The notes under the pieces: generated by a model | The model's database searches: none | Told to the model about the DNA's origin: nothing | What the model saw: only the letters and a program-made list of their open reading frames with translations | Made by a program: the position numbers and the translations under genes | In this document: one piece after another, positions 1 through 64,000 of the stretch | How the letters are laid out: every line of letters starts with the position of its first letter | How positions within the stretch are numbered: the stretch's first letter is position 1 | Sequence record: PQ015379.1 | Reading direction: 5' to 3' (one strand) | DNA: 64,000 nucleotides

Positions 1-360
1 CGCTTCATAGATGTGCTCGGCCACCGAGCGCATCACACGAATTTTACGGAACTCTTCAAGGGTTTCCAGCGTTTCTTTCATCTGCGATTTCTTGGCGCAC
101 GGCTTCTCCCGTGTTTCCGCCAAGATTTCGCGAATGTCTTCGTCGAGGGAAGGGTCTTCTAGCAGACTCTTCCAGCTGACGATTTTGAAACGCTTCTTAG
201 CCAGCGATGTGATTCGCTCGAAAGCTTGTCGCATCACTGGCGTGTGGAAGTGGTCCCTGTTGAGTTTGCCGAGCCACAGTGTTCGCTGTTCTTCTTTTAG
301 CTTTTTGGTCGTTACCGTGAGCAACGCCCGGAGTTCAGCGGTTGGACTGTGAATCTGCAT
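1..360 (-). CDS. DnaB-like replicative helicase, N-terminal part (runs off window start)
   Basis: Not in ORF track (no stop in window). ATG at 360 reads MQIHSPTAELRALLTV...DHFHTPVMRQAFERI, resembling the DnaB N-terminal PHSxEAE/DFY..HR.IF pattern. Confidence 0.55.
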   Translation of the reverse strand, partial: MQIHSPTAELRALLTVTTKKLKEEQRTLWLGKLNRDHFHTPVMRQAFERITSLAKKRFKIVSWKSLLEDPSLDEDIREILAETREKPCAKKSQMKETLETLEEFRKIRVMRSVAEHIYEA

Positions 361-370
361 GGTTTACCTA

Positions 371-727
371 CTACGATGCCATCGGAATGGCCCCAAGTTG
401 CGTGAGATATTTTCGCCAAGCCGGAGCACGACGCCGTTTGCGGTTGACGTGCACCGTCTCGCCCTCGTTCCACTTGGTCGGCTGAATACCGATCATATCC
501 ATGAAAACGAGCGAGGCCAGCGCGCTATCAAATTCGACGCGTGTCACGTTGAAACACGTGCGCTTCAATTCGTTGAAGAGGCGCACGTTAGTGGGGTTCG
601 TCTGCGTCCGGATCAGGGCGTAAAGCTCTTTCACGATCTGGCGCTTGTAGGTAAGGGGCGCGTCAACTTTCCACAAGGCGAAAGCGTCAGGTTCACACGC
701 AATCAAATTTTCTTTTGCTGCATCCAT
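371..727 (-). CDS. hypothetical protein
   Basis: 118 aa ORF coupled to neighbours; no motif recognised. Confidence 0.7.
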   Translation of the reverse strand: MDAAKENLIACEPDAFALWKVDAPLTYKRQIVKELYALIRTQTNPTNVRLFNELKRTCFNVTRVEFDSALASLVFMDMIGIQPTKWNEGETVHVNRKRRRAPAWRKYLTQLGAIPMAS

Positions 728-1830
728 TAAGCAAGCTCCTTGTGTGCGGTCAGCACGCCACCGATGTAATGCACAAAGCGCATGAACGCTTCCTGATAAA
801 CACCGAGGTATTGAGCCAAGGTTTTCAGGAACGTCTGGTGTGGCACGCGGTTCTGGTAGTCTTGGTGATCCACACCACGACCCAGCTTGTTATTGCGTTT
901 GAGGAAACGGGTGAAACCTTCGTCGATTTGCCCGCTCAGAATTTCCAGAATCTTGCGCTTGCGGCCTTTGAACTTGGTCATCAAGCGGCCCAGCATGATC
1001 GCAGAATCAACACACGGCGCGTGATCCTCATGCTTGTTCATCAGGGTATCATATTCCGATTCCCCTTCCGCGTTGACGCCCATCTGGCTTTCGGAACGGC
1101 AGACCAAATCCCAGTCGTTACCACCGAAGCCATCGGCCTTGCCCTTGACCATGCGACCGCGTTTCGCCGTCGTGTGTTTGTCGATCATATTGTTCGCTTC
1201 GTTCGTTGCCGACCGGCGAATATAATTGACGATGTAGGCCTCGGGTTGTTTGGTCGGAATCAGCGAGTGGTATGCACGCAGAACCTTGATGGTCAGGTCG
1301 CTGGTGTAATCCTGTGCGCTGTTGTTTTCGGCCTTGACCGCGAACGTCAGTTTCTTGCGTACGCGGCTGCGAATGTGACGCATGGCCTTAGCCAGATAGC
1401 CTTCAAATGCTTTCTTGTCCCGCCGCATGGCGACGTGGGTTACGTCCTGCACCACGATACCACGCCCAAGGGCGTTCGCCTTGACCTGTGCCTTGAAGTT
1501 GCGCCGGGAAAAATATTGGCGGAACAGGGCAATGTCAGACGCCGTGAGATAGGCCTGAAGTTTGTTGTAACTGTCTGCGTTGTTGGGGACAAGCGAGAGG
1601 AAAAGTGCGGCATATTTCACGTTTACCGTGAGATAGCTTTTTTCCAGAAGGCCGAGTCGCAATTCTTTACCGCTCAACCCGGTAGGGGTCAAGTCGATAT
1701 CCTTGACGTTGCGCTGGAAATCGAATGCAGTATTCACACCAGACAAACAAAGGATACATTCCTCGATCAAGCGTTTCCCGTCGTGGGATTGAGGATCGAT
1801 TCCGAGTTTCGAAATGTGTTTGCCCAGCAT
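727..1830 (-). CDS. sigma-70-like transcription factor (divergent, ECF-like region 2 and possible region 4)
   Basis: AQDYTSDLTIKVLRAYHSL...AYIVNYIRRSATNEANNMIDK resembles sigma region 2; KFKGRKRKILEIL resembles the start of region 4. Confidence 0.5.
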   Translation of the reverse strand: MLGKHISKLGIDPQSHDGKRLIEECILCLSGVNTAFDFQRNVKDIDLTPTGLSGKELRLGLLEKSYLTVNVKYAALFLSLVPNNADSYNKLQAYLTASDIALFRQYFSRRNFKAQVKANALGRGIVVQDVTHVAMRRDKKAFEGYLAKAMRHIRSRVRKKLTFAVKAENNSAQDYTSDLTIKVLRAYHSLIPTKQPEAYIVNYIRRSATNEANNMIDKHTTAKRGRMVKGKADGFGGNDWDLVCRSESQMGVNAEGESEYDTLMNKHEDHAPCVDSAIMLGRLMTKFKGRKRKILEILSGQIDEGFTRFLKRNNKLGRGVDHQDYQNRVPHQTFLKTLAQYLGVYQEAFMRFVHYIGGVLTAHKELA

Positions 1831-2798
1831 TATTCTGCCCCCTCACGAACGTTACGAACTTTGACCGCCGAACCGCGTTTCTTTTTCGGTGCGGATTCTT
1901 CCTCTTCATCGCTGCCACGATCACGCTTAACGTCACGCTCCACAAAGTTGGAAGCCTTGTTGTCAACGTCGTAACCGGCTGCTGCATCCTCGACCAGCGA
2001 GATAAGATCGGGCAGACCTTTCTTGCGACCTTTGCGGATGTTATTCGAGGTGAACACGTCATCGATTGTCGAAACGCCGATGCCCTCTTTCGCCACTTTG
2101 TCGGCGAGGTCGGAAATGCCCAAGTTGAATTCCTCTTCGTGGCGCCAGCGCCGAGAAATCAAAGTAGCTGCATCGGGGTCCACAAGCGCATTTTTGGCCA
2201 GCATGTTTTCGTACATGCCTTGGAATTCCTGTTCGGTGTGGATCACAGGGCGGCAATGCGCCCCATAGGTCAACACGCACCGGCCATCGGCGCTCATGAG
2301 TTTGTAATGCTGCGAAGTCGCGTACATGACGTACGCTTGCATGAAATTGGAAATGTAATTGCGGTTTGCTGCGCCGCGATAACGCACGTAAACCTTCTGC
2401 ATAAAGGTCATGCCGTGGCCACGGGTTACAGGCTCATTGTGAAGCAGCACGCTCAGGGCGCGCATTGCCTTTGGATCGATGCTCGAAATCAGTTCAGCGA
2501 GTTCGCTGATCTTGTCGGAACCCAGTTCCCCAACTGGGCGAGTATTTGGAGAAAACTTTGGACAAATGGCCGATGCTTCATGCTTCGGTTCGCGGTTTTT
2601 AATCGCTTCCTTGGCAGACACATTTCCTTTTTCGTCCGTACCTTTCTTGGTCAAGTTGCCCTTGGCGATCTTGCCGCAAGGAACGTTGTTGCCCTCGACC
2701 AGTACGTCTTCGTGCAGACCGCTGCAATCACCACAGGTCGGGCTTACTTCGCGCAGACCCTTTGTTACCCGTGCTTTGATCCCTGATTGAACGCTCAT
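1830..2798 (-). CDS. hypothetical protein with Cys-rich N-terminus and acidic/basic C-tail
   Basis: 322 aa ORF; CGDCSG, PCGK, ICPKF. Confidence 0.7.
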   Translation of the reverse strand: MSVQSGIKARVTKGLREVSPTCGDCSGLHEDVLVEGNNVPCGKIAKGNLTKKGTDEKGNVSAKEAIKNREPKHEASAICPKFSPNTRPVGELGSDKISELAELISSIDPKAMRALSVLLHNEPVTRGHGMTFMQKVYVRYRGAANRNYISNFMQAYVMYATSQHYKLMSADGRCVLTYGAHCRPVIHTEQEFQGMYENMLAKNALVDPDAATLISRRWRHEEEFNLGISDLADKVAKEGIGVSTIDDVFTSNNIRKGRKKGLPDLISLVEDAAAGYDVDNKASNFVERDVKRDRGSDEEEESAPKKKRGSAVKVRNVREGAE

Positions 2799-3252
2799 TT
2801 TCCAAATAGCCCCTATTTCTCAAAAATTCACTAATCGCAAGTACCATCGCTTTCTCTAGCGACGATACGTTACTGTCCGATTTGTACAGTTGCAGTGCTG
2901 TGTGCAATGCCGGGGGCGCCTTGAACTGCATGACGTACTGTTTACCCGCAACAGCTTCGTCACTCAGAATCGCCTCTACCAATATCTTGAGATATGGGCC
3001 AGCATTGTTTTCCATGGTCGTGTTCGCCCAAAACTGTTTTTGCTTTTTGGGGTCCAGACCTGCTCTAGTTTTCTTGACCTTCGCAACGACTGCCAACGCA
3101 TGTGCGTGCAAAAGGTTGTGACATTGGGCACAAAGGGGAATTTGCAGGCTGTTCTTGCCGCCTAGCGATTGCGGAACGGTGTGGTGCCAATGCAGTAGCG
3201 GGAACCACTTCTCGCAAATCGTGCAATCTCCCTCTTTGTAGAACTCTGTCAT
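2728..3252 (-). CDS. HNH endonuclease with possible C-terminal ribbon-helix-helix domain
   Basis: CTIC...HWHHTVPQSLGGKN...LCAQCHNLLH is a zinc-binding HNH; YVMQFKAPPALHTALQLY...SLEKAMVLAISEFL is RHH-like. Confidence 0.8.
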   Translation of the reverse strand: MTEFYKEGDCTICEKWFPLLHWHHTVPQSLGGKNSLQIPLCAQCHNLLHAHALAVVAKVKKTRAGLDPKKQKQFWANTTMENNAGPYLKILVEAILSDEAVAGKQYVMQFKAPPALHTALQLYKSDSNVSSLEKAMVLAISEFLRNRGYLENERSIRDQSTGNKGSARSKPDLW

Positions 3253-4472
3253 CAGTCTTTTGTGTCAGTCATTTTGTGGCGAGGAATATCCCACGTCACC
3301 TTCGTGTTGTTCAGAAGGTTCGACAGGTTCCGGCGCACTTTTTCATCGATCAACCACACGAGAGCGATTCGCGAGTTGTTCGGGTTGCGAACGATGGTAT
3401 CGGAGGCAATAGCAAGCTTGGTGCCGGTGTGCTTGGCCGTTTCATTGACCAGCCCAACGATTTTGATGATTTCTTGTTCAAGCTCACTACTATTCTTTAC
3501 AGTTTTCATGCGCTGGCCATCACGGGTCAGGCGCAGCGAACCTTTGACCCCGATACGGTCAAGATCAACACACAGAAGCATCTGATTTTCAAGGACCAAG
3601 AAATGGTCGCCAATCCGTTTAACGGAAAGCCCTGCGTTTTCCAGACGCGTTGGGTTTTTGTAGGCGGCAATGTCTTGGAAAATCGGAACAACAGGATAGT
3701 AAACCATCGAGAACGGGCCGCGCAGTTGCTTCGGCAGACGGCGAACAAGTTCCTTGTAGGATTCGGAAAGTTCCGCCAGTTCGTCGTCGTGCTTTTGCAC
3801 CAGTTCACGCTTGAGGGACGACAAGCGTGCTTTGCCCTTTGGATCGTTAACGTCAGCGGCCAGAATTTCCGGATAGGTGATTTGGTTCCATTTGCAATCC
3901 GGATCTTTCTTCGGCTCGCCCCCAGCCGTCTCTTCCGGCAAATACGGACGGATCGAACGCAGTTGCGAAAGGGTGAAATGACGGTCAAGGAATTCGGACA
4001 CATCGGTCAGCGCATCGTTGAGCGGACGTTTGACGCCAGCGACAAGCAGGGTGCCCGGATCGAAAGCCTTAATCAGACGTTCGATTTCTTGGGCCTTGTC
4101 TTCGTCGGAAACGTAGCTGCTGCGCACCTGTTCTTTCTGGTCAGCGGACAAACCGCCGTCCAGTTGCTGCACCAAAGCAGCATGCAGGGTGCCGACATGA
4201 TCGTGAGCGATTTTCCGAACCGGTGTGAGGTTCTGGAAAATGTCATTGCGGAGGCCGTCCGCCGTTTCTTTGACCACTTTGCGGATCTTCAGAAGCGTGG
4301 ACTTGGTGCCCGGTGGCAAGCTGCCTTGGTTGATCAAGACAGTGGATTCACTGGAAATGGTTTCCAGCGAGGCGATGATGCCTTTTTTCGATTTCAGCGT
4401 GAGTTCAGCCATGCCCTGTTCGAATGCGGACAGCGCATTCAGAACGGCATCGAATTTAGTGGTGTTGGACAC
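3252..4472 (-). CDS. hypothetical protein
   Basis: 406 aa ORF with coding-like codon use. Confidence 0.75.
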   Translation of the reverse strand: MSNTTKFDAVLNALSAFEQGMAELTLKSKKGIIASLETISSESTVLINQGSLPPGTKSTLLKIRKVVKETADGLRNDIFQNLTPVRKIAHDHVGTLHAALVQQLDGGLSADQKEQVRSSYVSDEDKAQEIERLIKAFDPGTLLVAGVKRPLNDALTDVSEFLDRHFTLSQLRSIRPYLPEETAGGEPKKDPDCKWNQITYPEILAADVNDPKGKARLSSLKRELVQKHDDELAELSESYKELVRRLPKQLRGPFSMVYYPVVPIFQDIAAYKNPTRLENAGLSVKRIGDHFLVLENQMLLCVDLDRIGVKGSLRLTRDGQRMKTVKNSSELEQEIIKIVGLVNETAKHTGTKLAIASDTIVRNPNNSRIALVWLIDEKVRRNLSNLLNNTKVTWDIPRHKMTDTKD

Positions 4473-4580
4473 TATTCAATCCCCGATTAAACGTAGTATG
4501 GGCCTTTTCGGCCCGGTAATATGAAATTACCATTTGCTCCTACAGCTTTTCACAGCCGCTTTCTGCGCTCGCCGTTATGG

Positions 4581-5021
4581 TCAGAGAGTCATCAGAAGGG
4601 TTGCCACATTTGCTTCGCGACAATTCGGTATTCGGGCTTGCTGGTGAAACCCGTTTGCCAAATAGCATGCGATGCCTGCGGCATTATTATCGGCCACGAA
4701 AAGTTTAATCGGGCGGGAACCCATACCATGATCCACCATATCAACCAGATGCGTGAGCATACCGGTCGCCACATAATTGCGGCGGTAGATTTCTTGCACA
4801 TGCACGTTGTGAATAAACACACCGTCATGATTCGCAGTCGCCAAAATGTAGCCAGCGACTTCCTGTTTGCCCTCGGCATCAATGCCGGTGGCCAGCACAA
4901 CCACGGAATCTTTTCGTGGGATGTGATCTGCAATGTAACCAATTGAAGCTGCGCATCCGTTAGACATAGCGGGCAGGCAAGTGAAATCCCCGGCCTCGAA
5001 TGTCTGATAGTCGATATCCAT
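4581..5021 (-). CDS. GNAT (RimI-like) acetyltransferase
   Basis: Probable start MDIDYQ at 5021; FIHNVHVQEIYRRNYVATGML (motif A) and LFVADNNAAGIACYLANGF (motif B). Confidence 0.8.
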   Translation of the reverse strand: MDIDYQTFEAGDFTCLPAMSNGCAASIGYIADHIPRKDSVVVLATGIDAEGKQEVAGYILATANHDGVFIHNVHVQEIYRRNYVATGMLTHLVDMVDHGMGSRPIKLFVADNNAAGIACYLANGFHQQARIPNCREANVATLLMTL

Positions 5022-5130
5022 ATACCGATCCTTTTCAAAACTGCTGGTCGTATTGCTGGTTAGTGGGCGGGAAGTAAACTTCCCAAATTGCGTAAGTGTC
5101 GTGTCGTGGGCGTCGTTGCCCAACCCTCTA

Positions 5131-5159
5131 ATGCTACCAAGAATCAATGACTTAGACAA
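5131..5159 (-). promoter_or_regulatory. host sigma70-type (early) promoter upstream of GNAT gene
   Basis: TTGTCT-17 nt-TAGCAT with extended -10 TG on the minus strand. Confidence 0.6.
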
Positions 5160-5248
5160 GGTTACGCTATATCGGAAGTTACGCCCACAGGCCCCGGCCC
5201 ACGGGGGTTGCGGGGCACCCGGCACCTAGCACAGTGTGACAGCGTGTG

Positions 5249-5698
5249 TCAAGGCCGGGCTGCGTCGAGGTCCGTGGCAGCCGACGAATGGGCGGCCTCG
5301 CACGAATTAGCAGCGTGCACAGAATTTTCGGAAGTTTCCGCACGCTGTGCCGGATCTTCCATCTTGACCGCCGTGCTGTTGGCGTCGTAACGCTTTTGCT
5401 TGCTGGTGTAACCGATGCGGCGGAAAAGCGTTTGCGTATCGTCGAAGGTTTTCTGCGAGGTGTCAGCGATATATTCAGGTAGTTCAGAAAAAATTGTGTA
5501 GCCGTACCATGCGCCGTTTGCCATGCGCCCCTTTTCGTTTTCTCGGAAAGCCTTGAGGCTGATCGCCTGATTTTTAAATTGGGGCATGCCCTGCTTAGGC
5601 ACTTTCAATTTGTAGACTTCGAGAACTTCGCCGGTCTTCAGGTTGCCGACCACGAACAATTCACGTGGCTGGATTTCTTTCAGGGCGGGCGCTTTCAT
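5249..5698 (-). CDS. hypothetical protein
   Basis: 149 aa ORF, ATGA-coupled to upstream gene. Confidence 0.7.
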   Translation of the reverse strand: MKAPALKEIQPRELFVVGNLKTGEVLEVYKLKVPKQGMPQFKNQAISLKAFRENEKGRMANGAWYGYTIFSELPEYIADTSQKTFDDTQTLFRRIGYTSKQKRYDANSTAVKMEDPAQRAETSENSVHAANSCEAAHSSAATDLDAARP

Positions 5699-6213
5699 TT
5701 TTGTTCCTTGCGTGGGGCGATGCGGTTGGTGGCGCGGGCCTGCTTTTCCATCATGATTGCGTTTGCCCGGTAGAAATCAGTTTTGAACTTCTGCACTTCA
5801 GACGTTGGCAACCATTTCTGTTTTTTGTAGTCGTAGCCGATGGCTTCGTAAAATTCGAAAGCACCGTTGACTGTGATCAGTGGAATTGCGTGGATGCCAA
5901 CCGGCAGGAAATCCGGGCCGAGGTCGAGCCACACGCCATCAGGGTCTTTCTTCTCCAGCGATTCCCGCAACATGTTGTAGCGGAAGTGCAGGTCTTCTTC
6001 GTCGGCAATCGAATAGTAGATTGCCGGATTATTTTCGGTGTCTTTTGTTGCACGGTCTTGGGGAAATGCGCGCCGAAGTTCACGGGTGCGGAAACAGGAA
6101 AGGCTAACACCGTGCCGGTAATAACCCGGCTCTACAAATTCGGGCATCAGAATTTTGAACGCACGAAATTCATGGCCGCCACAGCGTTCGATTGCGTAGG
6201 TAATTCGAGGCAT
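5695..6213 (-). CDS. hypothetical protein
   Basis: Start MPRITY at 6213 with GGAG RBS. Confidence 0.7.
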   Translation of the reverse strand: MPRITYAIERCGGHEFRAFKILMPEFVEPGYYRHGVSLSCFRTRELRRAFPQDRATKDTENNPAIYYSIADEEDLHFRYNMLRESLEKKDPDGVWLDLGPDFLPVGIHAIPLITVNGAFEFYEAIGYDYKKQKWLPTSEVQKFKTDFYRANAIMMEKQARATNRIAPRKEQK

Positions 6214-6253
6214 GTAAATCTCCACGATCTAGTCGGATTGAGTTTTGCAGCAC

Positions 6254-6282
6254 GGAAAAAGGAAAGGGGCCGACAAGGCCCC
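6254..6282 (-). terminator. intrinsic terminator
   Basis: GGGGCC-TTGTC-GGCCCC hairpin followed by a T-rich tail on the minus strand. Confidence 0.7.
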
Positions 6283-6295
6283 GATCCCACGCACA

Positions 6296-6496
6296 TCAGA
6301 TTTTGTCAGAGACTTGACGCAACCACAGCAAACCTTGCTCGATGTTGGTCATCGCGATTGCGATATCCCGACCACCTTGCAGGCCTTCGCGGCGAATTTC
6401 GTCAGCGATTTGTTGCAGCTTCACCAACTCGCTTTCGAGGCGCATTTGGCTGCTGCCGATATTGCCACGCAGGGTTTGCAGTTCGTCGCCTGTCAT
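6296..6496 (-). CDS. Acb2/Tad1-like small helical protein (candidate nucleotide-signal sponge)
   Basis: C-terminal GRDIAIAMTNIEQGLLWL matches the R.LAIA.T.LE...MW helix of Acb2-type proteins; ATGA-coupled to recA. Confidence 0.5.
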   Translation of the reverse strand: MTGDELQTLRGNIGSSQMRLESELVKLQQIADEIRREGLQGGRDIAIAMTNIEQGLLWLRQVSDKI

Positions 6497-8019
6497 TCTT
6501 CGTCGTCTCCGTCACCAGCCGCTGCGGCTTTCGCAGCTTTCTTGGTGTGCGTATTTTTGATCTGATCGAGGTACAGGTCGTAACCCTTGCCGGATTCGAT
6601 TTGACGGCGGCACCATTCGTAAAGTCGAATAGGCTTGATCTTCATCTTTTCACAGCCAGCCTTGATCAGGTTTTTGTCGCCATCGACCATTTTCTTCAGG
6701 TCCATCCACGACAGGGTGTGCCCTGCGAATGGAGTACCGTCGCCGAATTTGATCTTGTTGCGCTGGCCGGAAATCTGGCCAGTTTCTTTCAGGTACATCC
6801 ACGTGTCCCACACGCGGTCAAAGCCGAGGCCTTCACCATCTTCGTTCGCGACGTAAAGACGCAAAACCATGTTGGATTTTTGCGGACCGCCCAATTTGTT
6901 TTTGAACGCGTGACACTTGATGTAACGGTAGGTGTCAACACCTTCGCCGCTGATCGACGGTTCCTCTTCCATCATGCCCTTACCGTGCGGGATGGAAATT
7001 GGCGACATGCGGAAACGGCAGTCGGCAAAGAAGCGCAGCGCAGTACCGCACGGCTCTTTCTTGTCGGGGCCGTACATGGCCATCGGAACTTCACGCAGCT
7101 GGTTGATACCGAGCACCAGCACGCGCTTTTCTTTCATCTTGCCTTTCACGCGTTTGATACCATCGGCAAACATACGCGCTTGAGACGCCAGACCATCGGT
7201 GCCATCTTCTTTTTCGTCAGCACGACGGGAAAGCATGGCCGGGTAGGAATCCACAAGGAACACAGCCTGCGGCAGACCGTGCGGCGCCGGGACTTTGAAC
7301 TTGTTGAATTTCTTGAAGTATTTCGCGTCGTAGAAACCTGCGGTCAACTTCTGGTTGGCTTTGGTGTTGGCGTAGATGAAATAATACTCGCCGTCGATTT
7401 TCAGTACGGAAGGCAGCTTCCGCATGATATCCGACATTGCGTCGAAGAAATCTTCACCAACCGATGGCGCGAAGTAACGGATGCGCGGACGAATGAGGTA
7501 ATTGCCCTCTTTGTCCTGCACGCCGAAAACTTCTTCAGCCTGTTGCGCTTTGCCGTTGCCATTGTATTTCCACATGGCGTTGGCGTATTCGGCGCTGAAC
7601 GAACCTTCGTAGTCGAAGAAAAACGCCTTGCCCATGAAGTCGGCTTTGCGAATGATCGACCCCATGACCAAAGTTGCAAGCGTGGTTTTACACGATTGCT
7701 CTTCGCCATAGAACGTGTACCAGCCACCAGCCAGCAGGCCGCCAGCCATTTGCAGGTTCACACAGAGACTGCCGGTGTCGAGGCGGTCTTCTTTTTCACT
7801 GACAGACATGGAGGTCAGGCCGACCTTCTTTTCCATGTTGTCGATTTCGTCTTCGAAATTTGCGTAAGGGTTGAAGACTTTTTTCGCGGGTTCAGCTACA
7901 GCTTTGGAAACCGCTTTTGCAACTTTGCTCTTTGCACCTTTGGTAGCCGGGGCCTTGCTGGCGCTGGCTTTATCTTCCTTCAGGTCGAGCTTTTTCGCTT
8001 TAGTGACTGCCTTGGGCAT
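6493..8019 (-). CDS. recA: RecA/UvsX-like recombinase with Lys/Ala-rich N-terminal extension
   Basis: Walker A variant GEEQSCKTT, Walker B LVDS, INQLR, GTALRFFAD; ATG at 8019 with GGAG RBS. Confidence 0.9.
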   Translation of the reverse strand: MPKAVTKAKKLDLKEDKASASKAPATKGAKSKVAKAVSKAVAEPAKKVFNPYANFEDEIDNMEKKVGLTSMSVSEKEDRLDTGSLCVNLQMAGGLLAGGWYTFYGEEQSCKTTLATLVMGSIIRKADFMGKAFFFDYEGSFSAEYANAMWKYNGNGKAQQAEEVFGVQDKEGNYLIRPRIRYFAPSVGEDFFDAMSDIMRKLPSVLKIDGEYYFIYANTKANQKLTAGFYDAKYFKKFNKFKVPAPHGLPQAVFLVDSYPAMLSRRADEKEDGTDGLASQARMFADGIKRVKGKMKEKRVLVLGINQLREVPMAMYGPDKKEPCGTALRFFADCRFRMSPISIPHGKGMMEEEPSISGEGVDTYRYIKCHAFKNKLGGPQKSNMVLRLYVANEDGEGLGFDRVWDTWMYLKETGQISGQRNKIKFGDGTPFAGHTLSWMDLKKMVDGDKNLIKAGCEKMKIKPIRLYEWCRRQIESGKGYDLYLDQIKNTHTKKAAKAAAAGDGDDEE

Positions 8020-8040
8020 CAATTCTCCGGTTGTAGATCA

Positions 8041-8067
8041 AGAAAGGGGCCTAACACACTAGGCCCC
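8041..8067 (-). terminator. intrinsic terminator after ssb-like gene
   Basis: GGGGCCTA-GTGTGT-TAGGCCCC hairpin then TTTCT on the minus strand. Confidence 0.7.
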
Positions 8068-8082
8068 ACGCACGGTCAACGA

Positions 8083-9276
8083 TCAGTCATCCCACGACGA
8101 CTTTTTCTTACCGGCTTTTTTCTTGGTCTTGTCTTTCGCTTTGGCGCCGCCCTTCACTTCCTTAGAAGCCTTTTTCTTTTTCGGCTTTTCGTCGTCTTCG
8201 TCTTTCGACTTGGACTTCTTCTTCACCTTGGAAGGCTTCTCTTCCTTGGCCGAAGATTTCTTTTTCTTCTTCGGCTTTTCGTCTTCGTCGTCGTCGGAAG
8301 ACTTCTTCTTTTTCTTCTTCGGCTTTTCGTCTTCTTCGTCTTCGTCGAAGCTCACCGACTTTTTCTTTTTCTTCTTCGGCTTTTCGTCGTCTTCGTCATC
8401 GTCGAGCGAAGTGGACTTGGCCTTTTTCTTCTTCGGCTTTTCGTCTTCCTCTTCGTCCTCGTCATCATCGAGGTCTTCACCGCCGATGATTTCCATACGC
8501 TTCACGTCTTCACGTGCTTGCTTTTCGGTCATACGACCGGACGCGTCCAGCAGTTCTTCGGTCAGGTTCCAGACCAGATAACCTTGCTCTTCGTCGGTCA
8601 GCTTGGTTGGGCCATCGGCCTTGTCGATGGTGTATTTGTCGGTGCCCGCTGCATCCGGTTTGAATTTCAGTTTCACGTCGAAACCGTATTTCGCATCGGA
8701 AACGTCGTACTGCGCGGTCTTGCCGGTTTTCTTGTCCTTGACCTTGTTTTCTTCCGACAGTTCTTGCAGACGGTTGATCGAGGTCATGGTCAGGCGGGCA
8801 ACACGCACCGGGGTCCACGTCTCGGAATTGATATCCTTGAACCCGGTTTTCTTTTCTTCTTTGGTCGGCTTCGACGCCTTACGGGGCGGGCCTTCTTCCT
8901 GCATGTCGCGGTCGATCACGTTGAACAGCCAGAAGTCGGAGGCACGCACCGGCTTTTCTTTCTGACCCTTGAACTTTTCGGCCAGCGCCATGTACGGGCA
9001 CTTGACGCCTTTTTTCGGGGTTTCCGGATCGTTCGGGTCGAAGTCAATGGCGTAACGCGGAATGTTCACTTCGCGTTTTTCTTTGCCCTTGGCACCGGCC
9101 CACAGCTTGATCCACACTTGGCGAACTTGCAGCGGCATGATCGGCAGAATGCGGAACGGGAAATACTTGTTTTTTGGCCAGACGATCATGTCAACCAATT
9201 CGTCCAGTTTGGTCGAATCGTTACCACGGCTGCTGGTCTTGATGCTGCCCATGCCTTTAAAAACGGCGCTACCCAT
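8083..9276 (-). CDS. gp32-like single-stranded DNA-binding protein with long charge-block C-terminal tail
   Basis: Start MGSAVF at 9276 (AGAGGA RBS); FRILP...CPY...FWLFNVIDR core; adjacent to recA; repeated DDDEDEKPKKKKK units; ends WDD. Confidence 0.6.
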   Translation of the reverse strand: MGSAVFKGMGSIKTSSRGNDSTKLDELVDMIVWPKNKYFPFRILPIMPLQVRQVWIKLWAGAKGKEKREVNIPRYAIDFDPNDPETPKKGVKCPYMALAEKFKGQKEKPVRASDFWLFNVIDRDMQEEGPPRKASKPTKEEKKTGFKDINSETWTPVRVARLTMTSINRLQELSEENKVKDKKTGKTAQYDVSDAKYGFDVKLKFKPDAAGTDKYTIDKADGPTKLTDEEQGYLVWNLTEELLDASGRMTEKQAREDVKRMEIIGGEDLDDDEDEEEDEKPKKKKAKSTSLDDDEDDEKPKKKKKKSVSFDEDEEDEKPKKKKKKSSDDDEDEKPKKKKKSSAKEEKPSKVKKKSKSKDEDDEKPKKKKASKEVKGGAKAKDKTKKKAGKKKSSWDD

Positions 9277-9369
9277 GAGTCTTCCTCTTGATGAATTTCT
9301 GTACCCGAAGACGTTCAATCTTCTAGGTACGATTTACAGTTTTTCAACCGGTCTACCGAGGGCAGGAAA

Positions 9370-9543
9370 TCACCAGTTGAGTTTAGATGCGCGCTCAAGC
9401 ACCTGTGCCAGTGCTTTGTCGTACGCTTCCTGTTCGATTTTCTTGGCCAGCGCCTTCACGTCTGGATGCAGGATGATGTTGCCCTGTTCGTCACGCGGAT
9501 TTTTGAAATCCACCACTGCAACGTTGTCGGATTTTTTAGCCAT
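9370..9543 (-). CDS. small hypothetical protein (57 aa)
   Basis: Translated by hand: MAKKSDNVAVVDFKNPRDEQGNIILHPDVKALAKKIEQEAYDKALAQVLERASKLNW; AGGTG RBS; preceded by ACTGTAAA. Confidence 0.7.
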   Translation of the reverse strand: MAKKSDNVAVVDFKNPRDEQGNIILHPDVKALAKKIEQEAYDKALAQVLERASKLNW

Positions 9544-10573
9544 GTCTCACCTGAAGATTTACAGTTTTTTCTTCCGCCATATGTTGTCGCATGAGCGCCT
9601 GTTCTTCCGGCGTGAAATACTCGCCAATGTCGAGGCTAAGACGTGCGATGCCGAGCGGGTCCACTTTCTTGGCCAGACGCTGCACCAGCGTGCGGCTCTG
9701 TTCGATTTCGATATCCTTTTCGAGTGCATTCCCCGGCGTTAGCACCGAGTGCAGCGCCATGCCCCCGCCTTCGTCTTCGTCGTCGCCATAAATTGCGTCA
9801 AGGCTCACGCTGAAATTGACGTGGTGGCTGGTCCCTTCGAACAGTTTTTTCTTCTGCGCTTGGGGCACGGTGTAGGCCACGCCGTATTCGTGTTCCTTGC
9901 TGGCTTTCATGGCGTTCTTCGTCCAGAACTGAACGTAAGAAGTTAGCGCACCTTTCCGACTGTCGTATTTGTCGAGCGCGGTGATCACCGCCTTGATGAT
10001 CGACTGCACAAGGTCTTTGTAACTCGACCGGCCTTGCGCCCCCACCACGTGAGCCTTGGCCCATTTGTTGGCGCTCTTCACGTAGTGGCCGACCACCGAA
10101 TTTCGGTACGAATAAAACCGCTTGAGATATGCGTTGCAGATTTGCAAAGCGTTGTACAGCGCCGACCGCTCACACATCCCGACTTGCACCGCGTATTTAT
10201 CGAGGGCCACTTGCTTTTCCTTGGACGGGTCGAGCAAGAATTCCTTGTACTGGCGCACGTAGCGCATGTTCTCGGCTGTGAACGTAGTCAGGAATTTGTG
10301 GATGAAGAAACGTTCCACACGGGCCGCACGAATGAAATCGAATTTATGCTTTCTGTCTTGCACACTGAGATAGGCGGCCAGCTTCTCGACGGCCTCGCCA
10401 CGATCCAGCGAACTCAACTTGCGTTTCCGGTTAGTGGCAACCAGCAGCAGCAAATATTCGACCTGCGCATCGAAAACGTTGGTGTACAAAACCAGCGGCT
10501 CTAGCGCCTTGTAAAGGAGCATGTCCATAATCTGCTGAATTTGTTCACCGGTCATGTTTTTATCAGCAGACAT
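9536..10573 (-). CDS. sigma-70-like RNA polymerase sigma factor
   Basis: YKDLVQSIIKAVITALDKYDSRKGALTSYVQFWTKNAM is a clear sigma region 2 (DL.Q...A.DKFD..RG..F.TYA.WW). Confidence 0.8.
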   Translation of the reverse strand: MSADKNMTGEQIQQIMDMLLYKALEPLVLYTNVFDAQVEYLLLLVATNRKRKLSSLDRGEAVEKLAAYLSVQDRKHKFDFIRAARVERFFIHKFLTTFTAENMRYVRQYKEFLLDPSKEKQVALDKYAVQVGMCERSALYNALQICNAYLKRFYSYRNSVVGHYVKSANKWAKAHVVGAQGRSSYKDLVQSIIKAVITALDKYDSRKGALTSYVQFWTKNAMKASKEHEYGVAYTVPQAQKKKLFEGTSHHVNFSVSLDAIYGDDEDEGGGMALHSVLTPGNALEKDIEIEQSRTLVQRLAKKVDPLGIARLSLDIGEYFTPEEQALMRQHMAEEKTVNLQVRHG

Positions 10574-10584
10574 TTTGTCTCCTA

Positions 10585-10839
10585 TCAGGTGTTACCGTTA
10601 ACGAAATCCATCAGTTCTTGCAACGTCGGGGCCGCCACTGCGTGCGAACCAACCGGCGTGTCAGGATACCACTGAAGCGTCCATATTTCGTTGGCTTCAA
10701 GTGCGCGCCGCTTTGCGTCGGCTGATACCCAGTCGAACCAGTCATTTTCCTCGATGTAATCAGCGAGTGACTGGTAATAATCCTTGTGCGCGTTGTGCTG
10801 CAACGTCAGGCTGCACTCATGTCTCGGAAATTGGATCAT
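10585..10839 (-). CDS. hypothetical phage protein
   Basis: 84 aa; EIWTLQWYPDTPVG. Confidence 0.7.
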   Translation of the reverse strand: MIQFPRHECSLTLQHNAHKDYYQSLADYIEENDWFDWVSADAKRRALEANEIWTLQWYPDTPVGSHAVAAPTLQELMDFVNGNT

Positions 10840-11155
10840 TTACGATTTGCTCCGGACGGGTTTTCTCGAAAGCATTCTGCGCTTCGTCACAGACTGCCAC
10901 GAAACGTTGGATGGCATCGCGTTGCTCGCTGATCAGGAACCGAGTAGTTACGGTCTGGCGTCCAGTGTCTGGAAATTCCTGCACCAAATCCAAGTCGTAA
11001 TAATCATCACGGCGAATCAGATGTACTTCGGTTGTGCCAGCTGCGAAATCTATGCCGTCCACCAGCAGCTGGTTAAGTGCGTTGGTGATGTGCGGATGAT
11101 CGTCATCCCACGGAATCCGGTGGATGAAGTGCATCATGTTGAAAGGTTTGTTCAT
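10817..11155 (-). CDS. hypothetical protein
   Basis: 112 aa coupled ORF. Confidence 0.65.
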   Translation of the reverse strand: MNKPFNMMHFIHRIPWDDDHPHITNALNQLLVDGIDFAAGTTEVHLIRRDDYYDLDLVQEFPDTGRQTVTTRFLISEQRDAIQRFVAVCDEAQNAFEKTRPEQIVNDPISET

Positions 11156-11400
11156 TGTGGTTCGTTCCCTTCGCGCATGGCCCGCATTTTGTCACGGGTG
11201 ATAATGTCGGTGCAGCGTTGGTGTCCGTGGAAGCATTTGTCAGGCATTCCGTTCGGATCACTACAGCAACAGTCGGAACAAATCCAACCACATTCACCGC
11301 GTGCCGCCTGTGCAGTCCACTCACGCATTTGACGCGAACTTTCTGCTAGGTACGATTCGAGTTTATGTGCCGGAATTTCAGTGACGGTTAGCAGGGCCAT
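11152..11400 (-). CDS. hypothetical Cys-rich protein
   Basis: 82 aa; CGWICSDC...C.HGH..C. Confidence 0.65.
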   Translation of the reverse strand: MALLTVTEIPAHKLESYLAESSRQMREWTAQAARGECGWICSDCCCSDPNGMPDKCFHGHQRCTDIITRDKMRAMREGNEPQ

Positions 11401-11410
11401 GATTCACCTT

Positions 11411-11935
11411 TCAGCGTGTTTGAAACCAGTCGTCGGCCAGCAGGTCGGAAATCGATGGAACCCAACCCGGTTGGCGCTCGCCGTCTGCGTTTTCCAGAAC
11501 GAAACATGGCTTGAGCTTGTGCGCGTCGTGGAATTTCTGGATGTAGACCGACAGGCCTTTGCCGTTCCAGTTTTTACGCGAGAAACGATGGCCTCGTTTC
11601 AGCAGTGCGATCACCGGGCTGAAGTCAGTGTACAGTGGACGCAGCGCCGCCGTGACCACGACCATGTAATGCTTGGTGCCGGGCGCAAACTGCGTCGGGT
11701 CGGTATCCACCGACATGACTTGAGCACCACGCGAATAAATCGGTTCGCCCAAATGATCTTCGCGCAGTTGGGCCAGCGCGCCTTCTAGCGCCACCTCGAC
11801 ACTTTCGTGCGAATTGCCGACGTATTCTTTTTCGAAAAGCTGCACGCCATTGTGACGTGGGATTTGACCCGGTGCCACCATGGTGAGCGGCAGGCTCAAG
11901 TAGCCTTCGAGAATTTCTTTCGAAATTTGTTCCAT
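11411..11935 (-). CDS. DUF2829/Tad2-like domain protein with extra N-terminal domain
   Basis: C-terminal FSPVIALLKRGHRFSRKNWNGKG...GWVPSISDLLADDW is the DUF2829 signature. Confidence 0.75.
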   Translation of the reverse strand: MEQISKEILEGYLSLPLTMVAPGQIPRHNGVQLFEKEYVGNSHESVEVALEGALAQLREDHLGEPIYSRGAQVMSVDTDPTQFAPGTKHYMVVVTAALRPLYTDFSPVIALLKRGHRFSRKNWNGKGLSVYIQKFHDAHKLKPCFVLENADGERQPGWVPSISDLLADDWFQTR

Positions 11936-11944
11936 TGTTGATCC

Positions 11945-12103
11945 TCAACCTGTGATTTGATGCAGCCACGGTTTAACGAGGCCCCACAATTTCGGGACTC
12001 CCCAAACCAACAGACCGCCGACAACGATGCCCCCGACGATACAGAGGCCAAAAACGAAAGTCATGGCCTTGGCAATGCCGTCACCGATTCCCATGTCAGT
12101 CAT
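11945..12103 (-). CDS. small membrane protein (~52 aa)
   Basis: MTDMGIGDGIAKAMTFVFGLCIVGGIVVGGLLVWGVPKLW...; one hydrophobic helix. Confidence 0.65.
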   Translation of the reverse strand: MTDMGIGDGIAKAMTFVFGLCIVGGIVVGGLLVWGVPKLWGLVKPWLHQITG

Positions 12104-12311
12104 CCCATGAAATAATTGGTTTGTCGGTCGCGATAAGTGTTCGGGATCGCGACTTGAGTTCTTCCATTTTTTGCAGCTTTTGTTCGGTGGTGTATGTGTT
12201 CCAATCTCGAACTTCTGCGATTGTGCGATTGCACCCCTTGCAAAGGTCATCCCCGACATTGTGGGAACAGCGACCAATGCAAGGTGTGGTGCGAGGCCGG
12301 GTTACACTCAC
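12096..12311 (-). CDS. DUF1289-family small Cys protein
   Basis: TPCIGRC....DLCKGCNRT.AEVRDW. Confidence 0.8.
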   Translation of the reverse strand: MSVTRPRTTPCIGRCSHNVGDDLCKGCNRTIAEVRDWNTYTTEQKLQKMEELKSRSRTLIATDKPIISWDD

Positions 12312-12760
12312 GGGCCGACTGCGGTTTCCGTCACGTCAATGAACGAGAACTGCATGACGCGATGTACAGGCTTGCCATTCGCGGCGTCGAGGGCCATTTC
12401 CACGCTCATGTAACTCGGCTCGTTGAACGCAATTTTGCGCACAACTTCCCCGGCCATGTTGTAGATGTTGAAAACGAAATGCGCGAATTCATTTTTCAAC
12501 CCGGCAAACGCGTCCAGATAAATCTGGTCGTCCAGCTGTTCCATGAACACGATGGTCAGGATGCTGTCTTCGACCGCGTGTTCACGCCAGTAAATCGCTT
12601 TGATCGCGAGGCGAATTTTCTGGAAAGCACCATCGATCAGCAGACCCTGATACGAGTCGGACGGCACACTTTCCGAAAACAGAATGCAGTCCAGATCGAA
12701 GTTATCGTCCAGCATCGGTTCTTTCAAGCTGTAGATTTCTTCGAGCGTGGGCTTCGTCAT
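12308..12760 (-). CDS. possible tail-tube (gp19-like) fold protein
   Basis: N-terminal SLKEPMLDDNFDL and C-terminal V..VMQFSF resemble myovirus tube/tube-initiator proteins; weak. Confidence 0.3.
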   Translation of the reverse strand: MTKPTLEEIYSLKEPMLDDNFDLDCILFSESVPSDSYQGLLIDGAFQKIRLAIKAIYWREHAVEDSILTIVFMEQLDDQIYLDAFAGLKNEFAHFVFNIYNMAGEVVRKIAFNEPSYMSVEMALDAANGKPVHRVMQFSFIDVTETAVGP

Positions 12761-13248
12761 TCGGCGGCCTTTTCTTTTTGCACAGCGTTGAACACACGGG
12801 TGGCCACCGCACCTTCAGTGCGACCGGCGTAGTTTTCTTTCAGGAACTTGTGGAACAGACCGAGTTTGTCGAACGGGTTTTCCGCGAGAATTGCGCGGTA
12901 GTCTTGTTCGGTCAGCACGTCCGGGTTGTCGGACTGCTCTTTCTCGGCTTTGGCCGGGATGTATTTTTGCAGCAGACGGGTTTGGTTTTCGAGGCGCAGG
13001 ATTTCGCCAGCGTGCTCTTGCTCGCCGCCCTGCGATTTTTTCAGCAGTGCGATGGTTTCTGCGTTACCGGCCAGAATGCCCTTGATGATCAGCACCAGCG
13101 CGTCGTCACCGACTTTCGGTTTCTTGGCCTTGGTGCCCAGTTCGTAGTCACCGAGGATGCGGGTCAGGATCGGGTAGGTTTCTTTCGGGCTTTGCAGACG
13201 CGCAGTGTCGCGGTCAACGGTCAGCTGTTGCAGAATGGAAAGAGTCAT
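12757..13248 (-). CDS. YqeY/GatB-C-like protein
   Basis: LQQLTVDRDTAR...LTRILGD...DDALVLIIK...E..LLQKYIP follows the YqeY pattern. Confidence 0.6.
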   Translation of the reverse strand: MTLSILQQLTVDRDTARLQSPKETYPILTRILGDYELGTKAKKPKVGDDALVLIIKGILAGNAETIALLKKSQGGEQEHAGEILRLENQTRLLQKYIPAKAEKEQSDNPDVLTEQDYRAILAENPFDKLGLFHKFLKENYAGRTEGAVATRVFNAVQKEKAAE

Positions 13249-13265
13249 TTCTATTGTTCTCCTTT

Positions 13266-13820
13266 TCAGATTTTAACGTGGCCGATAACGGCGTTTTGCT
13301 TGGTGCCGTGTTGCAGGCAGATGAACACGTTTTGTGGCAGGCTGGGATGCGTGTAGACTTCGATGCCCATCAGCATTCCGACGTAGCCAGCTTCGCGCCC
13401 GGATTTCGAATGGTGCACGTCGAACCACGGATGCAACGCACCTTCGGCCCCGTCATTCAGCATGAAATATTCTTCGCTGTTCGTGAAGCGCACATAGTCC
13501 GCAATGTCGGTGCCCATCAGGAACAGATTGCCTGCCGATTTGTTGCGCAGGTCGTTGGCCAGTTCGATGGTCAGCGGTTGCGGCTCACGGTCGAGGATAG
13601 GCCATTGCTTGGTGAGTTCGGCGCCGAATACTTCGCGAATGATCCGCGAAATTTGATCAGCCAATGCACCAGCTTTTGGGAAAAGATTTTCGGTGAAAAG
13701 CTCTTCGGGTGTGTCGGTGGCTGGGCTGGCGGCGCGGATGGCTTCCAGCTGTTCATCGGTCAGTGGACCGTCGTCTGGTTCGTAGCTCATTTTTGGTTTC
13801 CTGTTACAGGTTGTCTTCAA
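13266..13820 (-). CDS. hypothetical protein
   Basis: 184 aa ORF; start may be MSYEP at 13790. Confidence 0.65.
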   Translation of the reverse strand: MKTTCNRKPKMSYEPDDGPLTDEQLEAIRAASPATDTPEELFTENLFPKAGALADQISRIIREVFGAELTKQWPILDREPQPLTIELANDLRNKSAGNLFLMGTDIADYVRFTNSEEYFMLNDGAEGALHPWFDVHHSKSGREAGYVGMLMGIEVYTHPSLPQNVFICLQHGTKQNAVIGHVKI

Positions 13821-14466
13821 TGACCAGTTTTGCCAGCGCGATCAGGTGCTTACACAGTCCGACAGCCATACCGGGGTTCATCCATACAGGCGGCTCGCCG
13901 TTGGAATAAATCAGGTAGGCAGCGCCACAACGGGCGTTCGCATATTCCCACGTGTACACGTAGTTTTCACACGTGCATTGCGCGAGCACACGCTTGTGCT
14001 TGTACAGCGGTTTATTTTCGCCGTTCTTGTCCAGCCCAACGATGTAGGTTTCGTGATAGCGCTTCACCTTGTCAGGGCGGAACGGATCGTTGGTCCACAT
14101 GATCCCTTTCACGGCTGGTCGGCCCGCTTTGGTGAACATGCGTTTGTAGCGGTGCGCCTCAACGTCTACCGCATTGTTAATGAAAAGTCGCGGGGTATTT
14201 CGGATAAGTTCTTTCAGCGATTTACCCTGTCGCGTGAAGAACGTTTCGGGCATCGGACGTGCGCCCAAGTTTTCGAACTTGCGCAGCTTGTACGGGACGC
14301 CGCGAACTTTGACGATACCGGCAGATCGCACAGGGGCCGCGCTAGACTTCCGCTTGCGTTCCTTGATCTTTTCGGCTTCGCGTTTCGCTTGGGTTTTCTT
14401 CGGCTTGGTGACGATCCGCGATTTCTTGACCGACTGCACCTTCACCTTTTTCGTTTTGACAGCCAT
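13804..14466 (-). CDS. SWIM zinc-finger protein with basic N-terminus
   Basis: CTCENY...GLCKHLIALA (CxC...CKH). Confidence 0.75.
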   Translation of the reverse strand: MAVKTKKVKVQSVKKSRIVTKPKKTQAKREAEKIKERKRKSSAAPVRSAGIVKVRGVPYKLRKFENLGARPMPETFFTRQGKSLKELIRNTPRLFINNAVDVEAHRYKRMFTKAGRPAVKGIMWTNDPFRPDKVKRYHETYIVGLDKNGENKPLYKHKRVLAQCTCENYVYTWEYANARCGAAYLIYSNGEPPVWMNPGMAVGLCKHLIALAKLVIEDNL

Positions 14467-15141
14467 TTACAGGGCCTCTAAACGTTTCTTCACAATGTCG
14501 AATTGGTACGGGTGGCCTGCCAGCACCAGCAAGCTGTTTTTCTTTTTGCGCTTCAAGATTTTATCCAGCTTCATTCCGCTGATATCCAGAACGCGCCCGC
14601 CCTTTTCGGGGATCTTGTCACGGTGGCCGTTGTAAACCAACAGCTGCACCTTCGCATCTGCTGTCGCGTACGACAATTCCGAGAATTTCGGCGGATCAAA
14701 TCTTTCCGTCACGCAATCCCGCACCTCGACCGTCATGCCCAGTCGGTACGCCTGATAAATCACGGTGTGAGAAACGGATGGATCAACGACGAACGTGATG
14801 TAGCCGCCCGGCTTCAGGATGCGTTGCAGGTGGCGCATTTCTTCCATCTGCTTATTGCGCCATGCGTCGGGGCGTAACCAGTTGAACGCGTTCAGCACGT
14901 GGTGTTCCGGGTACGCGTAGACGTAGGAAAAACATTCGTCTTTGATTTTGCGCAGGCTGTGCAGCAAGGTGCCTTGCCACACGGTGCCATGCTCATTGCT
15001 GAATCGGCGTTCGGGCACATTCTGATTGTGGGAAGTAACGATAAAACCGTTATGCTCTTCGCAGCGTGTGATGGTTGGCACGTCGCCTACCAGCACGCAA
15101 CCACAATTGAAGTGGTTAATCATCGTGTCGTAACGACTCAT
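14467..15141 (-). CDS. degenerate SAM-dependent (DNA N4/N6-like) methyltransferase with Cys-rich N-terminus
   Basis: LLHSLRKIKDECFSYVYAYP and EMRHLQRILKPGGYI resemble the N6_N4 MTase N-part, but DPPY is not intact; start uncertain (15141 or 15123). Confidence 0.45.
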   Translation of the reverse strand: MSRYDTMINHFNCGCVLVGDVPTITRCEEHNGFIVTSHNQNVPERRFSNEHGTVWQGTLLHSLRKIKDECFSYVYAYPEHHVLNAFNWLRPDAWRNKQMEEMRHLQRILKPGGYITFVVDPSVSHTVIYQAYRLGMTVEVRDCVTERFDPPKFSELSYATADAKVQLLVYNGHRDKIPEKGGRVLDISGMKLDKILKRKKKNSLLVLAGHPYQFDIVKKRLEAL

Positions 15142-15430
15142 GGAGTTTGCCGCCTTGTTCCCACTTCTGCACACGGCCAACAAACGTGCCGTATTCAACG
15201 TGGATTACCGTAGGAATTTCGTTGAGGAAGCGGACGGCTTCGTTGTTGCGCGTCACGTCAAAAGTCATGCGCTGATTTTCCGCGTCGAGGCTGGCCACGA
15301 AGGTCCAGATTTCTCCGTCAAGCGGGACCACTTGGTAAAGAACTGCCAAGTCTTTGAGTTCCTTCAGCTGCTGGCAAAGGCGTGCCGCCTTGCGGGATAC
15401 AACCGAGAAACGCGGGGCTTTTTTCTGCAT
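15116..15430 (-). CDS. hypothetical protein
   Basis: 104 aa, GAGG RBS. Confidence 0.65.
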   Translation of the reverse strand: MQKKAPRFSVVSRKAARLCQQLKELKDLAVLYQVVPLDGEIWTFVASLDAENQRMTFDVTRNNEAVRFLNEIPTVIHVEYGTFVGRVQKWEQGGKLHESLRHDD

Positions 15431-16082
15431 CGGCCAAAGCCTCTTTGTAGAGTCCTAACAGCCCGGCGTGGTCGCCTTTCAGGCGCACCATCGCGTGCTT
15501 GTAGAATGTCTGTAGATGGTGATTGAGTAGCACAGGCCAATGCGAAGTGCTGGTGAAAAGTTTTAGAAATTCGTCACGGGTTTGCGTCTGGCTGAAATCA
15601 GGCAGAGTGATCCCACGGGACAAGATTTCGGAATGGGTGTCGAAGCTCATGGCGCTGAAGGCTTTCTGTTCGACGAAAGCTTTCCAGCAAAGAGCGAGGT
15701 TGTTTTCGTCACGCTGCACAGCATGGAAAACGTAGGGGACTGCGGATTTGTCGAAATCAACCAACGACAGAATATGTTCGATCAGGTCGAGTTCGATTTG
15801 TGCCGCGATGTAGGCGGGACGGGTGATCAGGGCGCGTGCCCCGTCTTCCATCATGGTTGCCTTGGCGCGCAGTACGTTGGCCGGGGTTTCGTCCTTGTCG
15901 CCTAGAGATTCACGGGCGACAGTTTGGCGGTGGCCGCTGCGGTAGGATTCTGCGTGAGCGCTAGCCATCGCATGTTTCCGGTCTTCGCGAAGTTCGTAAA
16001 GTACGCGTGCGAATTCCGTTTGTGTGAAGCATGCGGCGCCCAAGCGATAAACGATTTGATCGACTGAATGCAGCCAGTGCAT
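15318..16082 (-). CDS. hypothetical protein
   Basis: 254 aa; 113-nt overlap with next gene; start uncertain. Confidence 0.65.
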   Translation of the reverse strand: MHWLHSVDQIVYRLGAACFTQTEFARVLYELREDRKHAMASAHAESYRSGHRQTVARESLGDKDETPANVLRAKATMMEDGARALITRPAYIAAQIELDLIEHILSLVDFDKSAVPYVFHAVQRDENNLALCWKAFVEQKAFSAMSFDTHSEILSRGITLPDFSQTQTRDEFLKLFTSTSHWPVLLNHHLQTFYKHAMVRLKGDHAGLLGLYKEALADAEKSPAFLGCIPQGGTPLPAAEGTQRLGSSLPSGPA

Positions 16083-16084
16083 AC

Positions 16085-16107
16085 AAGAAAAGGGGCCGTA
16101 GCCCCTT
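16085..16107 (-). terminator. intrinsic terminator
   Basis: AAGGGGC-TACG-GCCCCTT then TTCTT on the minus strand. Confidence 0.7.
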
Positions 16108-16132
16108 CCCCCGTTAGCTCAGAGCGCGTCGA

Positions 16133-16678
16133 TTACTCGAAGTCGTCGTACTCTTTTTTCTTTTTCGGCTTGTCGCCTTTCTTGGCTTTCTTGCCGTCGC
16201 TGTCCTTGGACTTTTTCTTCTTCGAAGATTTCTCTTCTACGTCCTTGGATTTCTTTTTCTTGGCCGGTTTTTCGTCGTCTTCAGCCTTGGCCTTTTTCTT
16301 CTTGGCCGGTTTTTCTTCCTCGGCTTTCACCTTGGATTTCTTGGACGGCTTTTCTTCGTCCTTTTTGGCTTTCTTGCCTTTGGCCGGTTTCTCTTCCTCG
16401 GCCTTGGCTTTCTTGCCTTTGGCAGGCTTTTCGTCTTTCTTGGCCTTGGCGCCTTTGGCGTCTTTGGCAGCGGCCTTGCCTTTGCCTTTGGCCGGGGCTT
16501 CGTCGCCGTTCAGCTTGGCTTCGAGGGCTTCGATTTGGGCGTTGGTTTCTTCCAGCTGCGCATCGACAGTTTCAGAAACTTTGGCCTGCGCCTTTTGGGT
16601 GGCTTCGAGGGCACGGGCCTGCTTGCGCAGACGACCGATTTCGGATTTGGCGTTGATGGTTACGTCGTTCTTGGCCAT
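16133..16678 (-). CDS. Lys-rich histone H1-like/charged disordered protein with N-terminal coiled coil
   Basis: Repeated EEKPAKGKKAK units. Confidence 0.75.
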   Translation of the reverse strand: MAKNDVTINAKSEIGRLRKQARALEATQKAQAKVSETVDAQLEETNAQIEALEAKLNGDEAPAKGKGKAAAKDAKGAKAKKDEKPAKGKKAKAEEEKPAKGKKAKKDEEKPSKKSKVKAEEEKPAKKKKAKAEDDEKPAKKKKSKDVEEKSSKKKKSKDSDGKKAKKGDKPKKKKEYDDFE

Positions 16679-16771
16679 GGTATTTCAGGTTCCTATTGGT
16701 TGCCGATTAGGCGGAGAGAACACCGGAAGCATCCGATGATCAGAAAATTTTCAAAATGCCGATTTTGGGCG

Positions 16772-16800
16772 AAAAGAAACCCGGCGGTTAGACCGGGTTC
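16772..16800 (-). terminator. intrinsic terminator after poly-Glu gene
   Basis: AACCCGG-TCTAACCG-CCGGGTT then TCTTTT on the minus strand. Confidence 0.7.
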
Positions 16801-16849
16801 CTTTGGAATACGCGGTTCGAATTAAGAAGTTATTCGAGAGGCGCGAAGG

Positions 16850-17380
16850 TCAGTCTTCCTCTTCTTCCTCTTCCTCTTCCTCTTCCTCTTCCTCTTCCTC
16901 TTCCTCTTCCTCTTCCTCTTCCTCTTCCTCTTCCTCTTCCTCTTCCTCTTCCTCTTCCTCTTCCTCTTCCTCTTCCTCTTCTTCCTCTTCTTCCTCTTCC
17001 TCTTCTTCCTCTTCTTCCTCTTCCTCTTCCTCTTCTTCCTCTTCTTCCTCTTCTTCCTCTTCTTCCTCTTCTTCCTCTTCCTCTTCCTCTTCCTCTTCCT
17101 CTTCCTCTTCCTCTTCCTCTTCCTCTTCCTCTTCTTCCTCTTCCTCTTCCTCTTCTTCCTCTTCTTCCTCTTCTTCCTCGGCCTCTTGCAGTTCGCCGAT
17201 GGCGCCGATCACGTCTTCAACGGTTTCGAAGCCTTTGTCTTGGAAGGAAACCAGAATTTGCAGCAGCACGCCGAGGTTGATCAGGTTCAGATCATCGGCG
17301 GTCAGTTGCGGGGCGCTCTTTTTCTTCGAGGCCTTTTTAGCGGCTGGTTTTGCTTTTGCTTTCGAGGACGACTTTGCCAT
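16850..17380 (-). CDS. poly-glutamate protein: basic N-tail, short hydrophobic helix, 108 consecutive Glu
   Basis: 176 aa; GGAG RBS; own terminator; two ACTGTAAA motifs upstream. Confidence 0.8.
   Translation of the reverse strand: MAKSSSKAKAKPAAKKASKKKSAPQLTADDLNLINLGVLLQILVSFQDKGFETVEDVIGAIGELQEAEEEEEEEEEEEEEEEEEEEEEEEEEEEEEEEEEEEEEEEEEEEEEEEEEEEEEEEEEEEEEEEEEEEEEEEEEEEEEEEEEEEEEEEEEEEEEEEEEEEEEEEEEEEED
16856..17179 (-). repeat. 324-bp GAA/GAG microsatellite encoding Glu108
   Basis: (TTCCTC)n interspersed with TTCTTCCTC units on the plus strand. Confidence 0.95.
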
Positions 17381-17422
17381 GTGAATCTAACTCCAGTTGG
17401 GATGATGTACTGCTGAATATGG

Positions 17423-17465
17423 TTTACAGTTTTCGACTGCTAACCCGGTATGTAGGGTTTACAGT
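17423..17465 (-). promoter_or_regulatory. tandem ACTGTAAA motifs (putative phage promoters)
   Basis: TTTACAGT at 17423-17430 and 17458-17465 in the intergenic space upstream of the poly-Glu gene. Confidence 0.65.
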
Positions 17466-17516
17466 TTTGAGCCACATGGGCGCCTCAGTCGAGGTCGCCC
17501 ATGAACTCGGTGTCAG

Positions 17517-18080
17517 TTACTTCTTTTTCTTTTTCTTGCCGGAGTCGATTGCTACGACCTTTCCCGACTTTTTCTTGCCTTCGTCGTCCGACGATTTGGC
17601 ACCGCGACCGGAAGCCTGCGAGCCTTCGGCGTCGGCGGCTTTGATTTCGTACTGCACGTTTTCGTTGTCGCTGAACACGGACTGGCCGCCGTCGCCTTTA
17701 ACGATGATATCCGGGCCGTTGAACTTCAGGGTGCCGGTGGCGGAGGCAGCTACGCGACGTTGCATAACGGTGATCGAACCGCCTTTTTCGTCGCCCAGTT
17801 GTTCGAGAATGTCTTCGTTGCGGTAGACCGAAACAACCATTTTCTTCGAAGCGCTGGTGGCCTTGTGGCGCCAGATGGTGAACAGGTCCGAACGTTCGAT
17901 CAGGTAGCCCGGAACTTCGACCGGCTGTTGCGAGAACGCGGTCACGGTGAACAGGCCGGTCTTCATCGAGAACGGAGTTTTCGCGCTGGTGCCGCTCAGC
18001 TTACGCAGGGCTTTTTCCAGCTTGGAAACTTTGGAACGTGCAACGGTTTTGGTCTTGCTGGTTTTTTCGGTCTTGGCCAT
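17517..18080 (-). CDS. hypothetical protein with Lys-rich termini
   Basis: Start MAKTEK at 18080; ends GKKKKKK. Confidence 0.75.
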   Translation of the reverse strand: MAKTEKTSKTKTVARSKVSKLEKALRKLSGTSAKTPFSMKTGLFTVTAFSQQPVEVPGYLIERSDLFTIWRHKATSASKKMVVSVYRNEDILEQLGDEKGGSITVMQRRVAASATGTLKFNGPDIIVKGDGGQSVFSDNENVQYEIKAADAEGSQASGRGAKSSDDEGKKKSGKVVAIDSGKKKKKK

Positions 18081-18093
18081 TTTCAAACTCTAC

Positions 18094-19026
18094 CTATTTC
18101 TTTACCTTCGGCTTCGGCTTCGCGGCGGGTTTTACCGGCGCCTTGGCGTTCGGGTTCTTGAGGGAGACGCGCACCATTACGTTTGCGTCGTGGATGTGAT
18201 CAGCTTCGGTTACGGCGCTGGCTTCCGCACCGCTTTCAGCGCAAAGCGCGGAGAACAGCGACAGCAGGTTGGGCCGTACGTTGAAATTACTAACGTCAAA
18301 CGCAACTGCGAGCGAGGTCTTCAGGCTGCTGGCAGTTGCAAAGTTGCGAACCACTTGCCGATAACCAGCATCGAACTCGGTAATTGCTTCGGCAGGGTCG
18401 GTTGCGGTTTCGGTCAGGCTGGCAGCGTGAATATTCACGCGTACAACCAGCTGAATAGTGTTTACAGTTTCCGATTCCATGGCGTGGAAGTCGGTAACGC
18501 TGGCCGCGAAGTAATCCGAACGGGCAATCGAGAATTCGAGGCCCAATTGTTCATAATCCGGGCCGCCGAAACTTTCTTGCAGCTGTTTATTGATGCTGTT
18601 GATCAGCTTTTGCGTACGGGCTTCGATTGCCGGGCCGTCAGCGACGATCAGGTAATTTTCCAGCTGCAAACTTTGCAGGTATTCGTACACGTCAGTCAGC
18701 GGCTGGCGTGCGCAACCGTTCTTTTGACGCGACAGCGGACGGAACATCGACAGCGGTTCGCCGCCAGCTTCGAACACACCGTTTTCGCCTTGAACAACTG
18801 GGGTGATCGTTTTATGTTCCGATACCACATCATTTACAGTATTGAGCACGGCGCCCAACACGATTTCAACTTTCGGAACGATCCGCACGAAGAATTCATT
18901 ATCTTCCTGCGGAATGTTTGCTTTGCCACGGGTTACGTTGGCGGGTTCTTGTGCAACACCGACCGAACGTTCGGTCGATTGCAGGCGTTGCTTTGCAGCT
19001 TCGTCGTAAGAAATATCGGTATTCAC
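18094..19026 (-). CDS. hypothetical protein, Lys/Pro-rich C-tail
   Basis: 310 aa ORF. Confidence 0.7.
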   Translation of the reverse strand: MNTDISYDEAAKQRLQSTERSVGVAQEPANVTRGKANIPQEDNEFFVRIVPKVEIVLGAVLNTVNDVVSEHKTITPVVQGENGVFEAGGEPLSMFRPLSRQKNGCARQPLTDVYEYLQSLQLENYLIVADGPAIEARTQKLINSINKQLQESFGGPDYEQLGLEFSIARSDYFAASVTDFHAMESETVNTIQLVVRVNIHAASLTETATDPAEAITEFDAGYRQVVRNFATASSLKTSLAVAFDVSNFNVRPNLLSLFSALCAESGAEASAVTEADHIHDANVMVRVSLKNPNAKAPVKPAAKPKPKVKK

Positions 19027-20309
19027 AGGTCAATCCTCGTAACGTCAACGAACCGGACAGTGGCGTCAACGCCCGGTTGAATGATCAAAGCGGATACTTT
19101 TGCATCCAGTGCTTTCTCGAACATGTTTACAGTTTTGGCCACGTCCGTTTCATCGGCCACATAGCCAACGAATTCGAGCGCGGGGTGAGTCAGGCTATAA
19201 AAGCCCAGCGACGACATGCCTAGATGCTGCTGGCGGCCCATAGGAACCGTTTTAAGGCCTTCCCGGTTCCAACGGTATAGCTCGGTAGCCACGAACCGCA
19301 AACGCGCTTCAGGGCGCGCTTCCTGATAAGCCTTGAACTCGGCGTCAGGGTCAGCGGTCTTTACGCGTTCGGTCATCTGTTCCAGCTGCCTACGGGCCTT
19401 CATAAGCTTCTGCAAATCCTCAACGCTCGTTGGCGTGCCTTTGGCTGCCATACGTTCGTTGTGCCGCTGTAGAGAGTTTACAGTTTTCTCGGCCTCACGC
19501 TGCGCCGCCACGTCGTGCTCAATGTCGAAATGCGAACGCGTAAGCGGCGGCGTATCGTCGGTAAGGAATTGGCGGAACACTTGGCCAATTCGATCACCAT
19601 TGCGTTTCGATTCGGGAATGTACACGGTGCCTGCCACAACATACATCGCGTTGTGACCGAACGGCGTATATTCCTGCATCGTGGTTTTGCCACGCAGTTC
19701 ACCGAAATAACGCGGTGCCCCCAGTTGAACCAATTTATCCAACGCGAGGAAATAGTTTTCCTTGTCGTGGTAGAAACCGGCGTACAGGTGCGGCGTTACG
19801 CCGGGGGCCGTTCGATAGATCAAATACACGCGCACGCCTTTCAAACGCGGCAACACCGAACAACCTTTCTTGATGGTGCCCACGTTTTTGTGATCGTGAA
19901 TTTTGCGCACCACGTCGAGGCATGGATAAATCACTGCATCCGGATAGGAAAGGTCCGGCGCATCGTCGGCGCATTTCAGGGCGTACGCGCATTCACGGTC
20001 GAACTCGCTGGCCGCATCCATCATTGCGTACCGCGACCACACAACGCCGCGTTCCGGTTCGAACGGCAGGCCATAGCCGACGTTGAACAGCATGGCGACC
20101 GTCAGCATGTCTTCGAGCACACCTTCGGTTGCGTTTTTTACGATGCGTTGCAGATCGGATTTTTTCATTTGCGTACCCACCGTCACGGGCTGTTTAACCA
20201 GTCGGCCCATGTACTCATAGGAATACGTTCGGTAGTCGTGCGTAGGCTCGGTGGTCTTGAGCACGCCGCGTTCGTACAGATGATGAATGACGCTGGTCAG
20301 TCGTTGCAT
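19023..20309 (-). CDS. degenerate NAD-dependent-ligase-like adenylation domain protein
   Basis: VLPRLKGVRVYLIY (cf. KxDG), VAGTVYIP (cf. VRGEVYM), LRFVATEL; catalytic Lys appears replaced. Confidence 0.4.
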   Translation of the reverse strand: MQRLTSVIHHLYERGVLKTTEPTHDYRTYSYEYMGRLVKQPVTVGTQMKKSDLQRIVKNATEGVLEDMLTVAMLFNVGYGLPFEPERGVVWSRYAMMDAASEFDRECAYALKCADDAPDLSYPDAVIYPCLDVVRKIHDHKNVGTIKKGCSVLPRLKGVRVYLIYRTAPGVTPHLYAGFYHDKENYFLALDKLVQLGAPRYFGELRGKTTMQEYTPFGHNAMYVVAGTVYIPESKRNGDRIGQVFRQFLTDDTPPLTRSHFDIEHDVAAQREAEKTVNSLQRHNERMAAKGTPTSVEDLQKLMKARRQLEQMTERVKTADPDAEFKAYQEARPEARLRFVATELYRWNREGLKTVPMGRQQHLGMSSLGFYSLTHPALEFVGYVADETDVAKTVNMFEKALDAKVSALIIQPGVDATVRFVDVTRIDL

Positions 20310-20614
20310 TTTGGGCCTGCAATTTCTTTGATTTCGGAAACGTGGCGCGGATCTACACCGAACATAATCGTGTCGTAGTATTCCGCGATTTTATCCACAT
20401 GCACCACAATGATTGTGTCGCCCGTCGTACCAAAAACCTTGATCGGTTTATGCAGGAATACGAGGGCGAAATAATTGTTGAGGGCGACAGCCGCGTCATA
20501 TGCGGAACCGTCCATAGGATGGTTGGTGATTGCGATTTCGTCATGCTCTGAAATGTTCAGAACATATGCTGCAAATTGTGCCGTGTCCATCTTATCCCTC
20601 GGGCCTTCAGCCAA
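20297..20614 (-). CDS. hypothetical protein
   Basis: 105 aa; start may be MDTAQ at 20590. Confidence 0.65.
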   Translation of the reverse strand: MAEGPRDKMDTAQFAAYVLNISEHDEIAITNHPMDGSAYDAAVALNNYFALVFLHKPIKVFGTTGDTIIVVHVDKIAEYYDTIMFGVDPRHVSEIKEIAGPKCND

Positions 20615-21062
20615 ACACCATGAGAATGTCGTCGTGCGTCATGCTCATTTTCTGGTTGTTGTAACGCACGTCGAACATATCGTTTTGCTCGACGCACAGG
20701 TAAGGCACGCCATTGCGTTCGAAGATCACCGAATTACCCACGCGGGTCGAGTTCGGCAATGCAGCAGCCAAGGTATTGGTAGCGGGACGGGAGGGCTTGA
20801 GCGATTCGCGGAAGAAAACGAGGAACGCGCCGATATCCGCAAAGCGTTGTTTCACGCCTTGGATATCGAGGGTGATAACCGGGGTGTCGAAGCTAGCAGT
20901 CACAACGCCGGTATAGCTGGCGGTAGTGACCACGATGTTCGGCCCGATCAAAGAGGTGCGGATGTAATCCGCTTTGAATTTGTCCAAATTGGAATCTTGT
21001 TCGTTCGCCATCAAAGCAATGGCGATATTCGAAATTTTGTCAGCGCGGGACAGGTTGGCCAT
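20607..21062 (-). CDS. hypothetical protein
   Basis: Start MANLSR at 21062 with GGAG RBS. Confidence 0.7.
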   Translation of the reverse strand: MANLSRADKISNIAIALMANEQDSNLDKFKADYIRTSLIGPNIVVTTASYTGVVTASFDTPVITLDIQGVKQRFADIGAFLVFFRESLKPSRPATNTLAAALPNSTRVGNSVIFERNGVPYLCVEQNDMFDVRYNNQKMSMTHDDILMVFG

Positions 21063-21079
21063 GTGAAGCTCCAAAAATG

Positions 21080-21113
21080 AAAAAAGGAAGGGCTGCGGTG
21101 GCGGCCCTTCCTT
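21080..21113 (-). terminator. intrinsic terminator
   Basis: AAGGAAGGGC stem pairs with GCCCTTCCTT, followed by a T tract on the minus strand. Confidence 0.75.
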
Positions 21114-21139
21114 GAATTTACAGTTTCGTCACCTTGCCA

Positions 21140-22324
21140 TTACTGGTTCAGGTTTTCGAGCGACTGCAATACTGCCGAAACGCTGGTAGCGCGCTGCACG
21201 CTTTCACCGGCTTCGTTCTCGACGTAGAAAATATCCACGAACCGAAGGTTCTGGAAATTCTCGTTCTCGATGCGAACGGTGCGAACGTAATCGACGCTAG
21301 CGCCGTCTACTTCACGCGTGTACATGATTGTCAGAACACCATCCTTTTGTTCTGTCAGGGTATCCGATGGAAGTTGATCAGCGATCAGCTGCAATTTTTC
21401 CATGTGGATTGCCGCCAGCACTGCGGGGTCTTCTTTGACCGGGCCGGTCGGCTGGTTCAGCGCTTGTGCAACATCATCAGCGCTTTGGCCTTGGGTTTGA
21501 ACCGGGGCCGCTTCGCTTTCTGGTGCTGGTGCTTCAGGCTCTTCAGGCAACAGGGCCGCGCCTTCGCTTTGTGGCTCTTCCTGCGCGATTACAGCGCTTT
21601 CAGGGGCCGGGGTATGCTCGGCTACCGGGTCAACCGCTGGTGCGGCTTCCTGCGCGTCAGGCTGCGCGCTGGATTGTTCGGCGTCGGCTTGTTCTTCGGG
21701 GAAGTCGAACTGCGCATTGGTCGATGGCTGGGCGTCGTCCTCTTCGCGGAAATCTTCCTCTTCCTCGAAATCCTCTTCCTCTTCCAGTTCTTCCTCTTCT
21801 TCAGGAATTTCTGGCGCCGCTTCGGAAACAGGCGGCTGGCCGATGCGCGGAACGATACTCAGAACACGGCCCGAATCTTCGCCGGAACTTTCGGCAGGTG
21901 CACGGCTGGCACCGGTTTCGGTTTCTTCGTCTTCTTCGTCGTCTTCCAGATCATCGAACGCGACACGCAGCAAATCGTGGTCGATTTCTTCGCTGCACAG
22001 GTACAGCACGAATTCGCCGTCGCCTTCGTGACTGGAAAGGAACAAATCACCTTGGAAACGCGCCTCGGTTTCCAGCATGATATCACCGACGATTTGCGAC
22101 AGTTCGTCGGGGTCCACCAGTTCCCACATAGGGAGCGAAACGCGCTTGGCGAAAACTTTGGGCGCGTCCGGATCTTCATCGCGCAGCAGATCGTCGTCGG
22201 TCAGTTCGTGCCATTCGGCCAGTTCACCCGGATCGACGCTAAGCGTCATATTCAGGATGCCGATGATGTGGGCGCGGATTGCGATCAGGGCAGAAGCTGC
22301 CAGCCCAGCAAAAAATGCGTTCAT
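21140..22324 (-). CDS. highly acidic, largely disordered protein with hydrophobic N-terminus
   Basis: 394 aa; GAGGT RBS; EEEEELEEEEDFEEEEDF and E/A/P-rich linker. Confidence 0.75.
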   Translation of the reverse strand: MNAFFAGLAASALIAIRAHIIGILNMTLSVDPGELAEWHELTDDDLLRDEDPDAPKVFAKRVSLPMWELVDPDELSQIVGDIMLETEARFQGDLFLSSHEGDGEFVLYLCSEEIDHDLLRVAFDDLEDDEEDEETETGASRAPAESSGEDSGRVLSIVPRIGQPPVSEAAPEIPEEEEELEEEEDFEEEEDFREEDDAQPSTNAQFDFPEEQADAEQSSAQPDAQEAAPAVDPVAEHTPAPESAVIAQEEPQSEGAALLPEEPEAPAPESEAAPVQTQGQSADDVAQALNQPTGPVKEDPAVLAAIHMEKLQLIADQLPSDTLTEQKDGVLTIMYTREVDGASVDYVRTVRIENENFQNLRFVDIFYVENEAGESVQRATSVSAVLQSLENLNQ

Positions 22325-22394
22325 GTTTCTTACCTCGGAAAGTATTTAGCAGGGAACCCAATTGTTCCCCGCTTTGGAAAAGGAGCCGGGCGAA

Positions 22395-24284
22395 TTACAG
22401 GCTGATGCCGTTTTCTTCGCAGATGCCAACCAGTTCGTCGAACGAAACGGTTTTCAGCAGCAGCTTGTCGGTGTTGATCAGGCCCGGAATCAGTTCGCCG
22501 TTTTTCTCACGCAGGCCGATCAGCAGATACTGTTGGTCGCCAATGTTCAGCGTGAAGCCCGGTTCTACTTCGTAGCAGAAGGTGGTGAACACATCCTGCG
22601 AGGCATACCACTGTTCGGCGGCGGCGCGCATCGGGTTCTGGTACTTGCCAGTCGGAACGATGGCGGCCATGCGCTCACAGGCGGAATCGACGTAGGCGCT
22701 CGAATCTTCGGGGAACATGGTTTCGGCGTCAGGCACGAAGGTTTCGGATTCGGAGAAATCGGTTTCCTCTTCCTCTTCCAGTTCCTCTTCCTCTTCCAGT
22801 TCCTCTTCCTCTTCGACTTCCTCTTCTTCCTCCACCTCTTCCTCTTCTTCGACTTCCTCTTCCTCTTCGACTTCCTCTTCTTCCTCCACCTCTTCCTCTT
22901 CTTCGACTTCCTCTTCTACGTCAAGCGGATGGTCGTCGTTCAGTTGGCCCAGCTGGTGCTGGTCGAGGTCGGCGTCCAGATCGTCGGCGAAATTATCGCG
23001 ACGTTGTTTAGCCAAAAAAGCTTCGACTTCCTGCGCCGAAACACCAGCGGTTGCGAAGCTGATGGCAACGGTGCAGAAATCGGCGTTGCGACCGGCGAAC
23101 ACGGAAACCACGTTCACGTCGTATTCGCTCACGATGAACGCACGCACTTTTTCTTCGATCAGATCGCGCAGGTCGTTGGCGGTGTCGTCGTCGAATTCAG
23201 TAACGGCGATAACCTTTTTCTCGGAAGCCGGAACTTCACGATTTTTCGGCAGGGCGCCGCCAGCCTGTTGGTTGGTTTTGCCTTCGTAAACGAACTTGCC
23301 GCCGACCTGCACAACGTCAGAAACGTGAATGCGCAGGCCGCTATCGAGTTCGAGGGTGCCGGTGTTGAAAATGCGTTCAACGGTCTGCGGTTTTTTGCCG
23401 ACCACGATTTGCGACACTTTCTTTTTCAGGTCGCGGGTGGTGACAGGTGCAGGCTTGGCCGACGCCGGTTTCGCAGCGGGCTTTTTGTTGGCCTGTTCCC
23501 ACAGTTCTTTCAGTTCAGCGATGTAATCGTCGCTGTACACGGCAAATTTGCCGCTGGTGGTCATGCGCACTTCATCCACTTGGAATTCGGTGCCATCTTC
23601 CAGAACGCAACGGCCCGACGAATAGGTTTTCGCAACCTTTTGGTCTTCGCCGTCGTAGTCGATCACCTTGCCGCGTACGTCTTTGGTTTCGTACTGGCCA
23701 GCGGGACCGTAGAGGGCACCATCGAATTGAGGTGCGGCGCTGTCGTCGGTTTTCTTTTCCGATTTTTTGGTCACGCCACCTTTGGCCGGTGCGGCTTCGG
23801 TTTTGGCCGAAGGTTTTTTGCCCGACGCTGGTTTGGTCGAAGCTTTGGCCGGGGTGTTGCTTTCTTCTGGTTCAGCATCGCAGCCGTAACCACGGCCTTT
23901 GCGTTGAACGTCGGCCAGATTGAAAATCGAACCATCCACCAGTTCAACACGGTCGGTTTTGCGCAGAACGCGTTTCACTTCGACGCCGTTGATTTTCTTG
24001 CCTTCGAGTTCATCGAGGGTAAGCGGGCGCTGATCACGTGCGGACGGACGCGGGGCGGCTGCTTCTTTGGCCGGGGCTTTTTCAGCCGGGGCTTTTTTGG
24101 CAGCGCCGCCTTTCATATCAACGAAGACGCCACGGCCTTTGTTGTACACGTCTGCGAACTGAAACTCGGAACCTTCCTTGGTGCGGATGGTGCCGTTCTT
24201 CAGGTGCTTGATCACAGTTTCTTTGACCACGCCTTTTTTGCCGTGGTTAACGTTGATTGCTTTACCGGTCAGGTTGGTGCTCAT
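22395..24284 (-). CDS. repeat-domain protein with four internal modules, K/A/P linkers and an acidic (V/L)E5 repeat
   Basis: 629 aa; modules G.EFQFADV..KG, GSIFNLADV..KG, GTEFQVDEV...G, GLRIHVSDV...G. Confidence 0.8.
   Translation of the reverse strand: MSTNLTGKAINVNHGKKGVVKETVIKHLKNGTIRTKEGSEFQFADVYNKGRGVFVDMKGGAAKKAPAEKAPAKEAAAPRPSARDQRPLTLDELEGKKINGVEVKRVLRKTDRVELVDGSIFNLADVQRKGRGYGCDAEPEESNTPAKASTKPASGKKPSAKTEAAPAKGGVTKKSEKKTDDSAAPQFDGALYGPAGQYETKDVRGKVIDYDGEDQKVAKTYSSGRCVLEDGTEFQVDEVRMTTSGKFAVYSDDYIAELKELWEQANKKPAAKPASAKPAPVTTRDLKKKVSQIVVGKKPQTVERIFNTGTLELDSGLRIHVSDVVQVGGKFVYEGKTNQQAGGALPKNREVPASEKKVIAVTEFDDDTANDLRDLIEEKVRAFIVSEYDVNVVSVFAGRNADFCTVAISFATAGVSAQEVEAFLAKQRRDNFADDLDADLDQHQLGQLNDDHPLDVEEEVEEEEEVEEEEEVEEEEEVEEEEEVEEEEEVEEEEELEEEEELEEEEETDFSESETFVPDAETMFPEDSSAYVDSACERMAAIVPTGKYQNPMRAAAEQWYASQDVFTTFCYEVEPGFTLNIGDQQYLLIGLREKNGELIPGLINTDKLLLKTVSFDELVGICEENGISL
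22764..22920 (-). repeat. 18-bp tandem repeat (~9 copies) encoding (V/L)EEEEE
   Basis: DVEEEVEEEEEVEEEEEV...LEEEEELEEEEET in translation. Confidence 0.9.
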
Positions 24285-24352
24285 GGTCCAATCTCCAAAC
24301 TTGCGAAATAGTGTGAGTGTCGTTTTGCGGCGAATGCGTTGCCGAGGGCTTC

Positions 24353-24382
24353 AAACTACCAAAGGGAAAGCCGATTAGACAA
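24353..24382 (-). promoter_or_regulatory. host sigma70-type promoter candidate
   Basis: TTGTCT-18 nt-TAGTTT; shares CTTGTCTAA and TTGGTAG with the 5131-5159 promoter. Confidence 0.5.
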
Positions 24383-24565
24383 GCCCTAATGCCTAACGGG
24401 CTTCCCTATACACCGGCAAACGCTCACTAGAGCGTGGGCATTTGCGTACGCCTATATAAGGCAGCACATCAAACTTCCCTTATTCCGTGAGCGTCATTGC
24501 ATTGGGCGCAAAGCGTTACGGAAGGCCTCCACGGTATCAAACGGGGGCCATAGGGTCAAGCCGGG

Positions 24566-25348
24566 TTAGGCCGCTTTGCCCTTTGGCGCTGCATTCATTG
24601 CGCTAACGCTGGTTTGAATGGCTTTGGCTTCGCGCTTGCGGGTATCCAGCAAAGAACGCAGGGTGCAGGCTTGCGCGTAGTTCAAAGTGTTCGCCTGTTC
24701 GTATTCGGCGCGAAGTGCTTCGAGCGCGGTTTGCGCTTCAATGGTCGCCTGTTCAACGTCAAACGAATGGTTGAGGTTGGCTGTGCACGGTTGAATGCGT
24801 TTACGCGAATGGTGGCCGATGATGGTACAGGCGTTGCTTTGCGTGAGGGCGGCGGCGCTCTTCACGAAACTGAAGTACGACATGCGCACCAGTTTTACTT
24901 TGCCGTCTTTCAAACTCATGACCGGGAAGCAAACCATTTGCGACGGAACTTGACGGGTGCCGATTGCGAGCGCTTTGGAAAGCGGGAGCACTTCGCGGAA
25001 CGCAACGACCGTCAGTTGTTCCGGCAGCAGAATTTCCACACGGGCGAAAATTTCTTGCTGGCTTGGAAGCATCACGAACGGCTCGGCCTTCACGAATTGA
25101 AGATCGGGCGTAGCCGCTCGCATATGAACTGGGGTAACGACAGAAGCGTGTGCTTCAAAAGGAACGGTGACGATTTTGTCGCCGTCGAGGGTCATGCGGC
25201 AACCCATGGCAGCCAGCAGGTTAACGAAGTAATCGGCGCCAATGGAATTCGAAGTGGTCTGTTGCACAGTGTTGATATCGCGCAGCAGATCGGTATAGGT
25301 GAGGCTGCCATTCAGAATGTTTTGAACGATTCCGCTAGCGTTGAACAT
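24566..25348 (-). CDS. hypothetical protein
   Basis: 260 aa ORF. Confidence 0.7.
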   Translation of the reverse strand: MFNASGIVQNILNGSLTYTDLLRDINTVQQTTSNSIGADYFVNLLAAMGCRMTLDGDKIVTVPFEAHASVVTPVHMRAATPDLQFVKAEPFVMLPSQQEIFARVEILLPEQLTVVAFREVLPLSKALAIGTRQVPSQMVCFPVMSLKDGKVKLVRMSYFSFVKSAAALTQSNACTIIGHHSRKRIQPCTANLNHSFDVEQATIEAQTALEALRAEYEQANTLNYAQACTLRSLLDTRKREAKAIQTSVSAMNAAPKGKAA

Positions 25349-25368
25349 GTTTTTCTCCCGCAGAAAGT

Positions 25369-25398
25369 AAAAAAGCAGCCTATCTCTAGGCTGCTTTT
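25369..25398. terminator. intrinsic terminator (bidirectional geometry)
   Basis: AAAAAAGCAGCC-TATCTCTA-GGCTGCTTTT. Confidence 0.75.
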
Positions 25399-25422
25399 GG
25401 TTTTGCTACGACGTGCCGAAGC

Positions 25423-25953
25423 TTAGGCTTTTTTGGCCTTCGGAGCTTTGGCGACGGCGGCGACCGGGGCAGCAACAGCAGCGGCTTTGGCCTTCGGAGC
25501 TTTGACAGCTTTCGGCGCAGCAGCAACCGGGGCGGCGGTCACGGCAGGGGCAGCGGCGGCTTTCGGGGCAGCTTTGGCGGCTTTGGCTTTTTCCTTTTCG
25601 GCGGCAGCTTTGGCCTTGGCGGCAGCAGCGGCTTTGTCGTCGCGGGCTTTTTGCTGGGCAGCGGCTTTTTCGTTGGCGCGCAGGGTTTTCAGCGCGGCTT
25701 TCGATTCGTCCAGTTCAGCTTGGGCGACAGCGACGGCCTGTTGCAGGTTTTCGACGGTGGCACCGGCGTTCTTTTGCAGGGCGGCAACCACTTTCGGAGC
25801 GGTGGCCAGCGCCAGCTTGGCGTTGCCCTTGGTCAGGGTCTGTGCGGCTTTCAGGTCAGCTTTCAGACCGGCGAGGGTTTTTTCGCGGGTGGCAACGAGG
25901 GCGACGGCGGTTTTTTCGGCTTTCGAGATTTTCACAGCAGCGACTTCAGTCAT
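25423..25953 (-). CDS. Ala/Lys-rich histone H1/AlgP-like protein
   Basis: Start MTEVAA at 25953; KAAKAAPKAAAAP repeats. Confidence 0.75.
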   Translation of the reverse strand: MTEVAAVKISKAEKTAVALVATREKTLAGLKADLKAAQTLTKGNAKLALATAPKVVAALQKNAGATVENLQQAVAVAQAELDESKAALKTLRANEKAAAQQKARDDKAAAAAKAKAAAEKEKAKAAKAAPKAAAAPAVTAAPVAAAPKAVKAPKAKAAAVAAPVAAVAKAPKAKKA

Positions 25954-26011
25954 TTTCTTTCTCACTTTCCAGCGTTGTCGGCGATATGCCGGGGATTGTA
26001 GGAGGTTCCTA

Positions 26012-26848
26012 CTACTTGAGGATCGACTTTTTGAGTTGGTCGAGTCCATATTTTTCGCAAATGCGCGTGAAGGCTTTCACGTTCACTTTAGAAATTGACA
26101 AATCCAATTCCGTGTTTGCGTCGTACAGGTCGTGCCGGATGGTGACTAACTGCCGATTCAACTTCAGGATCTTCTTTGTATTTACAGTTTCTCGCGCCCG
26201 CTTTGGGAAACGTTCAACTGGAATCTTTTCAGCTTTGCCAAACTCTTCGATCAAAAGGATTGCGGTTTTAGCCCCAACACCCGGAATGCCCGGAATGTTG
26301 TCGATATCATCGCCGTCCAACATGAGGAAGTCTACCATTCGCTTGGCAGCAACTCCATAGATTTCTTTACAGTTTTTTCTGGATACGACGACCTTTTTAT
26401 TCGGGTTAATCAACCGAACGTGATCGTGATTCAGCAGCTGCGCGAAATCTTTATCCCCGGAAAGGATATAGGCCAAACCGCCTTCGTAGCCAACGGCAGT
26501 TGAACCGATCACGTCGTCGGCCTCTACACCTTTCTTGCCGAACACGGCAAAGCCCATTGCATCCAGCAGTTCGACAATCACCGGCAGTTGTTTTGCAAGC
26601 GATTTGCTTTTCTCCGGATCTTTCGGGCGCGTGCCTTTGTACTCGGGGTGGATTTCGTGGCGGAAATTCTGGCCGGGCCGGTCAAACGAATTCAGTACGT
26701 GCGTGGCCCCATATTCACGGATATTCGCTCGCAGAATGTTGATGTAACCGACGATGGCGTTTGTTGGGAAGCCTTTGTAACTCATGGGCCGTACAGCGTG
26801 GTACGCCCGGTGCATCGTGTTGGTGCCGTCTACTGACAAAAGGGTCAT
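26012..26848 (-). CDS. 5'-3' exonuclease/flap endonuclease (PolI N-domain-like)
   Basis: LLSVDGTN..HRAYHA, FRHEIHPEYKGTR, VEADDVIG, ILSGDKDFAQL, LDGDDIDNIPGIPGVGAKTA. Confidence 0.92.
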   Translation of the reverse strand: MTLLSVDGTNTMHRAYHAVRPMSYKGFPTNAIVGYINILRANIREYGATHVLNSFDRPGQNFRHEIHPEYKGTRPKDPEKSKSLAKQLPVIVELLDAMGFAVFGKKGVEADDVIGSTAVGYEGGLAYILSGDKDFAQLLNHDHVRLINPNKKVVVSRKNCKEIYGVAAKRMVDFLMLDGDDIDNIPGIPGVGAKTAILLIEEFGKAEKIPVERFPKRARETVNTKKILKLNRQLVTIRHDLYDANTELDLSISKVNVKAFTRICEKYGLDQLKKSILK

Positions 26849-26850
26849 GG

Positions 26851-27261
26851 TCAATCCTTGAAACGTGGATCGGCCTGCACCTCGCCATGGGTGTTCAGCA
26901 AATCACGCTCGTTTTCAATTAAGCGCACCGGATGGCGCAGGGTACGGAACGTGCGAGCGCTTCGGATCAGTGCAGCGGACAGACGCTCGGGCGTGTACGG
27001 AACGATTATGAAAACCTGATCGTCAATGCTGCCAATTGCAGCCTTCCCCTTTGGCACCTGATCGCGCACAGCAGCAAGCTTGGGCAATAGGTCCAAATTA
27101 GAAAGCGCACATTTCTTTTTGGCGCAGCTGATCGTGAGCGGTTCCCGTTGTGCGAACAGCTTCAGCAGCAACGCTTGCGCCCCCGGCCCTTCCATAGAAA
27201 CCGATTCAAGAAACGACTCGCCTTTTTGCCGACGATTGACGGTTGCCAGAATGATTTTCAT
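26851..27261 (-). CDS. hypothetical protein
   Basis: 136 aa coupled ORF. Confidence 0.65.
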   Translation of the reverse strand: MKIILATVNRRQKGESFLESVSMEGPGAQALLLKLFAQREPLTISCAKKKCALSNLDLLPKLAAVRDQVPKGKAAIGSIDDQVFIIVPYTPERLSAALIRSARTFRTLRHPVRLIENERDLLNTHGEVQADPRFKD

Positions 27262-27268
27262 GGCCGGT

Positions 27269-27499
27269 TCACCGGAACATTTGGCGCATATCTTCGAGCA
27301 GCTTCAGCGGGTCCAGCGCAGCGGCCAGTGCTTCGGCGTAGTCGAAAAGTGAACGCGGAATGGTTTCGAGGCAAATTGCATTATCTGCCGCGTTACGCAG
27401 ACGTTGTGCCGCCTCTTCCGGGGTTTCGTCGCGGCTCAGTGCCGAGTAATACGCCAGTTCCAAACGGCTCAACAGGCGGTGCAGACCCTGAATGTCCAT
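27269..27499 (-). CDS. hypothetical protein
   Basis: Probable start MDIQG at 27499 with GAGGTG RBS. Confidence 0.65.
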   Translation of the reverse strand: MDIQGLHRLLSRLELAYYSALSRDETPEEAAQRLRNAADNAICLETIPRSLFDYAEALAAALDPLKLLEDMRQMFR

Positions 27500-27563
27500 G
27501 TTCCACCTCATTCGAAAAATTAGGGTAGGCAAAACCAATTGCTCTACCCTGAATTTACAGTTT

Positions 27564-28076
27564 TCAGCGTTTCTTGCCACCGCAGGTCGTGCACGGGCGA
27601 GGCTGAATCTTTTTGCGAATGGTTTGATAGGTGATGTTGCTCGATTCGATGGTCATCAGGCTGGCAGCGGTCTGGCCCGTGGTATCGAAAATCTGCTTCA
27701 TCTTGGCTTTGTCGAACATGGAATCGTACGGGAATTTCTTCTGGTTCGTCTGTTCCCACAGCGGAATGTCGAAGGCTTCACGTTTGATTTGATCGATTTC
27801 AAACTGGCTCAGGATCGGCGCGATGTTCGGGTTAACGCGGTGAGCCTTCACCACGCGCCCGTTCTGGTCGATCATCTGAAGAGCCGTCATTTCGACTTCC
27901 AGATTCATCAGGCTGACCATTGGCCCGTGCTGCACGGCAGGCACCGCGAACCACGTATCCTGCAACGGCAGTTCCTGCCCTTCGAGAATCGGCAGGTGAA
28001 TCGACCGCATGAAACAATACACGATCAGATTGCAATCCATATCCGAATCGTGCGTGTAGATTTTTTGATCGCTCAT
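27564..28076 (-). CDS. hypothetical protein with C-terminal CTTCG
   Basis: 170 aa ORF. Confidence 0.7.
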   Translation of the reverse strand: MSDQKIYTHDSDMDCNLIVYCFMRSIHLPILEGQELPLQDTWFAVPAVQHGPMVSLMNLEVEMTALQMIDQNGRVVKAHRVNPNIAPILSQFEIDQIKREAFDIPLWEQTNQKKFPYDSMFDKAKMKQIFDTTGQTAASLMTIESSNITYQTIRKKIQPRPCTTCGGKKR

Positions 28077-28078
28077 GA

Positions 28079-29670
28079 TTACTCCACAGGGAGGCCCGAA
28101 ACGGTCGGGTCTGGTTTTTTCATGTAGTTCTTCACACGCTCGGCAGTGTCACGCGCTGCACGGGCGCCCGGTTCACGCTGATCATCTTTCAGGCCTTTGA
28201 TTTCAGCCTTGATCGACTTGATCTTGGTTTTCAGGTCCGACTCTTCCAGCGCCGCCAACTGGCGCACTTTCCGTTCGAGGATGATTTCTGCATCGGCTTC
28301 CGGCATTTTCAACGCCTTGGCCAGCACAGCAGCAGGGGTTTTCGACGCCAGAACTTTCGGCAAAGCTTTCAGCAGCTTTTCACGATTCTGCACCGCATAC
28401 AGATAGACTTCGTTCAGGTGCAGTTCTTTGGCAGCCTTGTCCAGCAGGTAGCCGATCAGACGCTCTTCGAGTTTGATCCGATACTTGATCCACGCGCCAA
28501 AGTATTGGACGTAGTTCACGTATTTGAATGTGTTGGTTTCGTCGCCCGGCTTGCGGATCGTGATACCCAGTCGGTAACTGACCGAGGAACGAATCGCCTT
28601 GTCAACTTTGGCGCAGACTTCATCGAATTTTTCTTCGTTCATGTTTTTCGGACATGACACTTCGATGTGTGCACCGTATGGGCCAGCGTGCTTGTTCTTT
28701 TTGCCGGAAGTGTTCGACGCGTCTTTCACGCCGTCAATGTTCGCCAGCTTCTGCAACGCCTTGTAAACGCCCTCTTCACCGGCCAGCGTGCCGGGGCAGA
28801 AGATTTGATGCGAATGGTGCGTTTGGCCACGTCATAATCGACAAGGGGCATGTACTGCACCGAGCCTTTGCCGGTCGCCATCAGTTCTTCGATTTGTTCA
28901 TCGGACGAAACGTCGATACAGCCAAACGGGTGCACGATCTTCAGAGCAGCAGCCAATTTCTTCGGCGTGTATTCCTTGCCGTTCAACATGTCGATAACGA
29001 CTTTCGAAACAGACGCCACCGAGAACGCAGGGTTGCCCACCTTCACCCCGTAGGCCGGGGGCGGCGTCGAGGTCAGGAAGAACAGAGTTGGCAGCAGCGC
29101 AGGCAGGTACAGCGGCAACTTTTCGTCGTTGGAAAAGTTCGGTTCCATCGGTACGACTTTCAGATACTGCGAGTCGAGCAGGAACATGTCCGCGAATTTC
29201 GATTTTTTCGCTTCGGTGTAACGATACGCCGATGCCGACGTGCCGTCAGGTTTACCCCAGCCACCTTGGCCCCACACCAGCGGCGGGTTGCTGTTGGCAA
29301 TCGTCACCATCGCGCCATAGCACGCGGAATCGCCGTGCGGGTGATATTTACCGATGGCGTCACCGACCGTACGTGCCGATTTCTTGAAACCTCCGGTCGA
29401 ATGCAGCTTGAGGCCGTCGAGTGCCCACAGCACGGCGCGGTGCACAGGCTTCAGGCCGTCGCGGAAATCAGGGACCGCACGATCTTCCACCACGTACGAC
29501 CCGTAAATGTGCAACGCAGCATCGGAAAATTCGTTGATCGTTTGCTGTTTTGTTTCGAGGGCCTTCGTCTCGAATTTCAGCAGCGGCGTTTTCGCCACGG
29601 ACTGCTTGGTTTTTGGGGCGGCGGTCACTTTCTTCGCTTTGACCTTCGCCACTTCTTTCGTCTTCGCCAT
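28079..29670 (-). CDS. gyrA: type IIA topoisomerase A subunit (GyrA/ParC-like, no beta-pinwheel CTD), interrupted by a -1 frameshift near 28801
   Basis: RAVPDFRDGLKPVHR, KSARTVGDAIGKYHPHGDS, catalytic AYRYTEA; adding one base at ~28801 gives IRIKS-FCPGTLAGEEGVYKALQKLAN and a 530-aa ORF. Confidence 0.85.
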
Positions 29671-29960
29671 CAGTTAACGTTCTCCGGGTCGATGCCCATA
29701 GCCAGCAAGGCTGCATGCAGGCGGCGCCATTCGGCATCTTCGAACACGACCCGATGCGCTTTTACCACGTCCATGCATTCGGTGTAGTAGCGACCAATTT
29801 CCTCAAGCGATTCAAGGCAGGCCATGGCCGTGGTGCGCGGAAATTTCGAAGTGGCCTTGATTTTCATGCCGTAGCTACGCGCTTCCGGCAGGATTCCGTT
29901 CAATTTGTGTTCGGCTTCGTTTACAAGGTCACGCATTTGATCCAGTGTCAGTTCTTTCAT
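29670..29960 (-). CDS. 96-aa hypothetical protein between gyrB and gyrA
   Basis: Start MKELTL at 29960; TAATG overlap with restored gyrB stop and TGATG overlap with gyrA start. Confidence 0.7.
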   Translation of the reverse strand: MKELTLDQMRDLVNEAEHKLNGILPEARSYGMKIKATSKFPRTTAMACLESLEEIGRYYTECMDVVKAHRVVFEDAEWRRLHAALLAMGIDPENVN

Positions 29961-32049
29961 TAATCTTCCAGCCCCAAAAGTTTGCGACGGTTCACCGCGT
30001 CTTCCGACACAACGGCACGGAACCATTGTTCATCGGCGGCGCTGGCAAACGGGTTGATTTGAATCAGTTTGCGGTGGCTCGGATCGAAGGCGATTGGGCC
30101 GATATATTCCGGGCCAACTTCCCCCAACCTTTGATGCGCACCAGATCCTGATCTTTTACAGATTTCGGCGCAGCTTTACGGCATTCGTCGAAGGTCATTC
30201 CGCCGTAGAGCGTACCTTTCGAATCGAGTGCAGCATACAGCGGGGCCTGCACGCAGAACACACGGCCTTGCTTGAACAGGTCAGGCAGCAGGCGGTACAA
30301 AACTGCGAGATACAGAACCGCGATGTGGCCGCCGTCCGGGTCCGGGTCAACGAGGAACAGAACGGATTTCACGCGAAGTTTTTCAACGTCGATTTTCGGA
30401 CGCTCGGCCTTCGGGTCCATGGTCTTCAGGTCGCAGCCCATGGCGATCAGGAAATTGGAAATATCCTTGTGCGTGATGATTTTCGCAATCGGGGCCTTCA
30501 GGGCGTTCAGTGGTTTACCACCGGCTGCCAGAACTTCCTGATAATGCGTGTCGCGGGCGTCGTCGGACGGGCCTTTTGCCGAGTCACCTTCAACCACGAA
30601 CAGTTCACGTTCCCACGGTTTGCAGTGCGGGCTAACAGCCAGCTTGGCAGGCAGTACGCCTTTGCCTTTTTTCTTCACATCGGCCATGGATTTCACGACA
30701 GCGGCCAGTTCTTCCCGGCCCTTGTTCATGATCAAGGCGCGCTTGATGATATCCTTGGCGACTTTCGGGTTCGCTTCGAAATATTTGTCGAAAGCGGGGA
30801 ACAGAAGTTCTTCCACTTCCTTGTCAACTTTCGAACTCAGTTTGTCCTTCACCTGCGAGGTGTAGGCCGCGCCGTGCATACGCCAGTCGAACATCCCGGT
30901 GAGGCCGATCAGCAGGTCGGAACTGGTCCAACCTTGGCCCGCTTTTTTACTCTTCGCTGGTTTCTTTTCCGGCACGTGTTTTTTCACAGCCTTGGAAAGT
31001 GCGGCGGTGAAACCAGTCACGTGCGAACCACCGTCGATGGTTGGCGAGGTGTTCACGAAAGTCAGGAAGTGGTCGGCGTCCGTGTGGTCAGACCAAACGA
31101 GGGCACAGGTGATGTTGTCGTTTTTGAACGTGAACGGTTTGCCTTGCGGCACCAGATCGCGCTGTTCGCACATGTCTTTTGCGACGAAAGCCAGATCCTT
31201 TTTGTTCAGATACACATGGTCGTCACGCTTGCCCTTCACGATGGAAGAGAAACGAATTTCCAGACCGGGGTTGAGCATGGCCATGTTGTTCAGCCACTGC
31301 GCCACATCCTTGACCACAGGAATTGCACGGCGGAAATCTTTTGGCAATTTCTTGCCCCGGCGTGCGTCTTCGGAACAGACGGTTTGGTCGAGTTCCAGTG
31401 CGACGATGGTTCCGTATTTTTTCAGGCTATCTTTCAACAGGCCCATAACGTCTTTATCGACGGCCTTGCAGGGCAGCGGGTTTTTCCCCTTGGAAATGAT
31501 TTCGCCTTTGCTGTACACCTGCGTTTGCAGCTTGCCGCCGTACGTGGTCCAGACGCGCATGCGATCCGAAACCGCGTTCACCGCCGACATACCGATGCCG
31601 TGAGTACCCGCCGAAGTTTTGTACGCCGAATCGTTGAACTTGGCGCCCGCGTGGGTCTTCGTGTAGGCAGCGGTCATTTTGCTGATTTTCGTACCGTCTT
31701 TCATTTTCACGAAGTCGGTAGGAATGCCGCCCGCTTGGTCAGCGATGATGTAAATTTCGGCGTCGATGTTGAGGATAACTTCGATCACCTTGTTACGGCC
31801 TGCCACGTGTTCGTCGTAGCAGTTATCGACGCCCTCTTTGACGCAGCGGTAAGCCATGGCCGACCCACGATCACCGAGGTACATCGCCGGGTTTTCGCGG
31901 ATACCGTCGAGGCCTTCAAGGACCGTGAAATCTTCCTGCGCGCTCACTTTCTTTTTGGTGGCTTTCTCGACGCCTTGTGCCACCTTCGTTTTCTTCGGTT
32001 TTTCTTCAGCGGCAGCTTTCGCTTTCGCCTTCACTTTCTTCTCGGCCAT
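29960..32049 (-). CDS. gyrB: type IIA topoisomerase B subunit (GyrB/ParE-like), interrupted by a -1 frameshift at 30121-30125
   Basis: GIRENPAMYLG, EGVDNCYDE, GTHGIGMSAVNAVS, VVEGDSAKG, VDPDPDGGHI; one extra G in TGGGGG restores KGWGEVGPE...FDPSHRKLIQI...RRKLLGLED. Confidence 0.9.
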
Positions 32050-32293
32050 TGGGGTTCTCGATGGATTCAAATTCTTCGGTTGTGCCGACCCACGCCAGAC
32101 GACAAGTCAACAGTTCGTCGGCTGTGAAATCTGACATGCGGCGGTAATTGTTGTCGAACAGCCAGTGCTGGTACGCGGCCCGCGACACGGAGCCGGGCGG
32201 ATACTCGCTGTAGAAACGTTGCACGTACCCTTCAAAATTATATGGCGCAATTTTGATGTGTTCGCCCCACGGTGTCACCATGACCAGTTCCAT
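32006..32293 (-). CDS. hypothetical protein
   Basis: 95 aa ORF. Confidence 0.55.
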   Translation of the reverse strand: MELVMVTPWGEHIKIAPYNFEGYVQRFYSEYPPGSVSRAAYQHWLFDNNYRRMSDFTADELLTCRLAWVGTTEEFESIENPNGREESEGESESCR

Positions 32294-32316
32294 GATCAGT
32301 ACCTTTGCGAGGTTGG

Positions 32317-32715
32317 TTATTCGCGGTCGAGAATTGCGCGAATTTCTTTGAGCTTCTGTTCGAGGCCAACGGAGCTATGCACCGCGTCGCGCTCGGCGTC
32401 GTAGGACACTTCGGCCAGACCTTGGAGCCGTTCGTTTTCTTCGCGCACGGTTTTCAGTTCACGCTCAAACTCGACGCGTTGCATTTTCTCTTTGATCGCT
32501 GCGTCACGCCACGAATCATAGCCGGGCGGGCCGATCAGCAGCAGACCGCCTTCGTCCGTGATCACGCCCAGCGCCCGCGCCTTGGGGCCAGTGCCGTTCG
32601 GATAAGTGCTGCCATCGCGAACGCTGGTCACGATATCGTGATAGTCTTTTTGGCTACACTCTTCCCACTCGGAATTAGCAAACCATTTCGCTTCGTAACG
32701 GACGACTTCAACCAT
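32317..32715 (-). CDS. hypothetical protein with coiled coil
   Basis: 132 aa ORF. Confidence 0.65.
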   Translation of the reverse strand: MVEVVRYEAKWFANSEWEECSQKDYHDIVTSVRDGSTYPNGTGPKARALGVITDEGGLLLIGPPGYDSWRDAAIKEKMQRVEFERELKTVREENERLQGLAEVSYDAERDAVHSSVGLEQKLKEIRAILDRE

Positions 32716-33100
32716 TGTTCTGTTCCTTCAGGATTTTGCGGCCCGAGGCCTTCAGCGAACGTTGGATGGCGCGGGCGGTCACGGCCTGAATGTGTTGCGA
32801 CAGCTGCAATTTCGCTTCGGTGCGCATGGCGCTGAATTTCAACGCGTGGCAATCGCTGATTGCGTATTCGTTTTCGAGTTCTGCACCGGCCTCAAGCAGC
32901 AACACGGCGCCAGTCTCCGGATCTTTGACGCAGACCAGATAACGGGCACCGTGCAGTTCGATAACGTGGTGATGCTGGAACGTGAAATCTTTGGCGGTCC
33001 GGCGACGGTCCGGCTTGAAGTTGCTGGCGTTGCTCAGGATGCGCTGACGGGTATAAACGTTCCCGTTGATATCCGGGTTTTCCATCGAGGATTTCAGCAT
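32708..33100 (-). CDS. hypothetical protein
   Basis: 130 aa ORF. Confidence 0.65.
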   Translation of the reverse strand: MLKSSMENPDINGNVYTRQRILSNASNFKPDRRRTAKDFTFQHHHVIELHGARYLVCVKDPETGAVLLLEAGAELENEYAISDCHALKFSAMRTEAKLQLSQHIQAVTARAIQRSLKASGRKILKEQNNG

Positions 33101-33666
33101 ACGATCACCTTACCTTGTCGAACTTCGAATTCGTGTTGTGCACCGAGGATTTCCAGCCACAGGTCGAAATAGCGCAGCAGCTGCGAGCTTCGAGCATGCG
33201 TGCCCCAGTGATATTTCATGAAATCTTTTTTGTTCTGCACCTTGTCTGCGATCAGCATGTACCGTGTGCGTAGATCAAGCAGGCCATAATTGCGAACAAT
33301 GGCAGCCTCGGCTTCACGGCGGCCCCACGGGTCGGTGGCTTCCCGGCACAGAAATGCGTTTGCAGCCAGCCGGTAATTCATCGCGCACTGCAACGACTCT
33401 TCGATGCCGATGATTTGTTGCAGATGTTCATGATTCATCTGCAAATCTTTCAGGTCTTGAACCAGCGGATGCAGGCAATAGCCGCCCATGGTCGGCAGAT
33501 CCGCGTCGAGGAAACGCAGAATTTTCAAACCTTCGTCGATGTGGTTCATCAGCGGCACGCCCGAGCGTTCTGCCCGGCGATTGCCGTAGTGTTCTTGAAT
33601 CAGCGCATATTCGATGGTGTCTTCGATATTTCCGGTGTAAGGCACCAAGCGTTCTGGTTCTTGCAT
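33094..33666 (-). CDS. SpoT/Mesh1-like HD-fold protein with degenerate HD motif
   Basis: HYGNRRAERSGVPLMNHI (cf. H.GQ.RKSGEPY..HP), CLHPLVQD (cf. LLHD.VED), LIADKVQN (cf. KLADR.HN); start MQEPER at 33666. Confidence 0.55.
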   Translation of the reverse strand: MQEPERLVPYTGNIEDTIEYALIQEHYGNRRAERSGVPLMNHIDEGLKILRFLDADLPTMGGYCLHPLVQDLKDLQMNHEHLQQIIGIEESLQCAMNYRLAANAFLCREATDPWGRREAEAAIVRNYGLLDLRTRYMLIADKVQNKKDFMKYHWGTHARSSQLLRYFDLWLEILGAQHEFEVRQGKVIVC

Positions 33667-33723
33667 ACACGTGCACCTAACGTTTGTGGTTATGCCCATT
33701 ATTTACAGTTTTTGCCACAAACG

Positions 33724-33757
33724 AAAAAACCGCGATCAGGTGGCCCCGGTCGCGGTT
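33724..33757 (-). terminator. intrinsic terminator
   Basis: AACCGCGA stem with TCGCGGTT and T tract on the minus strand. Confidence 0.7.
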
Positions 33758-33763
33758 CTTCTT

Positions 33764-34456
33764 TTAGCGGTTACGCAGCTTCACATCCTGATAGGGAATG
33801 GTGAAATCGATGCTCGAAGCGGTGGCCACCAGCGTATTGCCGGTATCCGAATCGTCAAGTTTTTTATTCCCTTCCTGTTTAGCGTTCGGGTCGTCCTTGC
33901 TGAATTCGCGAGCCTTGTTCGCCTCGGCTTCGCGTTTTTCTTTCTCTTCCTCTTCGACCGCCGGGTCCACCACTTTTTCAGCGGATTCAACAGGGATCAC
34001 GTCGGATTCTTTGCGCGAGGATTTCACGTTCGGATACGGTTCGGGAGTGGCCGACGCGGTAGCCTCTTCGTCGTCCTCTTCGTCGTCTTCCTCTTCCTCT
34101 TCGTCGTCCTCGGATTCATCATCTTCGGAATCGTCGCCGTCGTCCGAATCATCGGAATCATCCCCGTCGTCGCCGTCGTCAGATTCCTCTTCCTCTTCGT
34201 CCCCCGAATCGCCAGTTTCTTCACCAGATTCAGCCGGGGTTTGCGGAGCTTTCTTCGCGTCTTTCTTCTGCTTTTCAGCAGCAGCTTTGCGTTCTTCCTC
34301 GGCCTCTTTTTCTTGACGCGCTTTTTCTTCGCGGTCGCGTTCGGCCAGTTCCTGATCGGAATATTGCAGTTGTTCGGCGGTGCCCATGTCTGGCGCGCTG
34401 TACGCACCCGAGGCCGTGGCTACCGGCTGCTTGGGAATCGAAATGGTGATCTTCAT
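33764..34456 (-). CDS. acidic disordered protein with three ATAS motifs
   Basis: 230 aa; long D/E/S tract. Confidence 0.75.
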   Translation of the reverse strand: MKITISIPKQPVATASGAYSAPDMGTAEQLQYSDQELAERDREEKARQEKEAEEERKAAAEKQKKDAKKAPQTPAESGEETGDSGDEEEEESDDGDDGDDSDDSDDGDDSEDDESEDDEEEEEDDEEDDEEATASATPEPYPNVKSSRKESDVIPVESAEKVVDPAVEEEEKEKREAEANKAREFSKDDPNAKQEGNKKLDDSDTGNTLVATASSIDFTIPYQDVKLRNR

Positions 34457-35589
34457 TTTTTCGTGAGCCTCAGAGTCTTTTTCTTGGCCTTGGAATCAGG
34501 CGATTTCATTTTGAGTTTCTTCGGTTTCTTGCGCTGGGCCTCAAGCGATTCTTTCACATCGTCTTCGAGGTAATTGCGCATGTTGTTCGTGATATCCAAA
34601 ACCTTGATCAGCTGATCAGCCTTCAGTGCGTGCAGCATGTTGTCCTTGAGTGCGCGTTTGTCGAAGCACACTTTTTCCATCGGGCAAGGTTCGTACGCAG
34701 GCATCAAGCGTTCGTAGTCGTCCGGGCACTGGCAAGGTTTCTGCTTGATCGCAATTTCCGGTTTGTTCTGGATGAAACTGTTCACAGCAGAGCGGTAAAT
34801 TTTCTTCTGCTGGATGATCAGCTGGCGCGTTTCTTCACGACGGCGCGGTCCCCAGCGTTCGGCCTTCTCTTTGAATTCGTACGGGTTGTCCCGGCTCAAG
34901 TACAGCAGCGAGAAACCAGAAATTTTCATGCCGTATTTTTTCTCAAGCACGTAGCAGTAGGTCGGAACCTGCATCAAGTGTTCGCGCTTGGGCAATTTGT
35001 TGCCCTTCATCAGACCTTTTGTCGTGGTCTTGTAGTCGAGCACCCAATAGGTGCCGTCCGGCATTTCATAAATGCAGTCGATGTGGCCTTTCAGCCCGAA
35101 GTAATCGATGCACTTTTCCACGTACTCACACGCGACCCCACATTCGGGGCACAGGTTGTCCGTGGTGTTTTTGGTGGTCAACGTACCTTTGCGGTACATC
35201 ACACCTTTTTCGTCGTACAGGTCGCGGGCGTCGTGGTGCTTCTGGCACCGAGGGTTGCGGCATTTCCAATCGCCGAAAACCTTTTTCGTTTGCCCCATGT
35301 AATACTGAATATTTTCGTGTGCAGCGGTCCCAACCGAGGTGAAGTAGCCACCGCCTGCTGCCATGTTTGATTGGTAGAATCCGTGCTCGGCTGCGAGCAT
35401 GAATTGCATGTGTACCAGAATCGGGCAAATGGGGAATGACGAAGGCCGGTATTCTGGCCCTCGACCGTTCGGGGTGATAATCGAGCTATCCATTATTTGG
35501 GCGTACACTTTGCCCATATGCGACTCGATGTGCACCGACCGTTGACCGGTCTGAATACGTTTCGCTAAGTCCTTAAACACGTGGCACAT
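34453..35589 (-). CDS. Cas4/RecB-like PD-(D/E)xK exonuclease, probably Fe-S binding
   Basis: YRPSSFPICP, GTAAHE, GHIDCI...VLDYKTT, QVPTY, KPC...CP..KVC; Lys-rich C-tail. Confidence 0.8.
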   Translation of the reverse strand: MCHVFKDLAKRIQTGQRSVHIESHMGKVYAQIMDSSIITPNGRGPEYRPSSFPICPILVHMQFMLAAEHGFYQSNMAAGGGYFTSVGTAAHENIQYYMGQTKKVFGDWKCRNPRCQKHHDARDLYDEKGVMYRKGTLTTKNTTDNLCPECGVACEYVEKCIDYFGLKGHIDCIYEMPDGTYWVLDYKTTTKGLMKGNKLPKREHLMQVPTYCYVLEKKYGMKISGFSLLYLSRDNPYEFKEKAERWGPRRREETRQLIIQQKKIYRSAVNSFIQNKPEIAIKQKPCQCPDDYERLMPAYEPCPMEKVCFDKRALKDNMLHALKADQLIKVLDITNNMRNYLEDDVKESLEAQRKKPKKLKMKSPDSKAKKKTLRLTKK

Positions 35590-35595
35590 CCAGTA

Positions 35596-35664
35596 ACTGT
35601 AAATGGTACTTATAAATTGTCATTTTGATGGTCGAAACATGAAACTCGATGATGCGTTTACAGT
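35596..35664. promoter_or_regulatory. divergent pair of ACTGTAAA motifs
   Basis: ACTGTAAA (+) at 35596-35603 upstream of primase; TTTACAGT at 35657-35664 (minus copy) upstream of the Cas4-like gene. Confidence 0.65.
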
Positions 35665-36721
35665 CATCATGGGAGAGCTTGAAAAGATTCAAGGTCCGAC
35701 CCGGCACAAAGCGGGCAGCTTTGAAATCGTTTGTCCTTTCCATGAAGATTCTAACCCCTCGCTCGGCATTAACATCAGTCAGGAAGCGAAAGTCCCGGTC
35801 GGCACGTTCAACTGCTGGTCGTGTGGCGCTTCAGGATCGTGGAATAAACTTGCGGCTAAACTCGACCTGCAACAAATCAAATCGTGGCAGCATTTCGAGG
35901 GGACGACAGCCGGGCAGCGTGCACGCTTCAACAGGAAAAAGAAAGAGCGTGAGAACACCAACAACCGTTCGCTTAATCGTCTGCGTGAGGAACTGGGCGG
36001 CGCGATGATTCCGTGGCCCAAAGAAAAAGAATGGCGCGGTTATCCGGGGACAATGATCGAGCGTGTGCAAGGTCAAATGTTCAGCGAGGACAACCGGGAA
36101 GACGTGATGCTCGCTCTACCTATTTACATTAATGGTCGGTATAGGGGCGGCGTAAAAGCGTTGATGGAAAAAGCCGAAACCGGCATGTCCTATATCAACA
36201 CCAAGGGCGACTGGGTAATGGATTATGGGTTGCTCGGTTACGATTTTATCCGCAAGCATGAACTGTTCGGCTGCAAGGCCGTGGTGCTGTGTGAGGGTCC
36301 ACGCGACTGGCTGCGTCTGGTGCTGAATAAAATCCCGGCGTGTGCGGTGCTCGGTGCAAAAATGTTCGGGCCACGAAAGCTGATGCTGTTGCAGGGCCTC
36401 GGTATCACGAAAATTTACACGTTGACGGATAACGACAAAGCAGGCCGGGCCATGGCGCGCTTGATCGAAGGTTTCTGCGAAGGTCAGATCGAATTCGAGG
36501 AACTGCGACTGCCGCGCAAGTTCGATAAAGATGGTGAGTTGATCAAGCTGGACCCGGACGCCGCCAGCCAGAAAATCATCGACAAGGTGAAGGCGCTGGT
36601 CTACGCGTACGACCCTGATCCCAAACCGAAAAAGAAAAAGCCCAAGGCTATCGAGAAAACCAGCAAGGAATTCCCGAAGCTATCCATCGAAAAGAAAGTT
36701 AAGAGGATTAAGAAGCAATGA
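35639..36721 (+). CDS. dnaG: DnaG-type DNA primase
   Basis: CPFHEDSNPS...FNCWSC zinc finger; TOPRIM VLCEGPRD...LTDNDKAG; start MKLDD at 35639. Confidence 0.88.
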   Translation: MKLDDAFTVIMGELEKIQGPTRHKAGSFEIVCPFHEDSNPSLGINISQEAKVPVGTFNCWSCGASGSWNKLAAKLDLQQIKSWQHFEGTTAGQRARFNRKKKERENTNNRSLNRLREELGGAMIPWPKEKEWRGYPGTMIERVQGQMFSEDNREDVMLALPIYINGRYRGGVKALMEKAETGMSYINTKGDWVMDYGLLGYDFIRKHELFGCKAVVLCEGPRDWLRLVLNKIPACAVLGAKMFGPRKLMLLQGLGITKIYTLTDNDKAGRAMARLIEGFCEGQIEFEELRLPRKFDKDGELIKLDPDAASQKIIDKVKALVYAYDPDPKPKKKKPKAIEKTSKEFPKLSIEKKVKRIKKQ

Positions 36722-37014
36722 CCCACCCGATGATCGATCAGGAAACCATCGTCGCACTCAATGTGGCGCTGATGAAAAACCTGCACGTGATGAAAGCGCT
36801 GTACGACGAATTCGGCTACGGCCACCCGATGCCACCGGATGAACAAATCGCAAAATTCCAAGGCAACGTCACCGAAGCAGCCGCCTACGAAATGGCAGTC
36901 GCATTCGCCGATCAGATCAACCGCAATCTCGACATGCTGAAGACGCTGCGTCGTGGCAATATCAAACAGCAGATTCTGAACATCGCCGAAGTAATCGACG
37001 AAAAAGAAATCTAA
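36718..37014 (+). CDS. hypothetical protein
   Basis: 98 aa, ATGA-coupled. Confidence 0.7.
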   Translation: MTHPMIDQETIVALNVALMKNLHVMKALYDEFGYGHPMPPDEQIAKFQGNVTEAAAYEMAVAFADQINRNLDMLKTLRRGNIKQQILNIAEVIDEKEI

Positions 37015-37020
37015 CGCACC

Positions 37021-37064
37021 AAAAGAAAAAGGCCGCGATCCGAAATGGAAAGCGGCCTTTTTTT
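37021..37064. terminator. bidirectional terminator between convergent genes
   Basis: AAAAAGGCCGC...GCGGCCTTTTTTT. Confidence 0.8.
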
Positions 37065-37084
37065 GTGCCCGTAATTCGTGAAAA

Positions 37085-37714
37085 TTACAGGAGGTCAGCG
37101 ATGAACTGCTTCAGCGTCACGTCTTCGACGTTGTTCGCGATGTAGTTCAGGTCGTCGAAGTTCAGTTCGTCGCGGCGCATCGAAATGTCGTCCATCAGGT
37201 CGGCCATGTCTTCGCCTTCGTTCAGCGCACGGTTCACGATACCGGCAACGAACGGGGTTGGGTTGTACGACTCTTCGTTCTGCACCGGGGCCTGCGGGGA
37301 AACAGGCGGCGCGATATCGGTGCGCATTTCCAGCATTTCCGGAACGTTCGATTCTTTGTCGCTGGCGTTCATTTGCAGAACGCGTTGAATTTCCTGCTTC
37401 GCTTTCGGGCTGGCTTGAATTGCGGCTTCAGCGTCGTCCGGGTGTGCGATGGCGATTTCGCCCAGCTGGCACAGTTGGCGGAAATGCTTGTTCAGCAGCA
37501 GGTTTTTGCGCGGGGCGAACAGGGTCATGTCGATGGGGACGAAAGTTTTCGGAATCACGATGGATTGCAGAGTTTCGTCGTCGCCTTTCACCGTCAGGTT
37601 GATGTTGCCTGCGGGCTTGGTGCGGTTCATCACGTACAGCGGAACGTCGTCGCGCTTCAGCGCTTCGGTGACGGTCAGGGGGCGCATGAGGGCAGTGCTT
37701 TGGTTACGGCTCAT
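37085..37714 (-). CDS. hypothetical protein
   Basis: 209 aa ORF. Confidence 0.7.
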   Translation of the reverse strand: MSRNQSTALMRPLTVTEALKRDDVPLYVMNRTKPAGNINLTVKGDDETLQSIVIPKTFVPIDMTLFAPRKNLLLNKHFRQLCQLGEIAIAHPDDAEAAIQASPKAKQEIQRVLQMNASDKESNVPEMLEMRTDIAPPVSPQAPVQNEESYNPTPFVAGIVNRALNEGEDMADLMDDISMRRDELNFDDLNYIANNVEDVTLKQFIADLL

Positions 37715-38259
37715 TCGGGTGTTTCCTCGTCTTCGCTTGGGTAGAATTGTTCGAGTTCTTTATCTGAAATCTCGAACAGCATGTGAATTTTCGGGCTGCC
37801 GTATTTCGACATATGCTCTTTATCTAACAGCATCGGAATCATTTCGTATTCAAGCCCCAGTTCCGGGTCGAGAAATAGAGGATGTTCCGCGATCTTTTTG
37901 GTGATCGGCGTTTCTTCCACAAGATCCTCGCACACATAGGTGCGGAAGTCCTGCGCGGCATGGTAAACGGCGATCAACGCAGCAACCCGGTCACAGGCGG
38001 CCTTGCGAGCGATCAGCACCTCACGCTTTGTCAGGTGTGGCAATTTCAACAGACGGAGTTCAACGTCTGTCAAACCTTTTGGCTGGTCTTTCTTTTTCTT
38101 TTTCTTCGCTTGCTCTTGCTCGCCCTTTGAACTGGCGAACGTGGCGTCAAGGGCCATGCAACGACGTTTGGTTTGCAGCGTGTGATACTTGCAGGTAGTC
38201 ACACGACACTTCGTAGCAAACTCGTAGTCACTAAGCGGGCACTGGTTATTTGTTTCCAA
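37711..38259 (-). CDS. hypothetical protein with Cys-rich N-terminus
   Basis: CPL...CRVTTCKYH...C. Confidence 0.65.
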   Translation of the reverse strand: METNNQCPLSDYEFATKCRVTTCKYHTLQTKRRCMALDATFASSKGEQEQAKKKKKKDQPKGLTDVELRLLKLPHLTKREVLIARKAACDRVAALIAVYHAAQDFRTYVCEDLVEETPITKKIAEHPLFLDPELGLEYEMIPMLLDKEHMSKYGSPKIHMLFEISDKELEQFYPSEDEETPE

Positions 38260-38695
38260 GGGGGAATTCAGTTTCGTACAGGAAGCATTGGAAGGTCAGG
38301 CGGTGCAGCACAAATTCGCGCTCGCCGCCCGGCATCTTCGAATAGCCGGTGCTGGTATTTTTCAGACGCAGGCAATTCAGCTTGCGAGTGGCCATCACAC
38401 GTTTCGAATTCGATTCGGTATACAAGAAAATTTCTTTCGGCAATTCAATCGTGCCGTAGGCAATCCCGTACAGGTATTCGATGTTTTGCAGACGCTCGAC
38501 GACCCCCAGTTGCAACTGGTAGGGGCGGGTTTTCTCTTCGTACCCCATGGCATCGAAATCCAGATTCGCGTAAACCACGTTATCCAGAAAGATTTCAGGC
38601 ATCTTGTTTTTGGTTGCGTCGGGATTGTTCCCGATGGAAAACCCGGCCCGTGTCAGCTTTACGTCGAATGTGTAGACTGGTGTATCTGCTTTCAT
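38246..38695 (-). CDS. hypothetical protein
   Basis: 149 aa ORF. Confidence 0.7.
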   Translation of the reverse strand: MKADTPVYTFDVKLTRAGFSIGNNPDATKNKMPEIFLDNVVYANLDFDAMGYEEKTRPYQLQLGVVERLQNIEYLYGIAYGTIELPKEIFLYTESNSKRVMATRKLNCLRLKNTSTGYSKMPGGEREFVLHRLTFQCFLYETEFPLGNK

Positions 38696-38742
38696 TTTTG
38701 ACGCCCATTTTATGGTCCAATGTTCCCTTATATTTACATTAT

Positions 38743-39375
38743 TTAAAGGGAAGGGGCGTCCAAAAGTACGTTGAACAAACGGGTTTCGTCCGTATGACTT
38801 TTGATAAAATCATAGGGTTTCACGCGAAGCAGACGGGCCGCGTGATAAAGCGCGATAAAGAACGAATCCAGCTGGTGAATCACGATCCCGGCCCCTTTGT
38901 ATTTGACCTTGAGGTCTTCATACATTTCTTTCAAATCGGCTGGGGTCCGGTTGAATTCGTTTTTCCACGTGGCCGCCGTGTAAAACTCGGTTGGAATGTC
39001 CGGATGAATCAGCAGCATGGCCCCAAGCATCATGCCAATGGCTTCGACCGTGGTGCCAGCCCCGCGACCGGGCCGCGATTGGAAGCGTTCGGCTGCGATG
39101 AAATCAATGGTTTCGAGCGGGAGCGTTTTGTACTCTTTGACGAACTCGACGCATTCGGTTTGCGCCAGCTTCACGTCATGAATCATGTGCTCCATCATTT
39201 TGGTGCCAATGACCTTGAAGCGCATTCCGCCTTCTGGTCCCAACCACGCTTCGATTACCGTCACCGCGTAGTTTTTTGTGCCCATGTCTTCGCCCATTAC
39301 ACGAATGCGTTTGGTGCGCGGCACAGGCAATTCTTGTTTGACCGGTTTGGCTTTCGCCTTCCGTTTACGGGCCAT
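38743..39375 (-). CDS. RuvC-like Holliday junction resolvase
   Basis: RVMGEDMGTKNYAV, FIAAERFQSR, HQLDS; basic N-tail. Confidence 0.7.
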   Translation of the reverse strand: MARKRKAKAKPVKQELPVPRTKRIRVMGEDMGTKNYAVTVIEAWLGPEGGMRFKVIGTKMMEHMIHDVKLAQTECVEFVKEYKTLPLETIDFIAAERFQSRPGRGAGTTVEAIGMMLGAMLLIHPDIPTEFYTAATWKNEFNRTPADLKEMYEDLKVKYKGAGIVIHQLDSFFIALYHAARLLRVKPYDFIKSHTDETRLFNVLLDAPSL

Positions 39376-39462
39376 GGGTCAGTCTCCTATCTCATACCAC
39401 TTAATTACAATTCGCATCCTCGGTTTTTCGACCAGTAATTTAAAGGGAACGGAGGACATTCT

Positions 39463-40551
39463 ATGATCAAACGCGGACCCAGCAATGTGCGGCGCAATCA
39501 CGCCCGCAACTTCATCCAAACGCAGGCGCAAGCCCGCATGGATGAAACGGTTAAGGCTTACAACCATCAAGTTTCCAATGCGCTGGCCGTCAACGCGGTG
39601 CAGATTGTTTTGTATCAGGTAGAACGGCAGGTCGGGCGCCCCTGTTCCTGCTGCCGAACCAACGTTGCAATTCCGGGCAGCGTTTCCAACGTAACGCCCA
39701 CGATTCCCCAGCGCGACAGGGCAACGGACGGTATTGAATTCGGTTTCCAAGACGACGATATTTTCGGCGCGGAATCGGAAATGGATCAGCACATGTTCAA
39801 CGATGTGCAGGTGCGCGACGTTTCCGGTAGTCAGCCCGACGAAGGTCTGCGCGGAATTGAAACGGAAGAGTACGAAGATTCGGTAGGCCAAGGTTCGGTG
39901 AATTGCGGTATCTGTTACCGCTCGCTGAAACAGCCGGGCTACAAAGCGTATGGTATGCAGCGCACGATTTACACGCACTACGATATCGAACGCATCGAAG
40001 GCTACCATCTGGATTCCACCAGCGCCCCGCACGCGTTGGTACGCGAACACAACGACGGCCATGTGTGCTTCCGTCTGATGATCCCGAAATATTTCAAGTC
40101 GGTGATCTACAGCATTCGCGAAGATTTGTACGTGCTGCGTGAGAAACCGCTGCGCAAAGACGGCGCTATCATCACCATCGACGACCTGCGCCGTCACGCC
40201 GGGCAGTTCATGGAAATTTACGTGAAGTCCGAGCGCTTTACCCACGTCGTTTTCGAATTCGACATGGGCATCCCTCGGATCAACGCGAACATTGGCGGGG
40301 AAACCACGACCCTCGATTACGACCGGCTGCAAACCATGAGCGATATTCCTATTGTTTTGGGTCCGGAAGTTTCGGACGTGAACGAAGGCGATATCGTGTG
40401 CATTCCCGAACGAAATCTGTACCTGAAAATCCGCGACAAAGAACGGAAGATCATGCAGGATCAAGCCCGGTTGGAATGGGTGTGTTCGTCCCGTGTTCTT
40501 CAACCCACTGAGCCACTGCGTGCCATTGCCAAAGGATACAAACTGCGATGA
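39463..40551 (+). CDS. possible virion (neck/head-closure-like) protein
   Basis: 362 aa; PCSCC and NCGICY pairs; GGAGG RBS; function is a weak guess. Confidence 0.4.
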   Translation: MIKRGPSNVRRNHARNFIQTQAQARMDETVKAYNHQVSNALAVNAVQIVLYQVERQVGRPCSCCRTNVAIPGSVSNVTPTIPQRDRATDGIEFGFQDDDIFGAESEMDQHMFNDVQVRDVSGSQPDEGLRGIETEEYEDSVGQGSVNCGICYRSLKQPGYKAYGMQRTIYTHYDIERIEGYHLDSTSAPHALVREHNDGHVCFRLMIPKYFKSVIYSIREDLYVLREKPLRKDGAIITIDDLRRHAGQFMEIYVKSERFTHVVFEFDMGIPRINANIGGETTTLDYDRLQTMSDIPIVLGPEVSDVNEGDIVCIPERNLYLKIRDKERKIMQDQARLEWVCSSRVLQPTEPLRAIAKGYKLR

Positions 40552-41033
40552 ACCATAAACCATACACTCTGACCCTGCACGACAACGAAACCGAAGTCGT
40601 GGTCGATATCGATAACAAAACCATCAGCGCCCGCAACCACGAAGATTCCGTGTTCCGTTTGCGTGGCCATGGTATCGGTTTCATTATCAACGAATCGAAA
40701 AACTGGATCGAACCCGAGGTGGAAACTGTGATGGCCAATTGTGCCGTTACTTTCACCAATTTCGTACGCGATCAGTTTCTGTCGTTGCACGCGTGGGAGC
40801 CGTGGCGCAAGTATCCGGACCTGATCAAGATCCGTCTGGCCTCGAAGTGCATGTACCTGATTTTCGACCGCCCGCAAGATGGCCCGCGTCTGAATTTCAC
40901 CAATTCGCAAATCGGCGAAGAGTGGCCGCAAATCATCAACAAAAATCAGGATGTCTTCACCCTGCATCGCGGGCACATCACAAGCGGTTCGCCGGATGGG
41001 GGCTGCCTGCAATTCATGTACAGCCTGAAATGA
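40548..41033 (+). CDS. hypothetical protein
   Basis: 161 aa coupled ORF. Confidence 0.7.
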   Translation: MNHKPYTLTLHDNETEVVVDIDNKTISARNHEDSVFRLRGHGIGFIINESKNWIEPEVETVMANCAVTFTNFVRDQFLSLHAWEPWRKYPDLIKIRLASKCMYLIFDRPQDGPRLNFTNSQIGEEWPQIINKNQDVFTLHRGHITSGSPDGGCLQFMYSLK

Positions 41034-41206
41034 AAGATTTCCTGCGATCCCTCAAAGTTTACCGCTGGCTTGTCGGCGGTCGTTGGGAACGTTGGTATCA
41101 CGACCCCGGCCATTATGTGCTGTGGTATCAATGGGATACCGAAGTCGAAGGCCAGCGCCCACACCCTGCCTGCAAAGGCCAACCAATTGTCGAGGTTTAC
41201 GAATGA
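41030..41206 (+). CDS. small Trp-rich hypothetical protein (58 aa)
   Basis: MKDFLRSLKVYRWLVGGRWERW...; ATGA overlaps on both sides. Confidence 0.6.
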   Translation: MKDFLRSLKVYRWLVGGRWERWYHDPGHYVLWYQWDTEVEGQRPHPACKGQPIVEVYE

Positions 41207-41793
41207 AACTCCCGGTCTACAAATGCCACAAAGAAGTCGAAGCTTTCAAAATCCAATCCATTACCGCGCAGGCATTGGGCACCGCTGCTGGTGATATCGT
41301 GCCGCCTGTATTGGTGGCTGTTGGCTTGAACGATGATGGTTCGCCACGGCTGCTGCCATCGGCACAGAAAACCGAATACGTGCTGGCTGATGAAACCGGT
41401 GAATTCTCGGTCGTTGTTGACGAAGATTTCATCACGCGCCACAACGTCTACACCGAAGGCTATTTCGTGCGTTATTCGAATGGCCACCAGTCGTTCAGTC
41501 CGAAAGAAGCGTTCGAAGAGGGCTACACGGTTTCCGAAGAAAAACGGGTAATCGTTATCCGTGTTGGTAACGACCGTTGGACCCCGAGCATGGACGACCT
41601 GCAACAGGTTATGGAAATGTTCATGCACGCAACCCTCGATCCGGAAGGCGCGGTCGTTGCGGTCAACCACGCAGTACGTCTCGAATTGGATCAGGTGCTT
41701 CGTACCGAAACCGACAATCTGTACGTCTGTTCCATCGATGAAAAGCGCGATTTGAAAACCCTTCTGGCCCAAGCGAAGGAGAATAAAGAATGA
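41203..41793 (+). CDS. two-domain protein; N-domain resembles modules commonly fused to DUF2829/Acb2-type sponges
   Basis: YKCHKEVEAFKI...EGYFVRYSNGHQSFSPKEAFEEGY; start MKLPVY at 41203. Confidence 0.55.
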   Translation: MKLPVYKCHKEVEAFKIQSITAQALGTAAGDIVPPVLVAVGLNDDGSPRLLPSAQKTEYVLADETGEFSVVVDEDFITRHNVYTEGYFVRYSNGHQSFSPKEAFEEGYTVSEEKRVIVIRVGNDRWTPSMDDLQQVMEMFMHATLDPEGAVVAVNHAVRLELDQVLRTETDNLYVCSIDEKRDLKTLLAQAKENKE

Positions 41794-42557
41794 AAGAAAT
41801 GGTGATTGCCAGCAACATGATTGCGCTGGCGCGTAACCACAAAGAACAGGCGAAGAAACGCAGCGCCATGTTGCGCATGATCATGCCGCTTTTGTCCAAG
41901 GAAACCGGCGACAAACTGGCCAACGCGATCAGCAAGCAAGACACTCGCCATTTCATCAAATTGTGGGATCACATCAAACGCGAAATCACGCACAAACTGG
42001 ATGCCGAGCACCACAAGCACAAACATCATTTGGCCGTGGCCAGCATGGGCGATATCACGCGGGAAGAATGGGCAGCGATGCACCCCGGTGAATGTGCGGC
42101 AAAAGAAACGCCTGCGCGTCTGGAATCCCCGGAACCGACGTACGCGGACGTTACGACTTTTCAGCGTGACGATGAAACCAGCATTTCCATCACGACTTAC
42201 GGCCCACGGAAAATTCGCATTTCTTTGAATGGTAATACCGTTCTTGAAACGCAGCCTACGCAAGGCGTTCCGCCAGCCGTTGCCCAAGGTGAAGAGGTTC
42301 CAACCCCAGCGTATCCGGCGAGCATTGAACAATGCATCAACACCGAACAGATTTGCAAACTGGTCAAGATGGTTTGCGAACGTTTGCTGATGCAGGCTGA
42401 CCCATGCCCGCTGCCACCGCGTCTGATGAAGATGCCTGAAAACTGCGCGGAACACGATTGGCCGGATTGCAAAGTTTGTTTGCATGGGATCAAAGGTTTT
42501 GATTTCAACGCAAACATCCTTGAACTCTACGACAAGCTGTGTGCCTCCAGCATTTAA
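41790..42557 (+). CDS. hypothetical protein with His-rich linker
   Basis: 255 aa; EHHKHKHHLAVAS; C-terminal C..HDWPDCKVC. Confidence 0.7.
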   Translation: MKEMVIASNMIALARNHKEQAKKRSAMLRMIMPLLSKETGDKLANAISKQDTRHFIKLWDHIKREITHKLDAEHHKHKHHLAVASMGDITREEWAAMHPGECAAKETPARLESPEPTYADVTTFQRDDETSISITTYGPRKIRISLNGNTVLETQPTQGVPPAVAQGEEVPTPAYPASIEQCINTEQICKLVKMVCERLLMQADPCPLPPRLMKMPENCAEHDWPDCKVCLHGIKGFDFNANILELYDKLCASSI

Positions 42558-42574
42558 CAGCGTTTGCAGTGCCC

Positions 42575-42604
42575 AAAGGGGAGCCGAAAGGTTCCCCTTT
42601 TTTA
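42575..42604 (+). terminator. intrinsic terminator
   Basis: AAAGGGGAGCC-GAAA-GGTTCCCCTTT plus T tract. Confidence 0.8.
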
Positions 42605-42624
42605 TTGCCTTTTTTACCTAATCA

Positions 42625-42653
42625 TTCGAAACCCAACCTAATGGGGGTACAAT
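42625..42653 (+). promoter_or_regulatory. sigma70-like promoter candidate
   Basis: TTCGAA-17 nt-TACAAT. Confidence 0.35.
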
Positions 42654-43187
42654 GAAAGGCCCTAAAAACTGGCCGACGAACGGTAAATCCTAGGGCCAAA
42701 AAACTGTAAACAGTGGGTGTGTAGTTATGGATGGCAAGTGACAGAACGATTCATCGTTTGGAACGACGCGAGCGAAGCGAAGCCCGCAGAGGATTGCATA
42801 GTGCACAGAACGTTTTATCGAACTGAACGTTCAGAGAAAACCACACAGTGAAGCGTAAGCGAAACGATAGCGACTAACGCGTAGCGTTAGGAGCGGTGGC
42901 GTAGCCACCCGTAATAGAGAAGCGTTAACCAATCCCCCTTTCCCCCAGCGGAGTGGAGAGCAGGAAAAGAAAGGATTGCAGGGCATGTGTTTATTAGAAC
43001 TTTTAAGGAGAGGTCTGTCCGCGTTGTTTGTGCTTCGCAAAAACAATGGACCTTCGATTCAATGCTCGTTACCTACGGTAACTGCGCTCGAAGAGCGCCC
43101 CCTCCCCAGTTCCGCAGCCCCCTCCCCCGCCAGCCTGCCGACCGCCCGCGCCGAACCGTTTGACCCTGTACAAAAGAGGAACTGAAA

Positions 43188-44153
43188 ATGCCGTCTATTT
43201 ACCTGCCTGTTTATGCGCATGCCGATTCACAAAAAGGCAAATGCCTTGCAGCCCAATACGCAGGCATGCAAAGCATTCTGGTGCAAAGCTGCGTTGCGCT
43301 GGCAGCTGTTTCGGAAGGCCGGGCTAATCCTTTGTGGGATTTGCCAGAACACATTGTTGCCAAATACACCGACCCGGATAAAGCGATTGCAACCGCTGAC
43401 ATTATCGCGCAGCGAATCATTGAACGTTTCGACATTCGCAATTACAACGATTGGCTGGATGTTCGGCCTACGATTGAGCGCCTGTATTCGTCGGTGGCGG
43501 TGTTTGAAGACAACGACCTGTACACCGAACACGTGCGCTTCCATGATCGCTGGTACACCCGCGAATGGGAAAAAGTGACGTTCAAAAAACCGAAAGGTGA
43601 AGACGGTTTCATGCTGCACCTCGACGACAGCGACGGCAATGTGGGGATCGCGGTTGCGGTCGATGGTGCTGAATTCAAATCGCTGAAAAGCGGTAGCCTG
43701 CTGTACCGCAAAACTTCGCAAAATTCCCGTGACAAACACCCGAGCCTGAAGGCGTACAAGGAAAACGGGAACTGGAAGAAAATGATGGAAGTCTACAGCG
43801 GCTTCGATCTGTTCAAAGCCCGTGATCGTTCGCAACTGATTAGCCAGTGCGCGGTGGAAGCCCTCGAATCGGCGGCGCACCTGATCATCATGTCGCCGGG
43901 CAGCCGTGAAGAAACCAAATTCAATTTGACCAACGGTTTTAACGAAGTGGTCGAGCTTTTGGAATTGGCGGCCCTTCAGACGCGCCATCGCGATTTGGAA
44001 AAACGCGTTTTCGTAGATCACGCGGCCACCTACGGCCTCAAGGCACAATGCGAATCTGCGAACCCTGCTGCCGAAATGGCGGCGATGTTGACGGCCTTCT
44101 ACCGCCCGGATCTGGTGCGTTCGAAGAAAAAGAAAACTGTAAAATCTAAGTAG
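43188..44153 (+). CDS. hypothetical protein
   Basis: 321 aa; AGAGGA RBS; first gene after 630-bp noncoding gap. Confidence 0.8.
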   Translation: MPSIYLPVYAHADSQKGKCLAAQYAGMQSILVQSCVALAAVSEGRANPLWDLPEHIVAKYTDPDKAIATADIIAQRIIERFDIRNYNDWLDVRPTIERLYSSVAVFEDNDLYTEHVRFHDRWYTREWEKVTFKKPKGEDGFMLHLDDSDGNVGIAVAVDGAEFKSLKSGSLLYRKTSQNSRDKHPSLKAYKENGNWKKMMEVYSGFDLFKARDRSQLISQCAVEALESAAHLIIMSPGSREETKFNLTNGFNEVVELLELAALQTRHRDLEKRVFVDHAATYGLKAQCESANPAAEMAAMLTAFYRPDLVRSKKKKTVKSK

Positions 44154-44182
44154 AAGTAACGAAATCCACCTAGGACAACATC

Positions 44183-44809
44183 ATGCTTGAGGTCAGTATC
44201 TTTGATCGACCATTTGTGAATGCGTGCCGGGCCATCGCTGATGGGCTGTGCTTGTACGACAATAGTCTCTACTATTTCGCAAACGGTCTGGCCATCGGTT
44301 TTAAAGAAAAACGCCCGTACACCGTTCCAACCGATCAAGGGTACTGGGTGCCTAGCGGCACTCGCTCTAAAGGTTCCATGGTAGTCCGCGCCGAACTGGA
44401 AAAGGTGAACGCGCAATATACGTTGCTGAACTACGTTCGGAATAATTTCGACCACTACGTCGAATCCGTGATGTTGAGCGGTGACACGGGCGACATTTGG
44501 AAACACGTGCGGGTGCTGGTGGCGAATGACCGGGTGTACATTCAGTTTCCGGAAATTCGCGGACGCATCCACCTCAAAGATAAAACGGTTCGCTTGAAAA
44601 CCCCAATGCCGCCGATGCCCATTACGGTTATGCCTGAATTGGTCGAGAAGCTTTTGGGTATTTGCGAGGCGGCAGAACTGCCCCTCGATTTTGATCCAAT
44701 GGTAGTGATTGCGAACGCGTACCGTGGAACCTGTGGTACTGGCCAGCATGTAGCGGCCCACGGTTACGCAATGGTCCTTTTGCTGCAAAACAAAATTGAA
44801 GGTATGTGA
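44183..44809 (+). CDS. hypothetical protein
   Basis: 208 aa; ACTGTAAA at 44136-44143 upstream. Confidence 0.75.
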   Translation: MLEVSIFDRPFVNACRAIADGLCLYDNSLYYFANGLAIGFKEKRPYTVPTDQGYWVPSGTRSKGSMVVRAELEKVNAQYTLLNYVRNNFDHYVESVMLSGDTGDIWKHVRVLVANDRVYIQFPEIRGRIHLKDKTVRLKTPMPPMPITVMPELVEKLLGICEAAELPLDFDPMVVIANAYRGTCGTGQHVAAHGYAMVLLLQNKIEGM

Positions 44810-45459
44810 TGAAATACACCGAAGATCAAGTCAACAATTTTCTGGAAGACCTGCTGGCCCTGCGTGAAAGCGGGCCGGTGTTCAACGCCCGTGTAGAACA
44901 AGGCGTGATGAAATACCAATCGTGTGTGCCGGGGCGCCACGCAATCCAAGACACTGACGGCAAGATTTACAACGTAACGTTCGCTGATGATACGGCGGTT
45001 GTCGGTGTGCATAACAGCGGCCCGACCAAAATTTTCTACGCTGCTGGTTTGTCGCAGTACAAAATTCTGGAAATCGGCGCCAAGAAAACTGTTCGCATCG
45101 ACAACGTTTCGTACGAAGCGGTCGGTGAATTGCCGGGCGTCGGTTCGTTGTGGACGCATCACAGCGGGCGCCCGTATCTGGTGTTCGGCTACGCCAACCT
45201 CGATGCCAAACCTGAAAAATACGACGAATATCCGCCGCTGATTCTGTACGTCGGCCAGAACGGCAAAGTGTGGGCGAAAACCGAGCAACGCTTCAAGGAA
45301 ACGATGGCCCGTGGCGGTCGCTTCCAATTCCAAGAGAATGCTGGTTTCGAATATATGGGCATTCTCGAAAACGACGAACTGGTCAATGGCTATATCACTC
45401 GCGAAGTGCGCCAGCTGGCCGAACAATCCCAAGGGCTGATCGAACATGTCGAAGAATAA
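44809..45459 (+). CDS. hypothetical protein with C-terminal DUF1653-like domain
   Basis: WTHHSGRPYLV...LILYVGQNGKVWAK...F. Confidence 0.6.
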   Translation: MKYTEDQVNNFLEDLLALRESGPVFNARVEQGVMKYQSCVPGRHAIQDTDGKIYNVTFADDTAVVGVHNSGPTKIFYAAGLSQYKILEIGAKKTVRIDNVSYEAVGELPGVGSLWTHHSGRPYLVFGYANLDAKPEKYDEYPPLILYVGQNGKVWAKTEQRFKETMARGGRFQFQENAGFEYMGILENDELVNGYITREVRQLAEQSQGLIEHVEE

Positions 45460-45772
45460 CGAACCACACTACCTGTATCGTTACCGTGCGTGGGACAAAA
45501 ACGTCTACTACGGGAACCGCGACGTTTCCCAACTGACCACCGAGCAAGTCGAAGCCGGTTGGGGTCCGTGGGAATGGATCGACGAACAGAAATACGAAGA
45601 AATTCTGCGCTACATTTCGTGGCAGAATCCTTGCCATTATCAGGCGCAGAAACTGCTGGTCGATGTTCACGAAGACACTTCGTTCTGTCCCAAGCGCTGG
45701 ATCGCGGATTCATACGCTGATCGTCTGGCCGCGCAGCAGAAAATGCGCGAAGAAAAAGGCCGCACAGCATGA
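45446..45772 (+). CDS. hypothetical protein
   Basis: 108 aa coupled ORF. Confidence 0.7.
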   Translation: MSKNNEPHYLYRYRAWDKNVYYGNRDVSQLTTEQVEAGWGPWEWIDEQKYEEILRYISWQNPCHYQAQKLLVDVHEDTSFCPKRWIADSYADRLAAQQKMREEKGRTA

Positions 45773-46119
45773 GCACACCACAAGCTTTGCGCAAAGTGAA
45801 AGTGTGGCGCGTGCAGGCCGGGACCGAAAAGCACAACCCGGTTTTTAAAGGCGACTGGTTCTTGGGCGACGACTGGAAAAAGGAATCGTGGCCGCGTGAT
45901 ACCGTGGTCGAAGTTCGCGAAATCTTTTTCTCTTTCATCTGGCGCACGCGGATCGAAGGCAAAGGCCGGATCAAAATCAGCAGCCGCCAACTGTGGACCA
46001 TGAAATCGCGGCGTGAAGCGCAGGTGCTCTACGCCAATAACGGTTCGCCATACGGCGGCCATTACGTTTACCACGAAGAGGCACACGACGATGAATTCGA
46101 CCCAGCCCCCGAATCCTGA
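45769..46119 (+). CDS. hypothetical protein
   Basis: 116 aa coupled ORF. Confidence 0.7.
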   Translation: MSTPQALRKVKVWRVQAGTEKHNPVFKGDWFLGDDWKKESWPRDTVVEVREIFFSFIWRTRIEGKGRIKISSRQLWTMKSRREAQVLYANNGSPYGGHYVYHEEAHDDEFDPAPES

Positions 46120-46336
46120 AGAAATCGCGCCGAATATCGTGCAGCAAATGTTGGGTCGCATTCACCCGCATAAACCGCTACCGTCACACGTCGATATCCC
46201 CGGTGAATTCTATGGCTGGCCGCTGCGTCTGGTGCCACGGAATTGCAGCACCTGCTGGGAACTGGGCGAAGGCCCTGATCAGGAATGGATTGAAAATAAT
46301 CCGTTGAACGTCGTGCATCTGACACCGAATGCCTGA
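46091..46336 (+). CDS. hypothetical protein
   Basis: Probable start MNSTQ at 46091. Confidence 0.55.
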   Translation: MNSTQPPNPEEIAPNIVQQMLGRIHPHKPLPSHVDIPGEFYGWPLRLVPRNCSTCWELGEGPDQEWIENNPLNVVHLTPNA

Positions 46337-46634
46337 TCCTTTTGTGATCGTCTACTGTGCAGAAATTTCTGATGCGTTGGCCAAAATTCCCGAAGAGGAT
46401 TGGCCTTCGCATGTGGACGATCCAGAACACCGGCTCTACGGCCACCCGATGTTCCTTTTGACCGTGAGCCAAACACAACATATTGGCATCAGCAATAAAC
46501 CGAATCCAGATTGGATAAAATCCCACAAACTAATGCTGCGTTACGGACTCGTTGAGCCGCGCAGTTATGGAGCGACCAATGAGCGACGAACCGAAGAAAA
46601 AGAAGAAAAAGAAAAAGGGGTTGATGAAATCTGA
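46329..46634 (+). CDS. hypothetical protein
   Basis: 101 aa ORF. Confidence 0.5.
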   Translation: MPDPFVIVYCAEISDALAKIPEEDWPSHVDDPEHRLYGHPMFLLTVSQTQHIGISNKPNPDWIKSHKLMLRYGLVEPRSYGATNERRTEEKEEKEKGVDEI

Positions 46635-47790
46635 ATCCCTTGACCTGAAGCCGAAGAAGAAAAAGAAATCTTCCGAGGAACAGGAAACCGGCCTCAAGAA
46701 AAAGAAGCCGAAGGACTATGGGCGTGACGTGAGTGGCACCCTCGAAGGCGACGGCAAGAAGAAAAAGAAAAAGGATTTGGCGGAAAAACCCGCTGAACCT
46801 GTTCGCGAACTTCTGCCGGTCGAACAAGACGATTACATCATCGTCAAAGTCGGCAAGAAAAACGAACTCGCCTTCGCACACAGCCCCAAGCGTAACACCG
46901 CGTACATCGAGCGCACGATGAACACCGATGCGCCGGTTACTTTCGAATATGACGGTAACACGCTGATTGCCAACCTCGGCAAAGATCCACTGCCCGGCAA
47001 AGTGCATGGCGTGGATATCCAGCCGCACTATGGCACCATCGATACCCCAATGGGGCCGATGCACATGTACCGCAAACTGAACGACGCGGAAAAAGATGCA
47101 ATCCGTATCGCGCAGAAAAAGATCGTGAAGAAATTCGAAAGCCTCGGCCTCGAAAAACTCTTCCCGTTCACCTCGCTGGAAGTGCACAACCCACGCGGGC
47201 GCTGGGCCGGTATGTATCAGGTCAGTTTCAAATCTGGCGAGGCAGTGGACAAGGTAAAACTGTTCGCGAAAATCCTCGACGACCAAATTTACAACCAGTA
47301 CGTTTTCGCCCACGAATGCGGCCATGGCATCTGGTATCGCTACGTGCCCGAGCGCATCCGCGCCCTGTGGCTGGAACAGTACAACGCGATGACCGCTGTC
47401 ACCAAGGCCAAGAAATCCGAACTGGCCGACCAGTGCCAATCGCTGATCGCTTCGTCGCTGTCGATTCGTGATTTCCAGCGTGATCTGGAAGGCGATGAAC
47501 TAGCGATGTTCAAGGAAGCGCTGGGCTACCTGAAGAAAGTCCACAAAATGTCGCCTGAAGACGTGAACGTTCTGCTGAACCAAAACAGCAAAGTGCTCGC
47601 CGAAATCTGGCCGACTTCTGCCTCGATTTCCAACGCCGATTCGCTGGCCGCGCTGCATGGTCCGTACGCCGCCGTTTCCGTGCAGGAAATGTTCGCAGAA
47701 ATCTTTGCTGCGCACATCAAAGGCGATCACGTGGGCAAGACCCTGACCAAGCTGCTGGAAAAAACCCTCAAAGTCGCACGGAGCGAATAA
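46579..47790 (+). CDS. zincin-type metallopeptidase with poly-Lys N-terminus
   Basis: FAHECGHG (HExxH) and distal QEMFAE; start MSDEPKKKKKKKK at 46579 with GGAG RBS. Confidence 0.7.
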   Translation: MSDEPKKKKKKKKGLMKSESLDLKPKKKKKSSEEQETGLKKKKPKDYGRDVSGTLEGDGKKKKKKDLAEKPAEPVRELLPVEQDDYIIVKVGKKNELAFAHSPKRNTAYIERTMNTDAPVTFEYDGNTLIANLGKDPLPGKVHGVDIQPHYGTIDTPMGPMHMYRKLNDAEKDAIRIAQKKIVKKFESLGLEKLFPFTSLEVHNPRGRWAGMYQVSFKSGEAVDKVKLFAKILDDQIYNQYVFAHECGHGIWYRYVPERIRALWLEQYNAMTAVTKAKKSELADQCQSLIASSLSIRDFQRDLEGDELAMFKEALGYLKKVHKMSPEDVNVLLNQNSKVLAEIWPTSASISNADSLAALHGPYAAVSVQEMFAEIFAAHIKGDHVGKTLTKLLEKTLKVARSE

Positions 47791-47793
47791 CCA

Positions 47794-48048
47794 ATGGGCG
47801 AAGATGATTTGAAATACGAAGAGGCGTTGCTGCTGGGCGGTCCGCACAACGGGCAATTCCTCGACGTGATCGTCGGCGCCGAACAAGTGTTGGTGCGCGG
47901 TGATCAATCGGTTGCTGCGCACGAACAAAACGCATGGGTGTATAAACGACACGAACTGCGGTCCAACACCGGGCGCAGTTACGCGATCTACACCTACGGC
48001 AAAATCGACATTCTGAAAACTCTTCTGGAAGGGTACAAAAAACTATGA
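47794..48048 (+). CDS. hypothetical protein
   Basis: 84 aa; LLLGGPHNG. Confidence 0.7.
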   Translation: MGEDDLKYEEALLLGGPHNGQFLDVIVGAEQVLVRGDQSVAAHEQNAWVYKRHELRSNTGRSYAIYTYGKIDILKTLLEGYKKL

Positions 48049-48311
48049 AGAAAATTCTGATTATTTTGTCGCTACTATCGGTCGCCGGTTGCGGAGACGA
48101 TAAAGTCTACGTCGATGCCACGACCGGCCAGCGTGTAGCGGCCCCGGAAGAGCGCAATCTGGAATCTTTCAACTATACGAAATCCACGAATTACGCGATG
48201 GATCGTATGTGTATCGATGGTGTTGTGTACCTGCGTTATGATCGCGGGATCACCGTCGCTTTCAAATCTGACGGCACGGTCGCTCGCTGCAAAGGGGCGC
48301 AGCTACTATGA
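48045..48311 (+). CDS. lipoprotein
   Basis: MKKILIILSLLSVAG-C signal II/lipobox. Confidence 0.8.
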   Translation: MKKILIILSLLSVAGCGDDKVYVDATTGQRVAAPEERNLESFNYTKSTNYAMDRMCIDGVVYLRYDRGITVAFKSDGTVARCKGAQLL

Positions 48312-48556
48312 CCAACGCCACGTGGTGGATCTTGGGCCTGTTTTTCGCGGGCGTCCTCGCACTGATCGTGGTTGCGGTTTATCGTGGCCGGGCCAAGCCT
48401 GAACCAACACCGACGAAACGCAAAAATCCTAAAAGCCGGATGGAACGCAAACTGTCGCGGGAAGTTTACGCGAAGGCCATCAGACACGGCGCTACCGAGG
48501 CCGAAGCGCGCAAATGCGTTGCCCTCTACCTAAAACGCCGGGCTGCTAAACTGTAA
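48308..48556 (+). CDS. small N-anchored membrane protein carrying a KAIRHGATEAEA module
   Basis: TM WWILGLFFAGVLALIVVAVY then basic domain shared with 60727..62025. Confidence 0.8.
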   Translation: MTNATWWILGLFFAGVLALIVVAVYRGRAKPEPTPTKRKNPKSRMERKLSREVYAKAIRHGATEAEARKCVALYLKRRAAKL

Positions 48557-48591
48557 ATACAGGGTAAGCCCTCAATCGAAGTGACTGTGAC

Positions 48592-49776
48592 ATGGCAAAA
48601 GAAGTGAAGAAGAAAAAGACGTTCAAATCTGACACCGAAGAGAACGTGAAGGCCGCCAAGAAAAAAGCGAAAGGCAGTGGCGAAAAGCTCACGCTCGAAA
48701 CTTCGCAGCTGGCCAACGAATACCGCCCGCGTAAGCTGGATCAAGTAGTCGGTCAAGACACAACGGTCGCGGCCCTCGAAGGTATGTTCAAGCGCGGAAA
48801 GATTCCGCAAGTTATGCTTTTCTCCGGTCACTACGGCTGCGGCAAAACGTCGTTCGCCGGGATCGTGGCCCGCATGATCAACTGTGAAACGCTCAACCTG
48901 TGCGGCAAGTGCGTAAGCTGCCGTATGGGCAAACACCCTGACCTGATCGAACACGACGCGGCGGTCAAAGGCAACATCGACGCCATCCGTTCGCTGATCG
49001 CAGCAGCAGGCAACGCCCCGAGTTTCCGCAAGCGTGTAATTCTGGTGGACGAAGTGCACGCCCTGCGCGACCAAAGCGAAAAAGCGATGCTGACCAGTGT
49101 GGAAAATCCGCCGCCGAATACCATTTGGTTGCTGTGCACCACCAACCCGGAAAAAATGAACAAGGCGTTGGTTAGCCGGGCAACGCATTTCCGCCTGAAG
49201 CAAATCGAACTCGACACCATGGTCGAGCGTCTGAACTTCATCGCCGAAGCCGAAGGGCAGAAGCTGAAGAAAGAAGTCAAAAAAGCGATTACCACCATCG
49301 CAGAATCCAGCAACGGCTCGCTTCGTGAAGCAGTGTCCAAGCTGGATTTGTTGCTTTCGGTCCTCGCATCCGGGCGCAAGTACAACCCGGACGACCTGAG
49401 TTCGTTCGTCGATATCGAAGCAGACCTCGACGAATATTCCGCGCATTTCCTTGCGTCGATTTTCAAACGCGACCTGATCAAGATGGTGCAGTGCGCCAAG
49501 ACCTGCGGCGGTGTTCGCGGCCTGATCAACAAAACGCGCTGGCTTGTTGAATACAAGATCGGACAGCACACCGGCACCAACAAATACACGCCTTACAACG
49601 GCAAGCTTTTCGATGCGCTGGCCAAACAGGAAGGGATCAAGAAAACCGGCATCAAGCCGCTGATCATGATCCAGAATTTGCTGAGTGAAATCGAAGTCAA
49701 ATTGAACAGCGCGACGCTCGACGAAACCGTTGTGTTCTATAGCTCGGTCGGCGCCTTTATCGCAGAGAACGAATGA
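48592..49776 (+). CDS. dnaX: DNA polymerase III gamma/tau-like clamp loader ATPase
   Basis: YRPRKLDQVVGQ, GHYGCGKTS, CGKCVSC, ILVDEVHAL; ACTGTAAA at 48550-48557 upstream. Confidence 0.85.
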   Translation: MAKEVKKKKTFKSDTEENVKAAKKKAKGSGEKLTLETSQLANEYRPRKLDQVVGQDTTVAALEGMFKRGKIPQVMLFSGHYGCGKTSFAGIVARMINCETLNLCGKCVSCRMGKHPDLIEHDAAVKGNIDAIRSLIAAAGNAPSFRKRVILVDEVHALRDQSEKAMLTSVENPPPNTIWLLCTTNPEKMNKALVSRATHFRLKQIELDTMVERLNFIAEAEGQKLKKEVKKAITTIAESSNGSLREAVSKLDLLLSVLASGRKYNPDDLSSFVDIEADLDEYSAHFLASIFKRDLIKMVQCAKTCGGVRGLINKTRWLVEYKIGQHTGTNKYTPYNGKLFDALAKQEGIKKTGIKPLIMIQNLLSEIEVKLNSATLDETVVFYSSVGAFIAENE

Positions 49777-51851
49777 TGGATCTTTCCACTACCGAAGCGG
49801 GACTGCTTTACACGATCAAAAACGAGCCGGGTAAAACCCTGACTTACTACGGCGACCAACTGCGCACGTCGCATACGCACCTGACCCGTGCGCTGGAAAA
49901 ACTGGTGCGTGCAGGGTACGTGGAGCGCATCGACAACAAGCTGACGATTTCTGATTCGTTCATGAAAAAGGAAGAGCAGGAAGTCGAGGCCGAGGCGCCT
50001 GAAGCGGTAGTGGAAATTCCTGAACCAGTTGTCGAAGAATCAGCACCCGAAGTTCCGGCTGAACCCGAGCCTGAAGAGGTTGTGCCGCCGAAAACTGACG
50101 GTGACAAAGTAATCGACAAAATGCTGGACGAAATGCAGGATCGTCCCCGCATCACGTCGATGGAATTGCAAAAGCTTCTGGCCGATGGTGTGCCGCGTAC
50201 TGCGCTGCAAATCGCTATGCACTTCGGCTACAACCGGGGCACCGCCGTTGCGCAAGTGCTGCGCAATATGTGCAACGCAAACGTGATGGTGAAAGAAGGC
50301 CCGCTGTATTCGCTGAAACACGAACCGACGATTGCCGTTGTGCAGCAAAGCGGAATCGTTGTGCGCAAGGGCGAGCCTGACGACATGATCGTTAAGGACA
50401 AACCACGCATTCCCGGTCTGGATGACTGCGAACTACGCGAAGCAATTCTGCGCCTGCGTGAGCCGTTCACCGCCGAACAGTGTTTGGCGATCCTGCAACG
50501 CCGCCACAAAGTGGAACGTGTGCCGTTCCTCGAAGTTTTCGAAACCATCGCGTTTGCCAACAAATTCGTGGCGTGGGACGGTAACGAATTCGTCGATCCA
50601 ATCGTCGATTATTCCCCGACCCACACGTTCATCGTGGTTGACCGCATGGACGCAAAAGATGCGTTCAAACTGCTGGACAACTATTGCGAGAAATTCAAAG
50701 AACCTTACAAGCTTTTCGAGGTTGTGAGTGTCACGCGCCTGCCTCCTGCCGAGGTGCTGGCGTATTTCAGCGATATGAATTATTTCACGCGTGATATCAA
50801 CAAAATCACGCACGGCAATTTCGCGCCACACTACCCGAACCGCAAGGATCGGCAGGCTGCGAAGCGTGGCCCGGCCCCGGCCAAGCCTTACGCACGTCTC
50901 GAAACGCTGGAACAGGAACACGTGAAGCGTTTCATGCTGGGCGGCGTGTCGGTTGATACGTTCATCAAACGTTTCCACATCGACCCAGCAGAAAAAGCGC
51001 GTACTGTCGAACTTCTGGTAGCCGCCAAACTGGCTCGCCATGACGCGGAAAACGATTGGGTATTCCTGCGTGATGATGTGGAAATGAAGCCACTGAAACT
51101 CGGTGACTACGACGCACCCGAAATCGAGTTGCCTGATGATCATATTCTGAACGATGAATTGTCGGAAGTTTTGGTCGCCTGCATCGAAGAGGAAGAGCAG
51201 CCAAAACCAGATTTCGAAGTCGGCCCCATGCACGAAATCCCACAAGATCAATTCAACGAAATGGTGGATCGTTTCGTCGGTGTGTTGCCTAGCGCCCCGG
51301 CCACTGAGGGCATCACAGTAATGACCGAAGGCATGGTCGAAATGTCGGTCGAGGACTACGAAAAAGCGCTGGCCCAAGGCGCGGATTTGTTGCTGTATCA
51401 AGTTCTGCCGTGCGGCCAACGTGTGCACGTGTGGACCAACAAACGCCCAGCCGAAACCACTGCCGAGGATCAGGCGGAAGAACTCGACGACGATGTGTTC
51501 GGCGGCGATTCCTGCGATGGCTGTGGTGCTGGCCCTGACGACGAATGCACCTGCATGAACACTCGCTGCGGCGAATGCGATCACGTCGATTGCGTTTGCA
51601 AACTTGACGATTATGTTTTTGGCTGCAAAGGTCCGAAAGGTGCGCCCACATCGGATGGCCCTACCGGTACGTGCGGCATACAAGGCACGTACCACCTGCA
51701 ACGCTGCGCCAAGATTTTCTGTAAAGATTCTGTACCTGATAAACGTTGGGGCCTTGTGCTGCAAATGTTGGAAGAGCGTATGCGCTTCGAACATCAGTAC
51801 ACGTCCGCCGACCAACTCAAAGCAATTCGTGAGTATTTGGAAACCCCATGA
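49773..51851 (+). CDS. large multi-winged-helix-like protein with acidic linkers and Cys-rich C-terminus
   Basis: N-term EPGKTLTYYGDQL...LTRALEKLVRAGYVER is MarR/wHTH-like; SCDGC...CTC...CGECDHVDCVC. Confidence 0.55.
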   Translation: MMDLSTTEAGLLYTIKNEPGKTLTYYGDQLRTSHTHLTRALEKLVRAGYVERIDNKLTISDSFMKKEEQEVEAEAPEAVVEIPEPVVEESAPEVPAEPEPEEVVPPKTDGDKVIDKMLDEMQDRPRITSMELQKLLADGVPRTALQIAMHFGYNRGTAVAQVLRNMCNANVMVKEGPLYSLKHEPTIAVVQQSGIVVRKGEPDDMIVKDKPRIPGLDDCELREAILRLREPFTAEQCLAILQRRHKVERVPFLEVFETIAFANKFVAWDGNEFVDPIVDYSPTHTFIVVDRMDAKDAFKLLDNYCEKFKEPYKLFEVVSVTRLPPAEVLAYFSDMNYFTRDINKITHGNFAPHYPNRKDRQAAKRGPAPAKPYARLETLEQEHVKRFMLGGVSVDTFIKRFHIDPAEKARTVELLVAAKLARHDAENDWVFLRDDVEMKPLKLGDYDAPEIELPDDHILNDELSEVLVACIEEEEQPKPDFEVGPMHEIPQDQFNEMVDRFVGVLPSAPATEGITVMTEGMVEMSVEDYEKALAQGADLLLYQVLPCGQRVHVWTNKRPAETTAEDQAEELDDDVFGGDSCDGCGAGPDDECTCMNTRCGECDHVDCVCKLDDYVFGCKGPKGAPTSDGPTGTCGIQGTYHLQRCAKIFCKDSVPDKRWGLVLQMLEERMRFEHQYTSADQLKAIREYLETP

Positions 51852-54154
51852 TCAACATCACCGGCAGCCGTTTTGGCGGTATCGTCTCGTACAAAAAGGG
51901 TGAATTTGATTTCACCAACAACTGTGGTCTGACCACGGTTTCCGGACACAACCGCGACTCCCTGATTTCCAAGAATCAGAACAACGGCGCCGGTAAATCC
52001 CTGCTGTTTTCGATGCTGCCTAACGTCGCTTTCGAGCAGACGCCGATGGCCGACACGCGGAAGAAAAACCGCATTCACTCGAAAGGATCGTTCATCGAAT
52101 TCGATGTGGAGAACTTGGGTCACAAGTGGACGATCCGCCAGCAGGGCAACGGTTACAAAATCTTCCGCGACGGTACGGATCTTGAGGTTCGTGGCCAAGC
52201 CAACCAGCGGGAACAAATCGCGAAAATCATTCCTCTGACGCCCGAGGAATGGTATTCGTATGTGCACCTGCAATCGCAGAAGAAACTGGAATTCCTGTAC
52301 GGCACACCACGTGCCCGCATGACCTATATCAGTGATGTGTGGCGTCTCGATCAGTTCGACGTGCTGCGTCGGTTCTTCGAAAAGAAAATCGACGAAGTAA
52401 AAGTCGCGCAGAACAAGTCGGATGCCTTCAGCCACCAGCTGATGAACATCAATGACGCGCTGAACAAAAACGGCTGGAACAAAAAGCTGGACAAGGAACT
52501 GGCCGAGGCGAAAGAAATCGTCAAAACCCAGTCCAAGAAAGTGACGAAGCTTCAGACCCAGCGGCAGGAACTGAAGAGTCTGGCCAAGCAGGTCGAGTTC
52601 TACACGACCACGAAACAAAAGCTGGATAAACTCAAGGGGAAAATCCGTTGGGATCTGGCCGACCTGAAAGAGCAGTATCAGCTGCATCAACAGGCCGAGA
52701 AGCACGCAGAAGAAATGGAAGAGTACGACCGGCGTACCAAGAAACTGGTACGCAAGTTGGAAGAACTGGGCGACACTTCCGGGGGAGGCAAGGCCAGCAA
52801 AAAGAAAATCAAGGAACTGCGGGCAGAACTCGCCAAGTTGGAAGAGGACGACCGGCGCCTTGAGAAGGTCCGCGACAAGCACGACGCTGCTGTGCGCGAA
52901 CTGGAAAACTTGGATGATCACGTGGACCCTGATCTGCGGAAATTCCTGTCCAAGTGCAACAAAGAAAAAGTCGATCCGATGGAGGCCCTGAAAGAGGAAT
53001 ACGCCGAAGCGAAATCGACGATGAAGCTGGCCGATCTACTGCACGATCACGACGGTGGCAACTGCCCGACGTGCCAACAGTCGATCAACCTGAAGGATCT
53101 GGAAAAAACCATTGCTTCGGCCAAAAAGCGCCGGGGCAAAGCGCACTCGATGATTCACGCGCTGGAAATCCGGATCACCAAGGAAGAAAACACCAACATC
53201 ATCAAGCAACTGAAGTTCGATGATCGGAGTTTCTACAAGGCCCGCAAGCGCATCAAGACCATCCGCGCCGAACTTGTAACGCTCGAAGAACAGATGGAAA
53301 ACGCAGTGCGTTATGACGAAATCATGGCGCAGATGCAGGAACTGAAAAAGCCCAAGGCGCCGAAGCGTGCACCTGTTGTCTCGATGGAAAAGATCGAACA
53401 GCAAAAGGAATACCACGACGAAGTAAAACGCCTGAAGCTGCGCCTTGCCGAGTTCGACGAAGTACCCGAAGACGACAACATTCTGAAGCGTCTGGCGGAA
53501 GTTGAAACGAAGCTGGCCAAGGTTGAAAAGAAATACGCCAAGGCTCACAAAGTCACGGTGCGTTACAGTTCGTTGCGTGCAGAATTCAAACTGCTGACCA
53601 AGCAGCGCGAAGAAACCAGCGCCAAGATCGAAGAATTCGCCCCGCTGATCAAAAAGCTGGCGCGGTTTAAGGTTCTGGTCAAAGCCTATAGCAACAAAGG
53701 GCTAAAGCTGAACGCCATGCACGAAATCGTGTACGGGCTTCAGCAGAACTACAACAAATACGCACAGCTGATTTTCGCTGAGCCGTTTAAATTCCACGTG
53801 GAAGCCAAGGAAGACGGGGTGCACATCATCGTTGACCGGGGCCAAGGCAACGTGTCGGATGTTCGTGAATTGTCCGGCGCAGAATCGGATAGTTTCCGCC
53901 TGCTGCACTTCCTCGCATGCGTGATCATGGCCAAGGATGATCGCCGGGTTAACCTTGCGATTCTCGACGAACCAGACGCGCACATGGACCCAGCAACCAC
54001 GCAACTTTTTGTCGAACGTTACGTTCCGTTCCTGCGCAAGCTGGTGCCTCACGTGTTCATCATTACGCAGAAGGGCAAACACCTGCACCCGGAATGCTCG
54101 TACGTCACGGTCGAGAAATTCAAAGGGGTTTCCAATGTTCGCTACGACGCCTGA
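51848..54154 (+). CDS. sbcC: SbcC/Rad50/gp46-like SMC ATPase
   Basis: NGAGKS Walker A, coiled coils, CPTC zinc hook, LSGAE signature, LDEPD Walker B. Confidence 0.92.
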   Translation: MINITGSRFGGIVSYKKGEFDFTNNCGLTTVSGHNRDSLISKNQNNGAGKSLLFSMLPNVAFEQTPMADTRKKNRIHSKGSFIEFDVENLGHKWTIRQQGNGYKIFRDGTDLEVRGQANQREQIAKIIPLTPEEWYSYVHLQSQKKLEFLYGTPRARMTYISDVWRLDQFDVLRRFFEKKIDEVKVAQNKSDAFSHQLMNINDALNKNGWNKKLDKELAEAKEIVKTQSKKVTKLQTQRQELKSLAKQVEFYTTTKQKLDKLKGKIRWDLADLKEQYQLHQQAEKHAEEMEEYDRRTKKLVRKLEELGDTSGGGKASKKKIKELRAELAKLEEDDRRLEKVRDKHDAAVRELENLDDHVDPDLRKFLSKCNKEKVDPMEALKEEYAEAKSTMKLADLLHDHDGGNCPTCQQSINLKDLEKTIASAKKRRGKAHSMIHALEIRITKEENTNIIKQLKFDDRSFYKARKRIKTIRAELVTLEEQMENAVRYDEIMAQMQELKKPKAPKRAPVVSMEKIEQQKEYHDEVKRLKLRLAEFDEVPEDDNILKRLAEVETKLAKVEKKYAKAHKVTVRYSSLRAEFKLLTKQREETSAKIEEFAPLIKKLARFKVLVKAYSNKGLKLNAMHEIVYGLQQNYNKYAQLIFAEPFKFHVEAKEDGVHIIVDRGQGNVSDVRELSGAESDSFRLLHFLACVIMAKDDRRVNLAILDEPDAHMDPATTQLFVERYVPFLRKLVPHVFIITQKGKHLHPECSYVTVEKFKGVSNVRYDA

Positions 54155-54431
54155 CGACGTATACCATTCGATTGTCCGAAATAAACGAGATATCCATGAG
54201 TTTTTGGTGCAAGTTTATGCGGACAACGCCGATACTGAATACGACGAACTTCCGGTTGTGATCGACGAAGATTGTTTGCCAACGGTTTTCCCTTGCCTGC
54301 TGATCGTGCGGTGGGCAGGTAACGCCGAGGTGCAAGTGGTGGCCACCATCGATCTGACCGAAAATGCCAACCTCACTTATCACCTGTGCAGCATGGGTGC
54401 CAAATTGGGTGATGTAATTGGCACGGTCTAA
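54135..54431 (+). CDS. hypothetical protein
   Basis: Start MFATT at 54135. Confidence 0.65.
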   Translation: MFATTPDDVYHSIVRNKRDIHEFLVQVYADNADTEYDELPVVIDEDCLPTVFPCLLIVRWAGNAEVQVVATIDLTENANLTYHLCSMGAKLGDVIGTV

Positions 54432-54750
54432 TGCTGTGCAAAACTATCTGCCTCGCATCGCGTGGGAATGTGATCACGTGGTGCACTACAGCTATTGGAT
54501 CATCACGGCCCACGCGCACATTCCCGGCAATGCTTCGCTTTGTGTTTTCGGTGAGTATCGTTTGCCGTTGCTGCGCGTTGCAAAGCTGGGTATGCGTTCC
54601 TGCCTCGAAGAAATTGTGCGTGATGCAGAAGTTTCGCTGTCGCACAAATATAATACGCTGGTGCGTAAACATGCGCCGAAGAACAAGCGCGCACAAGCCG
54701 CGCTAGACATGATCACCGAATGGCAGGACAAACAACGTGGGCCAGCCTAA
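54418..54750 (+). CDS. hypothetical protein (start uncertain)
   Basis: Best codon use in the QNYLPRIAWECD frame; see finding on its start. Confidence 0.55.
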   Translation: MARSNAVQNYLPRIAWECDHVVHYSYWIITAHAHIPGNASLCVFGEYRLPLLRVAKLGMRSCLEEIVRDAEVSLSHKYNTLVRKHAPKNKRAQAALDMITEWQDKQRGPA

Positions 54751-55006
54751 ACCGAAAATCAAATGGTCGTGCGATCCTACGGTCCACGATGATATGCTGC
54801 ATTTCCGTGCGACCCTCATGTGGTACGGGATCGAAATTAAAACTGAGGCAAAGCTGTGCAAAACGCGGCTGTACGAAGATCCTTGGGTTTACTTGTCGGT
54901 CATTCAAGCCATGCAGGACGCCATCGACGACGCGCTAGACAATGTGACCAGAACCATCACGGATTCGCTCGACTATGACGACGAAAAAACCGAAGCTGAA
55001 ACCTAA
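54737..55006 (+). CDS. hypothetical protein
   Basis: 89 aa ORF. Confidence 0.6.
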   Translation: MGQPKPKIKWSCDPTVHDDMLHFRATLMWYGIEIKTEAKLCKTRLYEDPWVYLSVIQAMQDAIDDALDNVTRTITDSLDYDDEKTEAET

Positions 55007-55142
55007 ACACGAACAGCGTTTGGCCCAAGGCAAGGCGCGTCTCGAAAAATACATCGCTGAGAACGGCGACCATTTCCAACAAATGATCGACGCCTGCGAA
55101 GGGCATACATTCACAGGCCCATTGGCCGGGAGAATCAAATGA
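54975..55142 (+). CDS. small hypothetical protein (55 aa)
   Basis: MTTKKPKLKPKHEQRLAQGKARLEKY...GRIK; ATGA-coupled to next ORF. Confidence 0.55.
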   Translation: MTTKKPKLKPKHEQRLAQGKARLEKYIAENGDHFQQMIDACEGHTFTGPLAGRIK

Positions 55143-55279
55143 GCGGTATCGACGACCTGAAATTGCTGAAATTTTCGAACCTGTACGTGTTCCACCGGGC
55201 GGCCATGCGCTTTCACTCGGACGCCCTGAAGTCCACTAGCAGCCTCAAGAAACAACTGAAGGGCAACAAAGACAAATGA
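55139..55279 (+). CDS. small hypothetical protein (46 aa)
   Basis: MSGIDDLKLLKFSNLYVFHRAAMRF...NKDK; ATGA overlaps on both sides. Confidence 0.6.
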   Translation: MSGIDDLKLLKFSNLYVFHRAAMRFHSDALKSTSSLKKQLKGNKDK

Positions 55280-55989
55280 TCGCATATGGTTTCTCGCACA
55301 CGGCGCCCGATAAAGTTCTGGTGCACCTTCGCCAAATCGGGGTGCCTCGCGCCCAAATCGCAATCCTCGGTCCCGACTACGAAGCGCGCAAGCACCTGAT
55401 CTTTTTGGATGCCATGAGCTTTGAAACCTATCGCGAACGGGCCGACAAAGACCAGTGCATTTGCTACGTCTGCGACGATCCGATTTCGCTGGCGCCGTTT
55501 GAACTGATTCCCGTTGACTACAAGGAAGCCGACTACTTCCACGTTGACGGGTTCACCCTGACCGAATTCAAATCCATTCCACCGGCCAAGCAGGTGACTG
55601 GTCGCCGCCGCAAATTCGACGTGGTTGATTTCGCAAAAGATCACGCGGCACGGCAGCAAACTTTCTTCACCAATTTCATGACGTTCATCTACTCGATGCC
55701 GTCCGAAACGCACCAGTTACCGGTGCGTCAGCTGGCTTGTAAATGGCTGGCTTCCACCGAGACTTACCGCCAGCTGAATAATCGAATCGAAAAGCTGCGC
55801 AAAACTGTTTACCTGACTGACAAGCAGGCCGAACGTTTGGTTGAACTGCTGTCTACCGATATCGTGGACGTTTACCGCACCGCCCTGCAAATGGACGGCG
55901 AGGAAGACGAAGTGGCACACAAGCTGAAAATCAGCGCGTACGAAATGCGTTACATCCGCGCAATCAACAAAGGGGCCGCCGAGCAATGA
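55276..55989 (+). CDS. hypothetical protein
   Basis: 237 aa ORF. Confidence 0.75.
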   Translation: MIAYGFSHTAPDKVLVHLRQIGVPRAQIAILGPDYEARKHLIFLDAMSFETYRERADKDQCICYVCDDPISLAPFELIPVDYKEADYFHVDGFTLTEFKSIPPAKQVTGRRRKFDVVDFAKDHAARQQTFFTNFMTFIYSMPSETHQLPVRQLACKWLASTETYRQLNNRIEKLRKTVYLTDKQAERLVELLSTDIVDVYRTALQMDGEEDEVAHKLKISAYEMRYIRAINKGAAEQ

Positions 55990-56237
55990 GCAAACCCGCA
56001 CGATCCCCACGCACCGCGACACACATCGGCTACAACGGTTTCAACAACGAACAGTTTTTCAGCCGTCGCGGGCGTGTTGTGTTTCAATTTTCCATGGGCC
56101 GGGGGCAGTGGTTTGCAACCCGCCTGAATCCTAATCGTTTAGCCGAGTGCAGACCCCTCAATATTTTTGAACTGCACCCTGAAACTGCACGCGACATTCT
56201 GAGTCGCCAGCGAGGAACGCATGAGCCACGGCTTTGA
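55986..56237 (+). CDS. hypothetical protein
   Basis: 83 aa coupled ORF. Confidence 0.6.
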   Translation: MSKPARSPRTATHIGYNGFNNEQFFSRRGRVVFQFSMGRGQWFATRLNPNRLAECRPLNIFELHPETARDILSRQRGTHEPRL

Positions 56238-56769
56238 AGTGATTTGCGACCACACCAACAACACGCAGGAAGATATCGACAACAACGTGTTGAACCTCGA
56301 TATCGTGGGGCACCTGCCTTTGGCCGGTTGGAAAGCCGCCGAAGAAATCGTGATGCCGGAAATGAAACCGGGTTGGGATATCCCGCATGATCGTTCGTGG
56401 TTCACGGTCGAGGAAGCCGATGCTTTGAAGGCGAAAATGATGGGCCTTTCTCCGGAATTTCTGAGCGCTGGTGGAATGTACGTTGTGGTCCCGTCGTACG
56501 CCGCCGCCCTTCAGCGGGTCAACGAACGACTTACCAAATCGCTGCATCGTGTGCGCTGCGATTATCTGAAACCGATTGCGGTTCGTGGCGGTGCCTTGCT
56601 GCGTCACAACAAAATGAAATTCCGTTCGCTGCGTGTGGCCCGCCTGTGGTGGAAAACCAACATGCGCGACAATCCCGATTTCGATCCGGAACAGTTCATG
56701 CCCAAAGGCCAATTGGGCACCATGTACGGCGTGACGATTACCAATTCCCGAGGGACCAAAAATGAATAA
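56221..56769 (+). CDS. hypothetical protein
   Basis: 182 aa ORF. Confidence 0.65.
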   Translation: MSHGFEVICDHTNNTQEDIDNNVLNLDIVGHLPLAGWKAAEEIVMPEMKPGWDIPHDRSWFTVEEADALKAKMMGLSPEFLSAGGMYVVVPSYAAALQRVNERLTKSLHRVRCDYLKPIAVRGGALLRHNKMKFRSLRVARLWWKTNMRDNPDFDPEQFMPKGQLGTMYGVTITNSRGTKNE

Positions 56770-57052
56770 ACCTAACGGCGTTTGGGATGATCTGGTTGAT
56801 CCAGCTGAAGCCCCGGCTATGCGCCTGCGTTCGCTGATGCTGATGCGCATTTCCGAACAGGTCAAAGGCTGGGGTCAGAACCCGGAAGTGATTTGTCAAA
56901 AGCTGTTCATTTCGAACGGGCGCCTGCACGATTTGCTGGCCGGGCACATCGACCTTTTCAGCTACGATGAATTGGTGGAATTGCTGCCGCGTGCGGATCT
57001 GAATCTCGAAGCGATTTTGAAAGAAGGGCTGCGCCGTGCTGAAACTCGCTGA
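56762..57052 (+). CDS. XRE-family (HigA/HTH_37-like) transcriptional regulator
   Basis: LRSLML..I......Q.....KLFISNGRLHDLLAGHIDLFSYDELVELL. Confidence 0.8.
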   Translation: MNKPNGVWDDLVDPAEAPAMRLRSLMLMRISEQVKGWGQNPEVICQKLFISNGRLHDLLAGHIDLFSYDELVELLPRADLNLEAILKEGLRRAETR

Positions 57053-57449
57053 AGGTTTCCCCGACTACGGCAAGCAAGGCACCCCGCAATCGTGGACCTT
57101 GAATTTCGATAACCTGCCTAGCGGCATGAATTACAAGCCACTCAAAATCACGCTCGGCGCCCCTGAACGCCATCCGGTTCAGATGGATTTTACTGTCACT
57201 GAAAACCTGTTCGACCTGCAAGAAAACCCCGACATGAAAATGTTGAAGTATTTGCAGGATTGGGCGGCACTGGCCAAAGCCCACAACGACGTGCCACGCT
57301 TCACCGTGGATTCCGGGCGCAAGGGTGTGACCGTCACGTTTAGCAAGGCCCCGATGCTGCGCCTGTGGTTCCGTTCCCGTCGTCTGGCCAAAGTCTACGC
57401 CAAAAAGCACGACGTTTCCTTTTCGCACATGAGTTCTGAACAATGCTGA
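57036..57449 (+). CDS. hypothetical protein
   Basis: 137 aa ORF. Confidence 0.65.
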   Translation: MLKLAEGFPDYGKQGTPQSWTLNFDNLPSGMNYKPLKITLGAPERHPVQMDFTVTENLFDLQENPDMKMLKYLQDWAALAKAHNDVPRFTVDSGRKGVTVTFSKAPMLRLWFRSRRLAKVYAKKHDVSFSHMSSEQC

Positions 57450-58078
57450 AAATGTACATCGCTGTTTTGACCGACGCGCCCGACTACATGGTGCCTACGC
57501 TGGTCGCGCACTCGGTGCTGAACGCGCACGAATACTTCACCGACACCGAGTACCGCACCACGGAACAGTTGCAGACTTATCACGAATGGCAGCACATGTG
57601 GTTCCGCAAAGTGGTTTTGCGTGTGAACCGCCGCGAATTCACCAAGATTCGCGAAACACTGCTTTGCTGGGCGGGTCACGAAAACACGATCTGCAATGCT
57701 GAGCCGTCGTGCCTCGTTGTGTTCCCGGTTGAACACGACAACGTACCGAACGTTCTGAAGTTCGCGAAAATGTGGAAACCGGAAACCGTAACCCCGCCAC
57801 TGCCGCCTCAAGTTCCGGGCACCAAGCAAGTCGATTACCGCATGCTTCCCGAATCGGTAAAACAGTTGGTGCAAAACGAATCGTTCGACATGTACAAAGT
57901 TGAACGTTATTTCAAGGCGCATGCGGCCCTTGAATCGGGGATTTACGTTGTGCAGCCCGGTGATTACCTGTCGGCCATTGCTGACGACCTCGGCATGGAT
58001 TGGCGCGAACTCGCCCAGTTCAACGGTTTGACCAACCCGGATTTGATCTATCCCGGCCAAGCGATCCGCCTCCGTTAA
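57443..58078 (+). CDS. PTH2-like peptidyl-tRNA hydrolase domain fused to C-terminal LysM
   Basis: KMYIAV......PTLVAHS...KVVLRV (PTH2-like); YVVQPGDYLSAIA...WRELAQFNGLTNPDLIYPGQAIRL (LysM). Confidence 0.7.
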   Translation: MLKMYIAVLTDAPDYMVPTLVAHSVLNAHEYFTDTEYRTTEQLQTYHEWQHMWFRKVVLRVNRREFTKIRETLLCWAGHENTICNAEPSCLVVFPVEHDNVPNVLKFAKMWKPETVTPPLPPQVPGTKQVDYRMLPESVKQLVQNESFDMYKVERYFKAHAALESGIYVVQPGDYLSAIADDLGMDWRELAQFNGLTNPDLIYPGQAIRLR

Positions 58079-58087
58079 GGAATCCAG

Positions 58088-58414
58088 ATGAATGCACTGA
58101 TCGAAGAGATTCACCAGACAGCAGAAAAAATCGAAGAACTGTCTGAAAAACTCGACCCACGGGACCGCGACGTTTTCTTCACGCGCTGCGCCCTGTGTAA
58201 TGATCCACAACGGATCTACACCGAAATGTGGTTCGAGCGTGCGAACGCCCGCGACTTCGCGATTTACAACGTGGCGCCCGGCGATAACCTGCAAGAAATC
58301 TTCGACCGTTTCCAGCCAGATGTGACCATGGAACGTTTCGCATTCATCAACAATATTTCGGACCCGGCCAATCCACCGGTCGGCCTGTTGATTACCCTCA
58401 AGGACGTAAAATGA
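58088..58414 (+). CDS. LysM-like domain protein
   Basis: YNVAPGDNLQEI...FAFINNISDPA.PPVGLLITL. Confidence 0.6.
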   Translation: MNALIEEIHQTAEKIEELSEKLDPRDRDVFFTRCALCNDPQRIYTEMWFERANARDFAIYNVAPGDNLQEIFDRFQPDVTMERFAFINNISDPANPPVGLLITLKDVK

Positions 58415-58779
58415 CTGACGCAGAAATCGCGGCACACGAAGCCGAAGCGGAACAGAACGCCGCACGTGACAAAGAACTGGAACGTTTGGCCGGTGTTGCG
58501 GCTGATCGCTCGCCGGAAGAAATCGCCAATGGCTGGGCACCGCTGACCAACAACGAAGACTCGGTGGCCCTGCAATGCTACCTGCGAATTGACGTGTATT
58601 TCGCACATGGTTTCAGCCAAGTTTTGGCCTACCGTTCGCAGGATAAAAACAACGATTCGATGTGGGCTTACATCGGCTACGGCCTCGGCACCGCCAAATA
58701 CCCGTGGCCCTGCAACGTGCGCCGCGCCATCGTGGAAGCAGCCGCAAAAATCGGACGCCTCAAGGAAATCCGCCAATGA
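58411..58779 (+). CDS. hypothetical protein
   Basis: 122 aa coupled ORF. Confidence 0.7.
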   Translation: MTDAEIAAHEAEAEQNAARDKELERLAGVAADRSPEEIANGWAPLTNNEDSVALQCYLRIDVYFAHGFSQVLAYRSQDKNNDSMWAYIGYGLGTAKYPWPCNVRRAIVEAAAKIGRLKEIRQ

Positions 58780-59243
58780 TCGACGCTGAAGACTTCCAAA
58801 TTCCCGTGCCCAGCACCCAAAAGGCACTGGACCGCATCGTGTTGCAACAATCGGTAAAGCACCTGCAACAGCAAATCTCCGAACGTTTGATGGAAGCTGT
58901 GCAGGACAATCTTTTCGAAAACACGCCGCAGCAGTTGATCGCCAGTTGCAACGCGATGCTGGCCGACGCAAGCGACAAAAACTTGCTGGGCGCAGAACTG
59001 TCGGCTATCGACTCGAAAATCTGCACCAAGTACGAAATCCACGATGCGAAAAACCGCTGCCTCGTTCGCCTCATGGATAAAAACGACAGCGATATCAAAT
59101 TCATCTGGTTGCGTGGTCGCCGCAAGGCCCATAAGGTTGGTCGCAGCCACGTAGGTTCGATTTATCTGGCGTTTTCGGCGCGCCCGGTCGAGGCTACGCG
59201 GCGTGTGGTGTTCCAAGTTGCAGTGGAGTCGAAGCCACAATGA
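58776..59243 (+). CDS. hypothetical protein
   Basis: Start MIDAED at 58776 (ATGA overlap). Confidence 0.65.
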   Translation: MIDAEDFQIPVPSTQKALDRIVLQQSVKHLQQQISERLMEAVQDNLFENTPQQLIASCNAMLADASDKNLLGAELSAIDSKICTKYEIHDAKNRCLVRLMDKNDSDIKFIWLRGRRKAHKVGRSHVGSIYLAFSARPVEATRRVVFQVAVESKPQ

Positions 59244-59545
59244 ACAACACTGTAAACCATATGAAGCGTGAGCTTTATGTGCTGATCATCAATGAGTTGA
59301 ACCGGCAGGCGCGCCCGTCTTGCAAGGCTTCGGGCCGCGAAGAAAAAGAGCGGTGCATGCGCGCCTATGTGCAGCGGCAATACCTGAAAATCGGTGGCCC
59401 GTTGAACATGGAACTTCTCCCATATTTCCATCCAGATTTTCCAGATAACGAGCACGAATCGCTGGTGAATGCTGACCTCGAAGTATTGGTCACTATCGCC
59501 AGCAAACTCGGTTACTCGCTGGATATGAACTGGACCCGTCGCTAG
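59240..59545 (+). CDS. hypothetical protein
   Basis: 101 aa coupled ORF. Confidence 0.65.
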   Translation: MNNTVNHMKRELYVLIINELNRQARPSCKASGREEKERCMRAYVQRQYLKIGGPLNMELLPYFHPDFPDNEHESLVNADLEVLVTIASKLGYSLDMNWTRR

Positions 59546-59554
59546 GAATAAATC

Positions 59555-60601
59555 GTGGCAAAACAATTTGAAGCCGTTTTCACCTCGGACTGGCATTTGA
59601 CCGGCCTGAACAAACATTTCCAAGATGCAGATGATCGCATTCTGGCCGAAGGTCGTAAGATTTTTCAGTACGCGCTGAATAACGGCATCAAATACGTGAT
59701 CATTCCGGGTGACATTTCCGATAACCCGGATCTGCCATTCGACACGTACACCAGCCTGTTCAACCTGTTTTACGAATACGACAAACTGCTGACCATCATC
59801 TACGTGGCAGGCAACCACGATTTCGAGAACATCGAGAAAATGTCGATGAACTTCATGCGTCGTTTGTCGAAAACCAAAGCCTTCAAAAACCTGCGCATCG
59901 TACTCAAGCCCGAGCGTATCGAAATCGAAGGCGTGCCGGTCAATCTGTTGCCGTTCCCGGCCCTCAAAACCCTGTCGAAAAAGACCGGCGCCCTTAACGT
60001 GGCTCACGTTGAATATACCGGGGCCGTCGGTGACAACGGGCGTACCCTGAAGACCAAGCATGAACTGGAATCGCACAAAAACGATTTCACGATCAGCGGG
60101 CACATCCACCAATACCAGTACATGGAAAAGAAACGCGCGATTTATTGCGGCAATCCTTTCCAGAAAAACTTCGGCGAAACCAGTGTCAAAGGTTTCGTGC
60201 ACGCCCGTGTGATCCTCAATGGGGATCGCGTGGATGTGGAACATAAATTCGTCGAGAATAAACCGGCGTTCAGTCTGCAAAACGTACACATCAAAGACCT
60301 GAACGATTACAAAAAGCTGAAGCACGATTCGAATATCCGCTATAAGCTGCACATCGATCCAGAAGTGCCGCTGCCTGCCGATATTATGCTGCAATATCCG
60401 AATATTACCGGGGGAATTGTTTGGACCGGTGCCAAGGGCAAGGATTTGACCGATATTGACACGATTAAAATCGAACGGGCGGATATTGACCCTGAATTCG
60501 GTTTGGAATCGTTTTTGGGGGCCGAAGGATTAAACGCAAAGCAGATTGAATTGGCAATGAAGGAAGTGAAAAAGGCGAAAAATAGCCTCGGTTTTTCCTG
60601 A
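59555..60601 (+). CDS. sbcD: SbcD/Mre11/gp47-like nuclease
   Basis: SDWH, PGDISD, AGNHD, AH, SGHIH metallophosphoesterase motifs, YCGNP. Confidence 0.92.
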   Translation: MAKQFEAVFTSDWHLTGLNKHFQDADDRILAEGRKIFQYALNNGIKYVIIPGDISDNPDLPFDTYTSLFNLFYEYDKLLTIIYVAGNHDFENIEKMSMNFMRRLSKTKAFKNLRIVLKPERIEIEGVPVNLLPFPALKTLSKKTGALNVAHVEYTGAVGDNGRTLKTKHELESHKNDFTISGHIHQYQYMEKKRAIYCGNPFQKNFGETSVKGFVHARVILNGDRVDVEHKFVENKPAFSLQNVHIKDLNDYKKLKHDSNIRYKLHIDPEVPLPADIMLQYPNITGGIVWTGAKGKDLTDIDTIKIERADIDPEFGLESFLGAEGLNAKQIELAMKEVKKAKNSLGFS

Positions 60602-60726
60602 GTAGTCCGGGGGCGACCCCGGAATTAATTAATTCCCGACCATACTAATTTATTTATAGTTGGTCGGCATCGCGGCGCTGCGATTAAAGGCCTACTGCAT
60701 AAACCCTTAATCGAGGAATTCCTAAG

Positions 60727-62025
60727 ATGGTCATGAAAGCCGTCCAAAAGGACAAAAGCGCTGCTGCTGTCAAAGAGCGCAAGGTAGCGAAAGCTCGCCG
60801 CCGCAAATCGAAACACAAACTCAACCGTGAGGCACGCGCCAAGTACAAGGCGATGACCGTGCAAGAAAAACGCGACCTGCACGCACAGGCCGTTTTCACC
60901 AAGGCCATGCGCCATGGTGCGACCGAAGCCGAAGCGAAAAAGATCAAGGCCGCGTGGCTGAAACGCCGCAAACTGCGTGAACAGGGCCAACACGCCGCTG
61001 GTAAGCGCCGCGATGCCCACTCGGCTCAACGTCAAATTCGCTCGCAACTGAGCCGCAAAGCTGATGCCCTGAGCACCCAGCACAAAAAAGCTCTGCAAGC
61101 GATCAAAACCAAAGGCAAAACTCCTGCCGCCCGCGCTCAACTGCGTGCCAAGGAAAAAGCCCGTTACGCCGACGCTCGCAAAGCGCTGGCCGCCGAGCGC
61201 ATGAAAGCCACCGGTGCCCACAAGGCCGCTTTGAAGAAGATCAAATCGAAAGGGAAATTCTCCCTGAAGAGCATGATCAGCAACTACAAAGACAAGCCGA
61301 TCAGCACCCAAGGCAAGCGTCTGGTTAACGTGGACAAAATCGGCAAGAAAGCTCAAGCCGATGGCATCGCGAAAATCGCTGGCAAGCACTTCAACGCCAC
61401 CAAGATCAAAACTGGCGGCGCCAAGAAGAAAACCCCAGCCGCTGCTGCCCCAGCCGCCGCTGAAGCTCCGGTGAAAAAAGGCCGTGGTCGTCCAAAAATG
61501 ACCGAAGAGCAAAAGAAAGCAGCCGCTGAAAAGCGTGCCGCCGCCAAAGCTCCTGCCACCCCGGCCAAAAAAGCTGAAAGCAAAAAGGCTGACAAGCCTG
61601 CCAAAGCTCCGGCCAAAAAGCCTTCCGCGAAGAAAACCGAGGCTGCCCCGGCTGCCCCGGAAAAACGCGGTCGCGGTCGTCCAAAAATGACCGAAGAGCA
61701 AAAAGCAGCCGCCAAACTGGCGCGTGACGCCAAGAAAGCTTCTGCTGCCAAACCGGCCAAAGCTTCCAAAGCTCCAAAAGCTCCCAAAGCTTCCACCAAG
61801 ACCAAGCCTTCGGCCAAGTCGAACGTAGAAGCCAAGGAAAAGCCGGAAAACAAAAAGCCAGCGGCCAAGACCAAACCGTCGAACGCCCCGGCCAAAAAGC
61901 AGCCCGCCACCAAACCAGCGGCTAAACCCGCTGCGAAGAAACCGGCCAAAAAGCCTGCCGCTGAAGCGAAAGCTCCGGGCAAGCAAAAAACCGGTGGCGC
62001 CGCTCCTAAAGTCCGCCTCGCCTAA
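60727..62025 (+). CDS. histone H1-like Lys/Ala-rich protein with two AT-hooks
   Basis: 432 aa; KKGRGRPK and KRGRGRPK; KPAAK repeats; GAGG RBS; own terminator. Confidence 0.8.
   Translation: MVMKAVQKDKSAAAVKERKVAKARRRKSKHKLNREARAKYKAMTVQEKRDLHAQAVFTKAMRHGATEAEAKKIKAAWLKRRKLREQGQHAAGKRRDAHSAQRQIRSQLSRKADALSTQHKKALQAIKTKGKTPAARAQLRAKEKARYADARKALAAERMKATGAHKAALKKIKSKGKFSLKSMISNYKDKPISTQGKRLVNVDKIGKKAQADGIAKIAGKHFNATKIKTGGAKKKTPAAAAPAAAEAPVKKGRGRPKMTEEQKKAAAEKRAAAKAPATPAKKAESKKADKPAKAPAKKPSAKKTEAAPAAPEKRGRGRPKMTEEQKAAAKLARDAKKASAAKPAKASKAPKAPKASTKTKPSAKSNVEAKEKPENKKPAAKTKPSNAPAKKQPATKPAAKPAAKKPAKKPAAEAKAPGKQKTGGAAPKVRLA
61486..61703 (+). repeat. 29-bp direct repeat (61486-61514, 61675-61703) encoding the AT-hook module GRPKMTEEQK
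   Basis: GGTCGTCCAAAAATGACCGAAGAGCAAAA occurs twice. Confidence 0.9.
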
Positions 62026-62059
62026 TACGTGAAGCGGCGCTCTAGGGCGTAGCAAAACG

Positions 62060-62094
62060 AAACCCGTCTCTCTTTATTGGGAGGCGGGTTTTTT
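62060..62094 (+). terminator. intrinsic terminator
   Basis: AAACCCGTCTC...GAGGCGGGTTTTTT. Confidence 0.75.
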
Positions 62095-62146
62095 GCGTTA
62101 TGGACCATAATTTATTTGTATATCCTCCTATTCGGGTGTACAGGCA

Positions 62147-63148
62147 TTGCAAATACAATCCAAATACATCGATGACAACCCGAACATCATCGACCTTAAA
62201 AACGCCCGAAACGCAAACGAAGTCGTAACGGTATTAACCCGAATCAATACGGCTACCGGCGTTTTGGTTTCCAAATTCAACCAAAAGAAGCTGCCATTCC
62301 TGAAGGTTTCCGATGGTGTGGAAGCCCTCACGTTCTGCGTTGATTCGTTGGTCGAACTACGCTGTGCACGTTCTGTTGCGCAGGAATTCAGCGATTCCAA
62401 ACGCGACCGCTGTTTCCAGATGATCAGCGCCCTGCAATCCAACATCCGTTCGTTCCAGAAAACGCTGTTGGATTTGATCGATGGTGTTTGCAGTTCCCGC
62501 ATGGACAAACACCTCGATTACCTTTCGGATATCGTCTACAAAATCCTTTCGCGAATCAGCCACACCACGCAGCTGCACCTGCGCCTGCCTGAATATCAGA
62601 TGATTTGCTTCCGCACTGATTCCGGCATTCAGGATAAAAACGGCTACGTTAGCGGCCCGATCACGGTGAAGCTCACGCTGCTGGGCGGTGTATATCGCAT
62701 TTCGATCCCTGATTCGCCGTACGTGCTTTCCGGTGAAACCATCGTTGAATCGGCAAAGGATGTGCAAACGTACATCACGGGCAACCTTTCCGATTTCGAA
62801 TACGTCGGCAAACCGGTGCCCAAGGACGACAAACTGCTGGCGTCCAAACTGGTGAAAAACATTGAGGTAACGGACGATACTTTGAACGTCGTTTTGAAAC
62901 CCTTCGTGAAGCCAGAAGATATCAACAAGTTTTTGATGCGGGTTCTGCCGTATCTCAAGCGTGCGGTTAGCCTGCCCGACACTGATGTGATCCACCGCGT
63001 TTCGCAGTACGGGAACAATTTCATGATTTCTTTCATCGTGGGTAAACGGAAAATCTACGATGTGCAATCACTGAATAAACTGACGAAGCTGCTGAACGTC
63101 GGCAAGTCGGAAAAAGACAAACTCAACACAATCATGGAACAATCCTAA
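62147..63148 (+). CDS. hypothetical protein
   Basis: 333 aa ORF; start uncertain (TTG). Confidence 0.75.
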   Translation: MQIQSKYIDDNPNIIDLKNARNANEVVTVLTRINTATGVLVSKFNQKKLPFLKVSDGVEALTFCVDSLVELRCARSVAQEFSDSKRDRCFQMISALQSNIRSFQKTLLDLIDGVCSSRMDKHLDYLSDIVYKILSRISHTTQLHLRLPEYQMICFRTDSGIQDKNGYVSGPITVKLTLLGGVYRISIPDSPYVLSGETIVESAKDVQTYITGNLSDFEYVGKPVPKDDKLLASKLVKNIEVTDDTLNVVLKPFVKPEDINKFLMRVLPYLKRAVSLPDTDVIHRVSQYGNNFMISFIVGKRKIYDVQSLNKLTKLLNVGKSEKDKLNTIMEQS

Positions 63149-64000
63149 ATGGCACAAGACCTCAGTTTCATCAAAAAGATGACGCCGGAACAGGCTGCGA
63201 AATACTACAAAAACCGGAAGAGCACCTATCGCCGGTTGCTGTCGAAATTCACCAGCCTGCTGCGTTTCTTCTTTGGCAAATCGTTCCGTTCGAACGTTGC
63301 CACCGCTTCCGAAGTGAAGGTGCGCGAAGTCCGTGATGGTTCTGGTGGTGGCGGTAGTTCCGCTGGCTATGGCCTGTCGGTTCAAAAGCTGAAAATTCCG
63401 GGCAAACGCCAACTGCAAAAGAACCTCGATGCCCTCGAAATGCGCGGCGCCATTGACGAACTCGATGCGATCATCGACCAGTGCAGCGCTACCGAAAACG
63501 CTGGCATGAAAGCGCTGGTTAAAGACATGATCGCCAACCGCAACGCGCTGGCCGAAGTCTACACCGAAGCCCTGCATGCCATGTCGGAAATGTCCGAGAA
63601 TTTCATTCCGGATGAAGTGGGCGATCTGTTCAAACGCATTCAGAAATACTTCGACAGCATGGAGAAAAACCATGTCGAAGCGCGTGGCGAAACCGACGAA
63701 AACGAAGACGAACTGGCCTACTACATCAACGTAGGCACCAAAGACGGCGGGATGGATTTCGTACTGAACTGCGATATCACCCACTGGCGCAACGTCACCG
63801 AAGGTTTCCACAAGGCGCTGTGCGTCGTGGTCACTGTTCGCGTTGAGCCGAACGAATCTGCATTCTCGTTCAAATCCTACGTGAACATTCTGGATCGCGT
63901 GGCCCTGCCGTACCTGTACAACCTCGGTTCGGAAATCACTGGCGAAAACACTTCCGCCGTCGCGAAAAACTTCGTGAAAAACATCGACCGCGAAATCGCT
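63149..64000 (+). CDS. hypothetical protein, runs off window end
   Basis: ATG at 63149 directly after previous stop; MAQDLSFIKKMTPEQAAKYY...NVATASEV; no stop seen to 64000. Confidence 0.75.
   Translation, partial: MAQDLSFIKKMTPEQAAKYYKNRKSTYRRLLSKFTSLLRFFFGKSFRSNVATASEVKVREVRDGSGGGGSSAGYGLSVQKLKIPGKRQLQKNLDALEMRGAIDELDAIIDQCSATENAGMKALVKDMIANRNALAEVYTEALHAMSEMSENFIPDEVGDLFKRIQKYFDSMEKNHVEARGETDENEDELAYYINVGTKDGGMDFVLNCDITHWRNVTEGFHKALCVVVTVRVEPNESAFSFKSYVNILDRVALPYLYNLGSEITGENTSAVAKNFVKNIDREIA

Follow-up and report, generated by a model that had tools for sequence, protein, structure and literature searches.

The genome of the Pseudomonas jumbo phage HRDY3 (313.7 kb) contains the 8-base word ACTGTAAA 51 times, which raises the question of what this word does. 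We analysed a window of 64,000 nucleotides (genome positions 124001-188000), in which a first-pass annotation, made from the letters alone, had listed 20 exact copies and read them as a middle or replication promoter; every listed coordinate and strand was confirmed. The word is a genuine, strongly over-represented signal that is oriented along the HRDY3 genes. With ACTGTAAA as its core, the motif is here called class A. We consider it probable, at about three chances in four, that class A is a phage-specific single-element promoter read by the host core RNA polymerase with a phage-encoded sigma70-family factor. The motif is already known from the relative Lu11, where it is annotated as a putative promoter.

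The copies far exceed chance. The first-pass annotation had expected one or two in the window; dinucleotide-preserving shuffles gave 0.78 +/- 0.89, with a maximum of 4. The codon-aware null that it had proposed was run on the whole genome, where the sense strand of coding sequences holds 25 copies against 5.0-5.25 +/- 2 under a synonymous-codon shuffle and 1.8 under a codon-order shuffle. Antisense copies in coding sequence are absent genome-wide (about 1 expected), as is the antisense 7-mer CTGTAAA (4.7 expected), a modest depletion. About half of the 51 copies lie in non-coding DNA, which makes up about 7% of the HRDY3 genome, so the density there is roughly 13-fold that of coding DNA. Within genes the motif was said to occur in different frames. 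Indeed, both frame 0 (T-V-N/K) and frame 1 (x-C-K) are present, T-V-N being the commonest (18/27). Frame 2 is found solely as a stop codon because it puts TAA in frame.

The window copies, classed against the GenBank annotation, are as follows:

3496..3503, minus: within gene 3252-4472, 244 nt before its stop codon, and upstream of the operon with the second sigma-like gene (727-1830); context ATGAAAACTGTAAA also in Lu11 and loci L017, L019 and L022
9333..9340, minus: intergenic, followed by a hairpin, with the start of the SSB gene (9276) 56 nt downstream; counterparts in 11 distinct lineages, with a Lu11 promoter annotation at 130482
9558..9565, minus: within the final codons of the sigma gene, a 57-codon ORF (9370-9543) beginning 14 nt downstream; counterparts at the sigma gene end in most relatives, in differing reading frames, absent in Lu11
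17423..17430, minus: downstream tandem member; the poly-Glu protein gene (16850-17380) starts 42 nt further on
17458..17465, minus: upstream tandem member; the sole recovered RNA contig starts at the next base, 17457
18461..18468, minus: within gene 18094-19026; kept at the matching Lu11 position
18833..18840, minus: within gene 18094-19026; kept in Lu11
19126..19133, minus: within gene 19023-20309, with the start of the next gene 99 nt downstream; kept in Lu11, where the flanks are 67% identical
19477..19484, minus: within gene 19023-20309; kept in Lu11
21117..21124, minus: intergenic, gene 20607-21062 starting 54 nt downstream; a strong terminator-type hairpin starts 3 nt past the motif
26181..26188, minus: within the 5'-3' exonuclease gene; kept in Lu11
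26366..26373, minus: within the 5'-3' exonuclease gene; not kept in Lu11, possibly incidental
27554..27561, minus: intergenic, 54 nt upstream of gene 27269-27499, with a conserved hairpin next; the matching 16-mer is an annotated promoter in Lu11
33702..33709, minus: intergenic, 35 nt upstream of gene 33094-33666, directly past a terminator-like hairpin; kept in Lu11
35596..35603, plus: in the 58 nt between two divergent genes, the primase gene starting 35 nt downstream; kept in Lu11
35657..35664, minus: within the opposite-strand primase gene, with the start of the nuclease gene (35580) 76 nt downstream; the weakest upstream copy, not kept in Lu11
42703..42710, plus: intergenic, past a terminator, the next 477 nt having no annotated gene; counterpart an annotated promoter in Lu11
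44136..44143, plus: near the end of gene 43188-44153 (10 nt to the stop codon), gene 44183 starting 39 nt downstream; counterpart an annotated promoter in Lu11
48550..48557, plus: supplies, with its TAA, the stop codon of gene 48308-48556, the clamp-loader gene starting 34 nt downstream; a Lu11 promoter annotation lies upstream of the syntenic gene
59249..59256, plus: within codons 4-6 of ORF 59240-59545, an SbcD-like gene starting 298 nt downstream; function uncertain

Eight of the 20 are annotated as intergenic (9333, 17423, 17458, 21117, 27554, 33702, 35596, 42703) and three overlap the preceding gene at its very end, by its final 25 nt or less (9558, 44136, 48550). Seven lie deep in genes (3496, 18461, 18833, 19126, 19477, 26181, 26366), one within the start of the opposite-strand primase gene (35657) and one near the beginning of a same-strand gene (59249). 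The next annotated start codon follows at 14-77 nt in 11 copies. The first-pass statement that many copies stand 35-70 nt before an ATG holds, at 34-77 nt, for ten of these, but not for 9558 (14 nt) or 42703 (477 nt). Genome-wide, 33 of the 51 copies have a stop codon of their own strand no more than 110 nt away, where random placement gives 16.3 +/- 3.5, and in six the motif's own TAA serves as the stop codon of the upstream gene. The conserved in-gene copies would be internal promoters feeding downstream genes, the best example being a set of six in the 2.1 kb that precede the poly-Glu protein gene.

Each copy points along its downstream gene, as had been noticed by eye: 20/20 in the window and 51/51 in the genome, across seven strand blocks that include blocks of 1.4 kb and 7 kb. 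The motif therefore tracks transcription and not replication. Class A copies also occupy divergent gene junctions, places at which a promoter has to lie. The copy at 35596(+) precedes the primase island; that at genome position 89271(+) faces thymidylate synthase, and a back-to-back copy of a second motif, class B, faces the baseplate operon. The primase gene and one further gene form a two-gene plus-strand island. The 38-kb tail block and the head block of HRDY3 contain no class A copies. They carry instead TAATTTA (19/19 co-oriented, 17 non-coding), and the full class B form found at structural genes is gTAATTTA-N4-5-TAG, whose TAA-to-TAG spacing of 12 nt is the same as in the class A layout. 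Class A would thus drive the non-structural genes (replication, recombination, nucleotide metabolism and many small genes), while the structural, late genes would use the separate class B motif.

The signal is conserved in relatives. In Lu11, CTGTAAAT occurs 48 times, 47 times co-oriented with the genes, and 20 of these copies are labelled 'putative middle/late promoter' in GenBank (JQ768459). Matching Lu11 sites keep the motif in 8/13 cases by blastn and 11/16 by Smith-Waterman, with flanks that are only 67-81% identical; among the sites where it is not kept are those matching 26366 and 35657, and these losses, like the location of seven window copies far within genes, count against the promoter reading. 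A search via the sigma gene gave 16 viral-contig loci (sigma identity 57-92%), one of which is Lu11 itself. These hold 110 copies on the gene strand and 0 on the other. The motif is kept in Lu11 and 15 metagenomic relatives, several in-gene sites included, and tandem copies (two or three, 35-58 nt apart) also occur in Lu11, L028 and L029. From strand, position, the lack of a -35 element, gene class, conservation, the Lu11 annotation and the RNA contig we infer, in agreement with the first-pass annotation, an orientation-dependent promoter of the middle or replication type.

The extended class A consensus is (A)AAACTGTAAA(Y)(A) followed by T-purine at +8/+9, with a purine at +9 in 44/51 copies. 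In the 51 aligned HRDY3 copies there is no information upstream of the A-tract that could represent a -35 element. In the preferred geometry TAAAYA would be a -10-like hexamer with the upstream extension AAAACTG, and transcription would begin at the conserved T-purine, 8-9 nt past the motif. The final two bases of the proposed hexamer are variable in distant relatives, which counts against this geometry. In a run labelled RNA, and presumed to be so, the sole contig over 17000-21500 spans 17151-17457. Its 5' end is the first base past the upstream tandem copy, 8 nt upstream of the start predicted by the preferred geometry. The SSB leader hairpin begins 2-6 nt past the motif in 11 lineages; because it is kept there with differing stem sequences, the bases at these positions are probably transcribed. 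At a few sites a ribosome-binding site lies 3-11 nt past the motif, and a start at +9 would remove it. The contig, the hairpin and these ribosome-binding sites all suggest RNAs whose 5' ends lie right at the 3' edge of the motif, so the start may lie at this edge or 8-9 nt downstream.

Such 5' ends also bear on the main rival to a class A promoter, RNA processing. Here the motif would act in RNA, and sequence-specific cleavage directly 3' of ...ACUGUAAA would divide the polycistronic middle transcripts, leaving a protective 5' stem-loop on each downstream mRNA. We regard this as unlikely. Strict co-orientation with genes suits an RNA signal as well as a promoter, the RNA contig starts exactly one base past a copy (17457), hairpins often begin 1-4 nt past the motif (that of SSB being preserved by differing sequences in 11 lineages), and the minimum distance to a start codon, 14 nt, is barely enough for a ribosome-binding site. 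However, the divergent junctions (35596; genome 89271) would require a promoter further upstream, inside an opposite-strand gene, and no other conserved element was seen at those positions. The absence of the motif from late operons, whose own motif shares the layout but not the wording, better suits temporal promoter classes. The contig 17151-17457 is uncut across the second tandem copy at 17423, a cut at 21117 would free only a short RNA ending at a terminator, and the averaged pairing profile has no sharp boundary past the motif. No ribonuclease is known to have a specificity of this kind, over 8-11 nt.

It is very unlikely that the motif is an activator or repressor site, similar to a MotA box or an operator, which stands beside unrecognised core promoters and is not itself read by sigma. 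Its conservation, orientation dependence and closeness to genes would fit such a site, several DNA-binding regulators are annotated in the HRDY3 genome, and the most conserved block, AAAACTGTAAA, is a poor -10 consensus. Yet the T-purine at +8/+9 is the only other conserved element with a fixed spacing, and the neighbourhood of the copies shows no excess of consensus sigma70-type promoters (5 versus 8.3 expected). The distance to the start codon varies from 14 to about 100 nt although the internal layout of the motif is fixed, and the spacing of about 12 bp between the T4 MotA box and the -10 element has no counterpart in HRDY3. An oriented replication or recombination signal (Chi-like, KOPS-like, primase or packaging) or a by-product of codon usage, already disfavoured, is barely credible. 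A strand-biased, over-represented 8-mer is the typical look of such signals, and frame 0 predominates within genes. But the orientation flips with every gene block, the 1.4-kb primase island and the 7-kb thymidylate synthase block included, and the direction of replication cannot produce such a pattern. Against either version stand the excess in non-coding DNA, the consistent start-codon distance, the three reading-frame contexts and the codon-aware nulls, which predict 2-5 copies and not 25.

A promoter of class A would need a reader, and the first-pass annotation had proposed one of the phage sigma factors. Two sigma-like genes lie in the window, neither of them assignable to the motif:

9536..10573, minus: phage sigma factor of RpoD type, 345 aa; candidate motif reader
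727..1830, minus: a further sigma-like protein of 367 aa; a candidate for reading either class A or class B

The 345-aa protein has a Pfam Sigma70_r2 match, belongs to the PHROG sigma factor family and has a predicted structure that matches E. coli sigma70. The match of the 367-aa protein to Pfam Sigma70_r2 is sub-threshold (E = 6e-4); its gene has the same position as PaBG_00112, which has been called a putative sigma (PMC7412058). Lu11 and PaBG belong to a group of jumbo phages with sigma factors and without an RNA polymerase of their own (PMC7824862), and no RNA polymerase gene is annotated in HRDY3. Among 25 proteins scanned, no homologue of T4 gp55 or gp33 was identified.

T4 middle promoters consist of a MotA box and a sigma70 -10 element and are used with AsiA. 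They are likewise a phage-specific class that activates replication genes following the early phase. The HRDY3 motif has neither an element near -30 nor TAnnnT at the right spacing, and the phage has no MotA or AsiA homologue, so the parallel is a functional analogy only. By analogy of form, class A resembles an extended -10 element or a T4 late promoter. In extended -10 (TGn) sigma70 promoters, too, TG directly precedes a TAnnn-type hexamer and -35 is not needed. In HRDY3 the TG stands one base nearer the hexamer, which ends in A or in a variable base and not in T, and an upstream A-tract and C are conserved.

The T4 late promoter, TATAAATA, is recognised by gp55 together with gp33 and the clamp gp45, and TGTAAATA of HRDY3 is one base off it. 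The likeness drawn by the first-pass annotation holds in form: the T4 late promoter is a single AT-rich element of 8-9 bp near -10 without a -35 element (PMC5587285), as is the HRDY3 motif, which has T-purine at the expected start distance. It does not extend to gene class, as ACTGTAAA is found on replication and early-type genes and is missing from the late, structural genes. The HRDY3 motif also has an additional conserved upstream AAAAC, and the HRDY3 sigma factors are larger and of RpoD type.

The same core is found in Lu11 (JQ768459; Adriaenssens et al. 2012) in the form aaaaCTGTAAATAnnnnGTAg. Compared with Lu11, HRDY3 is stricter about the A that precedes CTG and looser about the T that follows AAA. 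Only 20 of the 48 Lu11 copies are annotated there, nearly all of them intergenic, and the annotation merges 'middle' and 'late', whereas the HRDY3 structural genes carry the separate TAATTTA motif. In both phages matching copies precede the SSB, clamp-loader, DNA polymerase, thymidylate synthase and poly-acidic genes and point in the same direction.

By megablast, the window corresponds to positions 124001-188000 of Pseudomonas phage HRDY3 (PQ015379.1), a jumbo phage of 313,683 bp. The phage collection contains a single named phage close to it, Lu11 of P. putida. The data compared here are the complete HRDY3 record and 276.6 kb of Lu11. The 8-mer under study (class A) occurs 20 times in the window against a chance expectation of 0.78 +/- 0.89, and the coordinates and strands of all 20 copies were verified. 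Genome-wide, HRDY3 carries 51 copies. The strand agrees with that of the surrounding gene block in 48 of them, and the remaining three lie in divergent junctions, facing the adjacent gene. The co-orientation claimed by the first-pass annotation therefore extends to the entire genome, with 51/51 copies directed along the downstream gene. The HRDY3 genome falls into seven strand blocks, two of which are a primase island of 1.4 kb and a thymidylate synthase block of 7 kb. Class A orientation switches with these 1.4-kb and 7-kb blocks, which indicates that it tracks transcription and not replication.

A codon-aware null had been called for, and the motif stands out clearly against it. There are 25 sense copies in coding sequence, compared with 5.0-5.25 +/- 2 under a synonymous-codon shuffle and 1.8 under a codon-order shuffle. 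On the antisense strand of coding sequence the 8-mer has 0 copies (~1 expected), as does the 7-mer CTGTAAA (4.7 expected). About half of the 51 copies fall within the ~7% of the HRDY3 genome that is non-coding, where the density is ~13-fold greater, and gene boundaries are enriched. A same-strand stop codon is found within 110 nt of 33/51 copies, compared with 16.3 +/- 3.5 for random positions, and in six copies the TAA of the motif doubles as the upstream gene's stop codon. Of the window copies, 11 are located 14-77 nt before an annotated start codon (ten of these at 34-77 nt), as measured from the GenBank table, from which ORF-based calls differ at some start codons. Seven window copies lie deep inside genes. 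A Chi-like or otherwise replication-oriented skewed 8-mer does not account for the preference for non-coding DNA or for the switches of orientation with gene blocks.

The consensus from the 51 aligned sites is (A)AAACTGTAAA(Y)(A). Downstream of the motif, +8 is T in 21/51 sites and +9 is a purine in 44/51. The alignment holds no information farther upstream, so class A lacks a -35 element, and the canonical sigma70 promoter (TTGACA, 16-18 nt, TATAAT) does not describe these sites. A sigma70 consensus scan of 8001-28000 was uninformative (5 sites vs 8.3 expected, none at class A copies), and Rfam at the gathering threshold gave no match in the whole window. Among one-mismatch variants, change is tolerated at the first base only, and the sole co-oriented variant is NCTGTAAA. 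The leading A is missing from 21 copies, which resemble ordinary coding sequence, so this A belongs to the signal.

A search for k-mers enriched in intergenic DNA returned, besides terminator words, only ACTGTAAA, which represents class A, and TAATTTA (class B). All 19 copies of TAATTTA in the HRDY3 genome are co-oriented and 17 are non-coding. The extended form is gTAATTTA-N4-5-TA(G). The copies in the window are:

39436-39442, plus strand, TAATTTA
60646-60652, plus strand, TAATTTA
62108-62114, plus strand, TAATTTA

A class B variant, TGTAATTAAGTGGTATG, is directed at the minus-strand gene 38743-39375. Class B is also found in Lu11 and PaBG. Because class B sites precede structural genes (tail, sheath, baseplate, head and connector), they probably constitute a late promoter class. 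Class A (ACTGTAAA) has 0 copies in the 38-kb tail block (51-89 kb) and none in 219.5-242.5 kb. The two classes stand back to back at genome positions 89271/89292, with ACTGTAAA pointing toward thymidylate synthase and TAATTTA toward the baseplate operon. The distance from TAA to T-A-G is 12 nt in both, matching that between a -10 hexamer and a start site, and the two classes thus look like variants of one architecture. Separately, the long intergenic regions 24285-24480 and 5022-5215 (both minus strand) share a ~100-nt element of 66% identity with the blocks CTTGTCTAA, GGGCAACG, ACGACACT and AAGTTT. Neither of the two motif classes occurs in these regions, and what they share may be a structured leader or a further, third regulatory element.

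Lu11 carries the class A motif as aaaaCTGTAAATAnnnnGTAg, with 48 copies of CTGTAAAT, 47/48 of them co-oriented. The Lu11 GenBank record annotates 20 of those copies as 'putative middle/late promoter', plus a few sigma70-like 'early' promoters. Read directly, the Lu11 16-mers have the core CTGTAAA(T)A and G/TA ~5 nt downstream, and HRDY3 has this core too, with T at +8 and a purine at +9, at matching positions and in matching orientation. The motif is retained in Lu11 at 11/16 window sites, and at 8/13 of the sites covered by blastn, within flanks that are 67-81% identical. The retained sites include five within genes (18461, 18833, 19126, 19477 and 26181); at copies 26366 and 35657 the motif is not kept. 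A search with the sigma protein described below yielded sixteen viral-contig loci, one of them Lu11 itself, with sigma identities of 57-92%. Their gene strands hold 110 copies in all, and the opposite strands 0. Several of these loci repeat the tandem copies that precede the poly-acidic gene, as well as the copy located where the sigma gene ends. PaBG (52% sigma identity) has a far weaker form of the motif (3 copies in 41 kb), so this wording of class A is particular to the Lu11-like clade. A full-text literature search for CTGTAAAT returned nothing relevant, and a search for HRDY3 returned no paper. As the motif was flagged earlier in the Lu11 record, class A is a member of that promoter family and does not represent a novel type of element.

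Lacking a polymerase themselves, jumbo phages of the Lu11/PaBG group are believed to rely on phage sigma factors for reprogramming the host enzyme. HRDY3 has no annotated RNA polymerase gene, and a 2020-aa protein considered as a hidden polymerase shows SNF2 helicase domains only. The candidate readers of the motif in the window are:

9536-10573, minus strand, sigma protein with a Pfam Sigma70_r2 match, in a PHROG sigma family
727-1830, minus strand, second sigma-like protein of 367 aa, annotated as hypothetical, with a sub-threshold Pfam Sigma70_r2 match (E = 6e-4)

The AlphaFold model of the 9536-10573 product (mean pLDDT 83) combines a body resembling sigma1.2/NCR/sigma2 with a linker that is disordered and, at the C-terminus, a small unit of three helices. 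Its best PDB matches in a fold search are E. coli sigma70, whereas comparison with solved structures by sequence gave no match. Lu11 and PaBG have been placed in a group with sigma factors and without a polymerase of their own (PMC7824862), and PaBG_00112, which occupies the same position as 727-1830, was termed a putative second sigma factor by its authors (PMC7412058). The conserved class A copy 3496, itself within a gene, stands upstream of the operon with 727-1830, and neither a class A nor a class B copy precedes the operon with 9536-10573. A cascade from an early sigma to class A, then to the second sigma and class B, is possible but speculative.

Among public runs (X1-X8, DNA; X10 and X25-X29, RNA-labelled and from one study), near-identical HRDY3 sequence was present in several unrelated runs. 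Several of the RNA-labelled runs matched two window stretches at 5-8% of their words, and the RNA runs of this study cover just ~300 nt of each tested stretch. For 17000-21500, an RNA-labelled run gave a single 307-nt contig, 17151-17457 (depth ~20, 100% identity, unstranded), and nothing else in that stretch. This contig comprises the leader and the 5' part of 16850-17380 (minus strand), a gene for a 176-aa protein whose N-terminus is rich in lysine and precedes a run of ~110 glutamates, for which a (GAG/GAA)n repeat codes. Within 2.1 kb upstream of this gene there are six class A copies; the protein could be a DNA mimic or chaperone-like. The contig edge at 17457 is 1 nt past the upstream tandem copy 17458, and the contig continues across the downstream copy 17423. 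This fits a transcription unit starting at the tandem motifs.

However, -10 geometry predicts a start 8 nt downstream of this edge, and the evidence on the exact start falls on two sides. A start at +9 is favoured by the T-purine conserved at +8/+9, by the matching spacing in class B and by the one-base likeness of TGTAAATA to the T4 late promoter TATAAATA. Copies 21117 and 27554 also count for it, because a terminator-type hairpin begins 3 nt past each motif and would abort transcripts initiated before the hairpin. On the other side, three observations favour a 5' end at the 3' edge of the motif: the contig from the RNA-labelled run, the hairpin in the SSB leader and the positions of ribosome-binding sites. 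The SSB leader (9277-9332, minus strand) and the matching leaders in Lu11 and in viral-contig loci L015-L030 place a hairpin 2-6 nt past the motif in 11 lineages, as compared by eye and by folding the sequences singly. The stems vary among lineages (GUACC/GGUAC, GUGAGUA/UAUUCGC, AUACUC/GGGUAU and others). Ribosome-binding sites lie 3-11 nt past the motif at a few conserved class A sites.

It is accordingly conceivable, if rather unlikely, that AAAACTGTAAA is not a -10 element but a marker of RNA 5' ends directly at its own 3' edge. One way for this to occur would be a promoter recognised over ~-11 to -1, a geometry not known for sigma70-family holoenzymes; it would require an unusual reading mode of a divergent phage sigma or an unrecognised polymerase. 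The other would be sequence-specific RNA processing, in which middle transcripts are cut just before stabilising 5' hairpins. The contig edge, the SSB leader hairpins and the nearby ribosome-binding sites all suit such cutting. However, at divergent junctions, which need a promoter, the motif stands by itself, and it is restricted to one temporal gene class. Moreover, the contig is uncut at the second tandem copy, and the averaged base-pairing profile of 151 sites has no sharp hairpin boundary after the motif. We therefore rate a processing site below a promoter.

Several other loci in the window deserve description. Two of them encode proteins:

2728-3252, minus strand, unannotated 174-codon ORF in a GenBank annotation gap, with an HNH nuclease-like Cys/His pattern
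11411-11935, minus strand, hypothetical protein with a Tad2-like (Thoeris anti-defence 2) domain (Pfam E = 1e-18)

The ORF shares ~70 nt with the start of the topoisomerase gene. Directly 3' of copy 42703 and a terminator, 42711-43187 (plus strand) comprises 477 nt with no annotated gene and no Rfam match. Lu11 has two tiny annotated ORFs at the matching place, and the HRDY3 segment could be a non-coding RNA or small unannotated ORFs. Repeats of ~39-57 nt occur in the C-terminal part of the SSB gene (8083-8480) and in gene 16133-16678 (at 16133-16520, minus strand), where they encode lysine-rich stretches alternating with acidic ones.

The interpretation of class A as a promoter, proposed in the first-pass annotation, is supported by co-orientation, placement at divergent junctions, separation of gene classes, and conservation and annotation in Lu11. 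This analysis adds to the Lu11 record whole-genome statistics, the separation from the late motif, conserved internal copies and the clade-wide distribution, together with a pair of sigma candidates and initial RNA evidence. To our knowledge, promoters of the Lu11/PaBG group have never been mapped. For HRDY3 and its relatives, a codon-aware, conservation-backed list of class A sites across the genome, combined with the separate late motif and the two sigma candidates, supplies a map of transcription and makes the pairing of sigma factor with promoter testable. The sites should also improve operon and gene-start annotation in the clade, and offer compact phage promoters usable in Pseudomonas.

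Class A was also compared with the late promoter of T4. By location class A is not of this type, since it is missing from the structural genes, which have TAATTTA. Neither gp55-like nor gp33-like proteins were detected by Pfam and PHROG among 25 proteins encoded near the sigma gene (480 in HRDY3 in total); gp33 orthologues are described in Lu11/PaBG-group phages (PMC7824862). Any resemblance would lie in the element itself. Class A TGTAAATA is one base from TATAAATA, which in T4 is positioned at ~-13 to -6 with no -35 element. In distant relatives the last two bases of the TGTAAAYA element are variable. TGTAAAYA is one or two bases off the T4 late promoter, and the HRDY3 alignment carries no -35 information.

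Follow-up and report, generated by a model that had tools for sequence, protein, structure and literature searches.

What a protein ending in 108 consecutive glutamates might do in a bacteriophage, and whether so long a tract is real, are the questions raised by a gene in a 64,000-nucleotide stretch of record PQ015379.1 (the window), which derives from the 314-kb jumbo Pseudomonas phage HRDY3. The complete coding sequence (16850..17380, minus strand, as are all features of this gene and its two neighbours given below) encodes a protein of 176 amino acids and 21.1 kDa with a net charge of -107. The GenBank record of HRDY3 has the identical CDS, annotated as 'hypothetical protein' (XDJ15127.1). 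A first-pass annotation made from the sequence alone had described a basic N-terminal tail and a short hydrophobic helix preceding the glutamates, and both were found. Codons 1-27 (17300..17380) encode a Lys-rich tail with nine Lys or Arg and no Asp or Glu, which is predicted to be disordered. Codons 28-67 (17180..17299) encode a helical hairpin (helix-turn-helix), supported by the family alignment, by dN/dS and by an AlphaFold2 model computed from the single sequence (pLDDT 76), in which helices span residues 28-48 and 54-79. The first helix is strongly hydrophobic. The hairpin is the sole conserved folded module of the protein and, with its hydrophobic face, is probably a module for oligomerisation or docking. 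The ORF translation continues with the 108 glutamate codons (residues 68-175, 16856..17179) and closes, as had been noted, with a single Asp codon (GAC) and the stop (16850..16855). All 109 residues of the C-terminal tail are Asp or Glu and none is Lys or Arg; the tail has no tryptic site, and the largest tryptic peptide of the protein is 127 amino acids long. No tRNA was found in the window, and Rfam gave no match around the gene. An overlapping poly-Ser ORF on the plus strand (16803-17384) was dismissed as an antisense by-product.

Syntenic orthologues were found in phages Lu11 and PaBG and in 13 metagenomic jumbo-phage contigs, which together with HRDY3 gives 16 loci. The protein matched Lu11 in a tblastn search with an E-value of 4e-6. 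The orthologues in the two named phages, Lu11_0161 (AFH14695.1) and PaBG_00125 (AGS82009.1), are both annotated as 'hypothetical protein' and share 53% and 26% N-terminal identity, respectively, with the HRDY3 protein. They resemble it in their flanking genes, basic N-tail, helical core and fully acidic tail. In the family, the gene lies between a phrog_22271 gene and a Lys-rich phrog_36478 gene; every orthologue has the basic N-tail, followed by a helical core that can be aligned and by a C-terminal tail of about 100 residues that is acidic throughout. The divergence spanned is deep, as a neighbouring protein of 428 amino acids is just 30-80% identical among the loci; a profile search with this conserved neighbour returned only a weak and uninformative Sel1-repeat match. 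The helical core is under purifying selection (dN/dS 0.08-0.64). The tails consist entirely of Asp and Glu, except for two residues in PaBG, they end in frame with D, DDE or DDDE in the relatives, and no tail-less member was present among the orthologues found. The ORF is a genuine gene; the small orphan family to which it belongs is confined to jumbo Pseudomonas phages of the Lu11/PaBG/HRDY3 type, and the acidic tail is not the accident of a single genome, being kept in a lineage of phages of 260-314 kb. A note in the PaBG record likens PaBG_00125 to a ribosome-assembly factor of eukaryotes; the resemblance is one of low complexity only.

Outside these loci the family left few traces. Searches of the protein against Pfam, PHROGs, PADLOC and PDB sequences gave no match, nor did a word-indexed protein search with residues 1-67. 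With the N-terminal model, Foldseek returned no match in the PDB and none that was significant in BFVD. The exact sequence was not found in public assemblies, a metagenome scan yielded two fragments only (one of them ending at the tract), and an exhaustive search of 1.84 billion representatives recovered a single 80-aa fragment of the family. No mention of HRDY3 was found in the literature searched.

The glutamate tract is composed of 47 GAG and 61 GAA codons. These are arranged as 33 GAG-GAA and 14 GAG-GAA-GAA units, in agreement with the earlier description of hexamers mixed with nonamers that keep both frame and amino acid. Tandem Repeats Finder reported a period of 6 with 52.8 copies (score 475), and the tract is a compound 6-nt/9-nt microsatellite whose coding strand is all purine over 324 bp. 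An assembly artefact, the tract being much shorter in the true genome, would be in line with two observations: three short-read metagenomic contigs of relatives (L004, L006 and L187) break off within the tract or at its edge, and the shortest pure-Glu tail, that of L007, has just 58 residues. We give this explanation almost no credence. Pure-Glu tails were recovered from ten independent assemblies at lengths of 58-109 residues, most of them 83-109, the contigs L004, L005 and L006 share an identical codon pattern over more than 70 codons, and orthologues with mixed Asp/Glu tails, which are easy to assemble, reach 93-104 residues. Because these ten complete pure-Glu and four complete mixed tails agree, an acidic tail of about 100 residues is real, while the exact count of 108, as read from assembled sequence, is provisional.

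In Lu11 and PaBG the tail comprises 94-99 residues in which Asp and Glu are mixed and the longest Glu run is four, unlike the pure glutamate of HRDY3. This mixed composition shows that what counts is acidity and length, not glutamate itself. Pure-Glu tails occur in two separate clades, and the composition flipped between mixed Asp/Glu and pure Glu at least twice. The GAG/GAA pattern differs between close relatives, so the tract is a fast-slipping codon microsatellite under selection for charge and length. The warning that the tract length may vary was borne out by L012 and L013, the tails of which have 83 and 108 residues, respectively, despite near-identical N-termini. The pure-glutamate state is a by-product of codon-repeat slippage, while selection acts on the charge density of the tail and on a length near 100. 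One might go further and regard only the N-terminal 67 residues as functional, with the tail as tolerated junk that slippage regenerates, and both the shifting microsatellite pattern and the repeated flips would fit such a runaway repeat. It is nevertheless very unlikely, since junk would hardly keep its frame, a 100% acidic composition and a length of 93-109 residues in both PaBG and HRDY3, which are distant lineages, and since the in-frame acidic end is kept and every orthologue has the tail. Two roles below the protein level were rejected for the family as a whole: a triplex-type function of the all-purine DNA, as the mixed-tail orthologues are 82-86% purine, and a function of GAGG-type Shine-Dalgarno-like repeats in the mRNA, as L015 has no GAG codon at all. 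With length and charge kept while the composition flips, the family represents a natural experiment in protein polyelectrolytes.

The ribosome-binding site, the two upstream motifs and the terminator that had been listed for the gene were all located. A GGAG Shine-Dalgarno sequence (17391..17394) lies 10 nt 5' of the ATG and is kept in most relatives, although it is weaker in PaBG. Two copies of the promoter-like motif AAACTGTAAA are situated 52 nt (17423..17432) and 87 nt (17458..17467) 5' of the start codon. Downstream of the stop codon, a hairpin followed by a U-rich stretch (16773..16804; dG -20.4 kcal/mol, z -3.96) forms a predicted intrinsic terminator, which is kept in the relatives with compensatory changes. 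This hairpin was absent from the output of a simple terminator scan. Judged by the two tandem promoter motifs, the GGAG and the terminator, the gene is a transcription unit of its own. The motif occurs 16 times in the window (0.1 expected), and the poly-Glu gene is the only one in the window with two copies less than 100 nt from its start. Tandem motifs in two to three copies and the terminator were found with almost all orthologues, including that of Lu11, where the motif is annotated as a putative middle/late promoter; PaBG has one variant motif. The earlier statement that the gene is highly expressed is plausible in view of the two proximal motifs, unique in the window, and of the copies kept in relatives. 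The promoter class was assigned from the distribution of the motif, which is also present 5' of the genes for the single-stranded DNA-binding protein (SSB), the clamp loader and DNA polymerase A and, as a variant, upstream of a second polymerase gene. No copy was found 5' of the major head genes or of those for tail sheath and tail tube, and a different motif precedes several of these. Since the motif is common to DNA polymerase, SSB and clamp loader, the poly-Glu protein would probably be made in quantity during phage DNA replication. The acidic tail is carried by a small protein whose expression is apparently high and whose promoter class is that of the replication genes.

The genomic surroundings are of the same kind. 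The block around the gene encodes a helicase, a topoisomerase, a RecA-like protein, SSB, a sigma factor, an exonuclease, gyrase, a nuclease and a primase. The gene next to the poly-Glu gene on its 3' side (16133..16678, phrog_36478) encodes a Lys-rich protein of 181 amino acids with 60 Lys or Arg, 37 Asp or Glu and a net charge of +23. It has a coiled-coil-like N-terminus, low-complexity Lys/Ala/Glu/Pro repeats and an aromatic-acidic C-terminal tip. Of the 14 loci in which the orthologue is complete, 13 have such a Lys-rich neighbour (net charge +19 to +31) as the next gene; in the remaining one, L012, it was not located. The upstream neighbour (17517..18080, phrog_22271; 187 amino acids) is Lys-rich at both its N- and C-terminus and is conserved in Lu11 and PaBG; its structure model (pLDDT 38) was unusable. 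Termini rich in Lys or Arg were counted in 15 of the 71 proteins of the window, compared to 2.9 +/- 1.5 in shuffled sequences. The topoisomerase, SSB, both gyrase subunits, the nuclease and the primase are among them, and the feature is kept in their Lu11 and PaBG orthologues. SSB and the Lys-rich neighbour are built of blocky repeats in which acidic and Lys-rich segments alternate, and further hyper-acidic proteins with net charges of -79, -56 and -49 are encoded in the same block. An NCBIfam search of the neighbouring proteins gave no match. The label 'polyphosphate kinase', attached to the Lu11 orthologue of the gene at 21140-22324, was discarded, having neither Pfam nor NCBIfam support.

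The anatomy of the protein, its conservation and the selection on it, the expression signals of its gene and the genomic context were observed; from them we infer, tentatively, that it is an abundant disordered polyanion which competes with DNA for Lys-rich segments; its abundance, its binding partners and the mechanism as chaperone or competitor all belong to this inferred part, and the reading is put forward as possible. It would be produced in quantity while the phage DNA replicates, and its flexible acidic tail would act as a DNA-like competitor that binds purely by charge. The targets would be the Lys-rich tails and blocks on phage DNA-handling proteins, so that candidate partners are encoded in the same genome, and the first client might be the Lys-rich neighbour at 16133..16678. 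The effect would be to keep Lys-rich proteins soluble, off non-target nucleic acid and in rapid exchange on DNA, much as eukaryotic acidic disordered chaperones act on linker and core histones. The first-pass annotation had offered three guesses, namely a histone-chaperone-like polyanion, a DNA mimic titrating host defences and a sponge for cations or polyamines. The first of these is favoured by the context, that is by the replication module, the replication-class promoter, the conserved Lys-rich neighbour and the Lys-rich tails on replication proteins.

The eukaryotic proteins in question form a functional class and not a homology family. Prothymosin-alpha and histone H1 form a disordered complex open to competitive substitution (PMC7661507), and in Npm2 and Nap1 it is acidic disordered regions that serve as DNA mimetics (PMC10987829). 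All are long Asp/Glu-rich disordered polyanions that bind disordered Lys-rich partners by nothing but charge, compete with DNA and speed exchange. The HRDY3 protein has the long Asp/Glu-rich disordered segment of this class, and a candidate Lys-rich partner is encoded next door. It differs in that chaperones of the prothymosin-alpha and Npm2 type are only about half acidic, with other residues interspersed, and no homology links them to it. Several observations speak against the polyanion reading. The tail length and the net charge of the neighbour do not covary (r = 0.25, n = 13), and a stoichiometric charge matching between the two was rejected on this ground. The neighbour is a polyampholyte, not a pure polycation. 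Its adjacency is weak evidence of linkage, because the whole gene block is syntenic, and the Lys-rich tails could be mere DNA-binding aids that need no chaperone. Moreover, runs of acidic residues can cause bacterial ribosomes to abort translation (PMC9718836; bioRxiv 10.1101/2021.02.02.429294), and the full-length product may for this reason fail to accumulate.

The same flexible acidic tail might instead be directed at the host, as a DNA mimic that docks on DNA or on a host factor through its N-tail or hairpin, while the tail enters the DNA-binding channels of RNA polymerase, nucleoid proteins such as MvaT/HU, nucleases or defence enzymes of the host and titrates them. We regard this as unlikely, though it deserves more weight than the readings that follow. 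A precedent is Gp44 of Bacillus phage SPO1, a flexible DNA-mimic inhibitor of RNA polymerase whose acidic domain binds beta/beta' (PMC8208478). Gp44 has an N-terminal nucleic-acid-binding part and a disordered acidic domain devoid of positive residues, proposed to mimic single-stranded DNA (PMC8208478), and the HRDY3 protein has a comparable layout and likewise a disordered, strongly acidic segment without positive charges. The expression signals would suit a stoichiometric decoy, the nine matches of the AAACTGTAAA motif among the small genes at 1-50 kb would allow early-to-middle timing, and the GC content of HRDY3 (53%) was also listed in support. However, no sequence relationship to Gp44 was found, and the N-terminal parts differ, being a folded Xis-like domain in Gp44 and a basic tail with a predicted two-helix hairpin in HRDY3. 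The acidic part of Gp44 is internal, with 67 residues that are 57% Asp or Glu, whereas that of HRDY3 is C-terminal, with 109 residues that are 100% acidic. Gp44 is a host-takeover gene, while the poly-Glu gene lies among replication genes and not in a host-takeover cluster. Ocr (T7 gp0.3) and ArdA are also highly acidic proteins, from a phage and a mobile element, that compete with DNA for DNA-binding proteins, but they are folded, rigid dimers in which the carboxylates are arranged like the phosphates of B-DNA (PMC3439906, PMC2731889). The acidic part of the HRDY3 protein is a featureless homopolymer outside the folded module, which gives no shape specificity, and neither Pfam, PDB sequences nor Foldseek against the PDB placed the protein with Ocr, ArdA or any solved structure.

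Distinctly less probable is that the protein serves as the anionic scaffold for a replication compartment of the coacervate type, driven by charge and without a membrane, in which hairpin oligomers would display poly-Glu brushes. The corollary that the Lys-rich termini of gyrase, topoisomerase, SSB, nuclease and primase are address tags for recruitment is equally improbable. The enrichment of such termini on replication proteins, the blocky repeats of SSB and the Lys-rich neighbour and the other hyper-acidic proteins of the block would all fit, and the wide hydrophobic face of the modelled hairpin would suit oligomers. The scheme is conjecture throughout, imaging of the Lu11/PaBG/HRDY3 phage group was absent from the literature searched, and a polyanion without aromatic or hydrophobic stickers may equally dissolve condensates. 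If it were true, it would be a protein-polyelectrolyte mode of organising phage replication. A slightly more doubtful idea is a counter-ion buffer, an abundant store of carboxylates for Mg2+, K+ or polyamines that would control the ionic environment in which the 314-kb genome is replicated and condensed. Each chain offers 109 carboxylates, the expression signals are strong, and HRDY3 has a gene annotated as glutathionylspermidine synthase (record 38577-39947). A homologue of the corresponding phiW-14 protein is encoded by Lu11, whose DNA was reported to be resistant to many restriction enzymes (PMC5977210). Taken together, the synthase gene, the phiW-14 homologue and the restriction resistance hint at polyamine-related chemistry in the lineage. 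A sponge would, however, have no need of a conserved hairpin, a basic N-tail or a tail length fixed near 100, and to sequester cations during DNA synthesis seems counter-productive. In addition, carboxylates bind Mg2+ and polyamines weakly compared to DNA. Least probable among these functions is a role in capsid scaffolding or inside the virion, where the protein would line or fill the capsid by electrostatic means. In large phages, scaffold and internal proteins often carry a high charge, the Lu11 annotators' 'middle/late' label would permit it, and ordinary virion proteomics would miss a protein whose largest tryptic peptide has 127 amino acids. Against this, the gene is in the replication block and far from the head genes, the structural genes named above lack its promoter motif, and a polyanion packed beside DNA is energetically unfavourable. 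The protein is not among 14 Coomassie-stained virion bands of PaBG, which is a weak test for a tail without a tryptic site.

If either the chaperone or competitor reading or the compartment reading were true, the physics known from condensates and from the histone chaperones of eukaryotes would enter phage replication, and the Lys-rich tails on the replication enzymes of this lineage would be explained. Within the IMG/VR scans, the family is the longest amino-acid homopolymer class in phages. Glu runs of at least 90 residues were found in IMG/VR only in this family and in one giant-virus MAG, so that the tract, previously called extremely unusual for a prokaryotic virus, is rare indeed; it is no one-off, though, since it marks out a small phage family, and long poly-Glu is also known here from giant viruses of eukaryotes. 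Assemblies tend to break at the tract, and ordinary tryptic proteomics does not see it, so that such proteins are probably under-reported. In one protein family of giant-virus MAGs, internal Glu runs of up to 114 residues form a linker before a conserved C-terminal domain. A protein of the unrelated phage contig L084 has 88 consecutive glutamates followed by a Lys-rich block and lies in a replication module, next to helicase, initiator and primase genes, while a protein of the 215-kb contig L092 consists of a Lys-rich block, a domain and a tail of 73 glutamates. The N- and C-terminal domains of these three are unrelated to the HRDY3 family and the hairpin is absent from them; the L084 and L092 proteins, each combining a Lys-rich block with a Glu run, were counted as independent parallels in favour of a polyanion competing with DNA.

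The window is identical in sequence to part of the record of the jumbo Pseudomonas phage HRDY3 (PQ015379.1, 313,683 bp), in which each position is numbered 124,000 higher than in the window. The poly-Glu gene (16850-17380, minus strand) encodes 176 residues with a computed mass of 21.1 kDa and a net charge of -107. A Lys-rich N-terminal stretch (residues 1-27; nine Lys/Arg, no Asp/Glu) is followed by a 40-residue segment, the first helix of which is very hydrophobic, by 108 consecutive glutamates as assembled (residues 68-175, 16856-17179), and by a single Asp before the stop codon. The tract consists of 61 GAA and 47 GAG codons, arranged in 14 GAG-GAA-GAA and 33 GAG-GAA units, and was scored by Tandem Repeats Finder at 475 (period 6, 52.8 copies). 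The first-pass annotation had described a basic N-tail, a hydrophobic helix, a Glu108-Asp-stop ending and hexamer and nonamer codon units; each was found in the reading frame, the Glu count being that of the assembly. All three sense frames are open through the tract. Some 108 Arg/Lys would be read in the +1 frame and some 110 Gly/Arg in the +2 frame, so that a polycation would replace the polyanion after a frameshift within it. A poly-Ser reading frame antisense to the tract (16803-17384, plus strand) was discarded as a by-product.

The protein belongs to an orthologue group with Lu11_0161 and PaBG_00125 of the jumbo Pseudomonas phages Lu11 and PaBG, where the gene is found at the equivalent position between the same two neighbours. 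The three proteins share a basic N-tail, a helical core that can be aligned and a tail made up purely of acidic residues; this tail mixes Asp and Glu in Lu11 (99 residues) and PaBG (94 residues), whereas it is pure Glu in HRDY3. Using a conserved 428-aa protein encoded nearby, 17 loci were gathered from IMG/VR, including the copies of Lu11 and PaBG. Among the other 15 loci, 13 contain an orthologue (11 complete, two cut by the contig end inside the tract), while in L017 and L020 the expected gene position falls past the end of the contig. Complete pure-Glu tails of HRDY3 and nine contigs comprise 58, 83, 84, 94, 98, 100, 105, 108, 109 and 109 residues; for the mixed tails of Lu11, PaBG, L015 and L016, taken as a group, the values are 93, 94, 99 and 104. 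The mixed tails pose an assembler no special problem, and the narrow spread of their lengths is therefore the best evidence for a real, selected acidic tail of about 100 residues. For the 42-codon helical core, dN/dS is 0.08 to 0.64.

The family is a narrow one. When 1.84 billion representative proteins were searched exhaustively with HMMER, a single family fragment was matched; a metagenome scan yielded two, and a second IMG/VR scan with the N-terminal domain retrieved no contigs beyond those already recovered. No identical protein was recorded elsewhere in an exact-sequence look-up. A run of this length had been called extremely unusual for a prokaryotic virus, which is borne out by a complete IMG/VR scan with three Glu5 anchors spanning 95 codons: only five of the 55 stretches returned contain at least 90 consecutive Glu, four in contigs of the poly-Glu family (97-105) and one in a giant-virus MAG (114). 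Among the matches listed from a looser scan, runs of 40-90 Glu are mostly found in one giant-virus protein family as an internal linker, and also in a few large phage-like contigs. The linkers of this giant-virus family (MAG loci such as L036, L075, L097, L025, L057 and L053) reach 114 Glu and are followed at the C-terminus by a conserved domain about 45 residues long. The observation on the poly-Glu gene is real, and the feature is conserved and extreme of its kind.

The expression signals named in the first-pass annotation, a ribosome-binding site, two upstream motifs and a terminator, were all located. GGAG is found at 17391-17394 (minus strand), two matches to AAACTGTAAA lie at 17423 and 17458 (minus strand; 52 and 87 nt 5' of the start codon), and a terminator hairpin at 16773-16804 (minus strand; dG -20.4 kcal/mol, z -3.96) adjoins a U-rich stretch. 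AAACTGTAAA is present at 16 sites in the window (e.g. 9333, 17423, 17458 and 48548) compared to 0.1 expected, always oriented along local transcription, and lies 24-110 nt upstream of the genes for SSB, the clamp loader and several small proteins; no other gene in the window has, like the poly-Glu gene, two of them less than 100 nt from the start codon. A shorter core, AACTGTAAA, has nine matches in the small-gene region (record 1-50 kb) and one in record 188-238 kb, where the structural genes are located; the latter is upstream of DNA polymerase A, and none was found there ahead of the genes for the major head, tail sheath or tail tube proteins. Instead, GTAATTTAA precedes several structural genes including tail sheath (positions 2420, 24141 and 45376 of L144, which is record 188-238 kb), with three copies in that stretch (0.12 expected) and one in the window. 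From these motifs we infer two putative classes of promoter and assign the poly-Glu gene to a non-structural, replication-time class. Relatives keep two or three motif copies and the terminator, the stem of which shows compensatory changes, an arrangement consistent with heavy transcription as a monocistronic unit. Between the terminator and the next gene (16690-16770, minus strand), a CAAAATC..N..TTTTGAAAA stretch retained in most relatives could be a third regulatory element, serving that Lys-rich gene. Bacterial ribosomes can abort translation on long acidic runs (PMC9718836, bioRxiv 10.1101/2021.02.02.429294, PMC11162784), so the full-length product is only predicted, a caveat for every functional reading; conservation of an acidic end in frame speaks for ribosomes getting as far as the end of the tail.

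The poly-Glu gene is embedded in a long block of genes for replication, recombination and topology (helicase, topoisomerase, RecA-like protein, SSB, sigma factor, 5'-3' exonuclease, gyrase A and B, nuclease, primase, clamp loader and SbcCD). The Lys-rich neighbour (16133-16678, minus strand; 60 Lys/Arg, net +23) is coiled-coil-like at its N-terminus and ends in a conserved aromatic-acidic tip, and a Lys-rich protein (net +19 to +31) is encoded next in 13 of 14 loci with a complete orthologue. The protein encoded upstream is Lys-rich at both ends. At least seven Lys/Arg occur within the first or last 20 residues of 15 of the 71 proteins annotated in window positions up to 49 kb (examples are encoded at 1830-2798, 28726-29670, 30064-32049, 34453-35580, 35639-36721, 38743-39375 and 46579-47790), compared to 2.9 ± 1.5 in within-protein shuffles (maximum 9 in 1000). 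Many of the 15 are DNA-handling enzymes; topoisomerase, SSB, gyrase A and B, nuclease and primase are among the 15, and such tails are also present on the Lu11 and PaBG orthologues. SSB (8083-9276, minus strand) is extended at its C-terminus by about 130 residues, in which acidic and Lys-rich blocks alternate up to a short Trp-acidic tip, an ending of the same type as in Lu11 and PaBG. Three further strongly acidic proteins are encoded in the block, all on the minus strand. One (22395-24284; 629 aa, net -56) contains an internal Glu5-Val/Leu hexapeptide array, replaced in relatives by Glu5-Gln, Glu4-Pro or Glu4-Thr repeats, which makes it a second fast-evolving acidic repeat. Another (21140-22324; 394 aa, net -79) has a long acidic Pro/Ala-rich middle; the label 'putative polyphosphate kinase' on its Lu11 orthologue found no support in Pfam or NCBIfam. 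The third (33764-34456; 230 aa, net -49) contains a tract of about 60 Asp/Glu/Ser/Gly residues.

The tract is an assembly breakpoint: among short-read metagenome contigs of relatives, L004 and L006 end within it and L187 right at it. L004, L005 and L006, independent assemblies of one phage type, agree in codon pattern over more than 70 codons; the pattern is thus not assembly noise, and we give an artefact hardly any credence. Every pure-Glu tail interleaves GAG and GAA in units of 6, 9 or 12 nt, with no more than five consecutive GAA or two consecutive GAG codons, and the mixed tails are likewise codon-repeat arrays (GAA and GAC only in L015). The arrangement varies among close relatives (98 and 109 residues in L008 and L011), and the tails of L012 and L013 differ (83 vs 108) although their N-termini are nearly identical. 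By neighbour-joining on the 428-aa neighbour (100 bootstraps), the main pure-Glu clade clusters with Lu11 (100/100) and L012/L013 with the mixed-tail L015/L016 (93/100), while monophyly of all pure-Glu tails received 0/100. Tail composition has therefore switched at least twice, with length and full acidity unchanged. In our reading, slippage picks the codon units that are amplified, and charge and length are the targets of selection. That the repeat has no function is very unlikely given this conservation.

The best fit, held tentatively, is a disordered polyanion for which, as for DNA, Lys-rich segments would be the binding partners, the two competing for them; acidic disordered chaperones would then have a counterpart in phages (PMC7661507, PMC10987829). 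This reading draws on the conserved set of a stickerless, fully acidic tail whose length is fixed, a small hydrophobic hairpin and a basic N-tail, on strong expression signals common to replication genes, and on the Lys-rich neighbours. The main rival, which we consider rather unlikely, is that identical physics would be directed at host DNA-binding proteins, as with Gp44 of SPO1 (PMC8208478). It is improbable that the polyanion would act as a condensate scaffold, and slightly more so that it would serve as a counter-ion buffer. For the latter speak a glutathionylspermidine synthase annotated in HRDY3 (record 38577-39947, in stretch L143, outside the window) and the phiW-14 paper, which notes a Lu11 homologue and reports Lu11 DNA to resist many restriction enzymes (PMC5977210); both could be signs that the lineage modifies its DNA or uses polyamine chemistry. 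That the protein serves in the virion or as a scaffold has very little chance, as promoter class and gene module speak otherwise.

By analogy, the poly-Glu protein may act like Gp44 or prothymosin-alpha, and by kind it would be grouped with acidic disordered DNA-mimicking proteins. Membership of the Ocr, ArdA or Gp44 families is ruled out: no sequence or fold match to them was obtained with Pfam, PDB sequences or Foldseek, and Ocr and ArdA are folded mimics, which the acidic part of the poly-Glu protein is not. A long Glu run and a Lys-rich block are combined within one polypeptide in two unrelated phage-like contigs. In L092 (3922-4689, minus strand), a Lys-rich block and a domain precede an E73 tail. 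In L084 (1629-2543, minus strand), an E88 block is followed by a Lys-rich block, and the gene adjoins those for helicase, initiator and primase, with queuosine-type genes also nearby.

Follow-up and report, generated by a model that had tools for sequence, protein, structure and literature searches.

The closest described counterpart of the locus analysed here is the gene pair gp147 and gp148 of phage Lu11, which encode proteins of 698 aa and 541 aa and are both uninterrupted. The bacterial enzymes of this kind, GyrB/ParE together with GyrA/ParC, combine a GHKL ATPase, a transducer, Toprim, a GyrB C-terminal tail and a winged-helix domain with the RYTE tyrosine, and phage T4 encodes a type IIA enzyme of several subunits, topoisomerase II (gp39, gp60 and gp52), whose A-type subunit is short. 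T4 gene 60 is a case of recoding, in which a 50-nt hop (translational bypass) takes place near the Toprim region. A precedent of another sort is provided by homopolymer and other indel errors in deposited phage genomes, where long ORFs are split into adjacent CDSs that carry the same name.

The window, by which we mean the whole stretch of 64,000 nucleotides that was analysed, comes from the record of Pseudomonas phage HRDY3 (PQ015379.1), to which positions 28000-32200 are 100% identical. HRDY3 is a giant (jumbo) phage from pond water with a record of 313,683 bp, and window position w corresponds to record position w + 124,000. Lu11 is the sole other phage record with a DNA-level match to 28000-32200, at 77%. 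In GenBank the minus strand of this region carries a 'DNA gyrase B' of 661 aa, a hypothetical protein of 96 aa and, side by side, two CDSs that are both named 'DNA gyrase/topoisomerase IV subunit A'. The features, in window coordinates, are as follows.

30064..32049, minus strand: large (GyrB/ParE-like) subunit, frame-0 part (XDJ15144.1, 661 aa in GenBank)
30121..30125, minus strand: G5 run (C5 on the plus strand), one G short of the G6 of the closest relatives
29960..30121, minus strand: C-terminal 53 codons of the large subunit, EVGPEY...LGLED, and stop, in the -1 frame
29670..29960, minus strand: 96-aa ORF between the subunit genes (XDJ15143.1)
28726..29670, minus strand: A-like (GyrA/ParC N-terminal, T4 gp52-type) subunit, frame-0 part (XDJ15142.1, 314 aa)
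28797..28802, minus strand: second one-base deletion site, TCTTC against TCTTTC (Ser-Phe) in the nearest relative and Lu11
28079..28801, minus strand: C-terminal 240 codons of the A-like subunit, FCPGTLAGEEG...GLPVE, in the -1 frame (part annotated as the second 'subunit A' CDS, XDJ15141.1)

From the ATG at 32049 the large-subunit frame reads through ...VRIKGWG and continues as KLARNISAQSPSIRATAN to a TGA stop at 30064-30066. The real protein ends at the Gly codon 30121-30123, and the next 18 codons are out-of-frame junk. The -1 frame, taken from 30121, gives EVGPEYIGPIAFDPSHRKLIQINPF...RRKLLGLED and closes with a TAA (29960-29962) that overlaps the ATG of the 96-aa ORF. Pfam places DNA_gyraseB at residues 318-454 (E 3e-24) and Toprim at 489-605 (E 9e-10) of frame 0, preceded by HATPase_c at residues 74-177 with 26.1 bits, marginally below the 26.4 cut-off; the order GHKL ATPase, transducer (DNA_gyraseB), Toprim is that of a B-type subunit. 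The protein also matches PHROG 543, topoisomerase II large subunit (E 2e-133), and GyrB in the PDB (E 5e-67). The -1 tail matches Pfam DNA_gyraseB_C at E 1e-3, under the curated cut-off, and is 83% identical to Lu11 and 96% identical to the C-terminus of the nearest relative, a 320-kb ENA contig (L098). The C-terminal motif of the KGLGEM type is consequently not found in a single frame of the HRDY3 record, the -1 shift dividing it into KGWG and EVGPE.

The A-like subunit starts at 29670, reads through ...RTIRIKS up to about 28800 and then as junk to 28726, and its -1 frame resumes at FCPG and runs to 28079. Both halves of the expected domain are present in two frames: Pfam DNA_topoisoIV is matched at positions 1-223 of 432 in frame 0 and at 260-417 in the -1 frame, and PHROG 551 at positions 4-243 and 251-463, respectively. 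Against the PDB the subunit finds ParC at E 1e-43, with AYRYTEAK aligned to the MRYTEAK of ParC (the RYTE active-site tyrosine motif), and its -1 part is 93% identical to residues 291-530 of the L098 protein. A DNA alignment with Lu11 and the nearest IMG/VR relative puts the second break at TCTTC near 28799, in a TT run 1.3 kb downstream of the first. The earlier note, made from the letters alone, had described the -1 frameshift in the large subunit, with frame-0 KGWG followed by junk and a GyrB/ParE C-terminus in the -1 frame, the stop/ATG overlap at the end of that tail, and the restoration of a full-length protein by one extra G in the five-base run at 30121-30125. All of this was borne out, since the added G gives 643 + 53 = 696 aa, the same length as the nearest relative P0125. 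Its claim that the partner subunit also carries a -1 break 1.3 kb away was likewise correct, with the exception of the placement of that break in a C run; the neighbouring C4 run was considered and rejected, as the DNA alignment places the missing base in TCT(T)TC.

Judged by their domains and database matches, the two genes are a phage-encoded two-subunit type IIA topoisomerase. They form an orthologous pair with Lu11 gp147/gp148, with conserved order and neighbourhood and an amino acid identity of 82-83% and 74% on both sides of each break, and differ from Lu11 in the two one-base gaps and in the extra 96-aa ORF between the genes. All the bacterial elements listed above are found in HRDY3; its A-like subunit, however, has about 530 aa without the C-terminal wrapping domain of GyrA/ParC, and both of its subunits carry Lys-rich N-terminal tails that set them apart from the bacterial enzymes. 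The HRDY3 enzyme resembles T4 topoisomerase II in being phage-encoded and of several subunits, in its short A-type subunit and in sharing PHROG 543 and 551, although the T4 chains in the PDB (8ylu and entries beginning with 8yo) match at E 1e-15 to 1e-17 and are more distant than the bacterial enzymes (5e-67 and 1e-43). The large-subunit break is also unlike that of T4 gene 60, as it consists of a single missing base at the KGxGE motif near the C-terminus and is common to no relative.

The comparison with orthologues, which had been proposed as a check, found the break to be unshared. Besides Lu11 we used 41 related IMG/VR loci, in which the continuity of the frame was tested for each gene by tblastn with the Lu11 proteins. 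Both genes occupy a single frame in 41/41 of these loci, save for an insertion in one of them (L074) elsewhere in the large-subunit gene, and KGWGEV is in frame in every one; set against them, HRDY3 alone is split into two frames in both genes. At the first site the ten closest IMG/VR loci have TGGGGGGAA (G6) and Lu11 has TGGGGTGAA, compared with TGGGGGAA in HRDY3, and at the second site the closest IMG/VR locus has ATCAAATCTTTCTGC compared with ATCAAATCTTCTGC. The ENA contig, at 92% amino acid identity, carries genes of 696, 94 and 530 aa in the same order, each in a single frame. A search for near-identical contigs by means of an exact neighbouring protein returned none, the closest retrieved contig being 92% identical in protein. 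The parts that follow the breaks are 96% (B) and 93% (A) identical to the ENA relative, no lower than the parts that precede them, and in the 22 kb around the topoisomerase genes no further gene was found to be frame-split relative to the same contig. The breaks are private to the HRDY3 record.

Public sequencing runs served as a proxy for the reads of HRDY3. Part of the window is contained in 12 public runs, the best of which shares 0.65 of the sampled words, so that none of them is HRDY3 itself. Logan contigs from four runs of four studies, about 96-99% identical to HRDY3, were aligned to window 28000-32200 (about 4.2 kb). An extra C behind 30120 (plus strand) is present in all four, and an extra A behind 28799 (plus strand) in all three that cover the second site. 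One run (X1) provides a 20-kb contig that covers all of the 4.2 kb, from which it differs by 50 substitutions and exactly two gaps, and another (X3) provides contigs with one gap each; no other indels relative to HRDY3 were seen over the 4.2 kb, except for a compensating indel pair in X5 only. The six Cs that were to have been sought in the reads are accordingly seen by proxy, in contigs of four independent runs of close relatives. An indel that is private to one record and absent from near-identical independent sequences, as both of these are, is what distinguishes an indel error in a record.

The earlier note had also stated that other long conserved genes look intact. This holds for the 22 kb around the site and, relative to Lu11, for the whole window, but fails for the record as a whole. 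A genome-wide tblastn census based on the best-conserved frame, comparing the whole HRDY3 record with Lu11 minus its last 538 bases, identified five Lu11 ORFs that are split over two frames in HRDY3, namely both topoisomerase genes and three others. (An attempt at a census by stop-to-stop ORFs was dropped, being too noisy from antisense ORFs and gene boundaries.) DNA alignments showed that the record has at least three further private one-base deletions, with one base missing at each of the following places, given in record coordinates.

~86,59x, minus strand: equivalent of the Lu11 1052-aa ORF (tail protein), continuous in Lu11 and in 6/6 IMG/VR relatives
~214,85x, plus strand: equivalent of the Lu11 804-aa ORF, adjoining the tail sheath gene, continuous in Lu11 and in 14/14 IMG/VR relatives
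~240,37x (L016/L017 junction), plus strand: equivalent of the Lu11 1170-aa ORF, continuous in 7/7 relatives including Lu11

The site at ~86,590 (L009 ~6,590-6,611) reads TCTCGTTGG in relatives and TCTCTTGG in HRDY3, and the deletion splits a tail protein of ~1050 aa into CDSs named 'tail protein' and 'Ig domain protein', which match consecutive parts of phrog_14098 'tail protein' (positions 1-174, then 340 onward). At ~214,850 (L015 ~14,840-14,860) one base is lost in a AAGAAAGA-type stretch, and the fragments of the ~800-aa protein match consecutive parts of phrog_13325 (positions 1-110, then 139-776). The deletion at ~240,365, just past an acidic EEEEEEEE linker, splits a protein of ~1190 aa into 847 and 369 aa. 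GenBank lists the split fragments as separate neighbouring CDSs beside genes for the baseplate wedge and the tail sheath. In all five cases it is HRDY3 that lacks a single base, which amounts to about one deletion per 60 kb on 314 kb, and the recurrence of the same kind of indel in unrelated conserved genes is again as expected of errors in a record. When the comparison was turned round, about five ORFs of HRDY3 proved frame-split in Lu11 (~39,335; 160,980; 185,160; 202,915; 227,400); mistakes in the Lu11 record, which is the older one, or genuine differences in gene structure could account for this.

We consider it likely that the breaks are errors in the deposited HRDY3 record, arising from sequencing or assembly. 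This is the most likely explanation because the missing base is present in every relative and the record has three other long genes broken likewise, and sequencing error, which the earlier note had listed as one option, is favoured by these further deletions as well as by the private nature of the breaks. Five real truncations, structural genes included, would be unlikely in a plaque-forming phage; the fact that all five are losses of one base indicates a one-sided bias; and post-break frames that remain 93-96% identical to the nearest relative show no decay. We infer that the deletions are technical and not in the phage DNA. The deposited sequence would then contain a few erroneous single-base deletions, including the two in the topoisomerase genes, with G6 read as G5 at one site and TTT read as TT at the other, and the phage itself would probably make an ordinary two-subunit type IIA topoisomerase consisting of a 696-aa GyrB/ParE-like and a 530-aa GyrA/ParC-like subunit. 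The annotation conforms to the known pattern of indel errors in phage genomes, in that 'subunit A' appears twice and 'tail protein' stands beside its own continuation. Some observations count against a record error. A long homopolymer, with five or more bases, is present at just one of the five sites; two of the five lie 1.3 kb apart in one enzyme; and the similar number of frame differences in Lu11 relative to HRDY3 means that a few per jumbo-phage genome are not unusual in themselves. The chance that two of five random points on 314 kb fall within 1.3 kb of each other is about 8%, which is mildly unusual and not remarkable.

An unlikely alternative is that the deletions are real mutations of the HRDY3 isolate, inactivating both topoisomerase subunits and truncating or splitting the other genes, for example during laboratory passage with the host gyrase or topo IV substituting for the phage enzyme. 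The deposited record does show the breaks, and the clustering of two of them within 1.3 kb in the two subunits of one enzyme could be understood if the loss of one subunit left the other free to decay. The close relatives differ by 1-4%, which means that none of the runs represents the same strain, and, to judge from the T4 DNA-delay mutants, the phage might tolerate the loss of its topoisomerase. Real deletions would imply that a jumbo phage of the Lu11 type can dispense with a topoisomerase of its own. However, this explanation needs five independent frameshifts in one viable phage, including one in a tail protein and one in a protein beside the tail sheath gene, all five of them deletions, and the post-break frames show no sign of a relaxed constraint. 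The suggestion of a lab-passaged or decaying topoisomerase can thus be kept in part, as a less likely real mutation, while its decay is contradicted by the 93-96% identity of the post-break frames.

A sequence pattern recurs at most of the sites but was given no weight in the choice between these explanations. CCCG starts 5-8 nt downstream (sense strand) of the missing base at four of the five, namely 30121, 28799, ~86,590 and ~214,850, and not at the fifth; as background, 2.7% of the positions on a strand have CCCG within a 4-9 nt window, and the pattern was noticed post hoc. It might reflect a context-specific basecalling error or a DNA modification motif. It is decidedly improbable that all five deletions are real and came about perhaps through a context-specific deletion process at such sites, which would leave a viable jumbo phage with its topoisomerase and several large virion-associated genes lost or split.

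Programmed -1 ribosomal frameshifting or transcriptional slippage that joins the frames in both subunits and so co-regulates the enzyme could draw on the -1 direction of both shifts and on the first site, where a P-site tRNA-Gly that slipped from one GGG onto the GGG overlapping it would yield exactly the conserved KGWGEV. It is nevertheless very improbable and was rejected, and the phase variation that had been proposed beside it finds no support either: the breaks are conserved in none of more than 45 relatives, including those 96-99% identical (0/41 IMG/VR loci, Lu11, L098 and four Logan runs); there is no X-XXY-YYZ heptamer, so that the first site would need a bare P-site slip on G-GGG; AAA-TCT-TCT at the second site offers no -1 re-pairing, as the tRNA of TCT cannot re-pair on ATC, and a later slip at C-CCG in the A-like gene would replace a Phe-Cys that is conserved in 12 Lu11-like relatives; the 90 nt that follow each site are no more stably folded than their shuffled versions (z -1.0 and +0.27), which gives neither site a stimulatory RNA structure downstream; and the three other breaks of the record have unrelated contexts. 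Known polymerase slippage requires runs far longer than 5 G or 2 T. Nothing in the analysis supports a new recoding mechanism.

The finding is above all a matter of quality control, as PQ015379.1 carries a 'DNA gyrase B' annotated in truncated form, a 'subunit A' in two fragments and at least three other split long genes, and mining the HRDY3 genome for recoding, pseudogenes or split proteins would mislead. Opposite the large-subunit gene, the plus strand has an open frame of 677 aa (window 30094-32127), which exceeds the broken sense ORF in length; in this genome of 53% GC it is a trap for gene calling by ORF length.

The region between the two subunit genes is variable. The 96-aa ORF of HRDY3 has no Pfam or PHROG match and is absent from Lu11, whose subunit genes directly abut, and the 94-aa spacer ORF of the ENA contig gave no tblastn match to the window at E 1e-5. 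The spacer ranges from 0 in Lu11 to roughly 0-800 nt in other relatives, and may be a hot spot for the insertion or replacement of small ORFs. The one IMG/VR locus with an insertion in the large-subunit gene (IMGVR_UViG_3300011226_000001, 3944-7854) carries this subunit as two naturally separate pieces, an ATPase/transducer ORF of 579 aa and an ORF of 262 aa, the latter beginning with an intein C-terminal splicing piece that is followed by Toprim. The two pieces are separated by an antisense ORF of 402 aa that contains DUF7487 and a TnsA-like endonuclease domain, and the arrangement resembles a 'fractured gene' in which a split intein is accompanied by a free-standing endonuclease.
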